A stretch of 64,000 bases of DNA from Azolla caroliniana (taxonomy: Eukaryota > Plantae > Polypodiophyta). Shown here one piece after another: positions 1-64,000 of this stretch. The stretch's first letter is position 1; the number at the start of each line of letters is the position of its first letter. Position numbers and translations under genes: made by a program. Location: contig JBHGNT010000005.1 of the NCBI GenBank assembly GCA_043228905.1, positions 6,510,001-6,574,000 of the forward strand, written 5' to 3'. The notes under the pieces are model-generated. The model was not told the origin of the DNA and searched no databases. It saw only the letters and a list, made by a program, of their open reading frames with translations.

Positions 1-2246
1 TTCTTGTGCGGTGAGTGGGAGACAAGATCTCATGTCTTGTTCCTGGAGAGTGCTTGCATCTCCTCATTCATCGCTTCAACCCATCTGGGGTTCTTCGCGG
101 CTTCGGAAAATGTTTCCGGCTCCCGTACTGTCGCTACCTTCATCATAAAGGCATAATGGTACGCCATATAATCGATGTAGCCGAATCAGCTTAAGGGGTT
201 CTTTTCACGGGTGGATCAGCAGAGTTTCTCGTTTGCGGATACTAAGGGCCCTTTCCTCGCTCCATTTTTCTAGATGTCAAGGCCTTTGAACTCACTATCG
301 AGGGAGTGAGTCGATTCGTTTCCGTCGAAGTGATCGTCTTCATACTTTGACATTTTCACCTTCCCTTTGTCTAGCTTCGGACTCGGCCGAGATGTGTTTT
401 GATTGCTTGGAGGCTCTTGTGGCCCAATAAGCCTTGTTGTAATCGGGCTTTCTTCAAACATGCGCGTGAGCCAATCTCCGGCTTCTATCTCTATTTCGGC
501 GGATTCCGGGTGGAGCGGAATCGGAGTTGAAGTTGTCTCTAGTGCGTACCAAGATGCGGAATCGTCAAAAACGACGTCTCGACTAACTCGAGATTTTTGA
601 GTTGAGGGGTTATAGCACTTGTACCCCTTTTGCTCCAGTGAGTTTCCTACGAGGATACATTTCTCCGACTTTGGGTCGAGCTTTTGTCGCTTCTCGTCGG
701 GGATGCGCACGTACACAATGGAGCCGAATATCCGAACATGTCATAGGTCCGGCCTTCTCGTGCAGAGTAAGTTCGTGCACACTTGATGTCGTACACCAAT
801 TCATGAGGTATACGACCGTGTTAGCCGCTTTTGCCCACCGGTAGGTGCTTTTCGTTCATCATGGCCCGTGCTACTTCAAGGATGTGCCGATTCTTTCGTT
901 CAACTGTACACCGTTTTGCTGAGGTGTGTGTTGGCACGAGAATTCTTGTTGGATTCCTTCTTTTCAGAGATACGCCGTAAATTCGTCGGAGAAGTACTGT
1001 TTTCCTTGATCCGACCGAAGACATTGTACATGTCGGCCTGTGACTTTCTCGACTTCATTTTTAAACTTTTGGAAGTGTCCGAACACTTCGCTCTTTTGCC
1101 ACATGGGGTAGAGCCCGGAGAAGTCGTGGATGAAGGCCATGTAATATCAGCATCCGCCGAATGTAGCCATCTAAGTCGGACCCCATACATCGGAATGAAT
1201 TACGTCAAGTACGCCTTTGCTCATGTTCCGCTCCTTCGGAAATGGGTGCCGATGTTGCTTGCCGAATTGGCAAGCGGTACACACCTGCAATCTCTTTCTC
1301 TGTGAATGTCGGGAGCCTGATGACGACTCCTTTTGATTGCATTGCCTTGAGCTTTTAGAGGTTGATATGGCCAATCCGCTTGTGTCATAACTCTATGTCG
1401 GAATCATCTTTCGTGCCCTTTGCGAACATGGACGATTTCATCTTGTGCGAGTCGAGAATGAACATTCGGCCCTCTTTTTTGATGAAGCAACCACCTTGAT
1501 TAAATCGTACCTGCATCCCTTGCTCAACAATTTGGTTGACGGAGACCAAATTCTTCGTAATGGTTGGTACATGCAAGACATTCTTAATAAAATTTTGGTT
1601 ACCTTCTTTGCTGAATGGGACATTGCCGATGTGTCGAATCGGATGTGTAGTGTCGTCTTCGGTTTCGACATAGCGGGGCCGGTCCGGCTCTCGAAGTTCT
1701 CGGAACCATTCTTGATGAGATGTCATATGGTTTGAGGCACTGGAGTCGACGAACCATACGTCTTCCGGACTAGATGCACTATTCGAAGTAGAAGCTGACA
1801 TAGAATTTTCTCTATGTCTCATCACGAATATTCCTCCATGATCATCATAGTCGGAGTTGGTGGCGTAATTGGTGTGTTGTTGGCTTGTGGAAGCCGACTC
1901 GCGCATCTTCTTACGACACTCTTCTTTGTGGTGATCGATTTTTCTGCAATATCCGCATTCGACCGAGTTTTGTTGACTTGGACCAGAATGGAAGCTTCCC
2001 CTTCTTCCGAAGGTTCCTCGATGGCTTCCGTCTTGATGCCGAAATTGAGAGTTTTTTTCGTAAGTCGGGCCTCGACCACCTCGTCGTTGGCCGAATCGGC
2101 CTCTTCTTGCATGGCTGAGTCCTCTTCCTCCATCCGAGTGTGAGTAGAGCATGTGGCCTTCCGAGGCGTTGCTCCTTGTTCGAACATGGTTTTCTTCGAC
2201 CAACAACATGGATTGAAGATCGAAGAAGGAGGGCGGATTCTCCCGT
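1..2246 (-). pseudogene. Copia A gag C-terminus, protease, GAG-pre-integrase, integrase and start of RT (frameshifted)
   Basis: ORFs 1385-2209 (CGYCRKIDHHKEEC knuckle, WFVDSS), 1171-1374 (CTACQFGKQHR, HSDVWGP), 821-1024 (ERKNRHILEVARAM) and 270-716. Confidence 0.92.
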
Positions 2247-2999
2247 TGTCGTGTTGTTACGCGTGCGCGTGGAGAAAGGCGGGACCACGGGGGTCTTGGA
2301 CTAGGGAGTGACGGAGCGTAGGAAGTCGTACTTCACCGTTTCCGGGGCATCCCAGAAGCACACCGGAAGCAACCGAAGGGAGAGAGAGAAAGAGAGGGAG
2401 CGCACACTTGACACCGACTCACGCACGCACACACACACACACAGGCCGACCCGACTCACGCCCTTATGTACAGGAAACGCAAGAAAGGGGAAGCAACTGA
2501 CACCAACAGAGACACGAATATACACAGACAGACGCAAATGTAAGTATTACAAGGGAAAGAATACAACCCCGGCTTCGAGCCGGACCAAGCTAGGGTAGGT
2601 TACAACAATAGTCTGCAGCCAAGCCGCCATTCGGGGAGCACTCGGGCTCGTCACGTGGAGCGGGGTCTTGCACAGGAGACCGAGCAGAAACAACCCTCAA
2701 CAGTCCACCCACACCGCGAAGAAGAGGAAGAAGAAGTAGAAGAACTAACCCTAAATCTAACGGTATACCCTCTAACACAAAAATGGGCAACCTTTCTACA
2801 AGGGACCATCCCTTCCTTTTATAAAAGAAGGAGAGGGATGCGTTACAATGTGGGATAAATCCTGATTTACATGGGATTCTTCGTCCCGACTTAACACCTA
2901 TTATTCACACAATTACACGAGGGTGAGTGCACATGGTGCACCCCGCCGATGTAGCCAATATTTCCCGGTTTCCGCCTCTGGCCGAAAATCTTCACGACA
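2247..2999 (-). repeat. 3' LTR of element B
   Basis: TGTCGTGTTG...CTTCACGACA, a near-identical direct repeat of 16442-17192. Confidence 0.93.
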
Positions 3000-3809
3000 T
3001 CCGCCCCACCTAACCACACATCCACCGGTACGTGCCAAATCTGGTTGAAGGGTGAGAGATTTCAGCCGGTGAGAAACCGGTCTTCCGTAATCTGCATCCC
3101 GGCTTGCTACCGGTTTGAACCATCGGCTGTGGTTCTCCCTTCGCGCTTACCTCTCCGTAGGCTCATTCGACCCGTCGATGGGTCCTTCGCCGCGATCTCC
3201 ATAGTACGCATACTTCCGCTGGCCCTTATTCGGCCGTATGCACGCTCCGTTCTCTGCTGTATACCCGATGTCCTCCGCTTGGGGAACGCCCGTAGTGGCC
3301 CATTTGGCCTCCGTCTACCATTCGTGTTGTTGCAACAGGTCCTGATTCTCCCGCTTGCAGTCGTCCCCTCGCCCCCACCAGCTTCTCACCCCGGGCTTGT
3401 TGTATCAGTCTTCGCTACTTCGACGGAGCTCCCGAGATCTACGAAGCGAGCGTGAAGGATCCTCCTCTAGACTCGCTTGTCATCCCATGACTCCGACCCT
3501 ATGCAGTCCACTATGCACTTGTCACCTCGTTTCTGGCACCTTCCTTATGCCATCTTCCGCTTCCTTTGTTCGGCACCGCCCATGCCGAACATGGTCCCGT
3601 AGTCACGCTTTGATCCGGCCTGCGATGGCCACTTGCGAGACTCTTATTCCGTCCCAGGTGTGCCTTTCCGGCCCGACACATCTCCTCGTGTTTGCCCCTA
3701 CCGGGTACTTCCGAAACTGTAACCGGCCGGTGAGGGTTTCGCACTTCGTCCGCCCCGTCTTACCGACTCCCGATCCGCTACCCCGTGTTGTTGGGTCCCG
3801 TTCCCTTCC

Positions 3810-5480
3810 ACCACCGTTCTTCTCCCTAGGTCTCACGTTGCCACGTTGGCCAAACTGCCGGGGTCTCCGGATCAGTGTGAGGGTCCCATAGGACCGGTCT
3901 TCGTTTCGTCGCTTGCCGAGATCTAGGTGTCTTTTCTTTGAGTCCCTCCCAGACTCTCCTCGTGTCTTCCACGTAGTCATGTCCCGTTTCCCGCCGCCAC
4001 CAGCCTTCTCTCTCGGTCTCATGTTGCCACGTTGGCCGAACTGCCAGAGTCTCTGGTTAGGTGTGGGGATCCCGTAGGACCGGACTTCCTTACACCCACT
4101 CACCTCGCCAGAAGGTTTGAGATGGTCCGTAGCCACCTTGCCGGCCTCATACCTCCTTGCCGTTCGTCGCCTCCTGTCGTCTGATCACGTTCTCCTGCCG
4201 CCACCGATCTCCCCGATAGGACTCACGCCGGCACTCGGGCCGACCGCCGGATTAGTGTGAGTGTCTTCGTGGGACCCCCCCTTCTGGCTTCGGTTGCCCG
4301 CCTTGCCGCCGTCACCGTCCCTTACTCTAGGTCTCACGCCTCCTCTTGTCGTTGGCTGCCGGAGTCTCTAGAATCGGTGTGTGTAAGGTCAGAACTGCAC
4401 CGCTCTGCCTTCGCCATTCTCTTCTGTTAGTCACGTTCACCTGCCGCCACCATCCTTTCCTATAGGACTCACGCCGGCTCTCGGGCCGACCGCCGGATCG
4501 GTGTGAGGATCTCCGTAGACCGCCCATCCGTAGCCTCTTTTGCCTTCGTCCCCTCACCGCCACCATTCGTCACTCTAGGCCTCGTACTGGCTCTCGGGCC
4601 GACCGCCGGTGTCTGTAGAACCGGTGTGAAGGATCCTCCTCGGGCTTGCCGTATCTCTGACCCTTATCCTGGGTCTTCCTTCTTTCGTAAGTCGAGAGGG
4701 GGGCTCGCTCCACACCCTCTCCCGTGGTACCGATGTACCGTGTTCCTGGCCTCTTCGTAGGCCTGCTCTCTTCCTCCCTCCCGGAATGGTTTTTTGGAAG
4801 TCCGTTCCGCCCGGTTCTCGTCCGGGTCCGTCCGATCTCTCCTATAGGACTCACGCTGGCACTCGGGCCAACAGCCGGATCGGTGTAAGTATCTCCGTAG
4901 GACCGGCCTTCATTCTCCTCTTCATCCCCTGTACTTCTCCCAAACTCGTCATTACTCTCCTTCTCGCGTACCCGCCTCCATCTCCCATCTCCCTAGGTCT
5001 CACGTCGGCGCTCGTTTCCAGCTGCCTAAGTCTCCGGATAAGACGTGGTGCTTCCGTCCCGTAACGATTTGCGGACGCTCGTTCAGGGTACTGCTCCCAA
5101 GTACGTTTGGTGAGAAGCATCTGGTCTGTGATCAACCAAGCCCCGCCTGGGCTTGGTTCTCCAATATCCGTAGTTTCGGTTCTGATGCCGACCTCTCCGG
5201 ACTCGTTCCGAACCCTTGACCACTTCCCTTCCAATTCCCGACCTTCGCCCGATCGGTCTTTCTCCCCAAGTAAAAGAGGGCGGCTCGTCCCGCACCCTCT
5301 TCCGTATTGGCACTTTCATACCGAATCTGGCCCCAATCGAACGATCTACGACCGGATTCTGCTCCATCCGAATCGGAATGCCGATCTTCTTGTGCCACTT
5401 CCGTCCTCGGCCTCCTTGCAGGCCGTTTCCCATCCCTCTTCGCTGTCACCGTGCTAGGACTCCTCGTTGGCGCCTTCCTT
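3810..5480 (-). repeat. Dispersed degenerate repeat array inside element B
   Basis: Core (C/A)TAGG(T/A)CTCACG...GGCC at about 3826, 4012, 4216, 4327, 4462, 4575, 4844, 4993 and 5454, with variable spacers. Confidence 0.75.
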
Positions 5481-6764
5481 CTCTCTAGCCTCATGTCGGC
5501 ACACTGGCATGACCGCCCGAGTCTCCGGAATCCGCGTGGAGGGCTCTTCTCCGCTCTTGACCCTGTCCCCGGTCGGCAATTCTCTGCAAGTCGAGAGGGC
5601 GTTTTGTTCCGCACCCTCTCCCGTGTGTTACCCCGTACGAGATGTACGGAGAGTCAAGTGTGATGAGCGAGGGTCGAATGTTATCATGATGTTGTGTATG
5701 TGTAGGGGGTATAAATGTAGAGGTGAGTCTATACGTATGTGAACACATGCAAACGTTGTTGTGAAGAAAACCGTCCCTTAGCGCAATCGGTGCATAGCGC
5801 GCGTGAACCGGCTCTTCACGCGTGCGCGCCCTTTAATGTATATAATAGAGAATTAGGTACAAAGGTATATCCTAGGTAGTTAGATTCGGTAGGTAGGAAG
5901 TTAATGAGGGAAACGGCTCCCTTCTTGAAGCTATAAAAGAGAGGGAGACGCGGGGGGAAGGGGATTATTGATTATTGAGGGGGGACGAAGTGTTGTCGGA
6001 CCGAAACCGAACGCTTCTCCTCTGTTCGTTCTCCATCGCTCTTCTCTGCAGGTTTTCGGGAGGCTCGCGCTGCTTCGAGGAACGCCCGTGTGCTTCCGGC
6101 AGCACGTCCATCCTATCCCCTTTCGTGCGTAAACGAGCAGGCATCGGCATCTGTTCGCCGACCTGTGCGGTTGTAACCGCTCGCGTGCTCTGTTGTTTAT
6201 TTGTCATTCGTTAATATACAAACGTACAATCCGGAGGTGTACATGGTACAATCCGGAGGCGAACGGGAAGGTAGAGCGCGGACATGGACCGATCGTCAAA
6301 GCACTAGTCCGGGCGTGCGGAGGCCAGGTCGGGAATTGGCCACGACTGTTACCTTATGCCTTGTGGGAGGACCGGACAACGCACAGTTTGGTAACCGGGT
6401 TCATGCCGTCAGAGCTCATGCTCGGACAAAAGCCGATCATGCCGATGGAACGGACGATCTCCTCTTGGGCGACAGTGGACTGGAGAGACGAGATGAGCCA
6501 AGAAGAACTGCTAGCGACGCGTATACGGCAGCTCGAGCGGAGGCCAGAGGACGTGGAACGAGCGACGGAGAGACTTCGGACGGCGAGGATGAGGAACAAA
6601 GCCCGGTTCGACCGGACGCACCGGCTCAGACCAAAGAAAATCGAAGAAGGCGACTGGGTGCTAGTCTACGACAGCAGCCTCGACAACCAGCATCGGGCAA
6701 CACGGAAATTTGCAAAGCGGTGGTTCGGGCCGTACGTGGTAACGAGCGCCAACGATAATGGGAC

Positions 6765-9700
6765 TGTTGAGAGACAAGCTCAACATCGGCCGGATCGGCT
6801 GAAGAAGCCGAGGACCCGATCGGTTAGGCCGAGTGCGTAAACCGGGAGGTCGTTAGGAAAGATATTCTGTGAGGAATATATTTGGGAGTTAGTGTAGGGG
6901 CTCTTGATGAGCATTGAACTACTATCAATACTTCGGTCAGTCCTTTTAGGACTTGTATAAAAGTGCTTACTGAGCACGTCTTATGTACAGAGATTGAGTA
7001 TTATTGTGAAATATAGTTTTTTGTGTCTCTCTCTCTGTCTCTCCTGCGTATACCGTGTAAGCTCAAGCTCTCCATTAAACCTGTGTTTCCTTCCTCTGTT
7101 CTGTCTTCATACCTGCTTCCGCATGCTACTTTCTACATGGTATCAGAGCGCGAGGGTTGAGAACCTCTTTGCAGCCGACACAGCTTGACGAAGAAGAACA
7201 AGAAGAACGATGGATAGAGGCATGGCGAGCTCGCTTCCAACAGAGAAGCTCGACAGAACCAACTACGCGTCTTGGTCCTACAAGATGCACCAATACCTGC
7301 TCGGGCATGGCTACTGGAGTTATGTCGAAGGAGCTAATGATGCGGCACCCGAATCGACACACAGAGACTTCCCGTCGTGGGAGCAATCAGCGAGCAGGGT
7401 ACTATACTGCTTCGCGTCGTGTGTGGGCGAACAACTATTGAGCTATGTTCGGGATGCAAAGACGCCGAAGGGTGCGTGGGAAAATCTGAAGAAGATTTTC
7501 GCCGCAAGCACCACAGCCAGGAAGCTTAAGCTCCGACAGGAGTTGAGCAACCTACGACAACGCGACTTGTCGGTGGCGGACTATACCTCGAAGATCAAGG
7601 ATATCTGCGACTCCCTCGCCTCCATAGAGGTGAACATCGAGGAGAGCGAGATGGTCCAGATCTGTCTCGGAGGTTTGGCGTCGAAGTTCGGAGCGTTCCG
7701 AACGGCTGTGTGTACCCGGGAGAATACGCCGTCCTTCTTCGACTTACAGTCGATGCTCCTGGTAGAGGAGAACCACGCGGGTGCGTCTACAAGCACGCAC
7801 ACCAACAGCAGAATGCTGTACACGGAGGGAGATAGGCCCCGTGGACGTGGAGGACGAGGCGAGTCGGCACGCAATGGAGGCGGCCGACGAGATCAAGAAA
7901 GAAGGCACCGATGTGATGCCGACAGCAACTCCGGACCCTCCGGAAACAGGGGGAGTCGAAGCGATGAGAACGGGCAAGGGAAGGCCATCGCGGAGTGCTG
8001 GTACTGTGGCAAGAAAGGCCACAGGGAAAGTGAGTGCTGGAAGAAGCGCGCCGATTTGGAGAGAACCGGTTCCGGAAACGGCTCTAGACATACCCACAAG
8101 GGAAATCGGCAGCGATCGCACTACGCCGAAGACTCCGGGAGAGCCGGAGAAGGGATTGCCTTCGTGAGGAGACACGAAGCAAACTCAATGAAGCAGACCA
8201 CCCCGAGATCAGACCAGGTGTGGTACGTAGACTCCGGCGCATTAAACCACAAGACGAGCCATAAGGAGTGGTTCTCGTACCTTGAAAAACCGATACAACC
8301 TGGAGTAGTCGCAACAGGAGACAACACTCCGCATCCGATCGCGAATGTCGGAGAAGTTCCCCTTAGCCATGTCGGGCAGAAAGTGAAACTCATGAACGTG
8401 CTGCACGTCCTGACAATCACAAAAAACTTGGTCTCGGTCGGACAGATCGTCGACCAAGGGATGGAGGTTCGGTTTACACACCTCGGGTGCTTCATTGAGG
8501 AAGAAGGCCGTGTGATTGCGCAAGGGCACAGAGACGGGAGGATGTTCATCCTCGACTCCACTAACGGCGGCACCTCAATGTTCGCGAAGGGACAAAAGAG
8601 TGAGTCAGACATCGACTTGTGGCACAAGCGGATGGGCCACGTCAACTACCAGCGGCTTCAAGATCTGCAAACGAAACAGGTAGTGTTCGGATTGCCCAAA
8701 TTTAGTGGCTGAAAAGCACAAATTTGTGAAGCCTGCCAGCTCGGGAAGCAACACCAACTTCCCTTCCCCAATGAGCGAAACCGGAGCCAGAACAAAGATC
8801 GACCTTATACACTCCGATGTGTGGGGACCGACACAAAACGTTAGTCTTGGCGGGAGCCGATATTTCGTCTCCTTCATCGACGGCCACACGCAGCACACAT
8901 GGATCTACCTCATTGAGAGGAAGAGCGAAGTCTTCGACTGTTTTCGGAACCTCAAGGGGTTCGTGGAAACCGAAACGGGATGAAAGATCAAGTGCCTGCG
9001 GTCGGATGGCGGGAAAGAGTACTTTTCCGGTCAATTTAACGGTTATCTACAACAAATGGGAATTCGACGCGAATTCAGTTGTAGATACACGCCAGAGCAG
9101 AACGGCGTGGCCGAGAGAAAGAATCGGTCGATTGTGGAAGCGGCACGGGCAATGCTGGAGGAGAAGAGCTTGCCCAAGTTCTACTGGGCCGAGGCGGTAA
9201 GGACCGCGGTATACATCCAAAACCGGATCGGAGACAAAGTGTCAGCGCACGAGCTATATTTCGGAATGAAGCCGAACTTGCGACACTTGAGGGTGTTCGG
9301 TAGCACTGCGTATGTGCATATACCGAAGGAGAAAAGGAGGAAGCTGGACGCAAAGGCCGAGAAATGCATCTTGGTCGGTTACTCGGACGAGCAGAAGGGT
9401 TATAAGTGCTATAACCCTTGCACCAAACAAGCGCGTGTCAGCCACGACGTTGTGTTTGACGAGTCCGCGTCTTGGTACCTGCCCCCGACTACGAACCTCG
9501 ACTCCAATCTGAGTTTTGACGATGAGGTCAATGAGGCCGAGTTGCCTCCGGATGAGCCCGAAATCGAGACCCGCGAAGAGAGTCCGATTTCACTCCGGTT
9601 AAGTGGACCGATTGGACGACTGAGTAGGTACGACCAGTCCGATGAGGAGCCGGCGAGTAGTGGAGACTCGGCCGTGCATTCCTCGCGCAAGAAGCCGAGG

Positions 9701-12386
9701 AGACGGCTTACGCGCAAAGAGAAAGGGAAGAAGAAGGTGTTGGATTCCGGCACGGAAAGGAACGAGTCAGACCGACGCGAGTCTGACTCCGAGGGAACCG
9801 GTGACAGGTCTTTAAAGATGAAGACCGCGTCGACCGAGAAGGCCTCGACATCGGCTAATGTGAGATTACGCCGATCTACCCACCAGAAGAACCCAGTTGT
9901 GCGGTTCGGATACAACGAGTACATGGCGCATCATTATGCGTACATGACCCGTGTAGCGGAAGTGCGTGAGCCGGAGAGCTACGCAGAAGCGGCTAAAAAC
10001 GCGAATTGGCGCGCCGCGATGGAGGAAGAGATGCACGCATTGGCGGAGAACGAGACCTGGGACCTGGTTGACGCACCGAAGGGTGTGAAGCCAATCGGGT
10101 GTAGGTGGGTGTACAAGGTCAAGTACAACACCGATGGCTCGGTCAACCGGTACAAGGCTCGGCTAGTGGCAAAGGGCTACGCGCAGAAACACAGCATCGA
10201 CTACGATGAGACTTTTGCGCCGGTCGCGAAAATGACGACCGTCCATGTTTTGCTGGCAGTAGCTGCGGCGAAGGGGTGGCACTTACATCAGATGGATGTA
10301 AAGAATGCGTTCCTGCAAGGTGACCTTGAGGAATAGGTGTACATGGTACAACCCCCCGGATTTCACTCCGGAACGAACTCCTCGGCAGTATGCCGACTGA
10401 AGAAGTCCCTTTATGGATTGAAGCAAGCCCCGGGTGCCTAGAACGCGAAGATCACGCAACAACTGCATCGGATGGGCTTCGTCACGTCAAAATCAGACTC
10501 TTCCTTGTTCATTCGGAAAGGTCGACGCGGACCAGTTAATATTTTACTATATGTTGATGACTTGGTCATCACCGGCGCCGACCTAGGTGAAATCGACCGC
10601 GTGAAGCTCCAGCTTGCGGCATCGTTCGACATGAAGGATCTGGCGGACCTTCATTACTTGCTCGGGATCGAAGTGATCCGTACCCCCGAAGGCATATTGA
10701 TCAGCCAACGTCACTACGTGCTGAGTATGCTCTTCAAATTCGGGATGGCCGATTGTAAGACCGTCTCAACTCCTCTGGACAGAACCATTAAGCTTCGTCC
10801 CGATATGGGAAAGGTATGCGACCCGACGAGGTTCCGGCAAATTGTCGGAAGCCTCATATACTTGACCATCACCCGACCCGACCTCAGTTACCCGATCGGG
10901 GTGATCAGTCAGTTCATGGTGTGACCTACCGAGGAGCACCTTCAGTGTGCGCAACGCATACTTCGGTATGTGAATGGCACTGAGGACCGAGGACTACTAG
11001 TTAGTTGGCTACACTGATGCTAATTGGGCTGGCAACGCCGTCGATCGCCGATCCACGTCCGGATACGCGTTCTCCCTCGGGAGTGCCGCGATCGCGTGGA
11101 GCAGTAAGAAGCAGCCGACAATTGCACTGTCGAGCACCGAAGCTGAGTACCGAGGAGCGGCTGTTGCGACATGCGAAGCCATCTGGTTGAAGCGGCTACT
11201 TAAGGATCTGCAAGTGGAGGTGTCAGATCCGACGACGATCTATTGCGACAACCTCAGCAGCATCCAGCTCGCGAAGAACCCCGTTTTCCATGCACGGACC
11301 AAGCACATTGAGGTGCACTACCATTTCGTCCGTGAGCGTGTCCTTTCCGGTGAAGTCGAACTTCAGTACGTTCTGATGGATCGGCAGACTGCCGACATCT
11401 TCACCAAGCCTCTTGGTCTGGACAAGTTGCGGCAATTCTCAGGTGCGCTCGGGTTGCGTCATCTTGACGTGCCGAACTTGAGGGGGAGAACAGTCCCGAA
11501 CGACCAAGCAAAGCAGCAGGAAAGGAGCGGACACTGCGACACCGAGTCGGTTGTCGAGTTCGACATCGGATCGGCTGAAGAAGCCGAGGGCGGACCCGTG
11601 GAAAAGCTCGGAAGCGGACAGAAGGGGAGCAAACGAAGGAGAGAGCCGAAGCCAACCACGCATGAGGAGGATGACGCCATCGAGGGTGAGAAGACTGAAG
11701 ACGAGTTGGAGACAGCCAACTCGGACGAGAGTGAAGACCGATCGGAGGTAGCCGAGTCGGTTCGGATGTTTGATTCAGACACGCTGAATCAACCGAGGCC
11801 CAAGCGGAAGAAAAGGCAGCAGAAGAAGCGTCAACACCGCAACAGCAGAAGAGCTAAGGGCCGCATGAGCAGACAAGCTGACCGGAAGGGTCGAAGCGCG
11901 CGGAGTCGAACAGGTCGAGGAGCGCGAGCGAGGCGTGAAGCCAGGAGGAACCGGTGTTGTGAAGATCCCGAAGAGCCTCAAGTTGAGCTTGAGGGGGAGT
12001 GTTGAGAGACAAGCTCAACATCGGCCGGATCGGCTGAAGAAGCCGAGGATCGGATCGGTTGGGACCGATCGGTTAGGCCGAGTGCGTAAACCGGGAGGTC
12101 ATTAGGAAAGATATTCCGTGAGGAATATATTTGGGAGTTAGTGTAGGGGCTCTTGATGAGCATTGAAGTATTGTCAGTACTTCGGTCAGTCCTTTTAGGA
12201 CTTGTATAAAAGTGCTCACTGAGCACGTCTTATGTACAGAGATTGAGTATTATTGTGAAATATAGTTTTTTGTGTCTCTCTCTCTGTCTCTCCTGCGTAT
12301 ACCGTGTAAGCTCAAGCTCTCCATTAAACCTGTGTTTCCTTCCTCTGTTCTGTCTTCATACCTGCTTCCGCACGCTACTTTCTACA
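6765..12386 (+). mobile_element. Structurally complete Ty1/copia element E (5.6 kb)
   Basis: LTRs 6765-7137 and 12000-12386 (TGTTGAGAGA...TTTCTACA), PBS TGGTATCAGAGC 7138-7149, PPT GAGGGGGAG 11991-11999, TSD GGGAC/AGGAC. Confidence 0.97.
7210..12005 (+). pseudogene. Copia E gag-pol (gag, PR, IN, RT, RNase H) with a few stops and frameshifts
   Basis: [66 protein letters not shown]; breaks near 8710, 8981, 10334, 10439, 10922 and 11000. Confidence 0.95.
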
Positions 12387-12630
12387 AGGACGTATCACCT
12401 AGCAGAACTCGACAGTACGAGGATGGCGATACTGGTAGCAAGGAAGCGGATCAAAGCGTTCAAGAAGCGCCACGACGGCGGACCGGATCTAAGAGGCCGG
12501 GACAACGACGACGAACAGTCCGAAATGGAGGACGAACCGATCGACGAGGAACCGGAACCCGGACCGGTTTTCTCCAACCAGAACCGAATTTTGGCGCATA
12601 CCGGTGGATGCACGGTTAGGTGGGGGCGGA

Positions 12631-13229
12631 TGTCGTGAAGAAAACCGTCCCTTAGCGCAATTGGTGCATAGCGCGCGTGAACCGGAACTTCACGTGTGCG
12701 TGCCCTTTAATGTGGGAAGTTAATGAGGGAAGCGGCTCCCTTCTTGAAGCTATAAAAGAGAGGGAGACGCGGGGAGAAGGGGATTATTGATTATTGAGGG
12801 GGGACGAAGTGCTGTCGGACCGAAACCGAACACTTCTCCTCTGTTCGTTCTCCATCGCTCTTCTCTGCAGGTTTTCGGGAGGCTCGCGCTGCTTCGAGGA
12901 ACGCCCGTGTGCTTCCGGCAGCATGTCCATCCTATCCCCTTTCGTGCGCAGACGAGTAGGCATCGACATCTATTCGCCGACCTGTTCGGTTGTAACCGCT
13001 CGCATGCTCTGCTGTTTATTTGTCATTCGTTAATATACAAACATTCGTGTCTCTCTGTCTTTGTGTCCATTCGTGTCTTCCGCGTTGACGGGCCGTGTCC
13101 CTGTGTTTCTTTGCTCATATGTAACCGGGCGTCTCTCTCTTTCTCTTTCCCCTTCTATCACCCGCTCTTCGGTTCAAGACCCCGGTGGTCCCGCCTCGTT
13201 TCTCCACGCACGCGCGTAGTAACGCGACA
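12631..13229 (+). repeat. 3' LTR of element D
   Basis: Direct repeat of 5757-6223, with TATA-like CTATAAAAG at ~12750. Confidence 0.9.
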
Positions 13230-15036
13230 ACGTGTGTGCATGTGGATGGATACGAGGAGGTGTGATTGAGTGTCCAGTATGAATGCTCAATGGGGCTTAC
13301 ACCCCTATGTATCTACCACCTCTTGTACTATTTAACCCCTTATGGGGAATGAATGAAATATGAATAATCATTTTTCTCTCTCAATCTCTCTCTCTCTTGT
13401 CATCTCTCTCTCTCTCTCCCCCTCAACATTGAATCCCCTTGGGAGGGGGGTGGAGCCATTCTAGGCACCACCCCCCACCCCGCAATGCTTCTCAATGCAC
13501 ATGATCTCTCTTGCCATCAATCCCATACTCTCCATCATCATCATAACCACCATGTCTATCTTTATCATGATTATCATCGTCCTTAACCCTAACCATAAAA
13601 CATACAAGACATTTTGGCAACCACTAAGGCAACCCCCCTTTCGAGACGGAGTCGAAGAATGATACGCGGTGATGCAAGAAATAGTGACTATGTGCAAGAA
13701 ATGGTGGACATGTGTGAGTAACGACGACATAGATACGCGAGTGTGCGGTTGCGGTTAGCGACAAATGACGGTGGCAAAGTGCGAGACGGAGTTGAAGCAT
13801 GATATGTGATGAGGATGTCTGCAAAGAAGTCAATGAATGGACGGAGTGGAAGAATGTACGATAAATGGTGATGACAATGTCCTAGAAAAGTCGTAGAATG
13901 AGACGCAGTGATACGGATGTGCAAGTGTAAGAGAACTAGCAACGTGTGTGTGCAAGAACGTGTGATGCAAGAGACAACCATCAGATATCAATGGTCGACA
14001 ACCGTATGACGACTGAACAGAGTGGCCATGGGACGGACGGCCAACTGCAGACTGGCCGAATAGCGCCGACAAGGCCGGCAACAGAGATGTCTGGAGATGG
14101 ACCGGACAGACATGGCCTGATGGGCCAGACTGCGGAAAGAGCAACCGGAAGGACCGAAAACAGCCAGACGTGGACAACAGACAGTGCTGGAGACAGAGAC
14201 AACAACCTATGGACAAGTCGGATGGACTTGGAGAGAAACGACGACAGAGACAGAGGAAAGTGATGGAGACGCCAAACGGCGACCAAACAAACGACTGGAC
14301 AAGGCCAAGAAGAACGACGATGGAGACAAAGATAGTGATGAAGATGGCCAACAACAACGAGACAGGATGAACGGAGAGACGGATGACAAATGGCGTTGGA
14401 CAATGGAAACGTGGGTGGCAACAGAAGGAGATGAAGCAATAGCAATGGCGACAACAAAAGAGAAGAAGCAGGAGAGTGAAGGAAAAAGAATGAGGAAGAA
14501 GAAAGCATGCGAGAAGCAAAAGCAGAGGAAAAGATGAAGAAGATGAAGAAGAAGAAGAAGAGGAAGTGGAAGAAATAGAAAACAGAGAAACGCAAAAGAC
14601 AAGAAGACAAAAAGAAGACAAACACAAAAAAAACGACCTAAAAACGAAACTCAAATGAGAGGGAAAAAGAGAAGAGAGGGGCATTGTCATTCGTTTAAAT
14701 ATTTTGAGGCTAAAAATACCTAAATTTAAAAACTTATCCACCTAAAGAAATGGACGTGATCGACCACGACAACCCACACAAAAATTAAAGGAAGAACACA
14801 CATACATACAACATAATTTTGACGACCCGAATGATTTTACGAAGTTCGTAAGTCGACAGAACGAGAATGTTCGTGTCGCGGACGATTTGTTGACCGAGAA
14901 AGATGTTCGAGTCAAGCACTCTGATCGAGGGAGTCGATCAATGAAAGGACCGATGGAAGTTCCGGTCAAAGAAATATCATCATCAAGGCATGTGGGATCG
15001 ACGTGCAAGGCACTTTCCCACGGGCGTGCCATATTG

Positions 15037-15565
15037 TGTTACCCCGTACGAGATGTACGGAGAGTCAAGTGTGATGAGCGAGGGTCGAATGTTATCATGA
15101 TGTTGTGTATGTGTAGGGGGTATAAATGTAGTGATGAGTCTATACGTATGTGAACACATGCACACGTGTGTGCATGTGGATGGATACGAGGAGGTGTGAG
15201 TGAGTGTCCAGTATGAATGCTCAATGGGGCTTACACCCCTATGTATCTACCCCCTCTTGTACTATTTAACCCCTTATGGGGAATGAATGAAATATGAATA
15301 ATCATTTTTCTCTCTCAATCTCTCTCTCTCTTGTCATCTCTCTCTCTCTCTCCCCCTCAACATTGAATCCCCTTGGGAGGGGGGTGGAGCCATTCTAGGC
15401 ACCACCCCCCACCCCCGCAATGCTTCTCAATGCACATGATCTCTCTCGCCATCAATCCCATACTCTCCATCATCATCATAACCACCATGTCTATCTTTAT
15501 CATGATTATCATCGTCCTTAACCCTAACCATAAAACATACAACACATTTTCCCTAAGAGTTAACA
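15037..15565 (+). repeat. 3' LTR of element C
   Basis: Uninterrupted copy of the LTR that D splits at 5756/13230. Confidence 0.88.
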
Positions 15566-16404
15566 CCGTGGTACCGTGGTACCGATCTTCCGCCATCTCA
15601 TGGGGCAAGACTGTCTCCCCGGTCTCAGCTTGAGGCCTCGATCTTTCCTCTTCCTCGAGCATCGCCTCGAGAGTTGCGTACGCCTCTGCAATCCTGGCCT
15701 CAACGCCGACCCTTGCCAACTCCCTTTGTCGTTCGGCCTCTTCCCGCTGTTATGGCACGCCGTCGCGCCCCTTCCTCTTAACCTTCTCAGCTCGCTCATC
15801 ATCTAGCCGTTGGCACACCCTTCCGACCTTCGACCAGTCCTTCGTAAGCCCATTCGCTCCATCATCGTCTTCGTGCTCAATCCCGATGGCTTCCCGTTCC
15901 GCTTGGTCGATCGACCTGACGAACAATAGGACTTGTTCCCGCCCCCACCAAACCTTGTTCCCGCTCCGGGAGCCGAGCAAGTCGTCGCTCGAACTCTCGG
16001 AACGCCTTGGTCACGCCCCGGTGGGTCTTTGCCGATGCTACCCACTGGTCGAAGTCGTGTCGTCCCCGGCTCTTCCGCCGTCCTCCGTATGCCTTCAGGA
16101 GCGCCTCTTCGAAGGCCTCCCACGAACTATGAGCCTCACGGAGCTCCTTTACTTCCGCATGCATCCGGACAGCTACGACCCGATAGAAGAACTCCAGCCT
16201 CAACGCCTCGTCTACGCCACGCTCCTCCATATCCGCGTTGTAGGCTCCCAAGTAAGATGGGACTTTGTCCCCGTTGAATCGACCGACTCTTTCGACCACT
16301 CGCTCAACCGCTTGTTGCGTTGCTTCTCGCCTCATCACCACTCGTGCCGACTCCAACACCACTTCGGCCACCATCACCGCGAGGTTGTCGTCTACCAACT
16401 CCAT
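15566..16404 (-). pseudogene. Gag-like ORF of element B (frameshifted, interrupted by C)
   Basis: ATG just after the PBS; RFNGDKVPSYLGAY...W..FEEALL..Y resembles a retrotransposon capsid. Confidence 0.7.
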
Positions 16405-16419
16405 CCTCCCTTTCCGCCT

Positions 16420-16437
16420 TTCACGTCGGGTTCACCA
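16420..16437 (-). promoter_or_regulatory. Primer-binding site complementary to tRNA-Trp (element B)
   Basis: The + strand reads TTCACGTCGGGTTCACCA, which I recall as the 3' 18 nt of plant cytosolic tRNA-Trp(CCA). An identical copy is at 24153-24170. Confidence 0.85.
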
Positions 16438-16441
16438 AAGA

Positions 16442-17192
16442 TGTCGCGTTGTTACGCGCGCGCGTGGTGAAAGGCGGGACCACGGGGCTCTTGGACTAGG
16501 GAGTGACGGAGCGTAGGAAGTCGTACTTCACCGTTTCTGGGGCATCCCAGAAGCACACCGGAAGCAACCGAAGGGAGAGAGAGAAAGAGAGGGAGTGCGC
16601 GCTTGACACCGACTCACGCACGCACACACACACATAGGCCGACCCGACTCATGCCCTTATGTACAGGAAACACAGGAAAGGGGATGCACCTGACACCAAC
16701 AGAGACACGAATATACACAGACAGGCGCAAATGTAAGTATTACAAGGGAAAGAATACAACCCCGGGTTTGAGCCGGACCAAGCTAGGGTAGGTTACAACA
16801 ACAGTCTGCAGCCAAGCCGCCGTTCGGGGAGCTCTCGGGCTTGTCACGCGGAGCGGGGTCTTGCACAGGAGACCAAGCAACAATAGCCCTCAACAGTCCA
16901 CCCACACCGCGAAGAAGAGGAAGAAGAAGTAGAAGAACTAACCCTAAATCTAACGGTATACCCTCTAACACAAAAATGGGCAACCTATTTACAAGGGACC
17001 ATCCCTTCCTTTAATAAAACAAGGAGAGGGATGCGTTACAATGTGGGATAAATCCTGATTTACATGGGATTCTTCGTCCCGACTTAACTCCTATTATTCA
17101 CACAATTACACGAGGGTGAGTGCACATGGTGCACCCCGCCGATGTAGCCAATATTTCCCGGTTTCCGCCTCTAGCCGAAAATCTTCATGACA
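16442..17192 (-). repeat. 5' LTR of element B
   Basis: TGTCGCGTTG...CTTCATGACA; the PBS lies 4 nt inside. Confidence 0.93.
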
Positions 17193-17702
17193 TCGTGCTA
17201 ATATCACGATCCACATCGCGCCGAACCGTGGTGCAAGGCCACTAAGGCATATTTGTACCATCTCATCATCGTCCACATTGATGCTTATCGAGTCGAGCGA
17301 GTTGCAAAGCTCCTTGATCTTCAAGGTGTAGCTCGTGATGGACATATCCCTTTGTTGGATGTTGTTCAACTCTTGGTGGAGTTGAAACTTTCTCGCAGTT
17401 GTGTTGGCGACGAAAATATTTTGTACATTTTCCTACACTTCCTTTGGCGTCTTGGCTTCTCAAATGTACCCAAGCATGTGTCCGTGTACAGAAGTCGCCA
17501 AGCAAGACATCACTCGGCTTGCCACTTGCTCCCATGTGGCATAATCGGCGTTTTTCAGGCCGGGTCGGTTTTCTTGTGCTCCTTTGATGTAACCCCAATA
17601 GCCTTGGCTGACAAGGTATTGGTGCATCTTGTACTCCCAAGATGCAAAGTTGTTTCGATCTAGCTTCTCGCTAGGGAGAGCGCTCCCCATTTGAGTATTC
17701 AT
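17193..17702 (-). pseudogene. Copia A gag N-terminus
   Basis: MNTQMGSALPSEKLDRNNFASWEYKMHQYL..., near-identical to the gag start of F (23240-23509) and similar to E. Confidence 0.9.
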
Positions 17703-17850
17703 TGTCGATGAAGATTTCTTTCTTCTTTTCTTTTCTTTCTCTCTCGAATACGACCTATGTAGTTGCACTATGATAGCGATGGACCGGTTCTTCTTGAATG
17801 TCGGCATAAAACAGAACACACGCGGATGGGCTAGATTGAGCTACCAAATC

Positions 17851-17862
17851 GCTCTGATACCA
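17851..17862 (-). promoter_or_regulatory. Primer-binding site, tRNA-iMet (copia A)
   Basis: GCTCTGATACCA is the reverse complement of TGGTATCAGAGC. Confidence 0.92.
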
Positions 17863-18322
17863 TGTAAAGAATCGGGTATGATTCTTGTGCATCGGAAGAG
17901 ATATGTGTTATGTGTATGTGTGAGAGGAAATAGAGGACAGAAGAAAAGACACAAGATAGATAGATAAGAACACAATGAAGTACTCAAGAAGAAGATGTAT
18001 ATTCACAAGTAGAATAAGAGATGCAAAAATGTAGCATTAAAAGGAGTCACAACCGACTTTTTATGAAGTATGAGGAGGGTGCTTTATATATAGCCACCCT
18101 CTCTCTTCATTAACTAACTACAACAACCACTCTCTCTTGGGTAATGTGACGACTCATAGTTATGGGGAATATGTAACTCATTAGTTATGTGTCATAGAAT
18201 ATGATTCTATGACACATAGTTAATGTATAGAGAGTAGTGGTGTGACTTTTGACCTTCGAGTAATTATAGATTCTCAAAAGGTGTGTTCACATGTTGCACT
18301 ATGTTGAGCTTGATTCTCAACA
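17863..18322 (-). repeat. 5' LTR of copia A
   Basis: TG...CA termini (TGTAAAGAAT...TTCTCAACA on +), similar to the F LTRs, and abutting the PBS. Confidence 0.88.
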
Positions 18323-18590
18323 ATACCGAAGTATCCACTTCACGGTAGCCCAATGCTCTCTTCTGGGGTTGCTCATATATCGTCTAACCACGCCGACTAC
18401 GTATCCTATGTCTGGCTTGGTACATACCATTGCATACATCAGGCTTCCAACCGCCGAGGCATAAGGGACTTTTGACATCTTGGCTTTCTCGGTTTTTGAT
18501 TTCAGACATTGTTGTCGACTTAGCTTGCAGTTCGTTTGTAGTGTCGAGCCGACCGGTTTCGCGCTTTCCATGCCAAATCTTTGGAGCACC
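18323..18590 (-). mobile_element. Fragment of Tork/Tnt1-like copia G (RT C-terminus), host of A and of the left end of F
   Basis: KVPYASAVGSLMYAMVCTKPDI...HWATVKWILRY, homologous to H 32794-33038. Confidence 0.88.
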
Positions 18591-21500
18591 TGTAAAGAAT
18601 CAAGATATGGATTCTTGTGAAGCGGAAGAGATATGAGTTATGTGTGTGTATGAGAGAGAGTGAGTGAGAGAGTGAGTGAGAGACAAGGAATAAGACACAG
18701 AGAATACGCAAGGTAAGAGTATATTAACAAAGGACAAAGACTCAACACAATACAAGGTGGGAGGAGGGTGCTTTATATAGTCACCCTCTCTCTTCATTAA
18801 CTACAAGGCTCATGGAGCATGGGGAATGTGAAAGCTCATAAGTTATGTGTCATAAAATATGATTCTATGAATCATACTAAATGCTAGAATACAAAGAGGT
18901 GACTTAATGGTGACTCTTGACCGTTGGAGTGTCTATTCACTCTCAAGGTGAGTTCACACACTAGACCAAGTTGAGGTTGATTCTCAATACGCCCCCTCAA
19001 GTCGGGTCAGTTTCAAATGGTATCCGAAATCCGCTTTGACTCGCGTTCCGGAGTCCGCGTCGACTCGTGTTGACTCGCTTTGTGCGGAGCTATGGAATCC
19101 GTGCTCCAGCTTGCGTTGTGCGTAGTTGCGAAGTCTGTGCTTTGGCTCGCGTCTTTCTTTGCGGCTTTGCGTGGTAGATTGGCTCTTCGTGGCTTCGTTG
19201 TGTGGTTGCGTAATCCACGCGTTGTTGCGTAATGTCTTCAGTACTCCCCCTCAAGCTTGGCAGGTCAGGGATCGTCAATCCGAGATCGGTCATGAAGTGC
19301 CACAGCTTGTCGGCTCCTAAGGCTTTAGTGAAGATGTCGAACGTTTGAAGATTTGTGCTAACGTGTTGTAGGTCGACATCACCAGCTAGAACGCGCTCTT
19401 GGATGAAGTGATAGTGCACTTCAATGTGATTTGTCCGCGCGTGGAACACCGGGTTCCGAGCCAGATAGATACTGCTCATGTTGTCGCAGTACAGGGAAGT
19501 CGGATCCTTGATGGGTACGCCCAGATCCTTCAAAATCCTCTTGAGCCATACGACTTCAAATGCAGCTACGGTTGCGCCCCTGTATTCCGCCTCCGTACTC
19601 GAAAGAGCGACGATAGGCTGCTTCTTGCTACTCTAGGATATTGCTCCACTGCCGAGGGAGAAAACAAATCCGGAGGTTGATCTTCTATCGGCTTTGTAGC
19701 CGGCCCAATCGGCGTCGGTGTACCCCTCGAGTCGTATTGGCATCGCAGTCTTGTAGAGGATGCCGCAATCCATTGTGTTGATCACATATGGTAGAACTCG
19801 CTTAGCGCAATCCAAGTGAGTATCACACGGTGTTTGCATGAATTGACTAAGGAGACCGACTGGATAACTGAGATCGGGTCACGTGATCGTGAGGTAGATG
19901 AGACTCTCGATGAGTTGCCGATAGTGAGTCGGCTCACACGCTTTGGTGCCGGAGTTCGCATCTAGTTTGAGATTACGATCGAGCAGAGTTGCCACGGATT
20001 TGCACTCAGCCATTCCGAACTTGTATAACAAGTTGAGGATGTAGTGCCATTGAGAGATCATGATTCCGGCCGGAGTCCGAATTACCTCGATGCCGAGGAA
20101 GTAGTGGAGTTCCTTCATGTCCGTCATCTCGAACTTGTCGGAAAGGAGGGATTTGACCTTATTGATTTCGACGAGATGCTCACCTCCAATGACTAGGTCA
20201 TCCACATATAAGATGATGACGATCGGACTTGCGGAATCGCTTCGTATGTAGAGGGAGTTGTCCTATTTTGACATACGGAAGCCAATTTGATGAAGATATT
20301 GCGTTATCTTTGAATGCCAAGCACACGGTGTTTGCTTGAGGCCGTAGAGTGGCTTCTTGAGTCGGCATACAACTTTCGGATGGGTGCTCGAGTTGAAGCC
20401 GGGTGGTTGTATCATGTACACCTCTTCTAATTCACCTTGTAGAAAGGCGTTCTTGACATCCATTTGATGGAGGTACCACCCTTTCGCCGCGGCAAGCGCA
20501 ATTACGGTTCGCACCGTTGTCATCTTGGCCACCGGGGCAAAGGTCTCCTCGTAGTCAACTCCGTGCGTTTGGGCATACCCTTTCGCTACGAATCGAGCTT
20601 TGTAGCGGTTTACGAAGCTATCGACGTTATACTTGACCTTGTAGATCCATCTGCATCCGATCGCCTTTTTGTGTGGTGAGGTGGGAATGAGATCCCACGT
20701 CTCGTTCTTCCGTAGTGCTTGCATCTCCTCGTTCATTGCTTCGATCCATCGCGGGTCCTTCGCGGCTTCCGAAAAGGTTTCCGGCTCCCGTACTGTCGCT
20801 ACCTTCATCATAAAGGCATAATGGTATGCCATATAATCGTTATAGCTGAATCGGCTTACGAGGTTCTTTTCACGGGTGGAGTGGCAGAGTTTTTTATTTG
20901 CAGAGATGAGGGCTTTCTTAGCTCCGATTGGTACCTCGAAACCGCCGAACTCACTATCGAGTGAGTGAGTCGACTCATCGTCGTTGAAGTGATCGTCTTC
21001 GTTTTCCGACATTTTCGCCTTGCCTTTGTCCATCTTCGGGCTAGGCCGTGATGTGCTTTGATCGCTCAAAGGCTCTTGTGGTCTGCTCAATCGGGTCGTG
21101 ATCGGAATTTCTTCGAATATGCGCGTAAGGCGTTCTTCATCCTCGATCTCTTGTTCGTCGAATTCCGGGTCAAACGGAGTCGGAGTCGGAGTTGTCTCTG
21201 GTGCGTACCAGGATGCGGACTCGTAAAAAATGACGTCTCGACTTACTCGAGATTTTCGAGTTGAAGGGTTGTAGCACTTGTACCCCTTTTGCTCCAGTGA
21301 GTATCCTACGAGGATACATTTCTCTGACTTCGGGTCAAGCTTTTGACGTGTCTCATTGGGGATGTGCACGTATACTATCGCGCCAAATATCCGGATGTGT
21401 GATAAGTCCGGCTTCTTTCCAAAGTATTTTTCGTGCGTAGTGACCTTGTGCGTGCCAGATGTTGTGCACCGGTTCATTAGGTAGACGGCCGTATTTGCAG

Positions 21501-24063
21501 CTTCGGCCCAATATGACTTGGGCATATGCTTCTCGTTCATCATGGCCCGCGCTACTTCGAGGATGTGCCATTTTTTGCGCTCGGCTACTCCGTTTTGTTG
21601 CGGAGTGTATCGGCAAGTGAATTCTCACCAAATTCCTTCCTTTCAGAGATACGCCGTGAAGTCGTCCAAGAAATACTCCTTGCCACCATCCGATTGAAGA
21701 CAACGTACATGTCTGCCCGTGGCTTTCTCGACTTCATTCTTGAAAGTTTGGAAGTGTCCGAACACTTCGCTCTTTTGCCGCATCGGGTAGATCCAAGTGT
21801 GCCTGGAGAAGTCGTCGATGAAGAGCACGTAATATCGGCATCCGCCGAATGTAGCCGTCTGCGTCGGTCCCCATACGTCGGAATGGACTACGTCGAGTAG
21901 ACCTTTGCTCACGTTCCGCTCTTTCGGGAATGGGTGTCGGTGTTGCTTGCCGAATTGGCACGCTTCGTATACATCTTCAATCTCCTTCTCTTTGAATGTC
22001 AGGAGTCCGATGATGACTCCTTTCGATTTCATTGCTTTGAGCTTTTGGAGATTTATATGGCCAATCCGCTTTCATGCCCTTTGCAAACATGGCCAATTTC
22101 ATCTCGTGTGAGTCGAGAATGAACATTTGGCCCTCTCTTCGTCCGCGTGCGATGAGTCGGCCCTCTTTTTCGATGAAGCAACCGCCTTAATTAAATCAAA
22201 CTTGCATCCCTTGCTCTACAATTTGGCCGACGGAGACCAACTTCTTTATAATGGTCGGTACATGCAAGACATTTTTAATGTAATTTTGCTTACCTTCTTT
22301 TCCGAACGGAACATTGCCAATGTGCCGAATCGGGTGCGTCGTGTCGTCTCCGGTTTCGACATAACCGGGTCGGTCCAGCTCTCGAAGTTCATGGAACCAT
22401 TCTTGATGCGATGTCATATGGTTTGAGGCACCGGAATCGACGAACCATACATCTTCCGAGCCGGAGGCACTAGTTGAGGTAGAGACCGACATAGAGTTTG
22501 CTCTATGTTTCATCATGAACATTCCGCCACGGTCGGAGTTGTGTGCGTACATTCCGCCACGATCTTCGTAGTCGGAGTTGTGCCCGTACATTCCGCTATA
22601 CTCTTCGTAGTCGGAATTGTGTGCGTAATTCGTGTGTTGTCGGCTTGTGGAAGCCGATTCACGCATCTTCTTTCGGCACTCTTCTTCGTGGTGGCCGATC
22701 TTTCCGCAATATCCGCGTTTGGTTGCGTTTTGACGGCTCGGGCCGGAGTGGAAGTTCCCCCTTCTTGCGAAGGTTCCTCGTTGGCCTCCGTTTTGTGGCC
22801 GAAATTGGGAGTTGTTGTCATAGGTCGGACCTCGTCCGCCTTGTCCTTAGCCGAATCGGCCTCTCGCTCGTCCGCGTCCTCTTCCTCCGTTAGAGTGCGT
22901 GTAGAGCATGTGGCCTTCCGACTCATTGCTCCTTGTACGCACGTGGTTTTCTTCGACCAATAGCATTGCTTGGAGCTCAAAGAAGGAGGGAGATTTCTCC
23001 CGTGCTAGAACGACAATTCGCATCGCGCCAAACCGTGGTGCGAGGCCACCGAGGCATATTTGAACCATCTCATCATCATCGATATTTACGCTTATTGAGC
23101 CGAGCGAATCGCAAAGCTCCTTGATCTTCGAGGTGTATGTCGTAATGGACATGTCCCTTTGTTGAATGTTGTTCAAATCTTGGCGGAGTTGGAGCTTCCT
23201 CGCGGTCATGTTCGCCGCGAAAATCTTTCGTAGAATTTCTCATGCCTCCTTCGGCGTCTTGGCTTCGCGAATGTAGCCAAGCATGTGATCGTGAACACAT
23301 GTCGCCAAGCAATACATCACGCGGTTTGCGGCTTGCTCCCATGTTGCGTATCCGAGAGCCGCTTCGGCGGGTCGGTCTTCATGCACTCCTTTGATGTAGC
23401 TCCAATAGCCTTGTCCGACAAGGTATTGGTGCATTTTGTACTCCCAAGATGCGAAGTTGTTTCGATCCAACTTCTCGGTAGGGAGAGCACTCCCCATTTG
23501 AGTATTCATTATGTCGATTCTTCTTCTTTTTCTTCTCTCTTCGAATGCGAGCTATGTAGCAAAGCTACGATGGCGATGAGCCGGTTCTTGGTCGTCGGTG
23601 TGGAGCACAACACACGATCACGATGAGGCGAATGGGCTAGATCGAGCTACCAAATCGCTTTGATACCATGTAAAGAATCAAGAGATAGATTCTTGTGAAG
23701 CGGAAGAGATATGAGTTATGTGTGTGTATGAGAGAGAGAGAGAGAGAGGGAGAGAGACAAGGAATAAGACACAGAGAATACGCAAGGTAAGAGTATATTA
23801 ACAAAGGACAAAGACTCAACACAATACAAGATGGGAGGAGGGTGCTTTATATAGTCACCCTCTCTCTTCATTAACTACAAGGCTCATGGAGCATGGGGAA
23901 TGTGAAAGCTCATAAGTTATGTGTCATAGAATATGATTCTATGACTCATACTAAATGCTAGAATACAAAGAGGTGACTTAATGGTGACTCTTGACTGTTG
24001 GAGTGTCTATTCACTCTCAAGGTGAGTTCACACACTAGACCAAGTTGAGCTTGATTCTCAACA
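18591..24063 (-). mobile_element. Ty1/copia element F (A/E family), two LTRs but no matching TSD
   Basis: LTRs 18591-18989 and 23669-24063, PBS 23657-23668 (tRNA-iMet, one mismatch), PPT 18990-19001; flanks are GCACC and ACCAT. Confidence 0.93.
19090..23509 (-). pseudogene. Copia F gag-pol with stops and frameshifts
   Basis: ORF chain 23240-23509, 22847-23209, 22196-22666, 21643-22032, 20263-21543, 19879-20205, 19633-19839 and 19090-19533, covering all copia domains in order. Confidence 0.94.
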
Positions 24064-24866
24064 ACCATCTTCCGTTCGGCTTCCATCACGATCTTTGCCA
24101 TCATCTCCTCGAAGTTGAAGTCTTCTTCCATCTCCATGCTCCCTTGTCGCCCTTCACGTCGGGTTCACCAAATATGTCGCGTTGTTACGCGCGTGCATGT
24201 AGAAGGGGCGGGACCACAGGGGGTCTCGGACTAGGGAGTAGAGGAGAAAGAATAAGATATGATATGGAAACTTAGCTCAAGAGGAGAAGAGGAAAGAATA
24301 TGACCATGACATAGAAGGAGAGATCAGCGGAGGCAAGATACTCAACAAGTTATATTAAAACAAACGAATGATTACACCAAACGACTATGAGAAAACCCTA
24401 ACCGAGGATGAAAAAGGAAACCCTAACCCTAAAACGGTAAGAACTCTAGACAAAGTGGTATACCTCTCATACGCAAAATAGGCAACCCCTCAAAAGGGAC
24501 CCCTCACTCCCTTTTATAGTGGTAAGGGGTGAGGCACAATACAATAGGAGTGGTCAATTCCCCTTTCATTCAAAGGAGAATATTTTCCCCGATCTCGAGA
24601 TTGATGGGCCTTAACTTTCTCTCCTCTAGCCGTCCTACTCAATGACCATCACTCTTACACTCAGTCTCTATGTACCTCCCTCTAGTCCACAAAGTGCACA
24701 TCACATTTACACTTAACAACTTTGTAGAGCACCTTAACTCCTTACACTTTACATTTGCTTATTTGTCCCTATGTTACAATTTCCCTAAGTTCATGTGCAA
24801 TGTTGCACATCTCCGTTTTCTCTATCCCGCTCGGTTTTCTCACCATGGATGAAAAACGTCACGACA
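24064..24866 (-). mobile_element. 5' end of B-family gypsy I: LTR 24175-24866, tRNA-Trp PBS 24153-24170, first codons of gag
   Basis: TGTCGCGTTG...GTCACGACA termini, a PBS identical to that of B, and an LTR end similar to the reverse complement of 62652-63177. Confidence 0.85.
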
Positions 24867-24945
24867 TCTTCTTCCCATCTACTCCCTAGTCCGAGGCCCC
24901 CATGGTCCCGCCTTATTCTACACGCACACGCGGAAATACACGACA
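24867..24945 (+). repeat. Terminal ~80 bp of an oppositely oriented B-family LTR (J)
   Basis: CTACTCCCTAGTCCGAGGCCCCCATGGTCCCGCC...CACGACA matches the 3' end of the M and D LTRs. Confidence 0.75.
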
Positions 24946-26069
24946 ACACATGTCCACCCAATGATTCGCAACCCTAACTTATCATCTTCACAAAAGGAGG
25001 ACAAAAGCTATTTCTCTACACATCGCAGAAAACATTCCCAAACTCTTCGCTCCCCTTGCTCTCCTTGCTTTCCACACTCACCTCGCCATCACAAAAGAAT
25101 AAGATAACTAAGACCCCATAAGTCCCTATTAGCAAATTCTAGGCAAATGCATTGTTTATCAGTATCTTTTCTTACACGAGCTCTTAATATTAAATGCTAA
25201 CATGATTGAATAAGGGTTCAAGTTAATGGCACCAAGATCAGTCCAACACAAAGAGAAAAAGGTGGTTAAAGGTTGGCACTTTACCAACTTTCGCTATATG
25301 ATAGATAAAATTTATTATAATTCAAGATTTGTTTTTGTCTTTTTTTGGGTAGGTTGATTAGATGTCCTAAAAATCATAGCCAATCAATTTCTAAGTCATG
25401 AACATGTGGATTAATTGGCATGGAGCTAGGTCAAACTCATTATAACACACCATCAACTTCTACACGAACATGTGCTTGTTATCTTAGAATCTAATGTGAT
25501 ATTTACATGAACCATGATGTGATGTCTAGGACATGGTGGAATGTTCATTAAAAAGAGGCTAAATGAACTTGAGAAGCCATATCTCCCTGAAATAGAGACC
25601 CATTGGAAATAACTATACATGTCTCTGTTATGTCAATGATATAATGGTATAGGAATAATTAATACATCATTGTTTAATAATGTAGTGATCAACATGAGAC
25701 ACACAAAAAGTTCATCATCAACGATGTACAAAGAGACTTTGGGACAAATGATATCATTCTTCAAAGAGATCTTGGCCTCTTGTGGCACAATTGAGATCTT
25801 GCAAGGTACAATTCCTCTTCTCTCTCATTGTATGTTGCTTCCATGATAGTAAGTTTCTTTTTTCTTTTTTCTTTTCCAAAACAATATTCTTCATTAGTAT
25901 AAATTCTACATACATGAGAAAATGATTAGTCTGACAACATCATAAAAGTTGTGGCCATGATAGTCCAATAAAAAACTCAAAGACTCAAAGTAGAAGACTA
26001 CAAAGAACGGTGGACACACATACATGACTCTTTTTCCCATCTCATGTGATCATTGGCTAAGACCCAATG

Positions 26070-26600
26070 TTCATCCATCTTCTTCCATTCTCGCATGCCG
26101 ATCAGCATATAAATAAACGCTCATCACCATGGCTTCACAATATATTTGACCTTTATCTACCATGGTTGTATGACTACAAGCATTTCCAACTGGCTTTGCT
26201 CAAACTCCATTTCTTCTCATCTGGTCAAATATAGAGACAACATTTTCAATTCCTCCAACTTGGCCATATCCTACAAATGTGACAGAATTAGAAGAGAGAT
26301 TCTCTCCTTTTGCATCAGTTCAAAAGCATTTAGAGTCTGCTTATGAAGCTCCTAGTGCACATAACCTGTAAACAATGTATTCCATGTCAGTGTATCACTT
26401 ATAGGAATTTTGTCAAACACCGCCTTTTGCTCATGCCACATTTCCAACACTTTTCACATCATATCTACTAGTGCATTTCCAACAAGTTGGCTTTTTCAGA
26501 AAAGCTCTTTCCTCTCAGCATTGAAATGTATCTCCTCGCCCTTGTTTGTGGATCTAATGCACCCACAAGCTTTCAAAATGCATCCATGGACAATGCAGAA
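26070..26600 (-). pseudogene. PLS-class pentatricopeptide repeat (PPR) gene fragment
   Basis: The minus strand gives CILKACGCIRSTNKGEEIH..ERKELF*KSQLVGNALVDM, AFELMQKERIS..NSVTFV, SIFDQMRRNGV and NACSHTTMVDKGQIYCEAM, with deletions and stops. Confidence 0.8.
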
Positions 26601-26673
26601 AACTCTGATATTCACATCCATGGACAAATCGGCTCTTTTGATTATTATAAGGGACGAAAAGTGGTGTTTGTGA

Positions 26674-26901
26674 TGGTTGTTTGTGATGTCTCGATAGTTC
26701 TCTAATGTATCGCAATGCATTCTCACTTTGTATATAGCCAAGTTCAGCATCTGTTGGAGTACCCATCAACTCTGTGATTGAGTTGAACTGATGTACACAA
26801 TCTTTGCCAGGAAAAAGGGGTGCAACCAACCAAATGTCCACAGTTGCACTGTAAGCTCTCGCATTCAAAAGCAATTTTGGTTATCTGTACCATCTTATTA
26901 C
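26674..26901 (-). pseudogene. MAP kinase (MPK3/4/6-type) fragment, subdomains VIII-X
   Basis: VIRWYR*PKLLLNARAYSATVDIWLV..PLFPGKDCVHQFNSITELMGTPTDAELGYIQSENALRYIREL, versus consensus VTRWYRAPELLLN..YT.AIDVWSVGCI..PLFPG.D.VHQL.L..ELIG.P. Confidence 0.88.
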
Positions 26902-27569
26902 CTGAAAAGAAAAATTGCATTGTTTTCACCTTAAAACACCCCTTTCCCACCTTTCTACCATTACTATATTTCTCGTTGGAAATTTGTAATGCAAAGTTTT
27001 GAAATTTAAAACTAAATGCAACTTACCTTACTTAATTTGTATAATACCTTACACTTTCAAATACATTGATAAATATGTCAATGCCTTTGTTGTTATTTAA
27101 GTTTTCTCACTTAGTAATTGTAAAATGGATTTGTAAATCTATGTTCTCAAGTTCTAGTTCATCCTCGCTTTTGTCAGTCATTCTTTGTGTTAAATTCATC
27201 ATCTTTGTTCTATTCACTATCCTCTTATTCTTCATTCAACGTGACAACTACATCCATGACACGTTCATAAGTGTTGTCAATATTGAGGGGTTGATGTGAT
27301 TGAACTTGAGCAAAACATCATTTTTTTCCACGGCTTGATGCGTAGATTGTGAAACCATGGTGTCTCTAACCTATTAAGATTCTTGTAGAAGAAGGTTTGT
27401 TTACAATAGAGTCACAAAATGCAGAGCTCAACTGCTTGTAGAAGATTTATAAATTCCATTTACAAAAAATCCAAGTCTTTTTACTTTGCTCCAAAGCAAA
27501 TAACTATATATACAATTTTACATACATATGTAGACATTCATTCGATCAACCACATATGTACATTCATTT

Positions 27570-27589
27570 ATACATACATACATACATAC

Positions 27590-27622
<33 letters not shown>

Positions 27623-27623
27623 C

Positions 27624-27693
<70 letters not shown>

Positions 27694-27713
27694 GTATATA
27701 TATATATATATGT
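27570..27713. repeat. (TA)n microsatellite with TACA/TATG interruptions
   Basis: Directly visible. Confidence 0.97.
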
Positions 27714-27800
27714 ATGTTCATTCATTCACACTTATTCACATTCATTTAATGTACAAATAAATTATTGATTGTATGTGTTTGTACATACAATTGTATGTAT

Positions 27801-28242
27801 ACAATCGGCATCGGTTCGGTTCGGTTTGAGAGGGTCCAAAACGAACCGGTTTGGAACCGAACTGTTTAAATTTTTTGAAACCTAAACCGAACCGAACCGA
27901 ACCGTAAAAACCGTGGTTTCATGGTTCGGTTTTGGTTTTCAACATAGGTCAAATTTTTAATTTTTAATTTTTAATTTTTTTAAATTTATAATATTTCATT
28001 ATTTAACATTTTTAAAATTTTTAAGATGTTCCTAAAATGTGAGAATAAGGTGTAAAAATGAAAAGATTGTTTAAAAACAATTTTAAAAAAAGTTTAGAAT
28101 TTTTTTAAAAAACATTTTAAAAATTAAAAATTAAAAACCGTTTAAACCACAGTTTTTTACTATTGAAACCAAACCGAAACCGAACCGTTGAAACCGTTAA
28201 ACCGCGGTTTGGTTCGGTTTGAACCAAACCGTTGCCGATTGT
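27801..28242. mobile_element. MITE-like non-autonomous DNA transposon
   Basis: ~22-bp imperfect TIRs (ACAATCGGCATCGGTTCGGTTC / GAACCAAACCGTTGCCGATTGT), many subterminal AACCG repeats and an AT-rich core; TSD uncertain (possibly TAT). Confidence 0.75.
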
Positions 28243-28860
28243 TATTTGTACACATGCATACACTTATACAACTTCAAAAATTCTTAGTACTTACACACAC
28301 ATGTTTCATTCATCCATACACATCCATACATTTTCTCATACATATACATACAATCATAGAAACATAGAAACATACATGCGTAAAATCATACGCATACATA
28401 CATACACAAACAATCATTAATTCATACACATACCTACCATCATTCATTCACAAACATGCACGAATGCATGCATACATTCATTCAAATTTCATATACACAC
28501 ATGAACAACATGCGTGCGCAGATGTCTTAGAAACATCACAATTCAAAGCTGATGATACTCGATTCACTTTTTTTGGTAGCAATGAACGAAGAGATAGTTC
28601 TAGTGATACTAGATTATGGGAGCACGAGTTAGTGTAATAAGTTATAATTGTTGGTAGTTCAACAAATATCAAACTTAAGATGCCCAATGTGTCTATGGAA
28701 ATTCTTGAAAGGATGACTACTTACCACTCTTTCAAAATACATGGCATAGAATGCTTGCTCACATTTATAGTCACATGTTTGGCAAATCTATTTCCTATAC
28801 ATTTGAAAAGGTAATACAACTTGTGTTTAGCGTTAGGATTTCGGTCCCTCCGGATGGGAT

Positions 28861-29053
28861 ACGAGTACCCAGCAAAGAAGACCCGGTGAGAACCGGATAA
28901 CGAGTACCCGACAAGGAAGACCCGGTGAGAACCGGATATGAGTACCCAGCAAGGAAGACCCGGTGAGAACCAGATGACGAGTACCCGACAAGGAAGACCC
29001 GATGAGAACCGGATACAAGTACCCGGCAAGGAAGATCCAGTGACAAGCGGATG
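28861..29053 (+). repeat. Tandem array of five 38/39-bp units
   Basis: Consensus ACGAGTACCCRRCAAGGAAGACCCGGTGAGAACCGGAT; units start at 28861, 28900, 28938, 28977 and 29015. Confidence 0.93.
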
Positions 29054-29601
29054 ATGTAGGCCCAGTGAGAACCTCTCACCAGATGAAGGGACATATATGT
29101 AAATATGTTCCAAAGAGCCCATTGGGGCTATATTTGTAAATAGCCCGAAAGTCATATTAGTATAAATATGACCTAGGGCAAACTCTTTGTGTGTTGTTGT
29201 CATTATTTTGTATAGTGTTATTGGCGTAACTGTTGTACAGAGTGTAGCAGAGAGAGAGAGAGAGAGAGAAAGAAAGAGTGATACAAAGCGTGTCTCTGTT
29301 GTAACCGCTGTTAGGCGAAGATCAAGAGCACGGGGTCGTTGCCTCTGTGCTCTTCCTGTTGTATTCTTCTTACATAGTGATAGTTTGGAGCCTGTGGGCT
29401 CTCGTGGTTTTTCCCTCTCAAGGTTTTCCACGTTAACATATTGTGTACTTTCTCTCATATCATCTATGTGTACGTGTATTCACCTCTATTCCCATTCTTG
29501 GTGTTCGATTCGAAATGACACGATCTGAAACTCGGTTGTGGCCGAGTAATATTCCGCATATTCTTGTCAATCTGGTATCAGAGCGAAACAACACAAAAAA
29601 A

Positions 29602-32600
29602 ATGGAAGATTCGTTGGGAGGCATGTTCAAGCTCACTGGCTCCAACTACTCAATGTGGAAGTCGAAGATGAGGGACATGCTCTTGGTTAAAGATCTTCGG
29701 TTGCCGGTTCAGTTCGGGGACAAGAGACCGAACAAGATCAATGCCACGATATGGGAAGTGAAGACAATGGCGTACATACGGTGCTTCATCGACATGAGCC
29801 TGTACAACAACTTCAATGAGGAGAGTAAGGCTCATGAGCTCTAGGAGAAGATCGACATTATGTTTCAAAACAAAAATGTTGTGAATCGGGTTTCGGTATT
29901 CCGAAAGCTAGTGCGGCTCCAGTACCAAGATGGCTCCAGCATGGCGGAGCACATGAATGCCTTCCAAGGGTTGATTCACCAGGCAACAGCGTTGGAAGTA
30001 CCTCTCATCGATGAGGTACTAGCATTGCTCCTGCTCGATTCCCTCCTAGATAGCTGGGAGACGTTAGTTGTCACTTTGGGCAACGCCAGGCCGGAAGGAA
30101 AACAGTTGTCCCTAGTAAGGGTCAAGTCGAGCTTGCTAGATGAGGAGGCGCGTCGGAAAGACAAGGATACGAGCTTCGACTCCAATGCGCTCCTTACTGA
30201 ATCGGAACGCGGAAGACAAAGGAACCGGGGTCCCAGAACCAAGAAAAGTCGGGGACACGGTCAAAGTCAAGGGAAATGCCCACTTGCTTCTACTGTGGGA
30301 AGTCAAGGCACTTCCAGAAGAACTGTCGGCATTTCCGAAAAGACAAGGAGACCGATAGTACCGATTCAAAGCGGTCACCAGACCGAAACGGTAAAGACCA
30401 GAGGGTGTCGAACCAGAAGGGAACGACGATAATCGTGGCAAGTGAAGAAGAGTTGATGCTCATCACTGAGGAGAGTGAGTTGAACCTTGCCGACGACGAG
30501 ACAACGTGGGTTGTCGATTCCGGAGCGTCGTTCCACCTTACCCCGGACCGGAAAAGCTTCTCAACCTACACAGCCAATGATCATGGTTGTGTCCAGATGG
30601 GGAATGAAGGTACATGCCGAATTGTCGGCATAGGAGACCTGTGGTTGACAACACCAACTGGATGCAAGTTGCTGCTAAAGGATGTCCGACACGTTCCGGA
30701 GGTTCGACTGAACCTGATATCAGCCAGTCGGCTAGATGATGAAGGCTACACAGGTAGCATCCGAAACGGTGTCATGAAATTCAGCAAAGGGAGCCTGATC
30801 GTGGCTCGGGCCCAGAAATTCAACACGTTGTACCTGATGAATGCCCGATTAAGCCCGGAAGAAGTGAACGTGACATCCGACACTGCCGGTGAGCTATGGC
30901 ACAAGAGATTGTGTCACATGAGCGAGAAGGGGATGAAGGGGCTTGCCGATGACAACCTCATTCCGGTGAGAACGTGCACCTTGAGAGATGCACCAACTGC
31001 TTGGCCGGTAAGCAAAATCGGACCTCCTTCCGATCAAGGCCACCGATGAGACGTAATGCACCATCGGAGTTGGTGCATACCGATGTGTGTCAAGTGGACA
31101 CGAAGTCACATGCCGGAGCGCAGTACTTCGTGACGTTCATAGATGACCACAGCCGGAGGCTGTGGGCCACACCATTGAAGATGAAGGATCAGGAGTTATC
31201 CATTTTCAAGGAGCTCCACACGAGAGTGGAAAGAGAAACCGGCCGGAAGCTGAAGGCAGTTCAAGCCGATAACGGAGGAGAATACCGGGGGCAGTTTGAG
31301 GAGTATTGCCGCTCGAAGGGAATCTGGCTCGAATTTACCGTGCCAGACCATAATGGAGAGGGTCCGGAGTATGCTAGCACATGCTAACCTACCCAAGACG
31401 TTTTGGGCTGAGGCGATGTCGACAACAACGTATGTGATAAACAGATCACCCTCAGTACCCTTGGATGGAGACACGCCGCAGAAAGTGTGGATTGGTAAGG
31501 AAGTGTGCTACCGGCATCGGAAAGTGTTCGGGTACCTCGCGTACGTGCATGTTGCTAAGGACCGGAGAGGAAAGTTGGATCCAAAGACCCGTCCATGCAT
31601 ATTCCTCGGATACGGCGATGATGAGTTCAGCTCCCGAGTGTGGGATCCGGTCGACAAGAAGGTTTTCCAGAGTCGAGATATTATCTTCATGGAGGACAAG
31701 ACCCTTGCCGACTGGGAGTCGGAGAAGAAGATAATGAACTCCAAGTCGACCGGTAAGAATCGGACCAATGAGATTCGAACCTACCCGGCTAAGAGCCAAT
31801 TGACACTCGAAGAATTGGCCGGTTATGGTGAGGATACCGAACCGGCAGAAGAAGGAGACGAAGCTGAAATCGGAACCGGCCAAGACCCCGAATCGGATTC
31901 GGATGAAGACAAATAGAGGAAAACCAAAGGCAGAGATATCCTCTCGGGGAAAGAAGAGCCCCCTGGAGATTTCTGGATGCAGAGCATGTGTTGCTGACCA
32001 ATGAGGGGGAGCCGGAAAGCTTCGAAGAAGCGAAGAATGACACCCATAGCCGCAAGTGGTTGAGTGCCATGCAGGACAAAATGGATTCCCTACATGAGAA
32101 CCACACGTATGAATTGGTGGAGTTGCCAAAAGGGAAGAGGGCACTCCGGAACAAGTGGGTGTACAAGCTGAAACCGGGAGATGCCGGTAATTCCCCGAGA
32201 TACAGAGCCATGATTGTGGTGAAGGGGTTCCAGCAGAAGAAGGGCGTGGACTTTGACGAGATATTTTCCCCGGTAGTAAAGATGACTTCCATCCAGACGG
32301 TGTTGAGCATAGTGGCAAGGATGGACCTCGAGGTAGAGCAGTTAGACGTGAAGACGGCGTTCCTTCACGGCGACCTCGAAGAGGAGAACTACATGCAGCA
32401 ACCGGAGGGATTTGTGAAGAAAGGGAAGGAGCACCTGGTTTGCCAGTGGAAGAAGAGCCTCTACGGTTTGAACGGCAATGGTACCGGAAGTTCGACTCCT
32501 TCATGAAGGATCAAGGATACCACAAGACGCAGACCGATCACTGCGTATTTGTGAAGAAATTCGATGGAGGAGACTTCCTGATATTGCTCCTGTACGTTGA

Positions 32601-33038
32601 CAACATGTTGATCATTGGAGGAGACCAAGTCAAGATACAGATGCTGAAGAAGGCTCTAAACCGGACCTTCTCAATGAAAGACTTGGGTTCGGCAAGACAG
32701 ATATTGGGGATGCATGTCATTCGGGACCGGTCAAAGAAGCAATTGTGGTTGTCTCAGGAGAAGTACGTGACAAAGGTCCTTTAGCGGTTCAACATGTCAG
32801 ATGCGAAACCGGTCGAATCGACACTCCCGACAAACTGCAGGTTATCCGGTAAGCAAAGCCCGAAGTTGAAGGCAGAGAAGGCGGAAATGATGAAGATACC
32901 ATATGCCTCTGCCATCGGGAGCTTAATGTATGCAATGGTGTGTACCCGACCGGATATCAAATACGCAGTCGGAGTGGTGAGCCGGTTTATGAGCAACCCC
33001 GACAAGGAGCACTGGAATGCAGTAAAATGGATACTCCG
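29602..33038 (+). pseudogene. Copia H gag-pol (gag to RT) with stops and frameshifts
   Basis: MFKLTGSNYSMWKSKMRDML, CFYCGKSRHFQKNC, WVVDSGASFH, LWHKRLCHMSEKG, VHTDVC, QLDVKTAFLHGDL, LYVDNM. Confidence 0.93.
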
Positions 33039-36000
33039 TGTTACCGACTGGCAAGAAGGCTTAAGGAGGTCCAAATCAAAGTGTGAAAAGGAATAGTTTA
33101 TTCGGGAACTGTTGTAATGAGTAATCTTAATATATATAGTAATATATGAGAAGATGTGGACGAACGGACCGGAATCGGTATGCCGATCCGGATCCGGACC
33201 AATCCCGTAAAGGTGCCCGGTTGACATCGTTTTGTATTTTGCACCGGAGACCTATATAAAGGCCCGGTTATAATGTAATCAAAATCGGATAATTAATAGA
33301 GCTTATTGTCTTAATCTTCCAGTGTTGATTACCGTTCTGTATTCATTGTTATATCTTAGGCGTGTTAATTACGAATTGCTAAGTAACCAATTAAGGTCTA
33401 ATTAAACGTTGTGTCGTCAGTCATTCTGCCGTACCACCCTTTGGTGAAGTGTCTTAAGTGGACACCCTGTGTTAGGCTGTTGTCCGGCCCTAGGATTAAC
33501 ACAGTTTTTGGTGACCATGATTCTTGCACAATCGCAGTGAACAGCGGCAGGAATGGATGACTAGGCCAATAGACGACCCGGTTACGGAGAGAGCACGAAG
33601 ACTTGCTGAACGGAGAAGGCGGCGAGAGGCTTTCCAGCAAGCAACGGAAGAAATCCGAACGGATCGATCATTTTCCAAAGTGATCTGGAAAGTGGCGGAG
33701 GAGTCGCTCCGTCTGCAACAAAACGCCTACCCGGACGAAGGAAGCAGCTTAAGTAGCCTCCGGGAAGCGGAAACCCTTCTCCAGGCCTTGGCTGGAAGAG
33801 ATGGCGAATCTGAAGCATTTTCAGCGCTGGAATCGGATTCGGAAGGGGGTTATAGCGCGCACACGAATTATTGCAGCAATAACGACACCCCAGGAGGACC
33901 GGAGGACGAGGAGTCGGATACATTACTGACACCGGAACCAGAGTTGGCAGACCGGGAACCTCCGGCACTAGACATGGAGCAACCTCCGGAGACGGAAAAA
34001 GACCGGCAAAGACCTCTGACAACGGAAGTCAAGCCGGCAACACCATAGGAAGACCGGCAAAGACCTCTGACGCCAACGGAACAGTAGGAAAGACCGTTGA
34101 CACCACCAGCCCGGGTACCGACACCGGACGACGACATGTCGTTCCAGTACTCCAAGTATAGGTATGATCCGGACACGGAGGCTCATGTGCACGTGTTTTA
34201 ACAAACATGGGAGGCGAACCATGTGTCACAACGGTTAACCGCGGCAGAAGAGGAACGATCTAAGATAGCCGAATTCGGCGTGACATTGGAAGGACCGACC
34301 GCCATATGGCACCGGACGCAGGATCGCAGCACCATCACCACCTTTGCGGACCTGAAAGACAAATTCTTGCACTTCCTCCAGAAGGAGGTGGACCAGCGAG
34401 AAATGGTGGGCTTATTTTATAACATTCGGCAAGACCCCAGGGAGAGCATCCCGCAGTTTGTCATCTGGTTTCAACGGATGCACAGTCAGCTTACCCGCGC
34501 ACCTCCGGAGGAAGAAACGCAGGCTATATTTTTAGCCGCGCTCCGGGAACCTCTACGAACGGTATGCACGGTCATCGACTTTCGCACAAGCACCGTCGAC
34601 CAGGTCATCGACCGGGTTAGAGAAATGGAGAAAACGAGCTCTTGGCTAACAATGGGAGCCCTCTAACGAGCGTTACCAACCGATGAGGATCTCCGGTTCC
34701 GGCAAGCAATCCAATGCACGACCTGCTTGAATTCCGGACACTCATCACTGGAGTGCACCATGCGGACGCACTGCTTACTCTGCCAATCTATGAGCCACAC
34801 GATGGACCGGTGCGAATATAACTTATTGAATCGGCAAGCACCACCAGTCCGGCAAATTGAGCCACGTAGCAGCCGAGACGAAGAAGACAAACGCTGGCGG
34901 CGAGAGGAGCGATATCGACTGGCATAGGATGTTCGGTACGACAATCGGCGAGACAACTATGACCGGTACAAGAGACATGACAAGTACCGAGATTACAATG
35001 GACGGTACGAGCATCACAACCGGGATCACTCCCCCGGTTATCACCAACGACAGGAAGATTACGGGAGGTATGACGACCAACCCCGGCAAGGTTACCGCAA
35101 CAAAAAGAACTTTAATAAAAAACGGCATTTCAAAAACGAGAGCCACCCACGTGAACTAGAAAAAGGCGCCTCAAACAGCCAACTGGACCAAAACCCCGCG
35201 GTTACCACAGGCCCTCCACCGTGTAAAGGAAACAATGCTGAATCCAGCAATACCCGGAAAGCATATTGCTATTATTGCCAACAAGAAGGACATTACAGTA
35301 ATCAATGTCCGGCAAAGAGCTATGATAAGCGACCGACAGTAAACATGGTAGTCGCCGAAGTCGCAGACCTACAGCAGGTCACCACAAGGTCGAAGGGCAA
35401 GACAACGGAATGGGAGACACAAGAGGCCATCCGGAAACAAGCAACGGAATGGGTGAAAAAGGCAAATGAGCGAAACGTAGCAGAACTTGCGCAGCAAAAG
35501 GAGAACACCGAAGAGCTCGCCGACGACAATCAGTCCGAAAACGCGACATGGCAGGCATTGCAGGAATGCCAGATCACGCTACCATTAGGACGACTCTTGC
35601 AGATAGTACCAAGATTCACAGAAGGACTCAAGCCCGGCATGACGACAGGCGGCACACCACCGGCTCCGGCATTCTTCTCAAATTGGGAGGAGGGACCGGC
35701 GGTGGTGGACACCAACAGTCCGGCAATTACTGCCATTGTGAAAGGGAAAGAACTCCCCGACACGATAATAGACGGAGGCTCCGGCGTTAATGTAATAAGC
35801 CTCCGAACGTGCGATGCTCTTGGAATCCAAGAGTGGGAGCCATGTCCGTTCTGGCTCCGAATGGCGGACACAAGCTCGGTGCGACGGACAGGATTAATAC
35901 GGGACTTAGAAGTAACCATTGAGGGCCATACATTCCGAATATTAGTCGTAGTTCTCCAGTTGCAGGCTCAAGGAGCGTACCCATTATTGTCGGGACACCC

Positions 36001-38045
36001 TTGGTTAAAGACAACACACATCAAGCAGAACTGGAGGAGGAATATGATTACGTTCCGGCGAGGAAAAGCGAAGGTACGGGTACCAACACAACCAAGGAAG
36101 GGCACCGGCAAGGATCTGACACCGTTATATGCGGAGTGCGTCAATATGATGGAAGGATTAGCAGACGAAGAAGAAGATCAGTACTTGCAGGAGAACCCGA
36201 AGATTGTGCCCCTATTCGAAATTGACGTCGCCGAAGCGGTATCACCCTACTTACTGCAACCGGACAGAACCGGATAAAGAAGCAATCCGGGAGTTACGGC
36301 AAGCACATGAGGCGTTGGAAAGAGAAATGTCCGTATCACAGCGCGTAAAAGCGTCTCAATTAGAAGAGGTAAATCTAGGAACGGCGGAGGAGGCAAAAGC
36401 GGTGCACGTTGCCAAAGAAATGAAGGCAGAGAACAAAACGGCGATAATTACACTCCTCAACGAGTTTCGCAACGTATTTGCCTGGTCTTACGAAGATATG
36501 AGAGGGCTGGATCCTGAGTTGTATCAGCATCAGATATATCTGAGCAAAGACGCCAAGCCGGTAGCACAGCGTCGGTACCAGATGAACCCAAACTACGCCG
36601 CCAAAGTCAAGGAGGAAATCGACAAATTGTTGAGGGTTGGCTTCATCCGTCCCGTAAAGAAATCTACATGGTTGAGCCCGATCGTAGTCGTACCGAAGAA
36701 GAACGGCAAAATTAGAGTGTGTGTCGACTACCGGAAGCTCAATGCGGCAACGGTAACGGATGGATTTTTGGATGCCGTCGCCGGCCATGAAGTCTACAGT
36801 TTCTTAGACGGATTCAGCGGGTATAATCAGATCTGGATGCACCTTGATGATCAAGAGAAAACGACTTTCGTCACCGAATGGGGAGTGTTTGTTGCCGTGG
36901 TGATGATGTTCGGACTGAAAACGGCACCAAGAACATTCCAACGGATCATCATGGAGATCTTTGGCGAATACATACCGGCTTTTATGCAGGTGTTCCTTGA
37001 CGACTTCACCGTCTATAGCCGAGAAGAAGATCATTTGCAGCATCTCAAACTATGTCTAGAGAAGTGTAGGCCGTACCGGCTAAGCCTAAATCCGGCGAAG
37101 TGTGTATTTGGAGTATAAGGAAGGCATTGCCGTAGATCCGGACAAAGTGAAAGCAATCCTGGAAGCACCGGCAATGGCAACGGCAAAGGCATTGAGCCGT
37201 TTCTTAGGACAAATCCGTTGGCATAGCCATATGCTCCGATATTTGGCAGACCTGGCTACACCTCTACATGCGGCAGTACACCAAACACCGTTCGAATGGA
37301 CAGACATCAAAGACAAGGCGTACCGGGCACTAAAGGTATTATTTTCACAAGCACCGGTAGTGCAGCCTCCGGATTGGAGTAAAGAGTTTCATGTGTTCGT
37401 GGACGCCTCCGACATCGCAATCGGCAGTGCGCTCATGCAGCTTACCGAGCCAAGGTGGTACCCGCCAGTGTACTATGCCAGCCGGAAGCTATCCCAAGCG
37501 GAACGAAATTATTCTACCATGGAAAGGGAAGCTTTAGGAATGATCTACGGTGTAACAAAATTCAGGCATTATTTATTGGGAAGAAAGTTCTCCTTCCATG
37601 TAGATCATTCGGCACTCCTCTACCTAGTATCCAAAGCGTCACTTACCGGTAAGTTGGCCCGGTGGACTTTGCTGTTGCAGGAGTTTGAATTCAAGATATT
37701 CCACCGACCCGGCATACAGCATGCGGTAGCAGATTATCTAAGCCGGTTAGATTCCGGGGAGACAGGTGACGGAGTACCAGACAACTTTCCGGATGCGGAG
37801 CTTTTTCGAGTCACCACGGAAACAACAACATATGAAACGGTGGCACAAGAAGATAAGTGGCTAACTAATATGCACCAGTTTTTGAGTACTAGATTACCTC
37901 GGGAGGAGATGAACCGGGACGAAAGAAAACGTCTAGCGGTACAAAGCCGGCATTTCTGTTTATTACAGGACACGTTATACCACAAAGGGTGGACGGTATA
38001 TGGCGACGAGCGGTGCACAATGACGAGAAGAAGGTAATACTACGG

Positions 38046-38175
38046 TGTCGCGTTGTTACGCGCGTGCGTGGAGAAAGGCGGGACCACGGGGGTCTTGGAC
38101 GAGAGAGTGATGGAGCGTAGGGAGTTGTGCTTCATTGTTTCTAGGGCATCCTAGAAACACACCGGAAGCAACCGA

Positions 38176-38215
<40 letters not shown>

Positions 38216-38881
38216 TGTGTGTGTGTGTGTGTGTGTGCTTAACACCGACTCACGCACACGCACACGCACACGCACACGCACACGCACACGCACACGCACA
38301 CGCACACGCACACGCAGCTCAACCCGATTCACGCCTTATGTGCAGAAAACGCAGGAGAGGGTAAGCACCCGACGCCAACAACGATGCGAATATACACAGA
38401 CAAACATAAACGTATATGTATGTATATATATATATGAAGAATACATTCCCAGCTTCGAGCCGGACTGAGGTAGGTTACAGTAGTTGTCTGCTGCCAAGCC
38501 GCCGTCGGGGAGCTCTCAGCTCGTCGCGCCGAGCGGGGTCTTGCACAAGAGGCCTAACCAAAGCAAACCCTAAGCAAAACACGAAGGAGAGAGAAGAAGA
38601 ACCCAACTCTAAACCTAACGGTATACCCTCTAATGCAAAATGGGCAACCCTTTTACAAAGGGCGTTCCCTTCCTTTTATAGAACAAGGAAAGGGAGGCAT
38701 TACAATGCGGGACAAATCCCGACTTACATGGGATCGTCTGTCCCGACTTGACTACTCTTCGGCGCCATAAAGGCGCCCTCGACATTCACACTAAATGTAC
38801 ACGGGTGCGTACACACGCTGCACCCCGCCGATGTAGCCAATGTTTCCCGGTTTCCGCCTTTGGCCGAAATTCTTCACGACA
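38046..38881 (-). mobile_element. Solo LTR L of the B family
   Basis: TGTCGCGTTG...CTTCACGACA with perfect 4-bp TSD ACGG; removing it restores the K integrase sequence ILREAHCG. Confidence 0.95.
38178..38316. repeat. (GA)n(GT)n and (CACACG)n microsatellites inside solo LTR L
   Basis: Directly visible; much shorter in the B LTRs. Confidence 0.93.
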
Positions 38882-40568
38882 ACGGGAAGCACATTGCGGA
38901 GTCGCCGGAGGCCATTATGCCGGAGATGCGACGGCAAGGAAAGAATGGCAAAGTGGCCTATGGTGGCCGATGACATTGAAAGATGCAGTCCGGTACGCGA
39001 AAGAGTGTGATCTATGCCAGCAATTGGCCAGCCAACGGAGCAAGCTCGGATGCCACACCAGCCGGTCCTACCACTAGAACCATTCCAGAAATGGGGGCTA
39101 GATTTTGTCGGGCCATTTAAACCACCGGCAATGAGAACCGGTAACCGGTACGTGATCGTCGCGACGGATTACTGCACTAAGTGGGTAGAAGCGAAAGCCC
39201 TACGAGACAACACCGCGGCGTCAACGGCAAAATTCTTATACGAATCCATTTGGTGCCGGTACGGATGCCCCATAGAGCTGATAAGTGACCAAGGAGGGCA
39301 CTTTCTTGGACAAGTGGTAGAAAGTTTGAAGACGTTCTATGCGGTAGTACATAAACGAAGCACACCGTACTATCCACAAGCAAACGGGTTAGCTGAGTCG
39401 ACGAACAAAACGCTCTAGAATATCCTCCGGAAAATCGTCAACAAAAACCGGACGTATTGGGATACGAAGCTGCATGGTGCGCTCTGGGCCTACCAAACAG
39501 CGTACAAAACAAGCATCCGAACAACACAGTTCCGATTAGCATTCGGATTAGAGGCAGTCATGCCAGTCGAGTTCCAGGTACCAAGCTTACGGATTCAGAT
39601 TCGGGAACGACTGAACGAAAAGGAATCGGAGGCAATTCGGTTAAAGGCTCTATGTGAACTAGAAGAACACCGACCGGCGAGCATCATGCACTTGGAATTG
39701 GAACAATGGCGACGGAAGGCGTTTGTAGATCGGCACCGGAAGGGAAACGAAAAGTTGTTCGAAATCGGCAAGCCGGTACTCGTGTTCCAGACCCGGATGG
39801 GCAAAATGCCAGGTAAACTACGGTTTAGATGGACCGGACCATACTGGATCACACGCGAGTTCAATGGGTCCTACCAATTAGGAACACTTGCTGGCGAAGT
39901 GCAGGGTAAATGGGTCAACGGATTTAGACTAAAGCCATACAAAGGACCTATGCCAAAGAACCCATTTGAACGAAGGACCGCCACCGAATCAGACGCCGGC
40001 AGGCCAACCACGACGGCAACCCGTGAGGAAAACGGCTACCACCAAGCCGGTAAGGGGGAGCATGAGCCGGCAACCGAGGAAAGCATAATGACGGCAAACC
40101 GTCAAGAGGCCGGTATGGTGCATGTTTCGGGTAAGGGTCCGACAGGACCGGAGAAAAATTAAGCACACAATTTACTTTACAAAAAAAAAAAAATCAAATA
40201 AAGGAGCGAATCAAATAAATCATGGAAAGGAGTGGTGGAAACGGCCATGCAAACGAGTAAAGAGGCACGTCGAAAAGGTACGAGGGGCTATGAATAGGAC
40301 ATTTAACCACCGCCACATGGCACGCAATGCTATTATAGTACACGACCTGCACATGCGGAGGCTCGAAAAAGGCGCCAAGATGCAGAGAGAAAAACCCCCA
40401 CGCATTGAGACCTTGTCCTATCGCGAAGCAAGGAGAACGGACGCAGACAGACGCGTGAAGATCAATCGCAGAGAGCTCGCACACAGAGAACCCCCTCCCT
40501 CAGAACTTTCTCTCTCACACTCTCCCCACCACCAAACATCGCCAACGCTCTCCGACCTCGACGCAGAG

Positions 40569-41612
40569 ATGGACTGCCAAACGTTGTCTGAAGCCGCCAA
40601 GAAATGGCTACGGCAACACGGACTGGAGGGTTTCTTAATGATCATGGAGGCGGCGCCACACAAGGAGGCCGAAAAGATCCTCAAAGAAATCGACACAGAG
40701 GTGATCACGGAGGAGGCGATCCGTGCGTTAATAGGCCTTCCGGAGGGAGGCATCTACACGATCGACAATCCTACCTCCGAGCAACTCATCAAATATTTCG
40801 GTGAGTACTCTCTAGCCAGCAAGGGCTACAGGACACAGGGCGGCGAAGATATGCTATTCCGCGAAATTGCCCATGTGCTCCATGAGTTCGGCTACGTGTA
40901 CCCTCGACCCCCCGTCATGCCTCAGAACCGAGCAGGCTTGATCATCGTAACGTACAAAGGGGTCAAGGTAGATTGGCCGGTGTTGATCGCTCACGTGTTG
41001 TGTACGGCCATTGATATAGTAAGAGGAAAGGACGGCAAGGAAGGCCGGAAAATATGGCATGCGGTGACACAATGGCTCACCCTGTTGGTGCCACTGGTCG
41101 AGCTCGTCCAAACCAAGAAGCGGGGAAGAGAAACGGACGGCACTTCGAAACGGCAACAACTGTTGGCCTCCAAGGCCACTAAGGGGAAGACGGTCGACGC
41201 AGAGAAGGCGGCAAAGGAGCGCGCCAGCCGGAAGCAGCCGACGGATGCAAGTGAGGAGACACCGGCACGGCCCCTGAAGAGCCCACTCAACCGACCGGTG
41301 CAACAGGAAACGGACACCCTGGCGGCAAGAATGAATGTCGAGACTCAGGCAGAGGAAATGGAGGAAGAACCCACAGAGCACCTCCAGCGGCGGCCGATGA
41401 AGAGCATCGTTGAATCAGTCGGGAAGCGTTCAGACCCACAGAAGGATGGAACGCCCGCAACTCACGCTGAGCATCCCACGCCAAGGGAGGTACCGGAACC
41501 GGTTCGGATGGAACCGGTCACAGAAGTCCCGTCACTCAAGAGCCGGATATACAAAGACCAACCTTCCCAGCCGACCAAGAACAAGCAGACAAGGCCTCCT
41601 TGCGGCATGTGA
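40569..41612 (+). CDS. Extra sense ORF downstream of K integrase, function unknown (3' end truncated by a LINE fragment)
   Basis: Part of open frame 40122-41612; likely start MDCQ follows a CT-rich leader. A globular-looking domain (ITEEAIRALIGLPEGG...VKVDWPVLI) is followed by a disordered tail. Confidence 0.7.
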   Translation: MDCQTLSEAAKKWLRQHGLEGFLMIMEAAPHKEAEKILKEIDTEVITEEAIRALIGLPEGGIYTIDNPTSEQLIKYFGEYSLASKGYRTQGGEDMLFREIAHVLHEFGYVYPRPPVMPQNRAGLIIVTYKGVKVDWPVLIAHVLCTAIDIVRGKDGKEGRKIWHAVTQWLTLLVPLVELVQTKKRGRETDGTSKRQQLLASKATKGKTVDAEKAAKERASRKQPTDASEETPARPLKSPLNRPVQQETDTLAARMNVETQAEEMEEEPTEHLQRRPMKSIVESVGKRSDPQKDGTPATHAEHPTPREVPEPVRMEPVTEVPSLKSRIYKDQPSQPTKNKQTRPPCGM

Positions 41613-42320
41613 AGTGGAAGGAACAACATCATGGAGTGTTGCGGCATGGCTTGATCACTCCATTGATAGGTGGACGGACGCCCTCAATGCGGATAGTTGG
41701 TGTTATGTATGTATGAGAGGCAAAATCGCCAAGATTCGATTTGAGAGAGGCTTGCAGTCCGCATCCCCTAGGTTCCCAGACATTTGGATGCTGATCATTG
41801 GCTTCACCCTATGGTATGTATGGAAAGCATGTTGCCTAAAGGTCATTTAGGACCTGGTGCGCCCCCCGGAGGAAGTGATAATGGACATATGGTTTGCATT
41901 GATCAGCTGCTTACGAGGGCAATTGGACGAGGTTTGCAACCATTCCAATGACGTGGTTACGACCCGTTTGCGCTTTTGGCAGAAATGGCGGAACACGCCT
42001 ATGGTGGCACAAGGAGGAAGTGGCCCAAGGTGGAACTACCAGCCCCCATGCTGGTTGTTTCCGACTCACTTACCACCCTCCCTTCAATGTCGACCCCAGG
42101 AGGTGTCTCGTACTAGCCATCACTGAAGGGCACCATTTTTAGCTACAGGTACGTACATTAAGTAGTCAGTCCGAAAGGCGTTGTAACTAGTCTCCTTTTC
42201 TTGAACCTGATCGGAGGGAGATTCCCCGTTCTATATATAAGCCTCCTTGTACAATTTCTTTGTAATAATCCTTCCTAACTAATGGGAAAGTAGCTTCATT
42301 TTGGAAAAAAAAGAAAAGAA
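41590..42320 (+). mobile_element. 5'-truncated L1-type LINE 3' end
   Basis: LWYVWKACC...DIWFALISCLRGQLD...RWNYQPPCWLFP parallels the end of LINE ORF2 at 57190-57440 (EVWLMLLHTLRGQYD...KWRYAPPI*LFP); A-rich tail at 42306-42320. Confidence 0.8.
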
Positions 42321-45300
42321 GCACGGAAAACATGGAGATATTGTACCAATTGGGTATGCGAAATCATATGACCAAGGAAATTCAAGCAAAATAAGGAAAG
42401 AGAGAGGAACCACAATGGGTGCCAACGAAAACAAGATCTAACCAAATTATTGATATACCCATAATCACACTACTAAAAGTGGTAGATTTCTAAACCAAGA
42501 AAGAAGCTTCAATGGTTGAATGCCCCAAGAGTAGTGGGTGAGGCACCATTAAAAAACTAATACCCATTTGGAAATTTAAAAGAGTGTCTACAATCCAAGG
42601 GTGGTAGAGATGAAACCACCAATTTTGGTTGCACACCCATAGTTTGATCCAGCAAACTTCTAAGGTCAAGGCTCAACAACAAAAAAAGTAGATACAAGCA
42701 ACTTCCAAGCAAGTCGATAAATGTACTTGAGACCCAAAAGCTAATGTGTTCATAAAGGGATCATTGTCAATGAATGCAAACATATAACACATGCCTATGA
42801 CAAGTTTCAAAGGACCTTACAAAAATGCATGGGTTGTTGTTTAACAATAATGCACAATTTTGGCTCTTGAATAATGTGTTGCCCCTATGATTGTGCGTCA
42901 ACTATAATGCGGTCAGTACATAAGACAAATACCATACAACAAAGGATATCTCCATTCGCGAGATTGTTAGTTGACGGTTCATATAAAAATTCCCTTGTGT
43001 ATAAAAAATAAACTTTGAATGTAATATATAAATTGTCCTCGACCTCCTATTAACTCCAAGCCCATCACGGATTGTAGAAGTTAAAATAGAAAAGGGCATC
43101 ACCGTGACTCAAAGCAAACATATGGTTTTAACTACCAAAGCCATAGGTAAGATCACAAACAAACAAAAATCTTAACGAGTACAAGTCCTCTTTCTTTTCT
43201 TGATAGTTGGAAGGTCTTGGTTTAGAAATCAAATTTTTCCCACAAAATTGCAATGGAGTTGGCATCACTACGAAGGAGAAGCACTCCATATTCTAGCATC
43301 ATTATTGACAACCACAACCACATCATTGATTGCCCATCAAACCACATCATCATCCTCACCACTCCCCTCTTTGTCATCATAAGTAACTTCTCATGATGTA
43401 GTCGGGCTTATCTGTTCTGAATCTAGAATTTAAATTCATCATCATTTCCAATCTATGGTTTTGCATTCTTTATTCATGTGTAATGCATAAAAAGCTATTG
43501 TATTTTGGCTTTACATTTTGAAATCAACAAATTTAACAATTTCTACGTAAAAAATGCAAAATTTGAAAAGTATTCTCTCTATATGGTGGACTAATGAATT
43601 GAGTATTCATAAGAATAGACAAGGCAACATATGTTGGCACTATATTTGGATGAAGGATGTAAGTTGAAAGGTGATATTGTTGAATGCTACATAACATATG
43701 TTTGATCTTTAAATTGTCTTAAAAGATATATTGTAAAGAACATATGTTGGTCTTAAGGGAAATCATGTTCACGTGATGCATTAGTAAAAATATATATATG
43801 GAAAATGTTAAATTTCTGCTTTGTAGCAAAGAGATTCTTGAGACATATTCCTTTGAAAATGAAATTATTAAGATATATTAAGTTTTGTTTTGTGTGTGTA
43901 TTGTAAGTTCTGATCTTAGCCGAAAGAATCTGAAAATGAAATGATGTCAAGGAATCCATCTCAATTCAACTTAAACATTTGTGATTCAAATATCAGATTT
44001 TGTCTTACAAACATGACAAAAGAAATGATAATTGTAAGTATCGGGTACAATTTTGGCTTTTTAAATGTGGGTCCACAATTTCATAAAATAAACTGAGTTA
44101 ATGTCATATATCACATCATTACTTCTTCCAAGTGTTTTAAAATGAAGTTATTCTATCTATGGGAAAGCTATGAATGTTTGCCTTTATCGATAAGATAATA
44201 TTATATTCGTATGCAAAGGATAGGGTGCTAATAAAATACATTAATCCTTAATAATTAATTGGAGCACTCACATATGTACATATAGTGAGAAATAGCAATT
44301 GTATGGTTTTGCAAGTGACGATTCAACATTGCAAGTGAGGTCGCAAATGTAAACCATTGTCGATATAGGAAACAACACCACCTTAGGCAAAAGAGACATT
44401 TTCTCCTCCTAACTATCCAACATATATACCATGCTCCCGTGCATGTGCCACTCATGATCAATTGTGCACGATCTCACTCTTGTATGCTAGCTCCATGGAC
44501 CATATTGTGACCCCTATACTCCTTATACATGTACTCAAGTGAATCATTATGAATTGTCACTCTATAGCCATACATCGAATTTATATTGTCTATCCAACAT
44601 AGGGGTATTATTATATCCAACCTCATTACGTGATGTGTGCCCAACTTCTACTCTAAGAACATTGAAGTTTTGGAATTTTCATTAATTAAATGCACTGACT
44701 TGTTGTCATTTACCCTTTAAAACAATACCCTTATATAATCTATTGAAACTAACAAATTTCCCTTGTGAACATAGTTTGCAATGTTGTGTATCTCGCATTT
44801 CACTTTTGACTATAGTATGGCATGATTTAAATAAGTATAACACAGTATGAAATATCCATAGCGTAACATGCAAGCTAGATCTTGTCGACCACAATTTGGG
44901 AAAGATCATGCAATATTAAAGGTTGATTGCCTAGTGGATGGAAGCATAAATTTCAAGGCTGAATAGAAAAACCAAAAGTAATCCACTCAACTAAAAGTTA
45001 GTACTTCATGGGCAAGTTGCTTATATATGAACAATAATAAGTAAAAATAGTCTTTAAGTATCAATTTTCCATTCAATTCGCCCACAATGGCAACATAACT
45101 TTGTTGAACCCTTTGATGCATCGAGACATTTATGCTTCATATATTTAACTAATATATATCTTGATTTCGAGGGGGGGAAAGACATTAAGGTAGATTTATT
45201 TCATTTAGAGGCAAATCGAGTACATTCTTTGTAAACCTTGTACTTGAAAAAAAATTGTCATTAGAGACAAATATTTGTTAACAAAGTAACCATTACTAGG

Positions 45301-46199
45301 ATAAGCATAAACATGTATTCTTCACTAAGATGAGATTGTACGTGAAAGAGAAACACTGCTTTCAACTCTTTTGGCAATGCTTATGAAGAAAACTTGTAAC
45401 CATTATTAGCTATAAAATAAAAGCCATAAACATATATTCTTCATTAGGATGACATTATGCATGAGAAACACTACTCTCTAACTCTATTGATTATGCTTAG
45501 GAACCAAGCCTACAAAGTGCCACCATCATGATCAACACTAAATCCTTGATCTAAGAACTGGATTAAGAAATGAATACCATTTACAATGTTTAAAACCAAT
45601 CAATTGGGTTCATTAAATATCAATTGAAAGATGTGGTAAAAAGGTGGATTAAAGCTATGACATACCATATTTTCCCCACACTGATGACTTTCATGGGAGA
45701 TTCATGACTATGTTAAACAAACTAAATGTTTCCAACCACTGTATACATTAGAGTGTGTGATCCCATAGTAGAGCCGGTAAATTTGTGCATAACACACGTT
45801 GATTAGAGCTTCGTGATTAATTAAATCAAGGGGCAAATACATAAGAAGAAGCCTAACCATGGCCATACACAAGTGTAGTGGACCATGGTGTTTCCTTTCA
45901 TGCTACATGTGTGGACCATGGTATTTCCTTTCATATAATACATCATCAAGTGAGAAACCTGAAGAAGAGATGAAAACACATATCCCCTTCATGGTGTTTT
46001 AAAACACTCCCAAATTAACCCCAACCCTTCATTCAAAGTAACATATCCATTGAAATTCAAAGGTAACCTTCCAATTTAAACACCCCCAAAAATATCTTCA
46101 TTCAAGTAAAAATATAAGTGGAATTTGAAAGAAATACCCCCAATTTCCTAAAAAAGGGGAACAACTCCACTGTACTAAGTAAAGAAGCCAGAAACCCAA

Positions 46200-46652
46200 T
46201 TAGGAGGAGAGAAACAATGCCTTGAAGACATGGAGTGGTCCAGATGTGCAAGAGCAAGGTTCCAAGTGACCAGAAGGATTTCCACCATCACCATTTTCTT
46301 CATCTTCTTCTTCATCTTCTTCTAGTCTATGTGGGTTTGTGGGTTCTTCAGTAATGGGGAGGAGGGTTTGCTGATAAGGTGAGCGAGGGGTAGAGGAGTT
46401 TGAGGAATGGAAAACGGGACTGTGTGGGGAACCCATGGCTTCAAATTCATTACATGCATTTGCCTCTGCTAAAGCTTTGTCTATGTACACTTGAAGAAGG
46501 TTGTTCTTGTTCTTGTTATTGTTGGCCTTCATCTTTGCTTTTGTTAAGGGGCGAATTGCTTTATCGTTCCCACCATCTCTCGTGGGTAAGACATGGTTTT
46601 CCTCCGCCTTATTTCCAACAAGATGACCCACGATCATAAACTCCGGGATCAT
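46200..46652 (-). CDS. Candidate host gene, 150-aa protein of unknown function
   Basis: Intact ATG-to-stop ORF in AT-rich non-TE sequence, with a Ser/Pro-rich segment and an acidic tract. Possible splice acceptor TTCAATAG 17 nt upstream of the ATG, and a (CT)n tract near 47090. Confidence 0.5.
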   Translation of the reverse strand: MIPEFMIVGHLVGNKAEENHVLPTRDGGNDKAIRPLTKAKMKANNNKNKNNLLQVYIDKALAEANACNEFEAMGSPHSPVFHSSNSSTPRSPYQQTLLPITEEPTNPHRLEEDEEEDEENGDGGNPSGHLEPCSCTSGPLHVFKALFLSS

Positions 46653-46721
46653 TGGAATCTCCCGACTTGCTATTGAATATATATATACATATATATATAG
46701 TGAGAATTATAGTTAACCCAT

Positions 46722-46903
46722 GGGCCTTGGCTAGTTTAAAGCCGATTCTACTAAAATTCCAATGATAGATACACGATAGTGAGCCCTCCTTACTAGGAGA
46801 TTGAATGCAATTGACAAGATGAGGCCTTGGTTAGTTTAAGTCGATTCTACCAAAATTCCAACAACAATACGATATTGAGCCCTCCTTACTAGGAGATTGA
46901 ATT
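46722..46903. repeat. Two-copy ~100-bp tandem duplication
   Basis: GGCCTTGG(C/T)TAGTTTAA...GAGCCCTCCTTACTAGGAGATTGAAT occurs twice. Confidence 0.8.
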
Positions 46904-49900
46904 ATAGTTACACCCATGAGGATGGTCCAAGTTGGGTCCTTGGAGAGACACGAACAATAGATAGATGGATTGAAAGATAGGTGAGGATAACATCCATGGG
47001 AAACCAATATATGATCAATGGGATAAGAACTAGGTCATGGTGAGGATGGAACTTGAGTTCTCTCAATAATATGACTTTGATGAGAGAGAGAGAGAGAGAG
47101 AGAGGTGGGTATGTCCATCCTTAGTTGAAGACCTTGAGATCATGAGTAAGATGTATCTTAGAAAGAAACCTTTTACAAACGCAAGAGAGAGTTTGTTCAC
47201 CATGCCTTTATCTCCATATTAATTAAAAGAGAAAATTACATTGATAAAGGCCAACCAATGACTTCTTGTGGAACTTTGGAAGATGGCCTCTACCTCCCTT
47301 TTCAACCTAAAGCTCTATAATTGAGCTATCACATCCTAGAAGAAAGAGAAAAGTACCTTTCTTAGAATAAATATTGACTTTTCGTCATTCACTTTCTTCA
47401 TTGTATAAGCATTATGGTAGGAAGGCAATAAACTCTCATGTAGGAAGGGTGATGAGCCTTCAATAATGTTGTATTGAATGCTCGACAAACAAATAATAAA
47501 TGGATGTGTGACCACCCGTCAATAATGTTGTATTGAACACTCAACAATCAAATGTATTAGCGACACACAATTGTAGATCAATGGACACAAAAATTAATCA
47601 GCTAGAAAGTGGATGCACAAATCTCTCCCCTTTATTAACATAGACACTAACTGAACCTATTGTGAACACACGTTCACCTATTGGGTAGACAAACAAAATA
47701 ATAAGTAATGTTGGAGGCTTGCTTTTAAAGGTTCTTTAAGATAACAAAAATCTCCCAAAATGACTTGCTTTCTTAAATCATCTCTTTTCTACATGTTATG
47801 GTTGAAACTAATCATAAAAGGCTATGTAGATATAATTTTGTAAACCCATTCTACATATTGTCCATATGTAATCATGAATATGACCTCGCATATAACCACA
47901 AAACATTGATTTAGACATCTAGAAGATACACATGTGCAGACTCTACAATAAAATCAATAAAGTATTAGTAGTGTATATTTCACACATTGGAGACCACTCC
48001 AAAACCATTCACACATTGTCGTTGAATCAATTGAAGATATGAAAGATTTAATAGAAAACTCATATCAAAATGAGGTACAAATTTCTAGGATAAGATTTTA
48101 AATGAACATGTTAAATGATGCATTCGATAAAGGAAACAACAGACGTTTAGGCTTGATGAGAGAACATTTTACAATTGAGCTTGATCACACGTGAATCTAA
48201 TATTTGATTCGTTATACTATTGTCCTTGTCCAATGTATTATCTATCTTGTTCAAAGGATATACAATAATGACCTCATCTTCATATGCTGACCCTCATAAT
48301 TCCTTTTGCATTAAACCATGGAGGCAAAAGCCTCCTTAATGCTACTAGGAATTTTATTTATTATCTTCTCTCTTTGATATGTGCACTTTCTTTTCATCCT
48401 CATCACACTATTCACCAACATTGGTAATCTTCTTTTCTATGAAATTGGCTTGCAAGATCTTCTCTATAGCATGATTATAATGTTTGTCCCTTCTATGATG
48501 ATTGATTCGAGAACAACTTGTTTGCAAATCCCTAAACAAGACATATATGTTTATTGGCTTTAATTAGATCACACACACATAATTTTGATTTCAAAATAAA
48601 GCTAGGGAGACCAGTGACTCGTCACTCAACAAACATCACATGATTGGTATAGGAAGGGAAATTTTGAATATTTCATTGATATAGATTTAGATATTCTAGT
48701 GATGATATTGGTCAAAATGAATATACATCAAACCAGAAATAGATGGACCCGAATATGTAAATATTGTTTATGGTCGAGTGCTTGGAGGATATAAAGATAT
48801 GCCATCTCTTAGATCATATGCATATATTTATAAATGTAAGCCATTCACTTTCAAAAGCAATCATGGGACTCTTGTAGCAAAAGCAAATTTAGAGTACTTG
48901 GGTTTGAAACCACACCCCTCTCCTTGAGAGAGTTTTACCACAAGTATTTATCAGTATGATAGAGCTCTATGGGTATTGATCTAAGAGTAAAATTCTTTAA
49001 TAAATGTCAATTTTAAATATAACTTGGACATTACGAGGCACAATATCTTATTCCTTACCTTGGACAATACAACTATATTAGGATTGAAAACACATGATTG
49101 ACATAATTTTATTTTAAGGTAATGCTTGTTACCCTTCCCAATAATATAATAGTATAATAATTAAAGGTCTAGTTCCAGACAAACCAATTCATTGTTTTTA
49201 GAGCACGTGTTTCTATTAGTGATGGGTGGTTGCGTAAGATCTCTAATACAAGATATTAAATATCTCTTAGGGATGTTCACGACATGGATTTCTTCGAAAG
49301 AAATATCAGAAGAGTGAAACATCTTAAAGGAAGAGAGAAGCTATTGAACCAATGTATCTAATGAAGAAATAATCACTTCTAAATTCTATGTTTGATACTC
49401 AAATCCATGTTTTGATTGACCTCGTTTATAAGGTTAAACTTGTAGATGTGGGTGGCCAAACATGTTAGTTTCTCACACTCCAAACTCTAGGTGATGAAAG
49501 AATACATAACAAAACCATGCCTCAAAGAAGGGTCACCATCGTGGGTTTAGGTGCACTAACTCTCACAAAGCATCACGAGGAGATGTTCCAATGCAACCAA
49601 TGACAAAATCTCCCACTCCTAGAAAGACGACAATCGACCCGACAAAACAAACAAACACTCTCAACACTTTCCACTCTATGTACATGAACATTGACAATTT
49701 AATGCCATTCCATTTGTTACCTACCAAGAAATGATCGGGCAATTCTAAGCTTTTAGCATCATCACAACAAATGATTCCGTAGTCTCGAAGTTGTCCTAAT
49801 CTTTACAAGTTATGCGCACGTTTCGTTGTTTTCACATTGTTTTATTTTTCATCTATATTGTTTTATTTATAATATCATCCCATCCTTGATGGTTAACCTT

Positions 49901-51795
49901 TACAACTGTTTTTTGGTTCTTTCTTGTATGTTTTTGGATCCCACCTTGCCAATCAATATTTACTTATGTACTCCTTGTGTCTCTAGTCCACCCTTATACA
50001 TAAAATTCTTGTTCTTGTTTTCTATACCTCTACACCCTCCTCACCTTTTATGGTAGCCCACTTTACTTTGTTTTTATTCTCTTTTCTTTTTGCTCCCTGT
50101 GTGTCAGCTTATCCCCTTGCTTTCTAGGCTCCAATCCAACCTTTCTTCTTCTTCATCTTCCACCTACTCTCCTTCCCCATCCTGGGCTCTAATGGCTTCA
50201 TGTTTCTTCTCCTCTGTGCGCTGCTCCCTGTTGCATCATGATCACAATTTTAGGGCTATAGTTTTCTATTGTTTTCAATGTAGAGCGTTCATATGTATAT
50301 GTAAATTGTAATAATAGCTCTCTACATTTGACTTAGTGATTTCGATGAACCCTCTTCATGAAAGCTTCTTTTTTCTTTATTGACTTGATGCTTTTACACA
50401 TGCCAAGACCTTTTACACAAACTAGGAGTTTCCACAAAGAACTTAGAACTTACATGAGGAGTTTAAGCCGAGAAATCGCATGAAGTGTTCGTAAAGACAT
50501 TATACGAAGGATTTCTACAATCAAATTACCTCATGAAATTGCAACAAGGCTTCATAGTTTTTCTTAATGACTTCCACGAAGAACCCCTACCATGTGAATA
50601 CACAAAGGAATTTATGCAATCCAATTCATAGTACGTAATATACTCAAATGCATTGGCAAACATTCTTTTTCATACAAATGGAAACGAATGTGTATGTTAT
50701 CAAAACATTCTTACATTTTTTATTACACTTTTTACCTTAAAAAAAAAACCTTATAATAAATAATGAATACAAAAGTATGGTATTTACCATACTTCGAAGG
50801 TGTTTACCATACTCGAATGATTGAAACATTCTCGAGTGCAAATGCGCATATGGTTCGTATGGTTCATACTATGATCCAATCACACAATTGTTTTTTTACC
50901 CATAGACTTTCTTTAGAAGGGTTTCCATGAAAGCAACACACTTTGGATGAAGGAATTAATTGAAGATTTTTACACAAGGTGATCGATCATGCAATTGATT
51001 TATTGAGACAATTCCTTGAAACATTTTCATGAGTGTTTTACATCATGCATTTACTTCACGAAATTATGCAAAGCCTTTTTGTGAAGTAGCATATACTCGA
51101 AGGCGAAGTAAGCACCCAAAAGATTTCCCTAACAATTTTACATGAAGCCTTTTTGCAAAAGCTTTACACTACCATTTACACAAAGGTTTTAAGTGTGGGG
51201 TTTTCGGTGACAACAACAAAAGAAGTAGAGTGGGTGCCATAAATCAACGAGGTAAGCTTTGAAATAATGTTCAATAAGGGTACATAGAAATTTAGAATCA
51301 TTTAGTGATAGTTAGATATGTATACATTTAGGGTTAACATATAATTAAGGTTAATAGACATATATTCAAGCTTGAACAAGATTAGGGTTGGCATAGTGTC
51401 AGCTAAGGTTATATGTATAAGATATATCGTAGATTCGTATATATATTTACATTTTGAATAAGATTCTAATAGATATGTAGTTAGGTTTAGAATAAGATAT
51501 GTCATATATACATTGAAGTTTAACATATAACATACTTTCAAGCCTTATTTATTACATGCATTTGTAGTTAAACATGTAAGATTTGATTAAAATTTACATA
51601 CAATCCTTTAGGTTAACATGCATACATTTACGGCTAACATACAGTTGACGTGGAAAAACACAAACGATTGCTGAGACGACACAGGCGATGACGTCAAGAA
51701 GTGATTCTAGTGAACTCCCCTTTGGTATTCATCCAATCGCAGATCTGGTTGTCAATGTAGCTGTGCCGACAGAGGTGTAAGTTGAAATAGATTGT

Positions 51796-53104
51796 ATGTG
51801 TCAATTGTTGGTGGTGATACATGTCATCGGTGGTCGTCCTAATCGTGGGGAGTTGCGTCACTTGTTACAGGCGCGATTCCAAGAAGATCTAACTAGAGTT
51901 GTGGATATTCAATTTTTAGGGAAAGGATGCTATCATGTTGAGTTTCCAGTTGCGGAGATGGTGATGAAGCTACGGATGGGATCTACAAGGATTAATGGAA
52001 TTCAGATGCATTTCTTGCAATGGGAGCCTGGGTTTGACCTAAATGCGGTTAGTGAACATCTATCGAATTACTTTGTCTTTTCTGTCATGTTTCCGGGTTT
52101 ACCAAAAGAATGCAGACTGGTGATGCCACATATGGCCTCATCGATTGCTCAATTAATTGATGAAGAATCTGATGTAATGTGTTATGTGGTTGGGAATCTC
52201 AACCTACCATATATACAATTAATTGAACATAAAGGCATGACATTACCTGCGTATGTTAGGCTGCCCGCTATGTTTCAGGCCCCACTGAGGGTCCAAAGAG
52301 TTAAATATTCTGGACTTCCTAATCAATGTTTTAATTGTAATTGTATTGGCCATGTGGTCAAAGATTGTCCTGTTCAAGAGGAACAAATTCTACAAAAGCA
52401 TTCTTTTAGCAACACAAATGATGAAGGTTGAATAGAAGGCAGGAGGAAGTATGGTAGGAAATCCTCGATGAGGACATCTTATGTTGTAGGTAACATCTAG
52501 AAAGACACCAAATGCAAGTCATGATAGTCCACAAGGTAACCAATCAAATTTACAAATAATCCCTTTTAGTAATAATGATGTACAAAGTGGTAAAGAGGAG
52601 GATTATGATGTTGTAATTGACAATGATATTGTAAGTTCTATGAAGGAGAAGCCCTTGAAGGGAGGGAATGATCATGAACAGATGATAGCTTTCGAGCCTT
52701 CCTCATTACAAGGTGAGGCTAATATGGAGTTAGGTATGGTAGAAAAGAATGAAGGGATAATTTCTGTGATATCTTTGGAAGAGGGTATTATGAACAGTTC
52801 ACAATATTCTGGAAGGTTAACTCGGGCTAAAACAAAGGCCTTAACAAGCCATGGTAAGAATATACAAGGATTCATGCTTGAAAAATCGGTTGTGCAATCA
52901 TATACTATGGTTATGAATGGAGGTGTGATGGTGGATGGAAAGAGCACACTCTCTTCCTCAATAAACAAGGATTCTTATGCAGAAGTTGTGGCTAGGAAAC
53001 CTTGGAAAGGATTCAAGATTGTTGGGCAAATTAACAAGCCTAAGAAAGCAACGGTGGGGGAGAAGAAGATGAAAGGTAAACAACTCTTGTTAGCCTATGA
53101 TTAA
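51796..53104 (+). pseudogene. LINE ORF1 (DUF4283-like region and CCHC knuckle)
   Basis: IQFLGKGCYHVEF, LQWEPGFD, VKYSGLPNQCFNCNCIGHVVKDC; internal stops. Confidence 0.85.
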
Positions 53105-56100
53105 CTTTCGTATTGTATCATGGAATGTTCAAGGATTGGGTGGTGCACATGCACAAAAATTTAAGGCTAGACTTAAACAAAATTTACATAAAAGCTTTAT
53201 GAGGTCTGTAGATATGGTTTTTTTACAAGAACATCATTTGAGTTCCACAAGGATAGATTCTTATGGGTCCTTGTTTAATGGTTCATGGGCCCATTTTTGG
53301 AGTCCTGCAATTGGCGAATCCCACAATAAAGCTGGTGTTTGTATAGCAATAGCCCAAAAATGATCTTCTCATGTGATTGACTATAAGATTTTAGTGAGGG
53401 AAGAGTGCAACTTATTATTTTAGAAATCCAAAATCTACGATTGGGTTTTATAAATGTATATGCTCACAATGCAACAGTAGATAGGAGGAGTTTGTGGTCT
53501 TATATGTGCGATACCTTACCCCAGGTGGATCATTGGTGTATGGCTGGAGATTTTAATATGATTGAGGATAAGTTTGATAGAAGTGGGGGTAGCCAAGCTA
53601 TTTTATATGGTTCAGAATTGAGCTTTTGGGAGAGGTTGTGCTTTAAGTATGGTTTTCAGGATACTTGGTGCTCTCCCTCTTTTAGCAAACATGTTGAATC
53701 TTTGCAATTCTCTAGATTAGATAGACGGTTATTAGGTACTAATATATCTTGATTAGACAGATTCTATGCTGACGACTTCTTTATAGCATTAGGAGGATCA
53801 TTATAGATATTAGCTGGGACAACTTTCTCGGATCACTCACCTCTTATTGTTACTATGAAAAAAGTGGAAAAAGGGAAGTTCTTTAGGACACCTATACCTT
53901 CCTCGTATGTGGATGTTGCCCTTAGAGAAGAAGTTAAATTAGCAATTTGGAAGGATACATGTGTATGCAATTGATGGTGTGTGATAGAGTTGCGGATACA
54001 ATTGTCAATGTTAGTAATTGGTTTTGTACTAAAGCAAAGAAGGATCAGTCTCAGCTCAAAACTAAGATACTGAGTATGAAATGAGCAGTTGCTTCTTTGC
54101 AACATATTTAGCAACGTATGCCATGGGCTATGTGGGTGATGTTGGAATTGAATAATGCAAAGGATAAGCTCTGTAAATTACAAGATACTTGGGCTCAATG
54201 CACTTATAATGCATTTGCTGCAAAGTGGGCACAAATGGGGGATAAAGTGTTCGTTGATTTTTTTAAAATTGTAACTCCCAAAAAAACTAGTAATGGGATG
54301 AAACAACTACAGAGGGAGGATGAATCCATTACAGAGGATGCCGGAGAAATGAGGGATATTGCTCCGAAATTTTATAGTAATTTATTGTCCGCCGAATGTT
54401 TTACATTTGATCAATTGGAGAGACGGAGAGTTGTGTGGCAGTCCATACATGCACGTGTTTCACTCCACATGTCAAATGTTTTGGTTAAACCGATTTTGAT
54501 TTTTGAAGTAAGGGTTGCTTTGGATGCAATTGGCTCCCATGTATGCCTTGGTACCGATGGGCTCTCAACAATTTTTTTTCAGAATTATTGGGAGTTTATT
54601 GGGACTGACATTACTGTTGCATTTCAGGAGGTGTTTGACACTGAATTTATGCCAAGGAAGTGGACTGAAGGTATGCTTTATCTTATTCCTAACCTGGAAG
54701 GGATAGTGGCTGATATTAGGAAGTGGCGACCCATAACTATATTGAATACTATTTACAAAATATATGCTAAGTTGTTGGCTATGAGATTGCAACCTTTTTT
54801 ATCGGACATCATTCATAACACCCAAACAGGGTTCTTACAAGATAGGAGTATATTAGATAACATTTTTCTATTTTGGGAAGCGCTTGCAATTTCACAAGAA
54901 AGGGAAGAGGATTTAGCAATCTTGTTGTTGGATTTCGAAAAGGCTTATGACAAAGTAGATTGGTCTTTTTTGAGGGGTACCATGGAAAAGTTGGGTTTTC
55001 CTAATCAATGGTTAATGACTGTCTCAACTCCTTACAACTCAGCTACTAGTAGGGTATTAGTAGATGGAGAGTTAGGCTAAGCATTCACAATTTCGAGGTC
55101 AGTGAGACAGGGATGTCCATTGGCTCCTTTTTTATATTTGATGATTGGAGAAGCGTTTAGTAGTTTTCTTACAAGTAATATTGTGAATATAAAAGGGCTA
55201 CAATGGCCATGGTTAGAGGAACAAGTTGTGGATTGTCAATTTGCTAATGATACAACCTTGTATTTGCAAGGTTGTAGCGATAATATTTCTAGAGTAAAAC
55301 ACGCTATCGATACATTTTGCTATGCTTTTGGAGCTGTTATTAATTGGAATAAATCAATGGGGTTCTGGGTAGGTAACACAGTAAACCCTTTGTGGTGTCC
55401 ACAAGAAGGGTTTCAATGGAATCCGCATGGTAAACCTATAAGATACTTGGGATGTCAGGTAGGTATTAATCTCTCACCAGAAGATCATGTAGCTCCTCTG
55501 TTGCTTGTTATAAGGAAGAAATTGTTATATTGGAATACTGCGAAATTGTCATTGGCAGGAAGGGTTGTTGTTGCCAATCATGTATTATTGGCTTCCATGT
55601 AGTACATCTTATCGGCTTGGTTGTGTTCACGTTATGCTCTATCGCAAGTACAAAGGCTTATTAGAAATTTTCTTTAGGGATCTAAAGATTGTTCTTATGT
55701 GAGAGCCAAGGTATCTTGGAAAGTTATTACAACTCCAAAAGACGAGGGTGGTCTTGGATTGATTGAGCTTCTTTTACAATGTAAGGCTTTATTGGGAAAA
55801 TCTATTATCAGAGGTTTGTCGCTTGGTGGGGAGCCTTAGAAAAAAATCTTAAGGCAGAGAATGGCTAAAGTTATGCCTTCTACTGGTGGCAATTGGAAAG
55901 ATACTATTAGATGGTAGTTTTTAAGAGATTTTAACCATTCCATTGATATTTTTCGCCAAGATAAGTTTTTTAGGGGTATCATGAAGGCATGGTGGGATTT
56001 GAAACATAACTTAGTTCAATCTCTACCATCATGTAAGGAGGAATGGTTGCGTCAATCCCTCATATTGAACCCACTATTTACATTAGAAGAGGGGGTAATG

Positions 56101-57440
56101 TTAGGGAAGAGAACTAGGTTGAATTGGGCTGACTTTGATTTAAAAGGTGAAGCTAAGTCGGTTTGGAATTGGTTGGCCTTTTCTTCTTCAGTGATGGAAA
56201 ACAAAACCCATGTTTGTAGTACAGTTTGGGGAGGGAACATTATGTATGCAGAAATGGATAGAGTCTTTACAATATCTTCCTTTTAGCCTTCTCAAACTAG
56301 TCTGTTTTGGTATGGTATGTTTTCAGCCCTACATGTCTTATTGGGGGTTAGGGGTTATAAAAACGCTCATGAATGCCTTTACTTCGATGTTTTGCCTTCT
56401 GGACGACTTCCTTCTCTATTTGTGGAAGATGAAATTGTAACTCAAGGGAATAGGTTCCCTATTCGTATATTGTGGAAGAAAGATAAAAAATGGATATTGA
56501 ACCCACATCCAAATGATGTAAACGATCTCTCTGATTTATGAATCTATGAGAATAAGCCCATTGATCGCCTTTTGTGGGATCCTGGTGAGTGGAAATGGCA
56601 AATCAGATCAGGGTAAGGAATTCTAGGTAAGCAACTCCCATTTTTTGAATATTCAGTAAAAATGGGTAGAGAAATGCTAAGGAGAGGTGTGATTGTTACA
56701 CCAGCAACTTGTAAATTCTAGAGATTTGGTAATGTAACAGATTCTTGGATGAATGCTTATTAGAAATGGTTATGGGCCATGCAAATTCCTAAAAAGGTTG
56801 TGTTATTTAGATGGTTGTTGACACATTATGGCATTCTTGTGAAGTCATGGATGCGGGGACACTGCCAAGATTTAAAATGTGATAGTTGTAGTTCTCCCAT
56901 TGAATCGGTTTACCATGTTTTATGGATATGTCCTATTGCTAGAGCCGTTTGGAAAAGAATGTTGAGAATGTTATATTCTATTTATGGTAGACAGATGTAC
57001 ACATGGGGTTTTGTGAGATCGGGAAGATTAGCTAAAGAAATTCAGAACTATGAAAAGGAGTTTGATGATTTTCTTCTCCTCTTCGATGGAAGACATGTAT
57101 TGGAGGTCTCTGATACTACACAGTCTGTTGTTTGGAAGAGGATATGGTCTAGTCTACGATATCTTCTCTAGTAGTTTGGGTATTGTGGAAGACTCTAGAT
57201 GTAAATGTGTATTTCAGAAAATTAAGCAAAATGCAGTTGATTTAGTGAAAGAGGTATGGTTAATGCTCTTACACACTTTAAGAGGTCAATATGATGCAAT
57301 AGTTGGTGAGCCTGAGGTTGTGATTCGTAAACAACGACAGTTTCGCGAAATTTGGCAAAACGCTGAGGTCTTCACCTCTTTTGGAGAAAGAATAAAGTGG
57401 AGATATGCTCCACCAATATGACTTTTTCCACCCCCCGTCT
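53097..57440 (+). pseudogene. LINE ORF2 (AP endonuclease, RT, zf-RVT) with many stops
   Basis: SWNVQGL, FLQEHH, GDFNM, SDHSP, WRPITILN, LDFEKAYDKVDW, RQGCPLAP, FANDT, CDSCSSPIESVYHVLWICP. Confidence 0.95.
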
Positions 57441-60400
57441 TGGAACAACCCTACATGAGGGCTTTTGATACTTGACATGCTGGTTGATGTGGATATGAGG
57501 GTTGTAATATAATGTATGAATTCGTTGTAGCCTTTTGGCATCTTTCCATTAATACCAAGGTGAGTTCCTTCTTTTTTTAAAAAGAAAAAGAGAGAGGCTA
57601 ACATACAGTTAAGGTTAACAAACATATATATAAGATTGATATATATTATTTCCCAAATTTGATTGAGATTTAGAGGTTATTAGGATGAGGAGACAAGGTT
57701 CTAACAAGCTAAATTGACATGGAATAATTTATTATCTAAATAACAAGTGATGTACAATCTAGTAACCAATTATTTAGGTATTTCACAATAACGCTAATAG
57801 CTAGTGATGCTACATGAACATGTACAAGTGTAAGAATTAATTTAGTATACCAAAATACCTAAAAGAGAATTGATAGTTATTAGCTATCAAAAGCAGAAGA
57901 AGAATAACTAATTAATAATTTACAAATGAATGCTTGCGCTGATTATAAATGCATGAGGTATATCAAGAAGGTGGACATGATGGTCCTTCCAAAATGTTTC
58001 CTTGCACATATCCTTCTTTTTCAATGATAGTCTAGAAGATGATGATTATTTCCTTCATCATCGCATCACCGAGCATCATTGGCTTACATCTTGTGGTTGA
58101 CTATATTAGACTACTTCCTTCATCAGTTGAACTTGAGTGATCCATTGCATTGTAGACATTTTTTTCTACTAACACCTACCCTCTTACACAACATACTAAT
58201 ATTAATATGTTTAATATCTGTACTTAATATCATCATTGGATTGGATATTTTTAGGATAAGATCATCTTCAAACTTACTCATGATCAATAGTGTCTTCCTT
58301 AGATTACTAACTAGCACATGTGTTTCATTTCCATTTAGATCATCAATATTAGATATCATTATATATTTTATTGATTGATCACTCCATATTCAATTAAGTA
58401 TTACCATCTCCTCTTAATAACCATGACTTTTCCCTCTATCATTTTAGTTTTGTATCTTCCGCATCTACTAAATTGTTAACACCCACAACACAACCATTGC
58501 TTTCATTGTATTTAATTGCCATGTCTTGCTTAGCCTTTAATATTTCATTGTGTTTTGGTTTTTATTGGCCTAATATTTTCTTATAGCTTGTTATAATTTA
58601 TTGATAGCCATGTTCCTTTCTTTAAGATTTATGAGAGCCATTGATAAACTATTATGATCACTTTCCATTGATAAAACTTAATAGATAGTAAGCAATAATC
58701 AAACACAAAAAGTGAGAAAATAATGAATATTATCTTAGTGATTAAGAGATGACCACATCTAAGGAGCAAAGGATATTTAGGCACCAAAGATGGGGATGCA
58801 CAACCATTACCTAATGCCACGGACAAGGGATTGCATGAAATGAAGAACAAGAGCAAATGACATGAACTATGAATTTTGTAACTAGTATAGTTCACCTTGA
58901 TTGTGTTAAAGGGGGGCACACATATTTATAAAAGGTTGGAGAGGCATGCATACAAAGAAACCTCTAGAGATGTGCATGGTCTTGTGGATCCTAGAAATAA
59001 AGTTTGGATAATGAACATAGAAACCCAAAAAATAAATTACATATAGCTTTTTTCATTGCTAAATCTCGTGCTTTTACCCAAGTGCATATGCTCACTATTA
59101 GACATGGAATGCAACCATTTGTAACCCAATGTTGTGGTGAGAATAGATTAATTCTTGATTGCATAATGGTTGAAACATGTTATGTCGAGGTTGAAACTTT
59201 ATATGCAATGTACATTAGGAACAACACTAGGAAGCACACCTCCAATAAAAAACTTGTCACATGTCTAGGATGAAAGCTAACCTACACTTTACCTTTAATG
59301 GATATAGATGCTAGTGTCATTGCCTCTTGTACGAGCATTAGGTACATCTATGTGTTTGACCTCTATAAGCGTACAAAGATAGACTCTCATGTTGTGATGT
59401 GAATAGTATCCGGTGTGTAGGGTTTTAATGCTTATGTGTATGATAACCACCCACACTAGTTCAAGGTCGTGAAGAATCTTGAGTATTTCTTGTATGAAGA
59501 ATATTGAAATCGTGTACATTCTCAACAAGGATTTGTGTGTAATAAAGCTAAGTGTTCAATTAGTATACTTCCCGATCATGGATAGTCTTCAATGAAAAGT
59601 CATAGCACAAGGCATAACCTAAGAAAATAATCATCCAAAGAAATCTTGCTCATTTCTAGGTCCAAACCTCTAGTTGTAATTTCCTTACGTTTGACCTACC
59701 CAAGGAAGCTATAACATCTCATATAGGAGATTGCAGTACTCTCATAAAGTGTTTAAGCTAAACACTTTGTTACACCCTAGTTCACAAGTTTCAGGTCGCC
59801 ATGGACCTTGAGTCGTTCGTTAAGAACCCACATCATCTAGGCTAGTATTAACGGTATCATTGACATATGTGCATGCAAGGAAGCCTCAACAACATGGCAA
59901 GTGAAGAATGTGAAAACTACAATGCAAGTGTGGAATCAAGACAACTCCTAAATTTGACTCTTGCAAAACCTCTAAACTCTCCCAAAGTCAAAACCCCATG
60001 CAAGTTAAACTTGCAAAAGTGCCTACATGATCTAGCAAAAAACTTTAGTTCAAGGGCTATATGTGCAAATGAAATAGGACCAAATTTATGTCGTATAACA
60101 TGTCTCTCATTAAACCATGTACTAAATGCAACTTGGCTCATTAGGGAAGCTTAATTTTGGTTTTCGTGTTCGTTGCGATTGCGACTGAATGCTCTTTGCA
60201 AAAACACCACTAGCTTTTCATTGTCAACTCACATCCATGCCACTTCTTGTGTTGTAACAATGTAAACACCATTGACTTGGTGATGGTGCCCATAACACAC
60301 TTCATGAGATCTTCAACACACCTAGAGGTAGTGTCCCTCAAATGGTTAGTCCCAACCATAACTCGTTCCCATGTGCTCATTATGTGGCGTGCCCGAAGGT

Positions 60401-61692
60401 AGTAAATGGGGAAAATGGAAAAAACGCCACAACCACAAAGATGTAAATATATAAATATACGTTATGGCAAAGCTCGAAGCTATGGCCGATGTATTACTCA
60501 TACCAAGGAATCTAGAATTAGTAGAACCATAGAACTTCCTAGAAACTATAATTAGTAGAACCCTAGAACTTCCTAGAAATCTCTAGAACTTTTTGGAACA
60601 TTCTAAAGAACTATAGAATGCTCCACGACTCACTGTATAATGAGCTCCCCTCACTCTTGTTGAACCATTTCGTTTCAACACAAGTCTCAAGTCCTCCAAG
60701 TAAGCTCTCCCTTGTATAGATCTTTATATTAATACATATTTTCGTTCATTGTTACTCTCTCTCCCTCTACTATTATCTCACCTATTTCCTTCCATCTTCA
60801 TTCTCTCTTGCTTAATCTATTCACTACTATCTCATCTATCCCTTTCATCATCACTCTTTATCTCGCTCTTTCTACTTCTATTTTGTCTCAAATTTGATAG
60901 TTTGAATAGGAATTCCCCTTTGCCTAGCCACTTCTTAAGCCCTATGTAGCTATGACCGTTGTTAGCTAACAAGATTATTTGATTATTATCTCTGAATTGG
61001 AGAGCCTTAAAACCAAGTTTGTGGCGCTTGAGATGGAATATCAACGATTGCTTGAGGATCTCCAAAAGGTGACTGTGGAAAAACAACACAACATGATGAG
61101 TTCACACGAGGAGTATAACAATTAGAGTCAGTGTTGGTGGCTTTGCAACAACACTCGACAAGAGATCAAGGGGTTATTAAAGAACCCACGATTAGCCTAC
61201 CTACGAAAATTGAAGGCACCGCGATCCTCGTCTTGTCAAGCTCGGCAAGATGGTATGCCGCATTATTGTTGGCGCTTGTCACCATGTACGGCCCGAACCA
61301 CCTTCTCGCAAACTTTCGGGTCGACTAGTGTTGGTTATCTAGGCTGCTGCCGTAGACCAGCACCCAATTGCCCTTCTCGATCTTCTTCAGCCAGAGTCGG
61401 TGTGTCCGGTCAAACCAAGCCTTGTTCTTCTTCCATGCTTCTTCTATCGTCTCGCGCTCATTCAACGTCCACCGGTCGTCGCTTGAGCTGTCGGATCCGT
61501 GCTGCCAACAACCCTTCTCGGCTCATCTCCTCCGACCAATCCACCGGCTCCTAGCTCATCCGTCACATGCTCGTACTAATGCTTTTACGATTGGCCTGTG
61601 CCCACGCTCGATTTTCCCATTGGCTTCAGGATTGTACGCTGTGGTGAGCGAAAGCTTGACCCTGAGTTGGTCGAACAACTCCTCCCCTTCTA

Positions 61693-63320
61693 GCGCGTCC
61701 AGCTCCCCTCGGTCAGCCACGATCTTACCCACACACCCATACTAGCAAATCACATCTTCAATCAGGAACCTTCATATGACTGCGGTGGTCTTGTTTGCTA
61801 AGGCCCAACCCTCCACCTGGTTCATCACATCTTCCACCTAGCACCCGGAGGACATACGAGCCTTTGCGAGGAATGCATGTGGCGAGAGATGGAGCGGTGA
61901 GGTGCTGGTATCGACGGATGATCGGCGAACATGGAAGGCTATGTCTTGAGAACCGGAGGAGGTGCGTGGAGAGCAACGGGCTACGCGCCGGGAAGAGGAA
62001 GCGCGGCGTCCCGGAAGGCATGCGAGGCCAAGCGGGCCAAGAGGATGAGAGTTGGGATGAAGCGGTGACGGGAGTTGCGAAGGACACTGACATGGTGGTC
62101 GGGATGACGGTACGCTCTACGGCGAGAGGGCACGTCGAGCGAGGGAGAAGCAAGGAGCGCGTAACGGGGTCACGTAAGGACCAAAGCACGAGCGCGCATT
62201 TGATGGACGACAACGACGCACGGAAAGTGCCTATGGAAGCCGAGCGCAGAACGAAGGGAGTCAGTACGAGGTGTTCGGGGCGAGGAGAAGGTCGAGCCGG
62301 AGGTGGAACACACGTGATACGCGAGGAGCGGCACCCGGCGAGCAATCGAAGTAATCGGGGGTCTAACCGAAGGACATGCGTGGTGAGCGAAGGAAGGGAG
62401 ACCGGATCGGCAACGGTGTTTGGGATGGCCGGTTGAAGAAGAAGGTGCGTGCACCGGACATGGTGGATCGGATGGAGCCGGCGGGTCGGGGCCAGTAAGG
62501 AGCCGGCAAGACGGATCGGTGCTGGCAAGGGACCAGCAAGACGGTTGGGTGCCGGTAAGGCGAAAGACCCGGTTGATCACCATCGCCGAAATCTCTCACC
62601 CTTTTCCTTTCTTGGCACATACCGGTGGATGTGCGGTTTGGTGGGGGTGGATGTCGTGAAGATTTCCGGCTATAGTGTGAAACCGGGGTGGAATGGGCAA
62701 ATCGGTGGAGTGAAACATGTGCACGTGTATACTAGGAAATGGTGTGTAGAAAGAAGAGGGGAATTTTATCCCACATTGTAAGGTTCCCCCTTCCTTGGGC
62801 TATAAAATGAAGGGAGGGGTCACTTATGAGGGGTTGCCTATTTTGAGGGAGAGAGGCATACCACTTAGGTCGAGGGTTTCCTATTCGGTTTTAGGGTTTC
62901 GGTTAGGGTTTTCTTCTTGGGTTTTCCTTTAAGGTTTTCTTATAGTCGTTTGGTGCGGCCATGGCGGCCACCATTGTTGTAATCATTCACTTGTTTTTAA
63001 TATAGCTTGTTGTGGATCTTGCTTCCACCTATTTTGGTCTACGCTTATGTGCTACTCTTCATCTTCTCATCCGGTGTTAAGCTTCCATTTCTCATATCTT
63101 ATTCTTTCTCCTCTACTCCCTAGTCCAAGACCCCCGTGGTCCCGCCCTTCTACACGCACGCGCGTAACAATGCGACAACGCGTCTAGCTCCCCTCGGTCA
63201 GCCACGATCTTACCCACACACCCATACTAGCAAATCACATCTTCAATCAGGAACCTTCATACGACTGCGGTGGTCTTGTTTGCTAAGGCCCAACCCTCCA
63301 CCTGGTTCATTAGATCTTCC
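61693..63320 (+). repeat. ~143-bp direct duplication (61693-61835 and 63178-63320) flanking M
   Basis: CGCGTC(C/T)AGCTCCCCTCGG...CCACCTGGTTCAT is present on both sides. Confidence 0.92.
61836..63177 (+). mobile_element. 3' part of B-family element M: internal region, PPT and 3' LTR (62652-63177)
   Basis: TGTCGTGAAG...AATGCGACA termini and the same pre-PPT motif as B and D. Confidence 0.87.
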
Positions 63321-64000
63321 CTTGCAAGCACCAGGTACTACATCTGTCCTACCCCCATCGAAATCGTCACTAAATCAACCATCGACTTGAAGTGAATGGT
63401 CGGTGGGTAGGTGGAGTGTAGCTCATCGCGGTACCGGATACCAGAATGCATCTGACAGCTTTCGCATGTCGTCATGAAGTGGTGCGGGTCACGATACATC
63501 CCCGACCACCAATACTTCTCCTTCAGCTTCTCGAATGTGGCCCATGTTCCCCAGTGTCCGGACCAGGGGCTTTCGTGAAACTTCTATAGGAGCACCGACC
63601 AGTCTTCTTCCTTCATCACCACTTGGAGCGGTGTGTCGGTCCGTCTCCTCGAGTGCTTCCATATCTTACCGTCCCGTATGAAGAACCGGTAAGCCTTCTT
63701 TCGGATCCAACTCGCTTCATCCTTCGTCCATCCCGCGTCTGTCTTTAATGTGCTCAAGAACTTACCAATCTGGAGCCACTCCCCGTCGTAGTCATTCTCA
63801 TTGAACTTGTTCAGTGCCAGAGTGCTCCGTTTGTTCGCGGAAATTCGAGTCGATCGGAAGAAGTTCACGCCAACTTCTTCGTCTTCTGACACCATGCCAT
63901 CCTCGTTCTTGAACCATGCGATCCACCTGAGCATCGCCAGGTCTGGAGTCGTGTATCTGGAAACCATACCAAGAATCGGTAGACAGTCCGTCTCGATTAT

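What the first reader, a model, noticed from the sequence alone, without database searches (positions are those of the whole stretch)
2243..63181. tRNA-Trp-primed gypsy family with 4-bp target duplications centred on CpG
Seen: all three two-ended insertions of the TGTCG...CGACA family have a 4-bp TSD of form NCGN. These are B (CCGT/TCGT, 2243-2246 and 17193-17196), D (ACGT, 5753-5756 and 13230-13233) and solo LTR L (ACGG, 38042-38045 and 38882-38885). The single end of M abuts ACGC, and J abuts ACAC, a possible decayed ACGC. One end (I, TCTT) does not fit. Two copies carry an 18-nt tRNA-Trp PBS set 4 nt from the LTR. Known: most plant LTR elements make 5-bp TSDs with weak sequence preference, as C and E do here, while CG-directed 4-bp integration is known from Drosophila ZAM/Tirant. 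Inference: the integrase may prefer CpG or methyl-CpG, steering insertions into other TEs without a chromodomain.
Basis: partly seen in the sequence, partly recalled or inferred. Interest (0 to 1): 0.8.

Follow-up and report, generated by a model that had tools for sequence, protein, structure and literature searches.

The report
Phygy-like retrotransposon inserting at CpG
This plant jumping gene really does insert almost only at CG-centred four-base sites, but that habit, its primer type and its layout match a lineage already described from moss (Phygy), to which it likely belongs, so the finding is largely known.

Summary
All three two-ended insertions (B, D, L) have 4-bp NCGN duplications, and paralogous empty sites in the window confirm B and D. 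Among 93 distinct target-side junctions of related copies in public metagenome contigs, 83 have CG at positions 2-3. The other 10 have CA or TG, the deamination products of CG. Background CG is 4.3%. The site refines to VCGB, mostly ACGT.

It is not new. Neumann et al. 2019 (PMC6317226) describe Phygy, a non-chromovirus Ty3/gypsy lineage of Physcomitrella: 186 elements, 100% 4-bp NCGN TSD, 81% tRNA-Trp PBS, no extra domain. This family matches on TSD, PBS (isotype from recall), no chromodomain and no aRH. No Phygy reference sequence was reachable, so membership by tree is untested. Named relatives occur in liverworts and a fern.

Methyl-CpG reading is neither shown nor needed. LTR-element DNA here holds about 5-10 times more CpG per base than other DNA, so plain CG recognition predicts nesting.

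The parts
2243..2246 (.). Left TSD of element B (CCGT)
   Evidence: Sequence; single CCGT at the paralogous empty site 23000-23003
2247..2999 (-). 3' LTR of element B
   Evidence: 95% identical to 16442-17192
3000..3015 (-). Polypurine tract of B
   Evidence: Purine-rich run directly before the 3' LTR on the minus strand; the same motif precedes the D and M 3' LTRs
3016..5623 (-). Repeat-rich internal tail of B; no pol found
   Evidence: No tblastn hit of family pol here; patchy match to the gag-only element L045
15547..16404 (-). Degenerate gag of B
   Evidence: Translation; 69% DNA match to the start of L045; weak match to Riccia gag P0156
16420..16437 (-). 18-nt primer-binding site of B, 4 nt (TCTT) from the 5' LTR; tRNA-Trp by recall
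   Evidence: 18 of 20 PBS-side loci have the same 4-nt spacer
16442..17192 (-). 5' LTR of element B
17193..17196 (.). Right TSD of B (TCGT, from CCGT by C>T)
5753..5756 (.). Left TSD of element D (ACGT)
   Evidence: empty paralogous site ACGT at 15164-15167
5757..6223 (+). Truncated 5' LTR of D
   Evidence: 93-96% identical to parts of 12631-13042
6241..6764 (+). Integrase C-terminal part of D, interrupted by a copia (6765-12386) and resuming at 12387-12515
   Evidence: 78-81% identical to P0001-P0004; ties this LTR family to that pol
12631..13229 (+). 3' LTR of D, preceded by its polypurine tract
13230..13233 (.). Right TSD of D (ACGT)
24153..24170 (-). PBS of element I, 4 nt (TATT) from its 5' LTR
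24175..24866 (-). 5' LTR of element I; outer end abuts TCTT inside J's remnant
24867..24945 (+). 3'-end remnant of LTR J, abutting ACAC (24946-24949)
38042..38885 (-). Solo LTR L (38046-38881) with ACGG on both sides, inside the integrase gene of an unrelated gypsy element
61214..61835 (-). Integrase core and C-terminus of a family copy, target of M
61836..63177 (+). Remnant of element M: 3' region, PPT and 3' LTR (62652-63177)
63178..63181 (.). Target bases beside M (ACGC; GCGC in the duplicated copy at 61693-61696)
63178..64000 (-). RNase H end and integrase N-terminal half of the family copy hit by M; broken by stops
   Evidence: 60-62% identical to P0001-P0004; groups with them at 100/100 support

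Best explanation
This is a plant Ty3/gypsy LTR retrotransposon family whose copies sit at CG-centred four-base sites; it is likely a member of the described Phygy lineage, and its integrase likely picks the short palindromic sequence VCGB (mostly ACGT) by reading the DNA itself. Shown: the LTR, PBS and PPT anatomy, the 4-bp duplication, the CG centre, the order gag-protease-RT-RNase H-integrase without chromodomain or aRH, and autonomous as well as gag-only copies. Inferred: minus-strand priming by host tRNA-Trp; a staggered cut 4 bp apart around the CG; later deamination of methylated CG giving the CA/TG junctions; and nesting in other retrotransposons as a by-product of their much higher CpG density, with no methyl reader required.
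For: TSDs and empty sites in the window. 83 of 93 distinct 3'-side junctions have CG, and the other 10 are CA or TG; TA occurs 0 times; background is 4.3%. 9 of 12 distinct 5'-side junctions have CG. T at position 1 is seen once and A at position 4 twice in 93, against about a third each in background NCGN (p about 1e-15 to 1e-14). LTR ends exactly 4 bases apart occur in L035 and L065 (ACGT) and in a run X3 joint (ACGG). 19 of 20 junctions in CpG-poor flanks still have CG. CpG columns in window repeat pairs show transitions at 23 of 224 against 28 of 926 for other C/G columns, enough to explain about 10% decayed junctions. CpG per 100 nt is 5.6-10.3 in LTR-element DNA and 1.0-1.3 elsewhere. 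No chromodomain or aRH in Pfam scans. Phygy is published as 4 bp NCGN 100%, tRNA-Trp 81%, no extra domain. ZAM integrase binds its CGCGCG target in vitro, a precedent for direct read-out.
Against: No Phygy reference sequence could be compared, and no Physcomitrella protein appears among the named hits listed (searches list only the best 120 of 278 and of 1260). REXdb called Phygy species-specific. The metagenome LTRs are only about 69-95% identical to window LTRs, so the 93 junctions come from related subfamilies or a related species. 0 of 5 apparent solo LTRs in those contigs have identical 4-mers on both sides. Element I abuts TCTT, and one 5'-side junction is CCTT. The tRNA isotype rests on recall; no matching tRNA gene was found.
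Confidence: 0.75

Rival explanations
1. The integrase, or a partner, recognises methylated CG, which actively steers insertions into silenced repeats without a chromodomain.
For: All window insertions are in other LTR elements. At least 40 of 93 flanks match window sequence, mostly TEs. TE CpGs here show the deamination mark of methylation.
Against: Density alone predicts nesting. 20 of 87 flanks are CpG-poor (2 or fewer per 100 nt). No methyl-binding domain was found in pol, and the integrase tail after the GPY motif is short in most homologues (105 of 112 under 100 residues). The CG-centred ZAM precedent comes from Drosophila, which lacks CpG methylation (recalled).
Confidence: 0.12
2. The family is a separate non-seed-plant lineage, possibly related to fungal Ylt1-type elements, that shares the NCGN target and the Trp primer with Phygy without belonging to it.
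For: Named relatives are from Riccia, Calypogeia and Adiantum, not Physcomitrella. Gag carries a DUF4100-like region. One Atlas cluster that is commonest in Basidiomycota shares 217 of 256 features (a lead only). Pol is only about 21-29% identical to the other gypsy element in the window. The likeness of its RT motifs to Ylt1 is recalled, not tested.
Against: It would need three rare traits (4-bp TSD, NCGN, Trp PBS) to recur in the same plant groups. Neumann et al. found NCGN in Phygy alone among 30 lineages. Phygy has since been annotated in a liverwort.
Confidence: 0.12
3. The bias reflects only target bending: 4-bp integrases favour a flexible pyrimidine-purine step at the centre (recalled for foamy virus), and CG is such a step.
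For: All 93 central dinucleotides are pyrimidine-purine steps.
Against: TA is 0 of 93, and CA plus TG are 10 of 93, below their 13% background and matching the expected decay of CG. The outer bases are also constrained.
Confidence: 0.04
4. The pattern is chance in CpG-rich TE DNA, or the LTR ends were mis-drawn so that the CG belongs to the LTR.
For: The window is CpG-rich (4.8 per 100 nt).
Against: p about 1e-101. Other flank offsets show 0-10 CG in 94 rows. PBS-side ends of the same LTR are followed by TATT or TCTT, not CG, and empty paralogous sites hold the 4-mer once.
Confidence: 0.01

Closest known systems
Phygy lineage (non-chromovirus Ty3/gypsy, Physcomitrella patens; Neumann et al. 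2019, PMC6317226)
   Same: 4-bp TSD, NCGN preference, tRNA-Trp PBS, no chromodomain, no aRH.
   Different: Described from P. patens only. Here the named relatives are in liverworts and a fern, the site resolves to VCGB, and gag-only non-autonomous copies exist. Sequence identity to Phygy was not measurable.
TatI (Selaginella; same paper)
   Same: 4-bp TSD (100% of 4 elements) and tRNA-Trp PBS (75%).
   Different: TatI has an aRH domain between protease and RT. None was found in L013 or in full-length Riccia relatives. No NCGN preference is reported for TatI.
Selgy (Selaginella; same paper)
   Same: Non-chromovirus, 4-bp TSD (96%), no extra domain.
   Different: tRNA-Ala PBS (90%), about 5 kb, no NCGN preference reported.
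ZAM subgroup errantiviruses of Drosophila (PMC2527525, PMC5408687)
   Same: Sequence-specific integration at a CG-containing palindrome; integrase binds the target directly.
   Different: Insect env-bearing elements with a CGCGCg consensus. Here the commonest site is ACGT, and the exact 4-mer CGCG cannot occur under the NCGN rule.
Ylt1-like fungal Ty3/gypsy elements (PMC2864245)
   Same: Non-chromodomain elements; the RT motif likeness is recalled, and the Atlas gives a Basidiomycota lead.
   Different: Not reported from plants in the passages I read. Relationship untested.

Membership tests
Ty3/gypsy LTR retrotransposon | LTRs (TG...CA), PBS, PPT and pol order protease-RT-RNase H-integrase | tested here: met
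   Window anatomy; domain order in P0001, P0003 and Riccia full-length proteins; best solved relative is Ty3 Gag-Pol
Phygy | 4-bp TSD | tested here: met
   3 of 3 two-ended window insertions, two with empty sites; 4-base LTR-LTR junctions. The 5 apparent solo LTRs in short-read contigs did not give matching pairs.
Phygy | NCGN insertion preference | tested here: met
   83 of 93 CG and 10 of 93 CA/TG
Phygy | tRNA-Trp PBS | tested here: inconclusive
   An 18-nt PBS is present and conserved in 20 of 20 PBS-side loci. It is 16 of 18 identical to a recalled Trp PBS, and no host tRNA gene was available to confirm the isotype.
Phygy | No chromodomain, no aRH | tested here: met
   Pfam scans of 5 pol proteins and window pieces, and of 3 full-length Riccia proteins and the L013 gag-protease-pol junction. 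One sub-threshold RVT_3 match in P0156 overlaps the ordinary RNase H.
Phygy | RT-RH-INT cluster in the Phygy clade (the primary definition) | not testable with these tools
   The REXdb FASTA and Additional file 1 are too large to read, and my tree has no Phygy reference
Phygy | Element size about 7.7-10 kb, internal region mostly coding | tested here: inconclusive
   No intact autonomous copy is in hand; window copies are deleted or nested. L013 (about 2 kb from PBS to the pol start) plus a pol ORF of about 3.4 kb and two LTRs of 0.5-0.85 kb gives about 7 kb before any 3' region.
TatI | aRH domain between protease and RT | tested here: not met
Selgy | tRNA-Ala PBS | tested here: inconclusive
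   The PBS resembles a recalled Trp site, not Ala; the isotype is not confirmed against a gene
Chromovirus | Chromodomain at the integrase C-terminus | tested here: not met

The most novel reading that the evidence does not exclude
The integrase of this lineage, which spans liverworts and ferns and likely mosses, is a methyl-CpG-reading enzyme. It inserts essentially only at VCGB, prefers the methylated form, and so targets silenced DNA with no chromodomain or host tether. The conserved D-R-G-E/D motif after the second catalytic aspartate, where foamy virus integrase has D-Q-G-A, would be the reading surface.
Probability: 0.12. Interest if true: 0.75.

Novelty: new member of a known kind. Interest (0 to 1): 0.22.

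Why it matters
The headline trait is already in print for Phygy, so this is mainly a confirmation in another genome. It adds a sharper motif (VCGB) and evidence that CG was close to obligatory at insertion. It also shows that the lineage, or a look-alike, reaches liverworts and a fern. An integrase with so strict a short target is a clean system for asking how gypsy integrases read target DNA and whether cytosine methylation matters. My four searches found no such test for Phygy, but the library lacks most subscription journals.

Tried and rejected
No host genome is held, so there was no genome-wide count. Laying Logan contigs of four runs on the LTR gave no usable flank consensus at the LTR ends; it yielded one joint with ACGG between two LTR ends. 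The search for related loci in viral contigs found no relative. Searches for a tRNA gene matching the PBS found nothing: 0 hits in viral and prokaryote contigs, and 0 tRNAs in 31 viral loci that matched a shorter pattern. The PBS string was in 0 papers. The Vendrell-Mir 2020 supplements gave no usable Physcomitrella reference, because cells are cut at 400 characters and 0 of 4 motifs were found. The tree's outgroup row (the other window gypsy) was a very long, half-empty branch and says nothing about placement. The unnamed representative search added no taxonomy. GingerRoot is a DNA transposon with a 6-bp TSD and no strict motif, so it is not relevant. I first read I's TCTT as the LTR-PBS spacer and rejected that: it is at the outer end. 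TatI and chromovirus were rejected on domains.
Full report
Observation. The window is a stack of nested plant LTR retrotransposons, with copia elements, an L1 and two kinds of gypsy element. Every coordinate in the finding checks. B is a minus-strand element with LTRs at 2247-2999 and 16442-17192 (95% identical) and flanks CCGT/TCGT. A paralogous copia copy has a single CCGT at 23000-23003. D is a plus-strand element at 5757-13229 with ACGT on both sides, and the paralogous host LTR has a single ACGT at 15164-15167. L is a solo LTR at 38046-38881 with ACGG on both sides. M abuts ACGC, J abuts ACAC, and I abuts TCTT at the broken edge of J. The 18-nt PBS lies 4 nt from the 5' LTR in B and I. 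Its assignment to tRNA-Trp is from recall; no tRNA gene was found to confirm it.

Beyond the window. No host genome is held. Of these, 20 are PBS-side ends (19 found by motif, plus L077 moved by eye), 7 are duplicates, and 93 are distinct target-side junctions. At positions 2-3 outside the LTR, 83 of 93 have CG, 5 have CA, 5 have TG and none has anything else. Background CG in the same flanks is 394 of 9230 (4.3%; computed with L077 still included), giving p about 1e-101. Other offsets show 0-10 CG in 94 rows. The outer bases are symmetric: position 1 is A61 C21 G10 T1 and position 4 is T54 G20 C17 A2, so the site is VCGB, and ACGT is the commonest (34 of 93). On the 5' side the script listed 15 non-PPT junctions. 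I dropped L034 (a PPT), L039 (not this LTR) and one of two L065 rows (the same four bases). Of the 12 left, 9 have CG, 1 TG, 1 CA and 1 CT. CG at positions 2-3 from both ends fits only a 4-bp duplication. LTR ends exactly 4 bases apart occur in L035, L065 and a run X3 joint.

Results against. None of the 5 apparent solo LTRs in these short-read contigs has the same 4-mer on both sides. Chimeric assembly across the repeat, or recombination between copies, is the likely cause, but I did not test it. The locus LTRs are about 69-95% identical to window LTRs (69 loci with a hit), so they are related subfamilies or a related species and not proven to be the window's host. Laying four runs on the LTR gave no flank consensus.

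The proteins. D's integrase piece is 78-81% identical to P0001-P0004, and the RH-INT piece at 63178-64000 is 60-62% identical and groups with them at 100/100 support. L013 runs from LTR end and PBS through gag (with a DUF4100-like region) and protease into the start of that pol, with no aRH. Five pol proteins and three full-length Riccia proteins show RT, RNase H and integrase, with no chromodomain and no aRH. The named relatives listed are Riccia sorocarpa, R. fluitans, Calypogeia fissa and Adiantum nelumboides (searches list only the best 120 hits). The host is therefore likely a non-seed plant; I did not identify it. B shows no pol and matches L045, a gag-only element with one 1426-codon ORF from PBS to PPT.

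Mechanism. Shown: near-obligate CG at the centre of a 4-bp duplication. Inferred: the integrase makes a staggered cut around a palindromic VCGB that it reads directly. Bending alone does not explain it, because TA never occurs and CA plus TG (10 of 93) are below their 13% background. Those 10 fit later decay. In six window repeat pairs, CpG columns show transitions at 23 of 224 against 28 of 926 for other C/G columns (a column counted as CpG if either copy had CG, which inflates the first rate somewhat). So TE CpGs here are likely methylated, but that does not show they were methylated when chosen. Nesting needs no methyl reader: LTR-element DNA has 5.6-10.3 CpG per 100 nt against 1.0-1.3 in the L1 and the unannotated stretches. 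At least 40 of 93 flanks match window sequence, and 13 were flagged as the family's own DNA, two of them doubtful. Yet 20 of 87 long flanks are CpG-poor, and 19 of those 20 still have CG at the site. One speculative lead: after the second catalytic aspartate the family has R-G-E or R-G-D in 146 of 150 motif-bearing homologues, aligned to Q-G-A of foamy virus integrase. That alanine's role as a target-DNA contact is recalled, not checked.

Comparison with what is known. Neumann et al. 2019 (PMC6317226; I read the abstract, passages, sections 8, 9, 13 and 15, and the text of Additional files 2, 5 and 6; files 1 and 3 were too large) state that Phygy elements are the one exception among plant lineages in having an insertion preference, for NCGN. 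They tabulate 186 Phygy elements with 100% 4-bp NCGN TSD, 81% tRNA-Trp PBS, mean 8628 bp and no extra domain. PMC6911290 (passages) reports 4-bp TSDs as commonest in Phygy and Phygy nesting in Tcn1 elements. PMC12885004 (passages) annotates Phygy in a liverwort. TatI shares the 4-bp TSD and Trp PBS but has aRH, which is absent here. PMC2527525 and PMC5408687 (passages) give the Drosophila ZAM precedent. PMC2864245, PMC6839031, PMC13469084 and PMC9033089 (passages) and PMC7466625 (passages, a supplement search and part of one table) added nothing decisive. It works like Phygy on every trait I could test. Membership by phylogeny, the primary definition, could not be tested; the unread REXdb files bear directly on it.

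Verdict. The novelty class is new member of a known kind, with interest 0.22. What remains open is whether methylation matters (about 0.12) and whether this is a separate lineage from Phygy (about 0.12). Searches found no test of methyl dependence for Phygy. The scan's earlier notes held nothing on this family: none of the 7 notes returned for this genome concerns it, and the word and sequence look-ups returned 0.

Noticed in passing
L045 (whole internal region); window 3016-5623 and 15547-16404: A high-coverage gag-only non-autonomous subfamily has one open 1426-codon ORF (gag plus a long acidic, repeat-rich tail) from PBS to PPT and no pol. B is a decayed relative; I's short surviving gag start also matches it.
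   Followed up: partly
L035, L065, run X3 joint: Two LTR ends separated by exactly one NCGN 4-mer, which suggests that a second copy inserted into the TSD of the first.
   Followed up: partly
window 5624-15546, especially 15022-15034: The LTR element nested in B (the host of D) has a tRNA-end-like GGGCGTGCCA plus 3 bases, not a purine tract, before its right LTR. It has no matching TSD.
   Followed up: no
window 61694-61835 and 63179-63320: A 142-bp direct duplication (97%) of integrase sequence flanks the remnant of M, which suggests deletion with repair from an empty copy, not a plain insertion.
   Followed up: no
window 18591-24061: A copia with 97%-identical LTRs has unrelated flanks (copia RT on the left, element I gag on the right) and no matching TSD; it is likely a recombinant of two copies.
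   Followed up: partly
window 33039-42200: A second, unrelated gypsy element (gag, RT, RNase H, integrase, then a long 3' ORF at 40092-41612) with a different PBS at about 33509. It is only about 21-29% identical to this family's pol and hosts solo LTR L.
   Followed up: no
window, LTR elements versus 25000-27400, 43500-61200: A sharp CpG contrast: observed/expected is about 0.9-1.25 in LTR elements and 0.32-0.42 in the L1 and unannotated DNA.
   Followed up: partly
P0001-P0371, integrase core: A conserved D-R-G-E/D motif after the second catalytic aspartate (146 of 150 motif-bearing proteins), where foamy virus integrase has D-Q-G-A; a candidate target-reading surface.
   Followed up: partly
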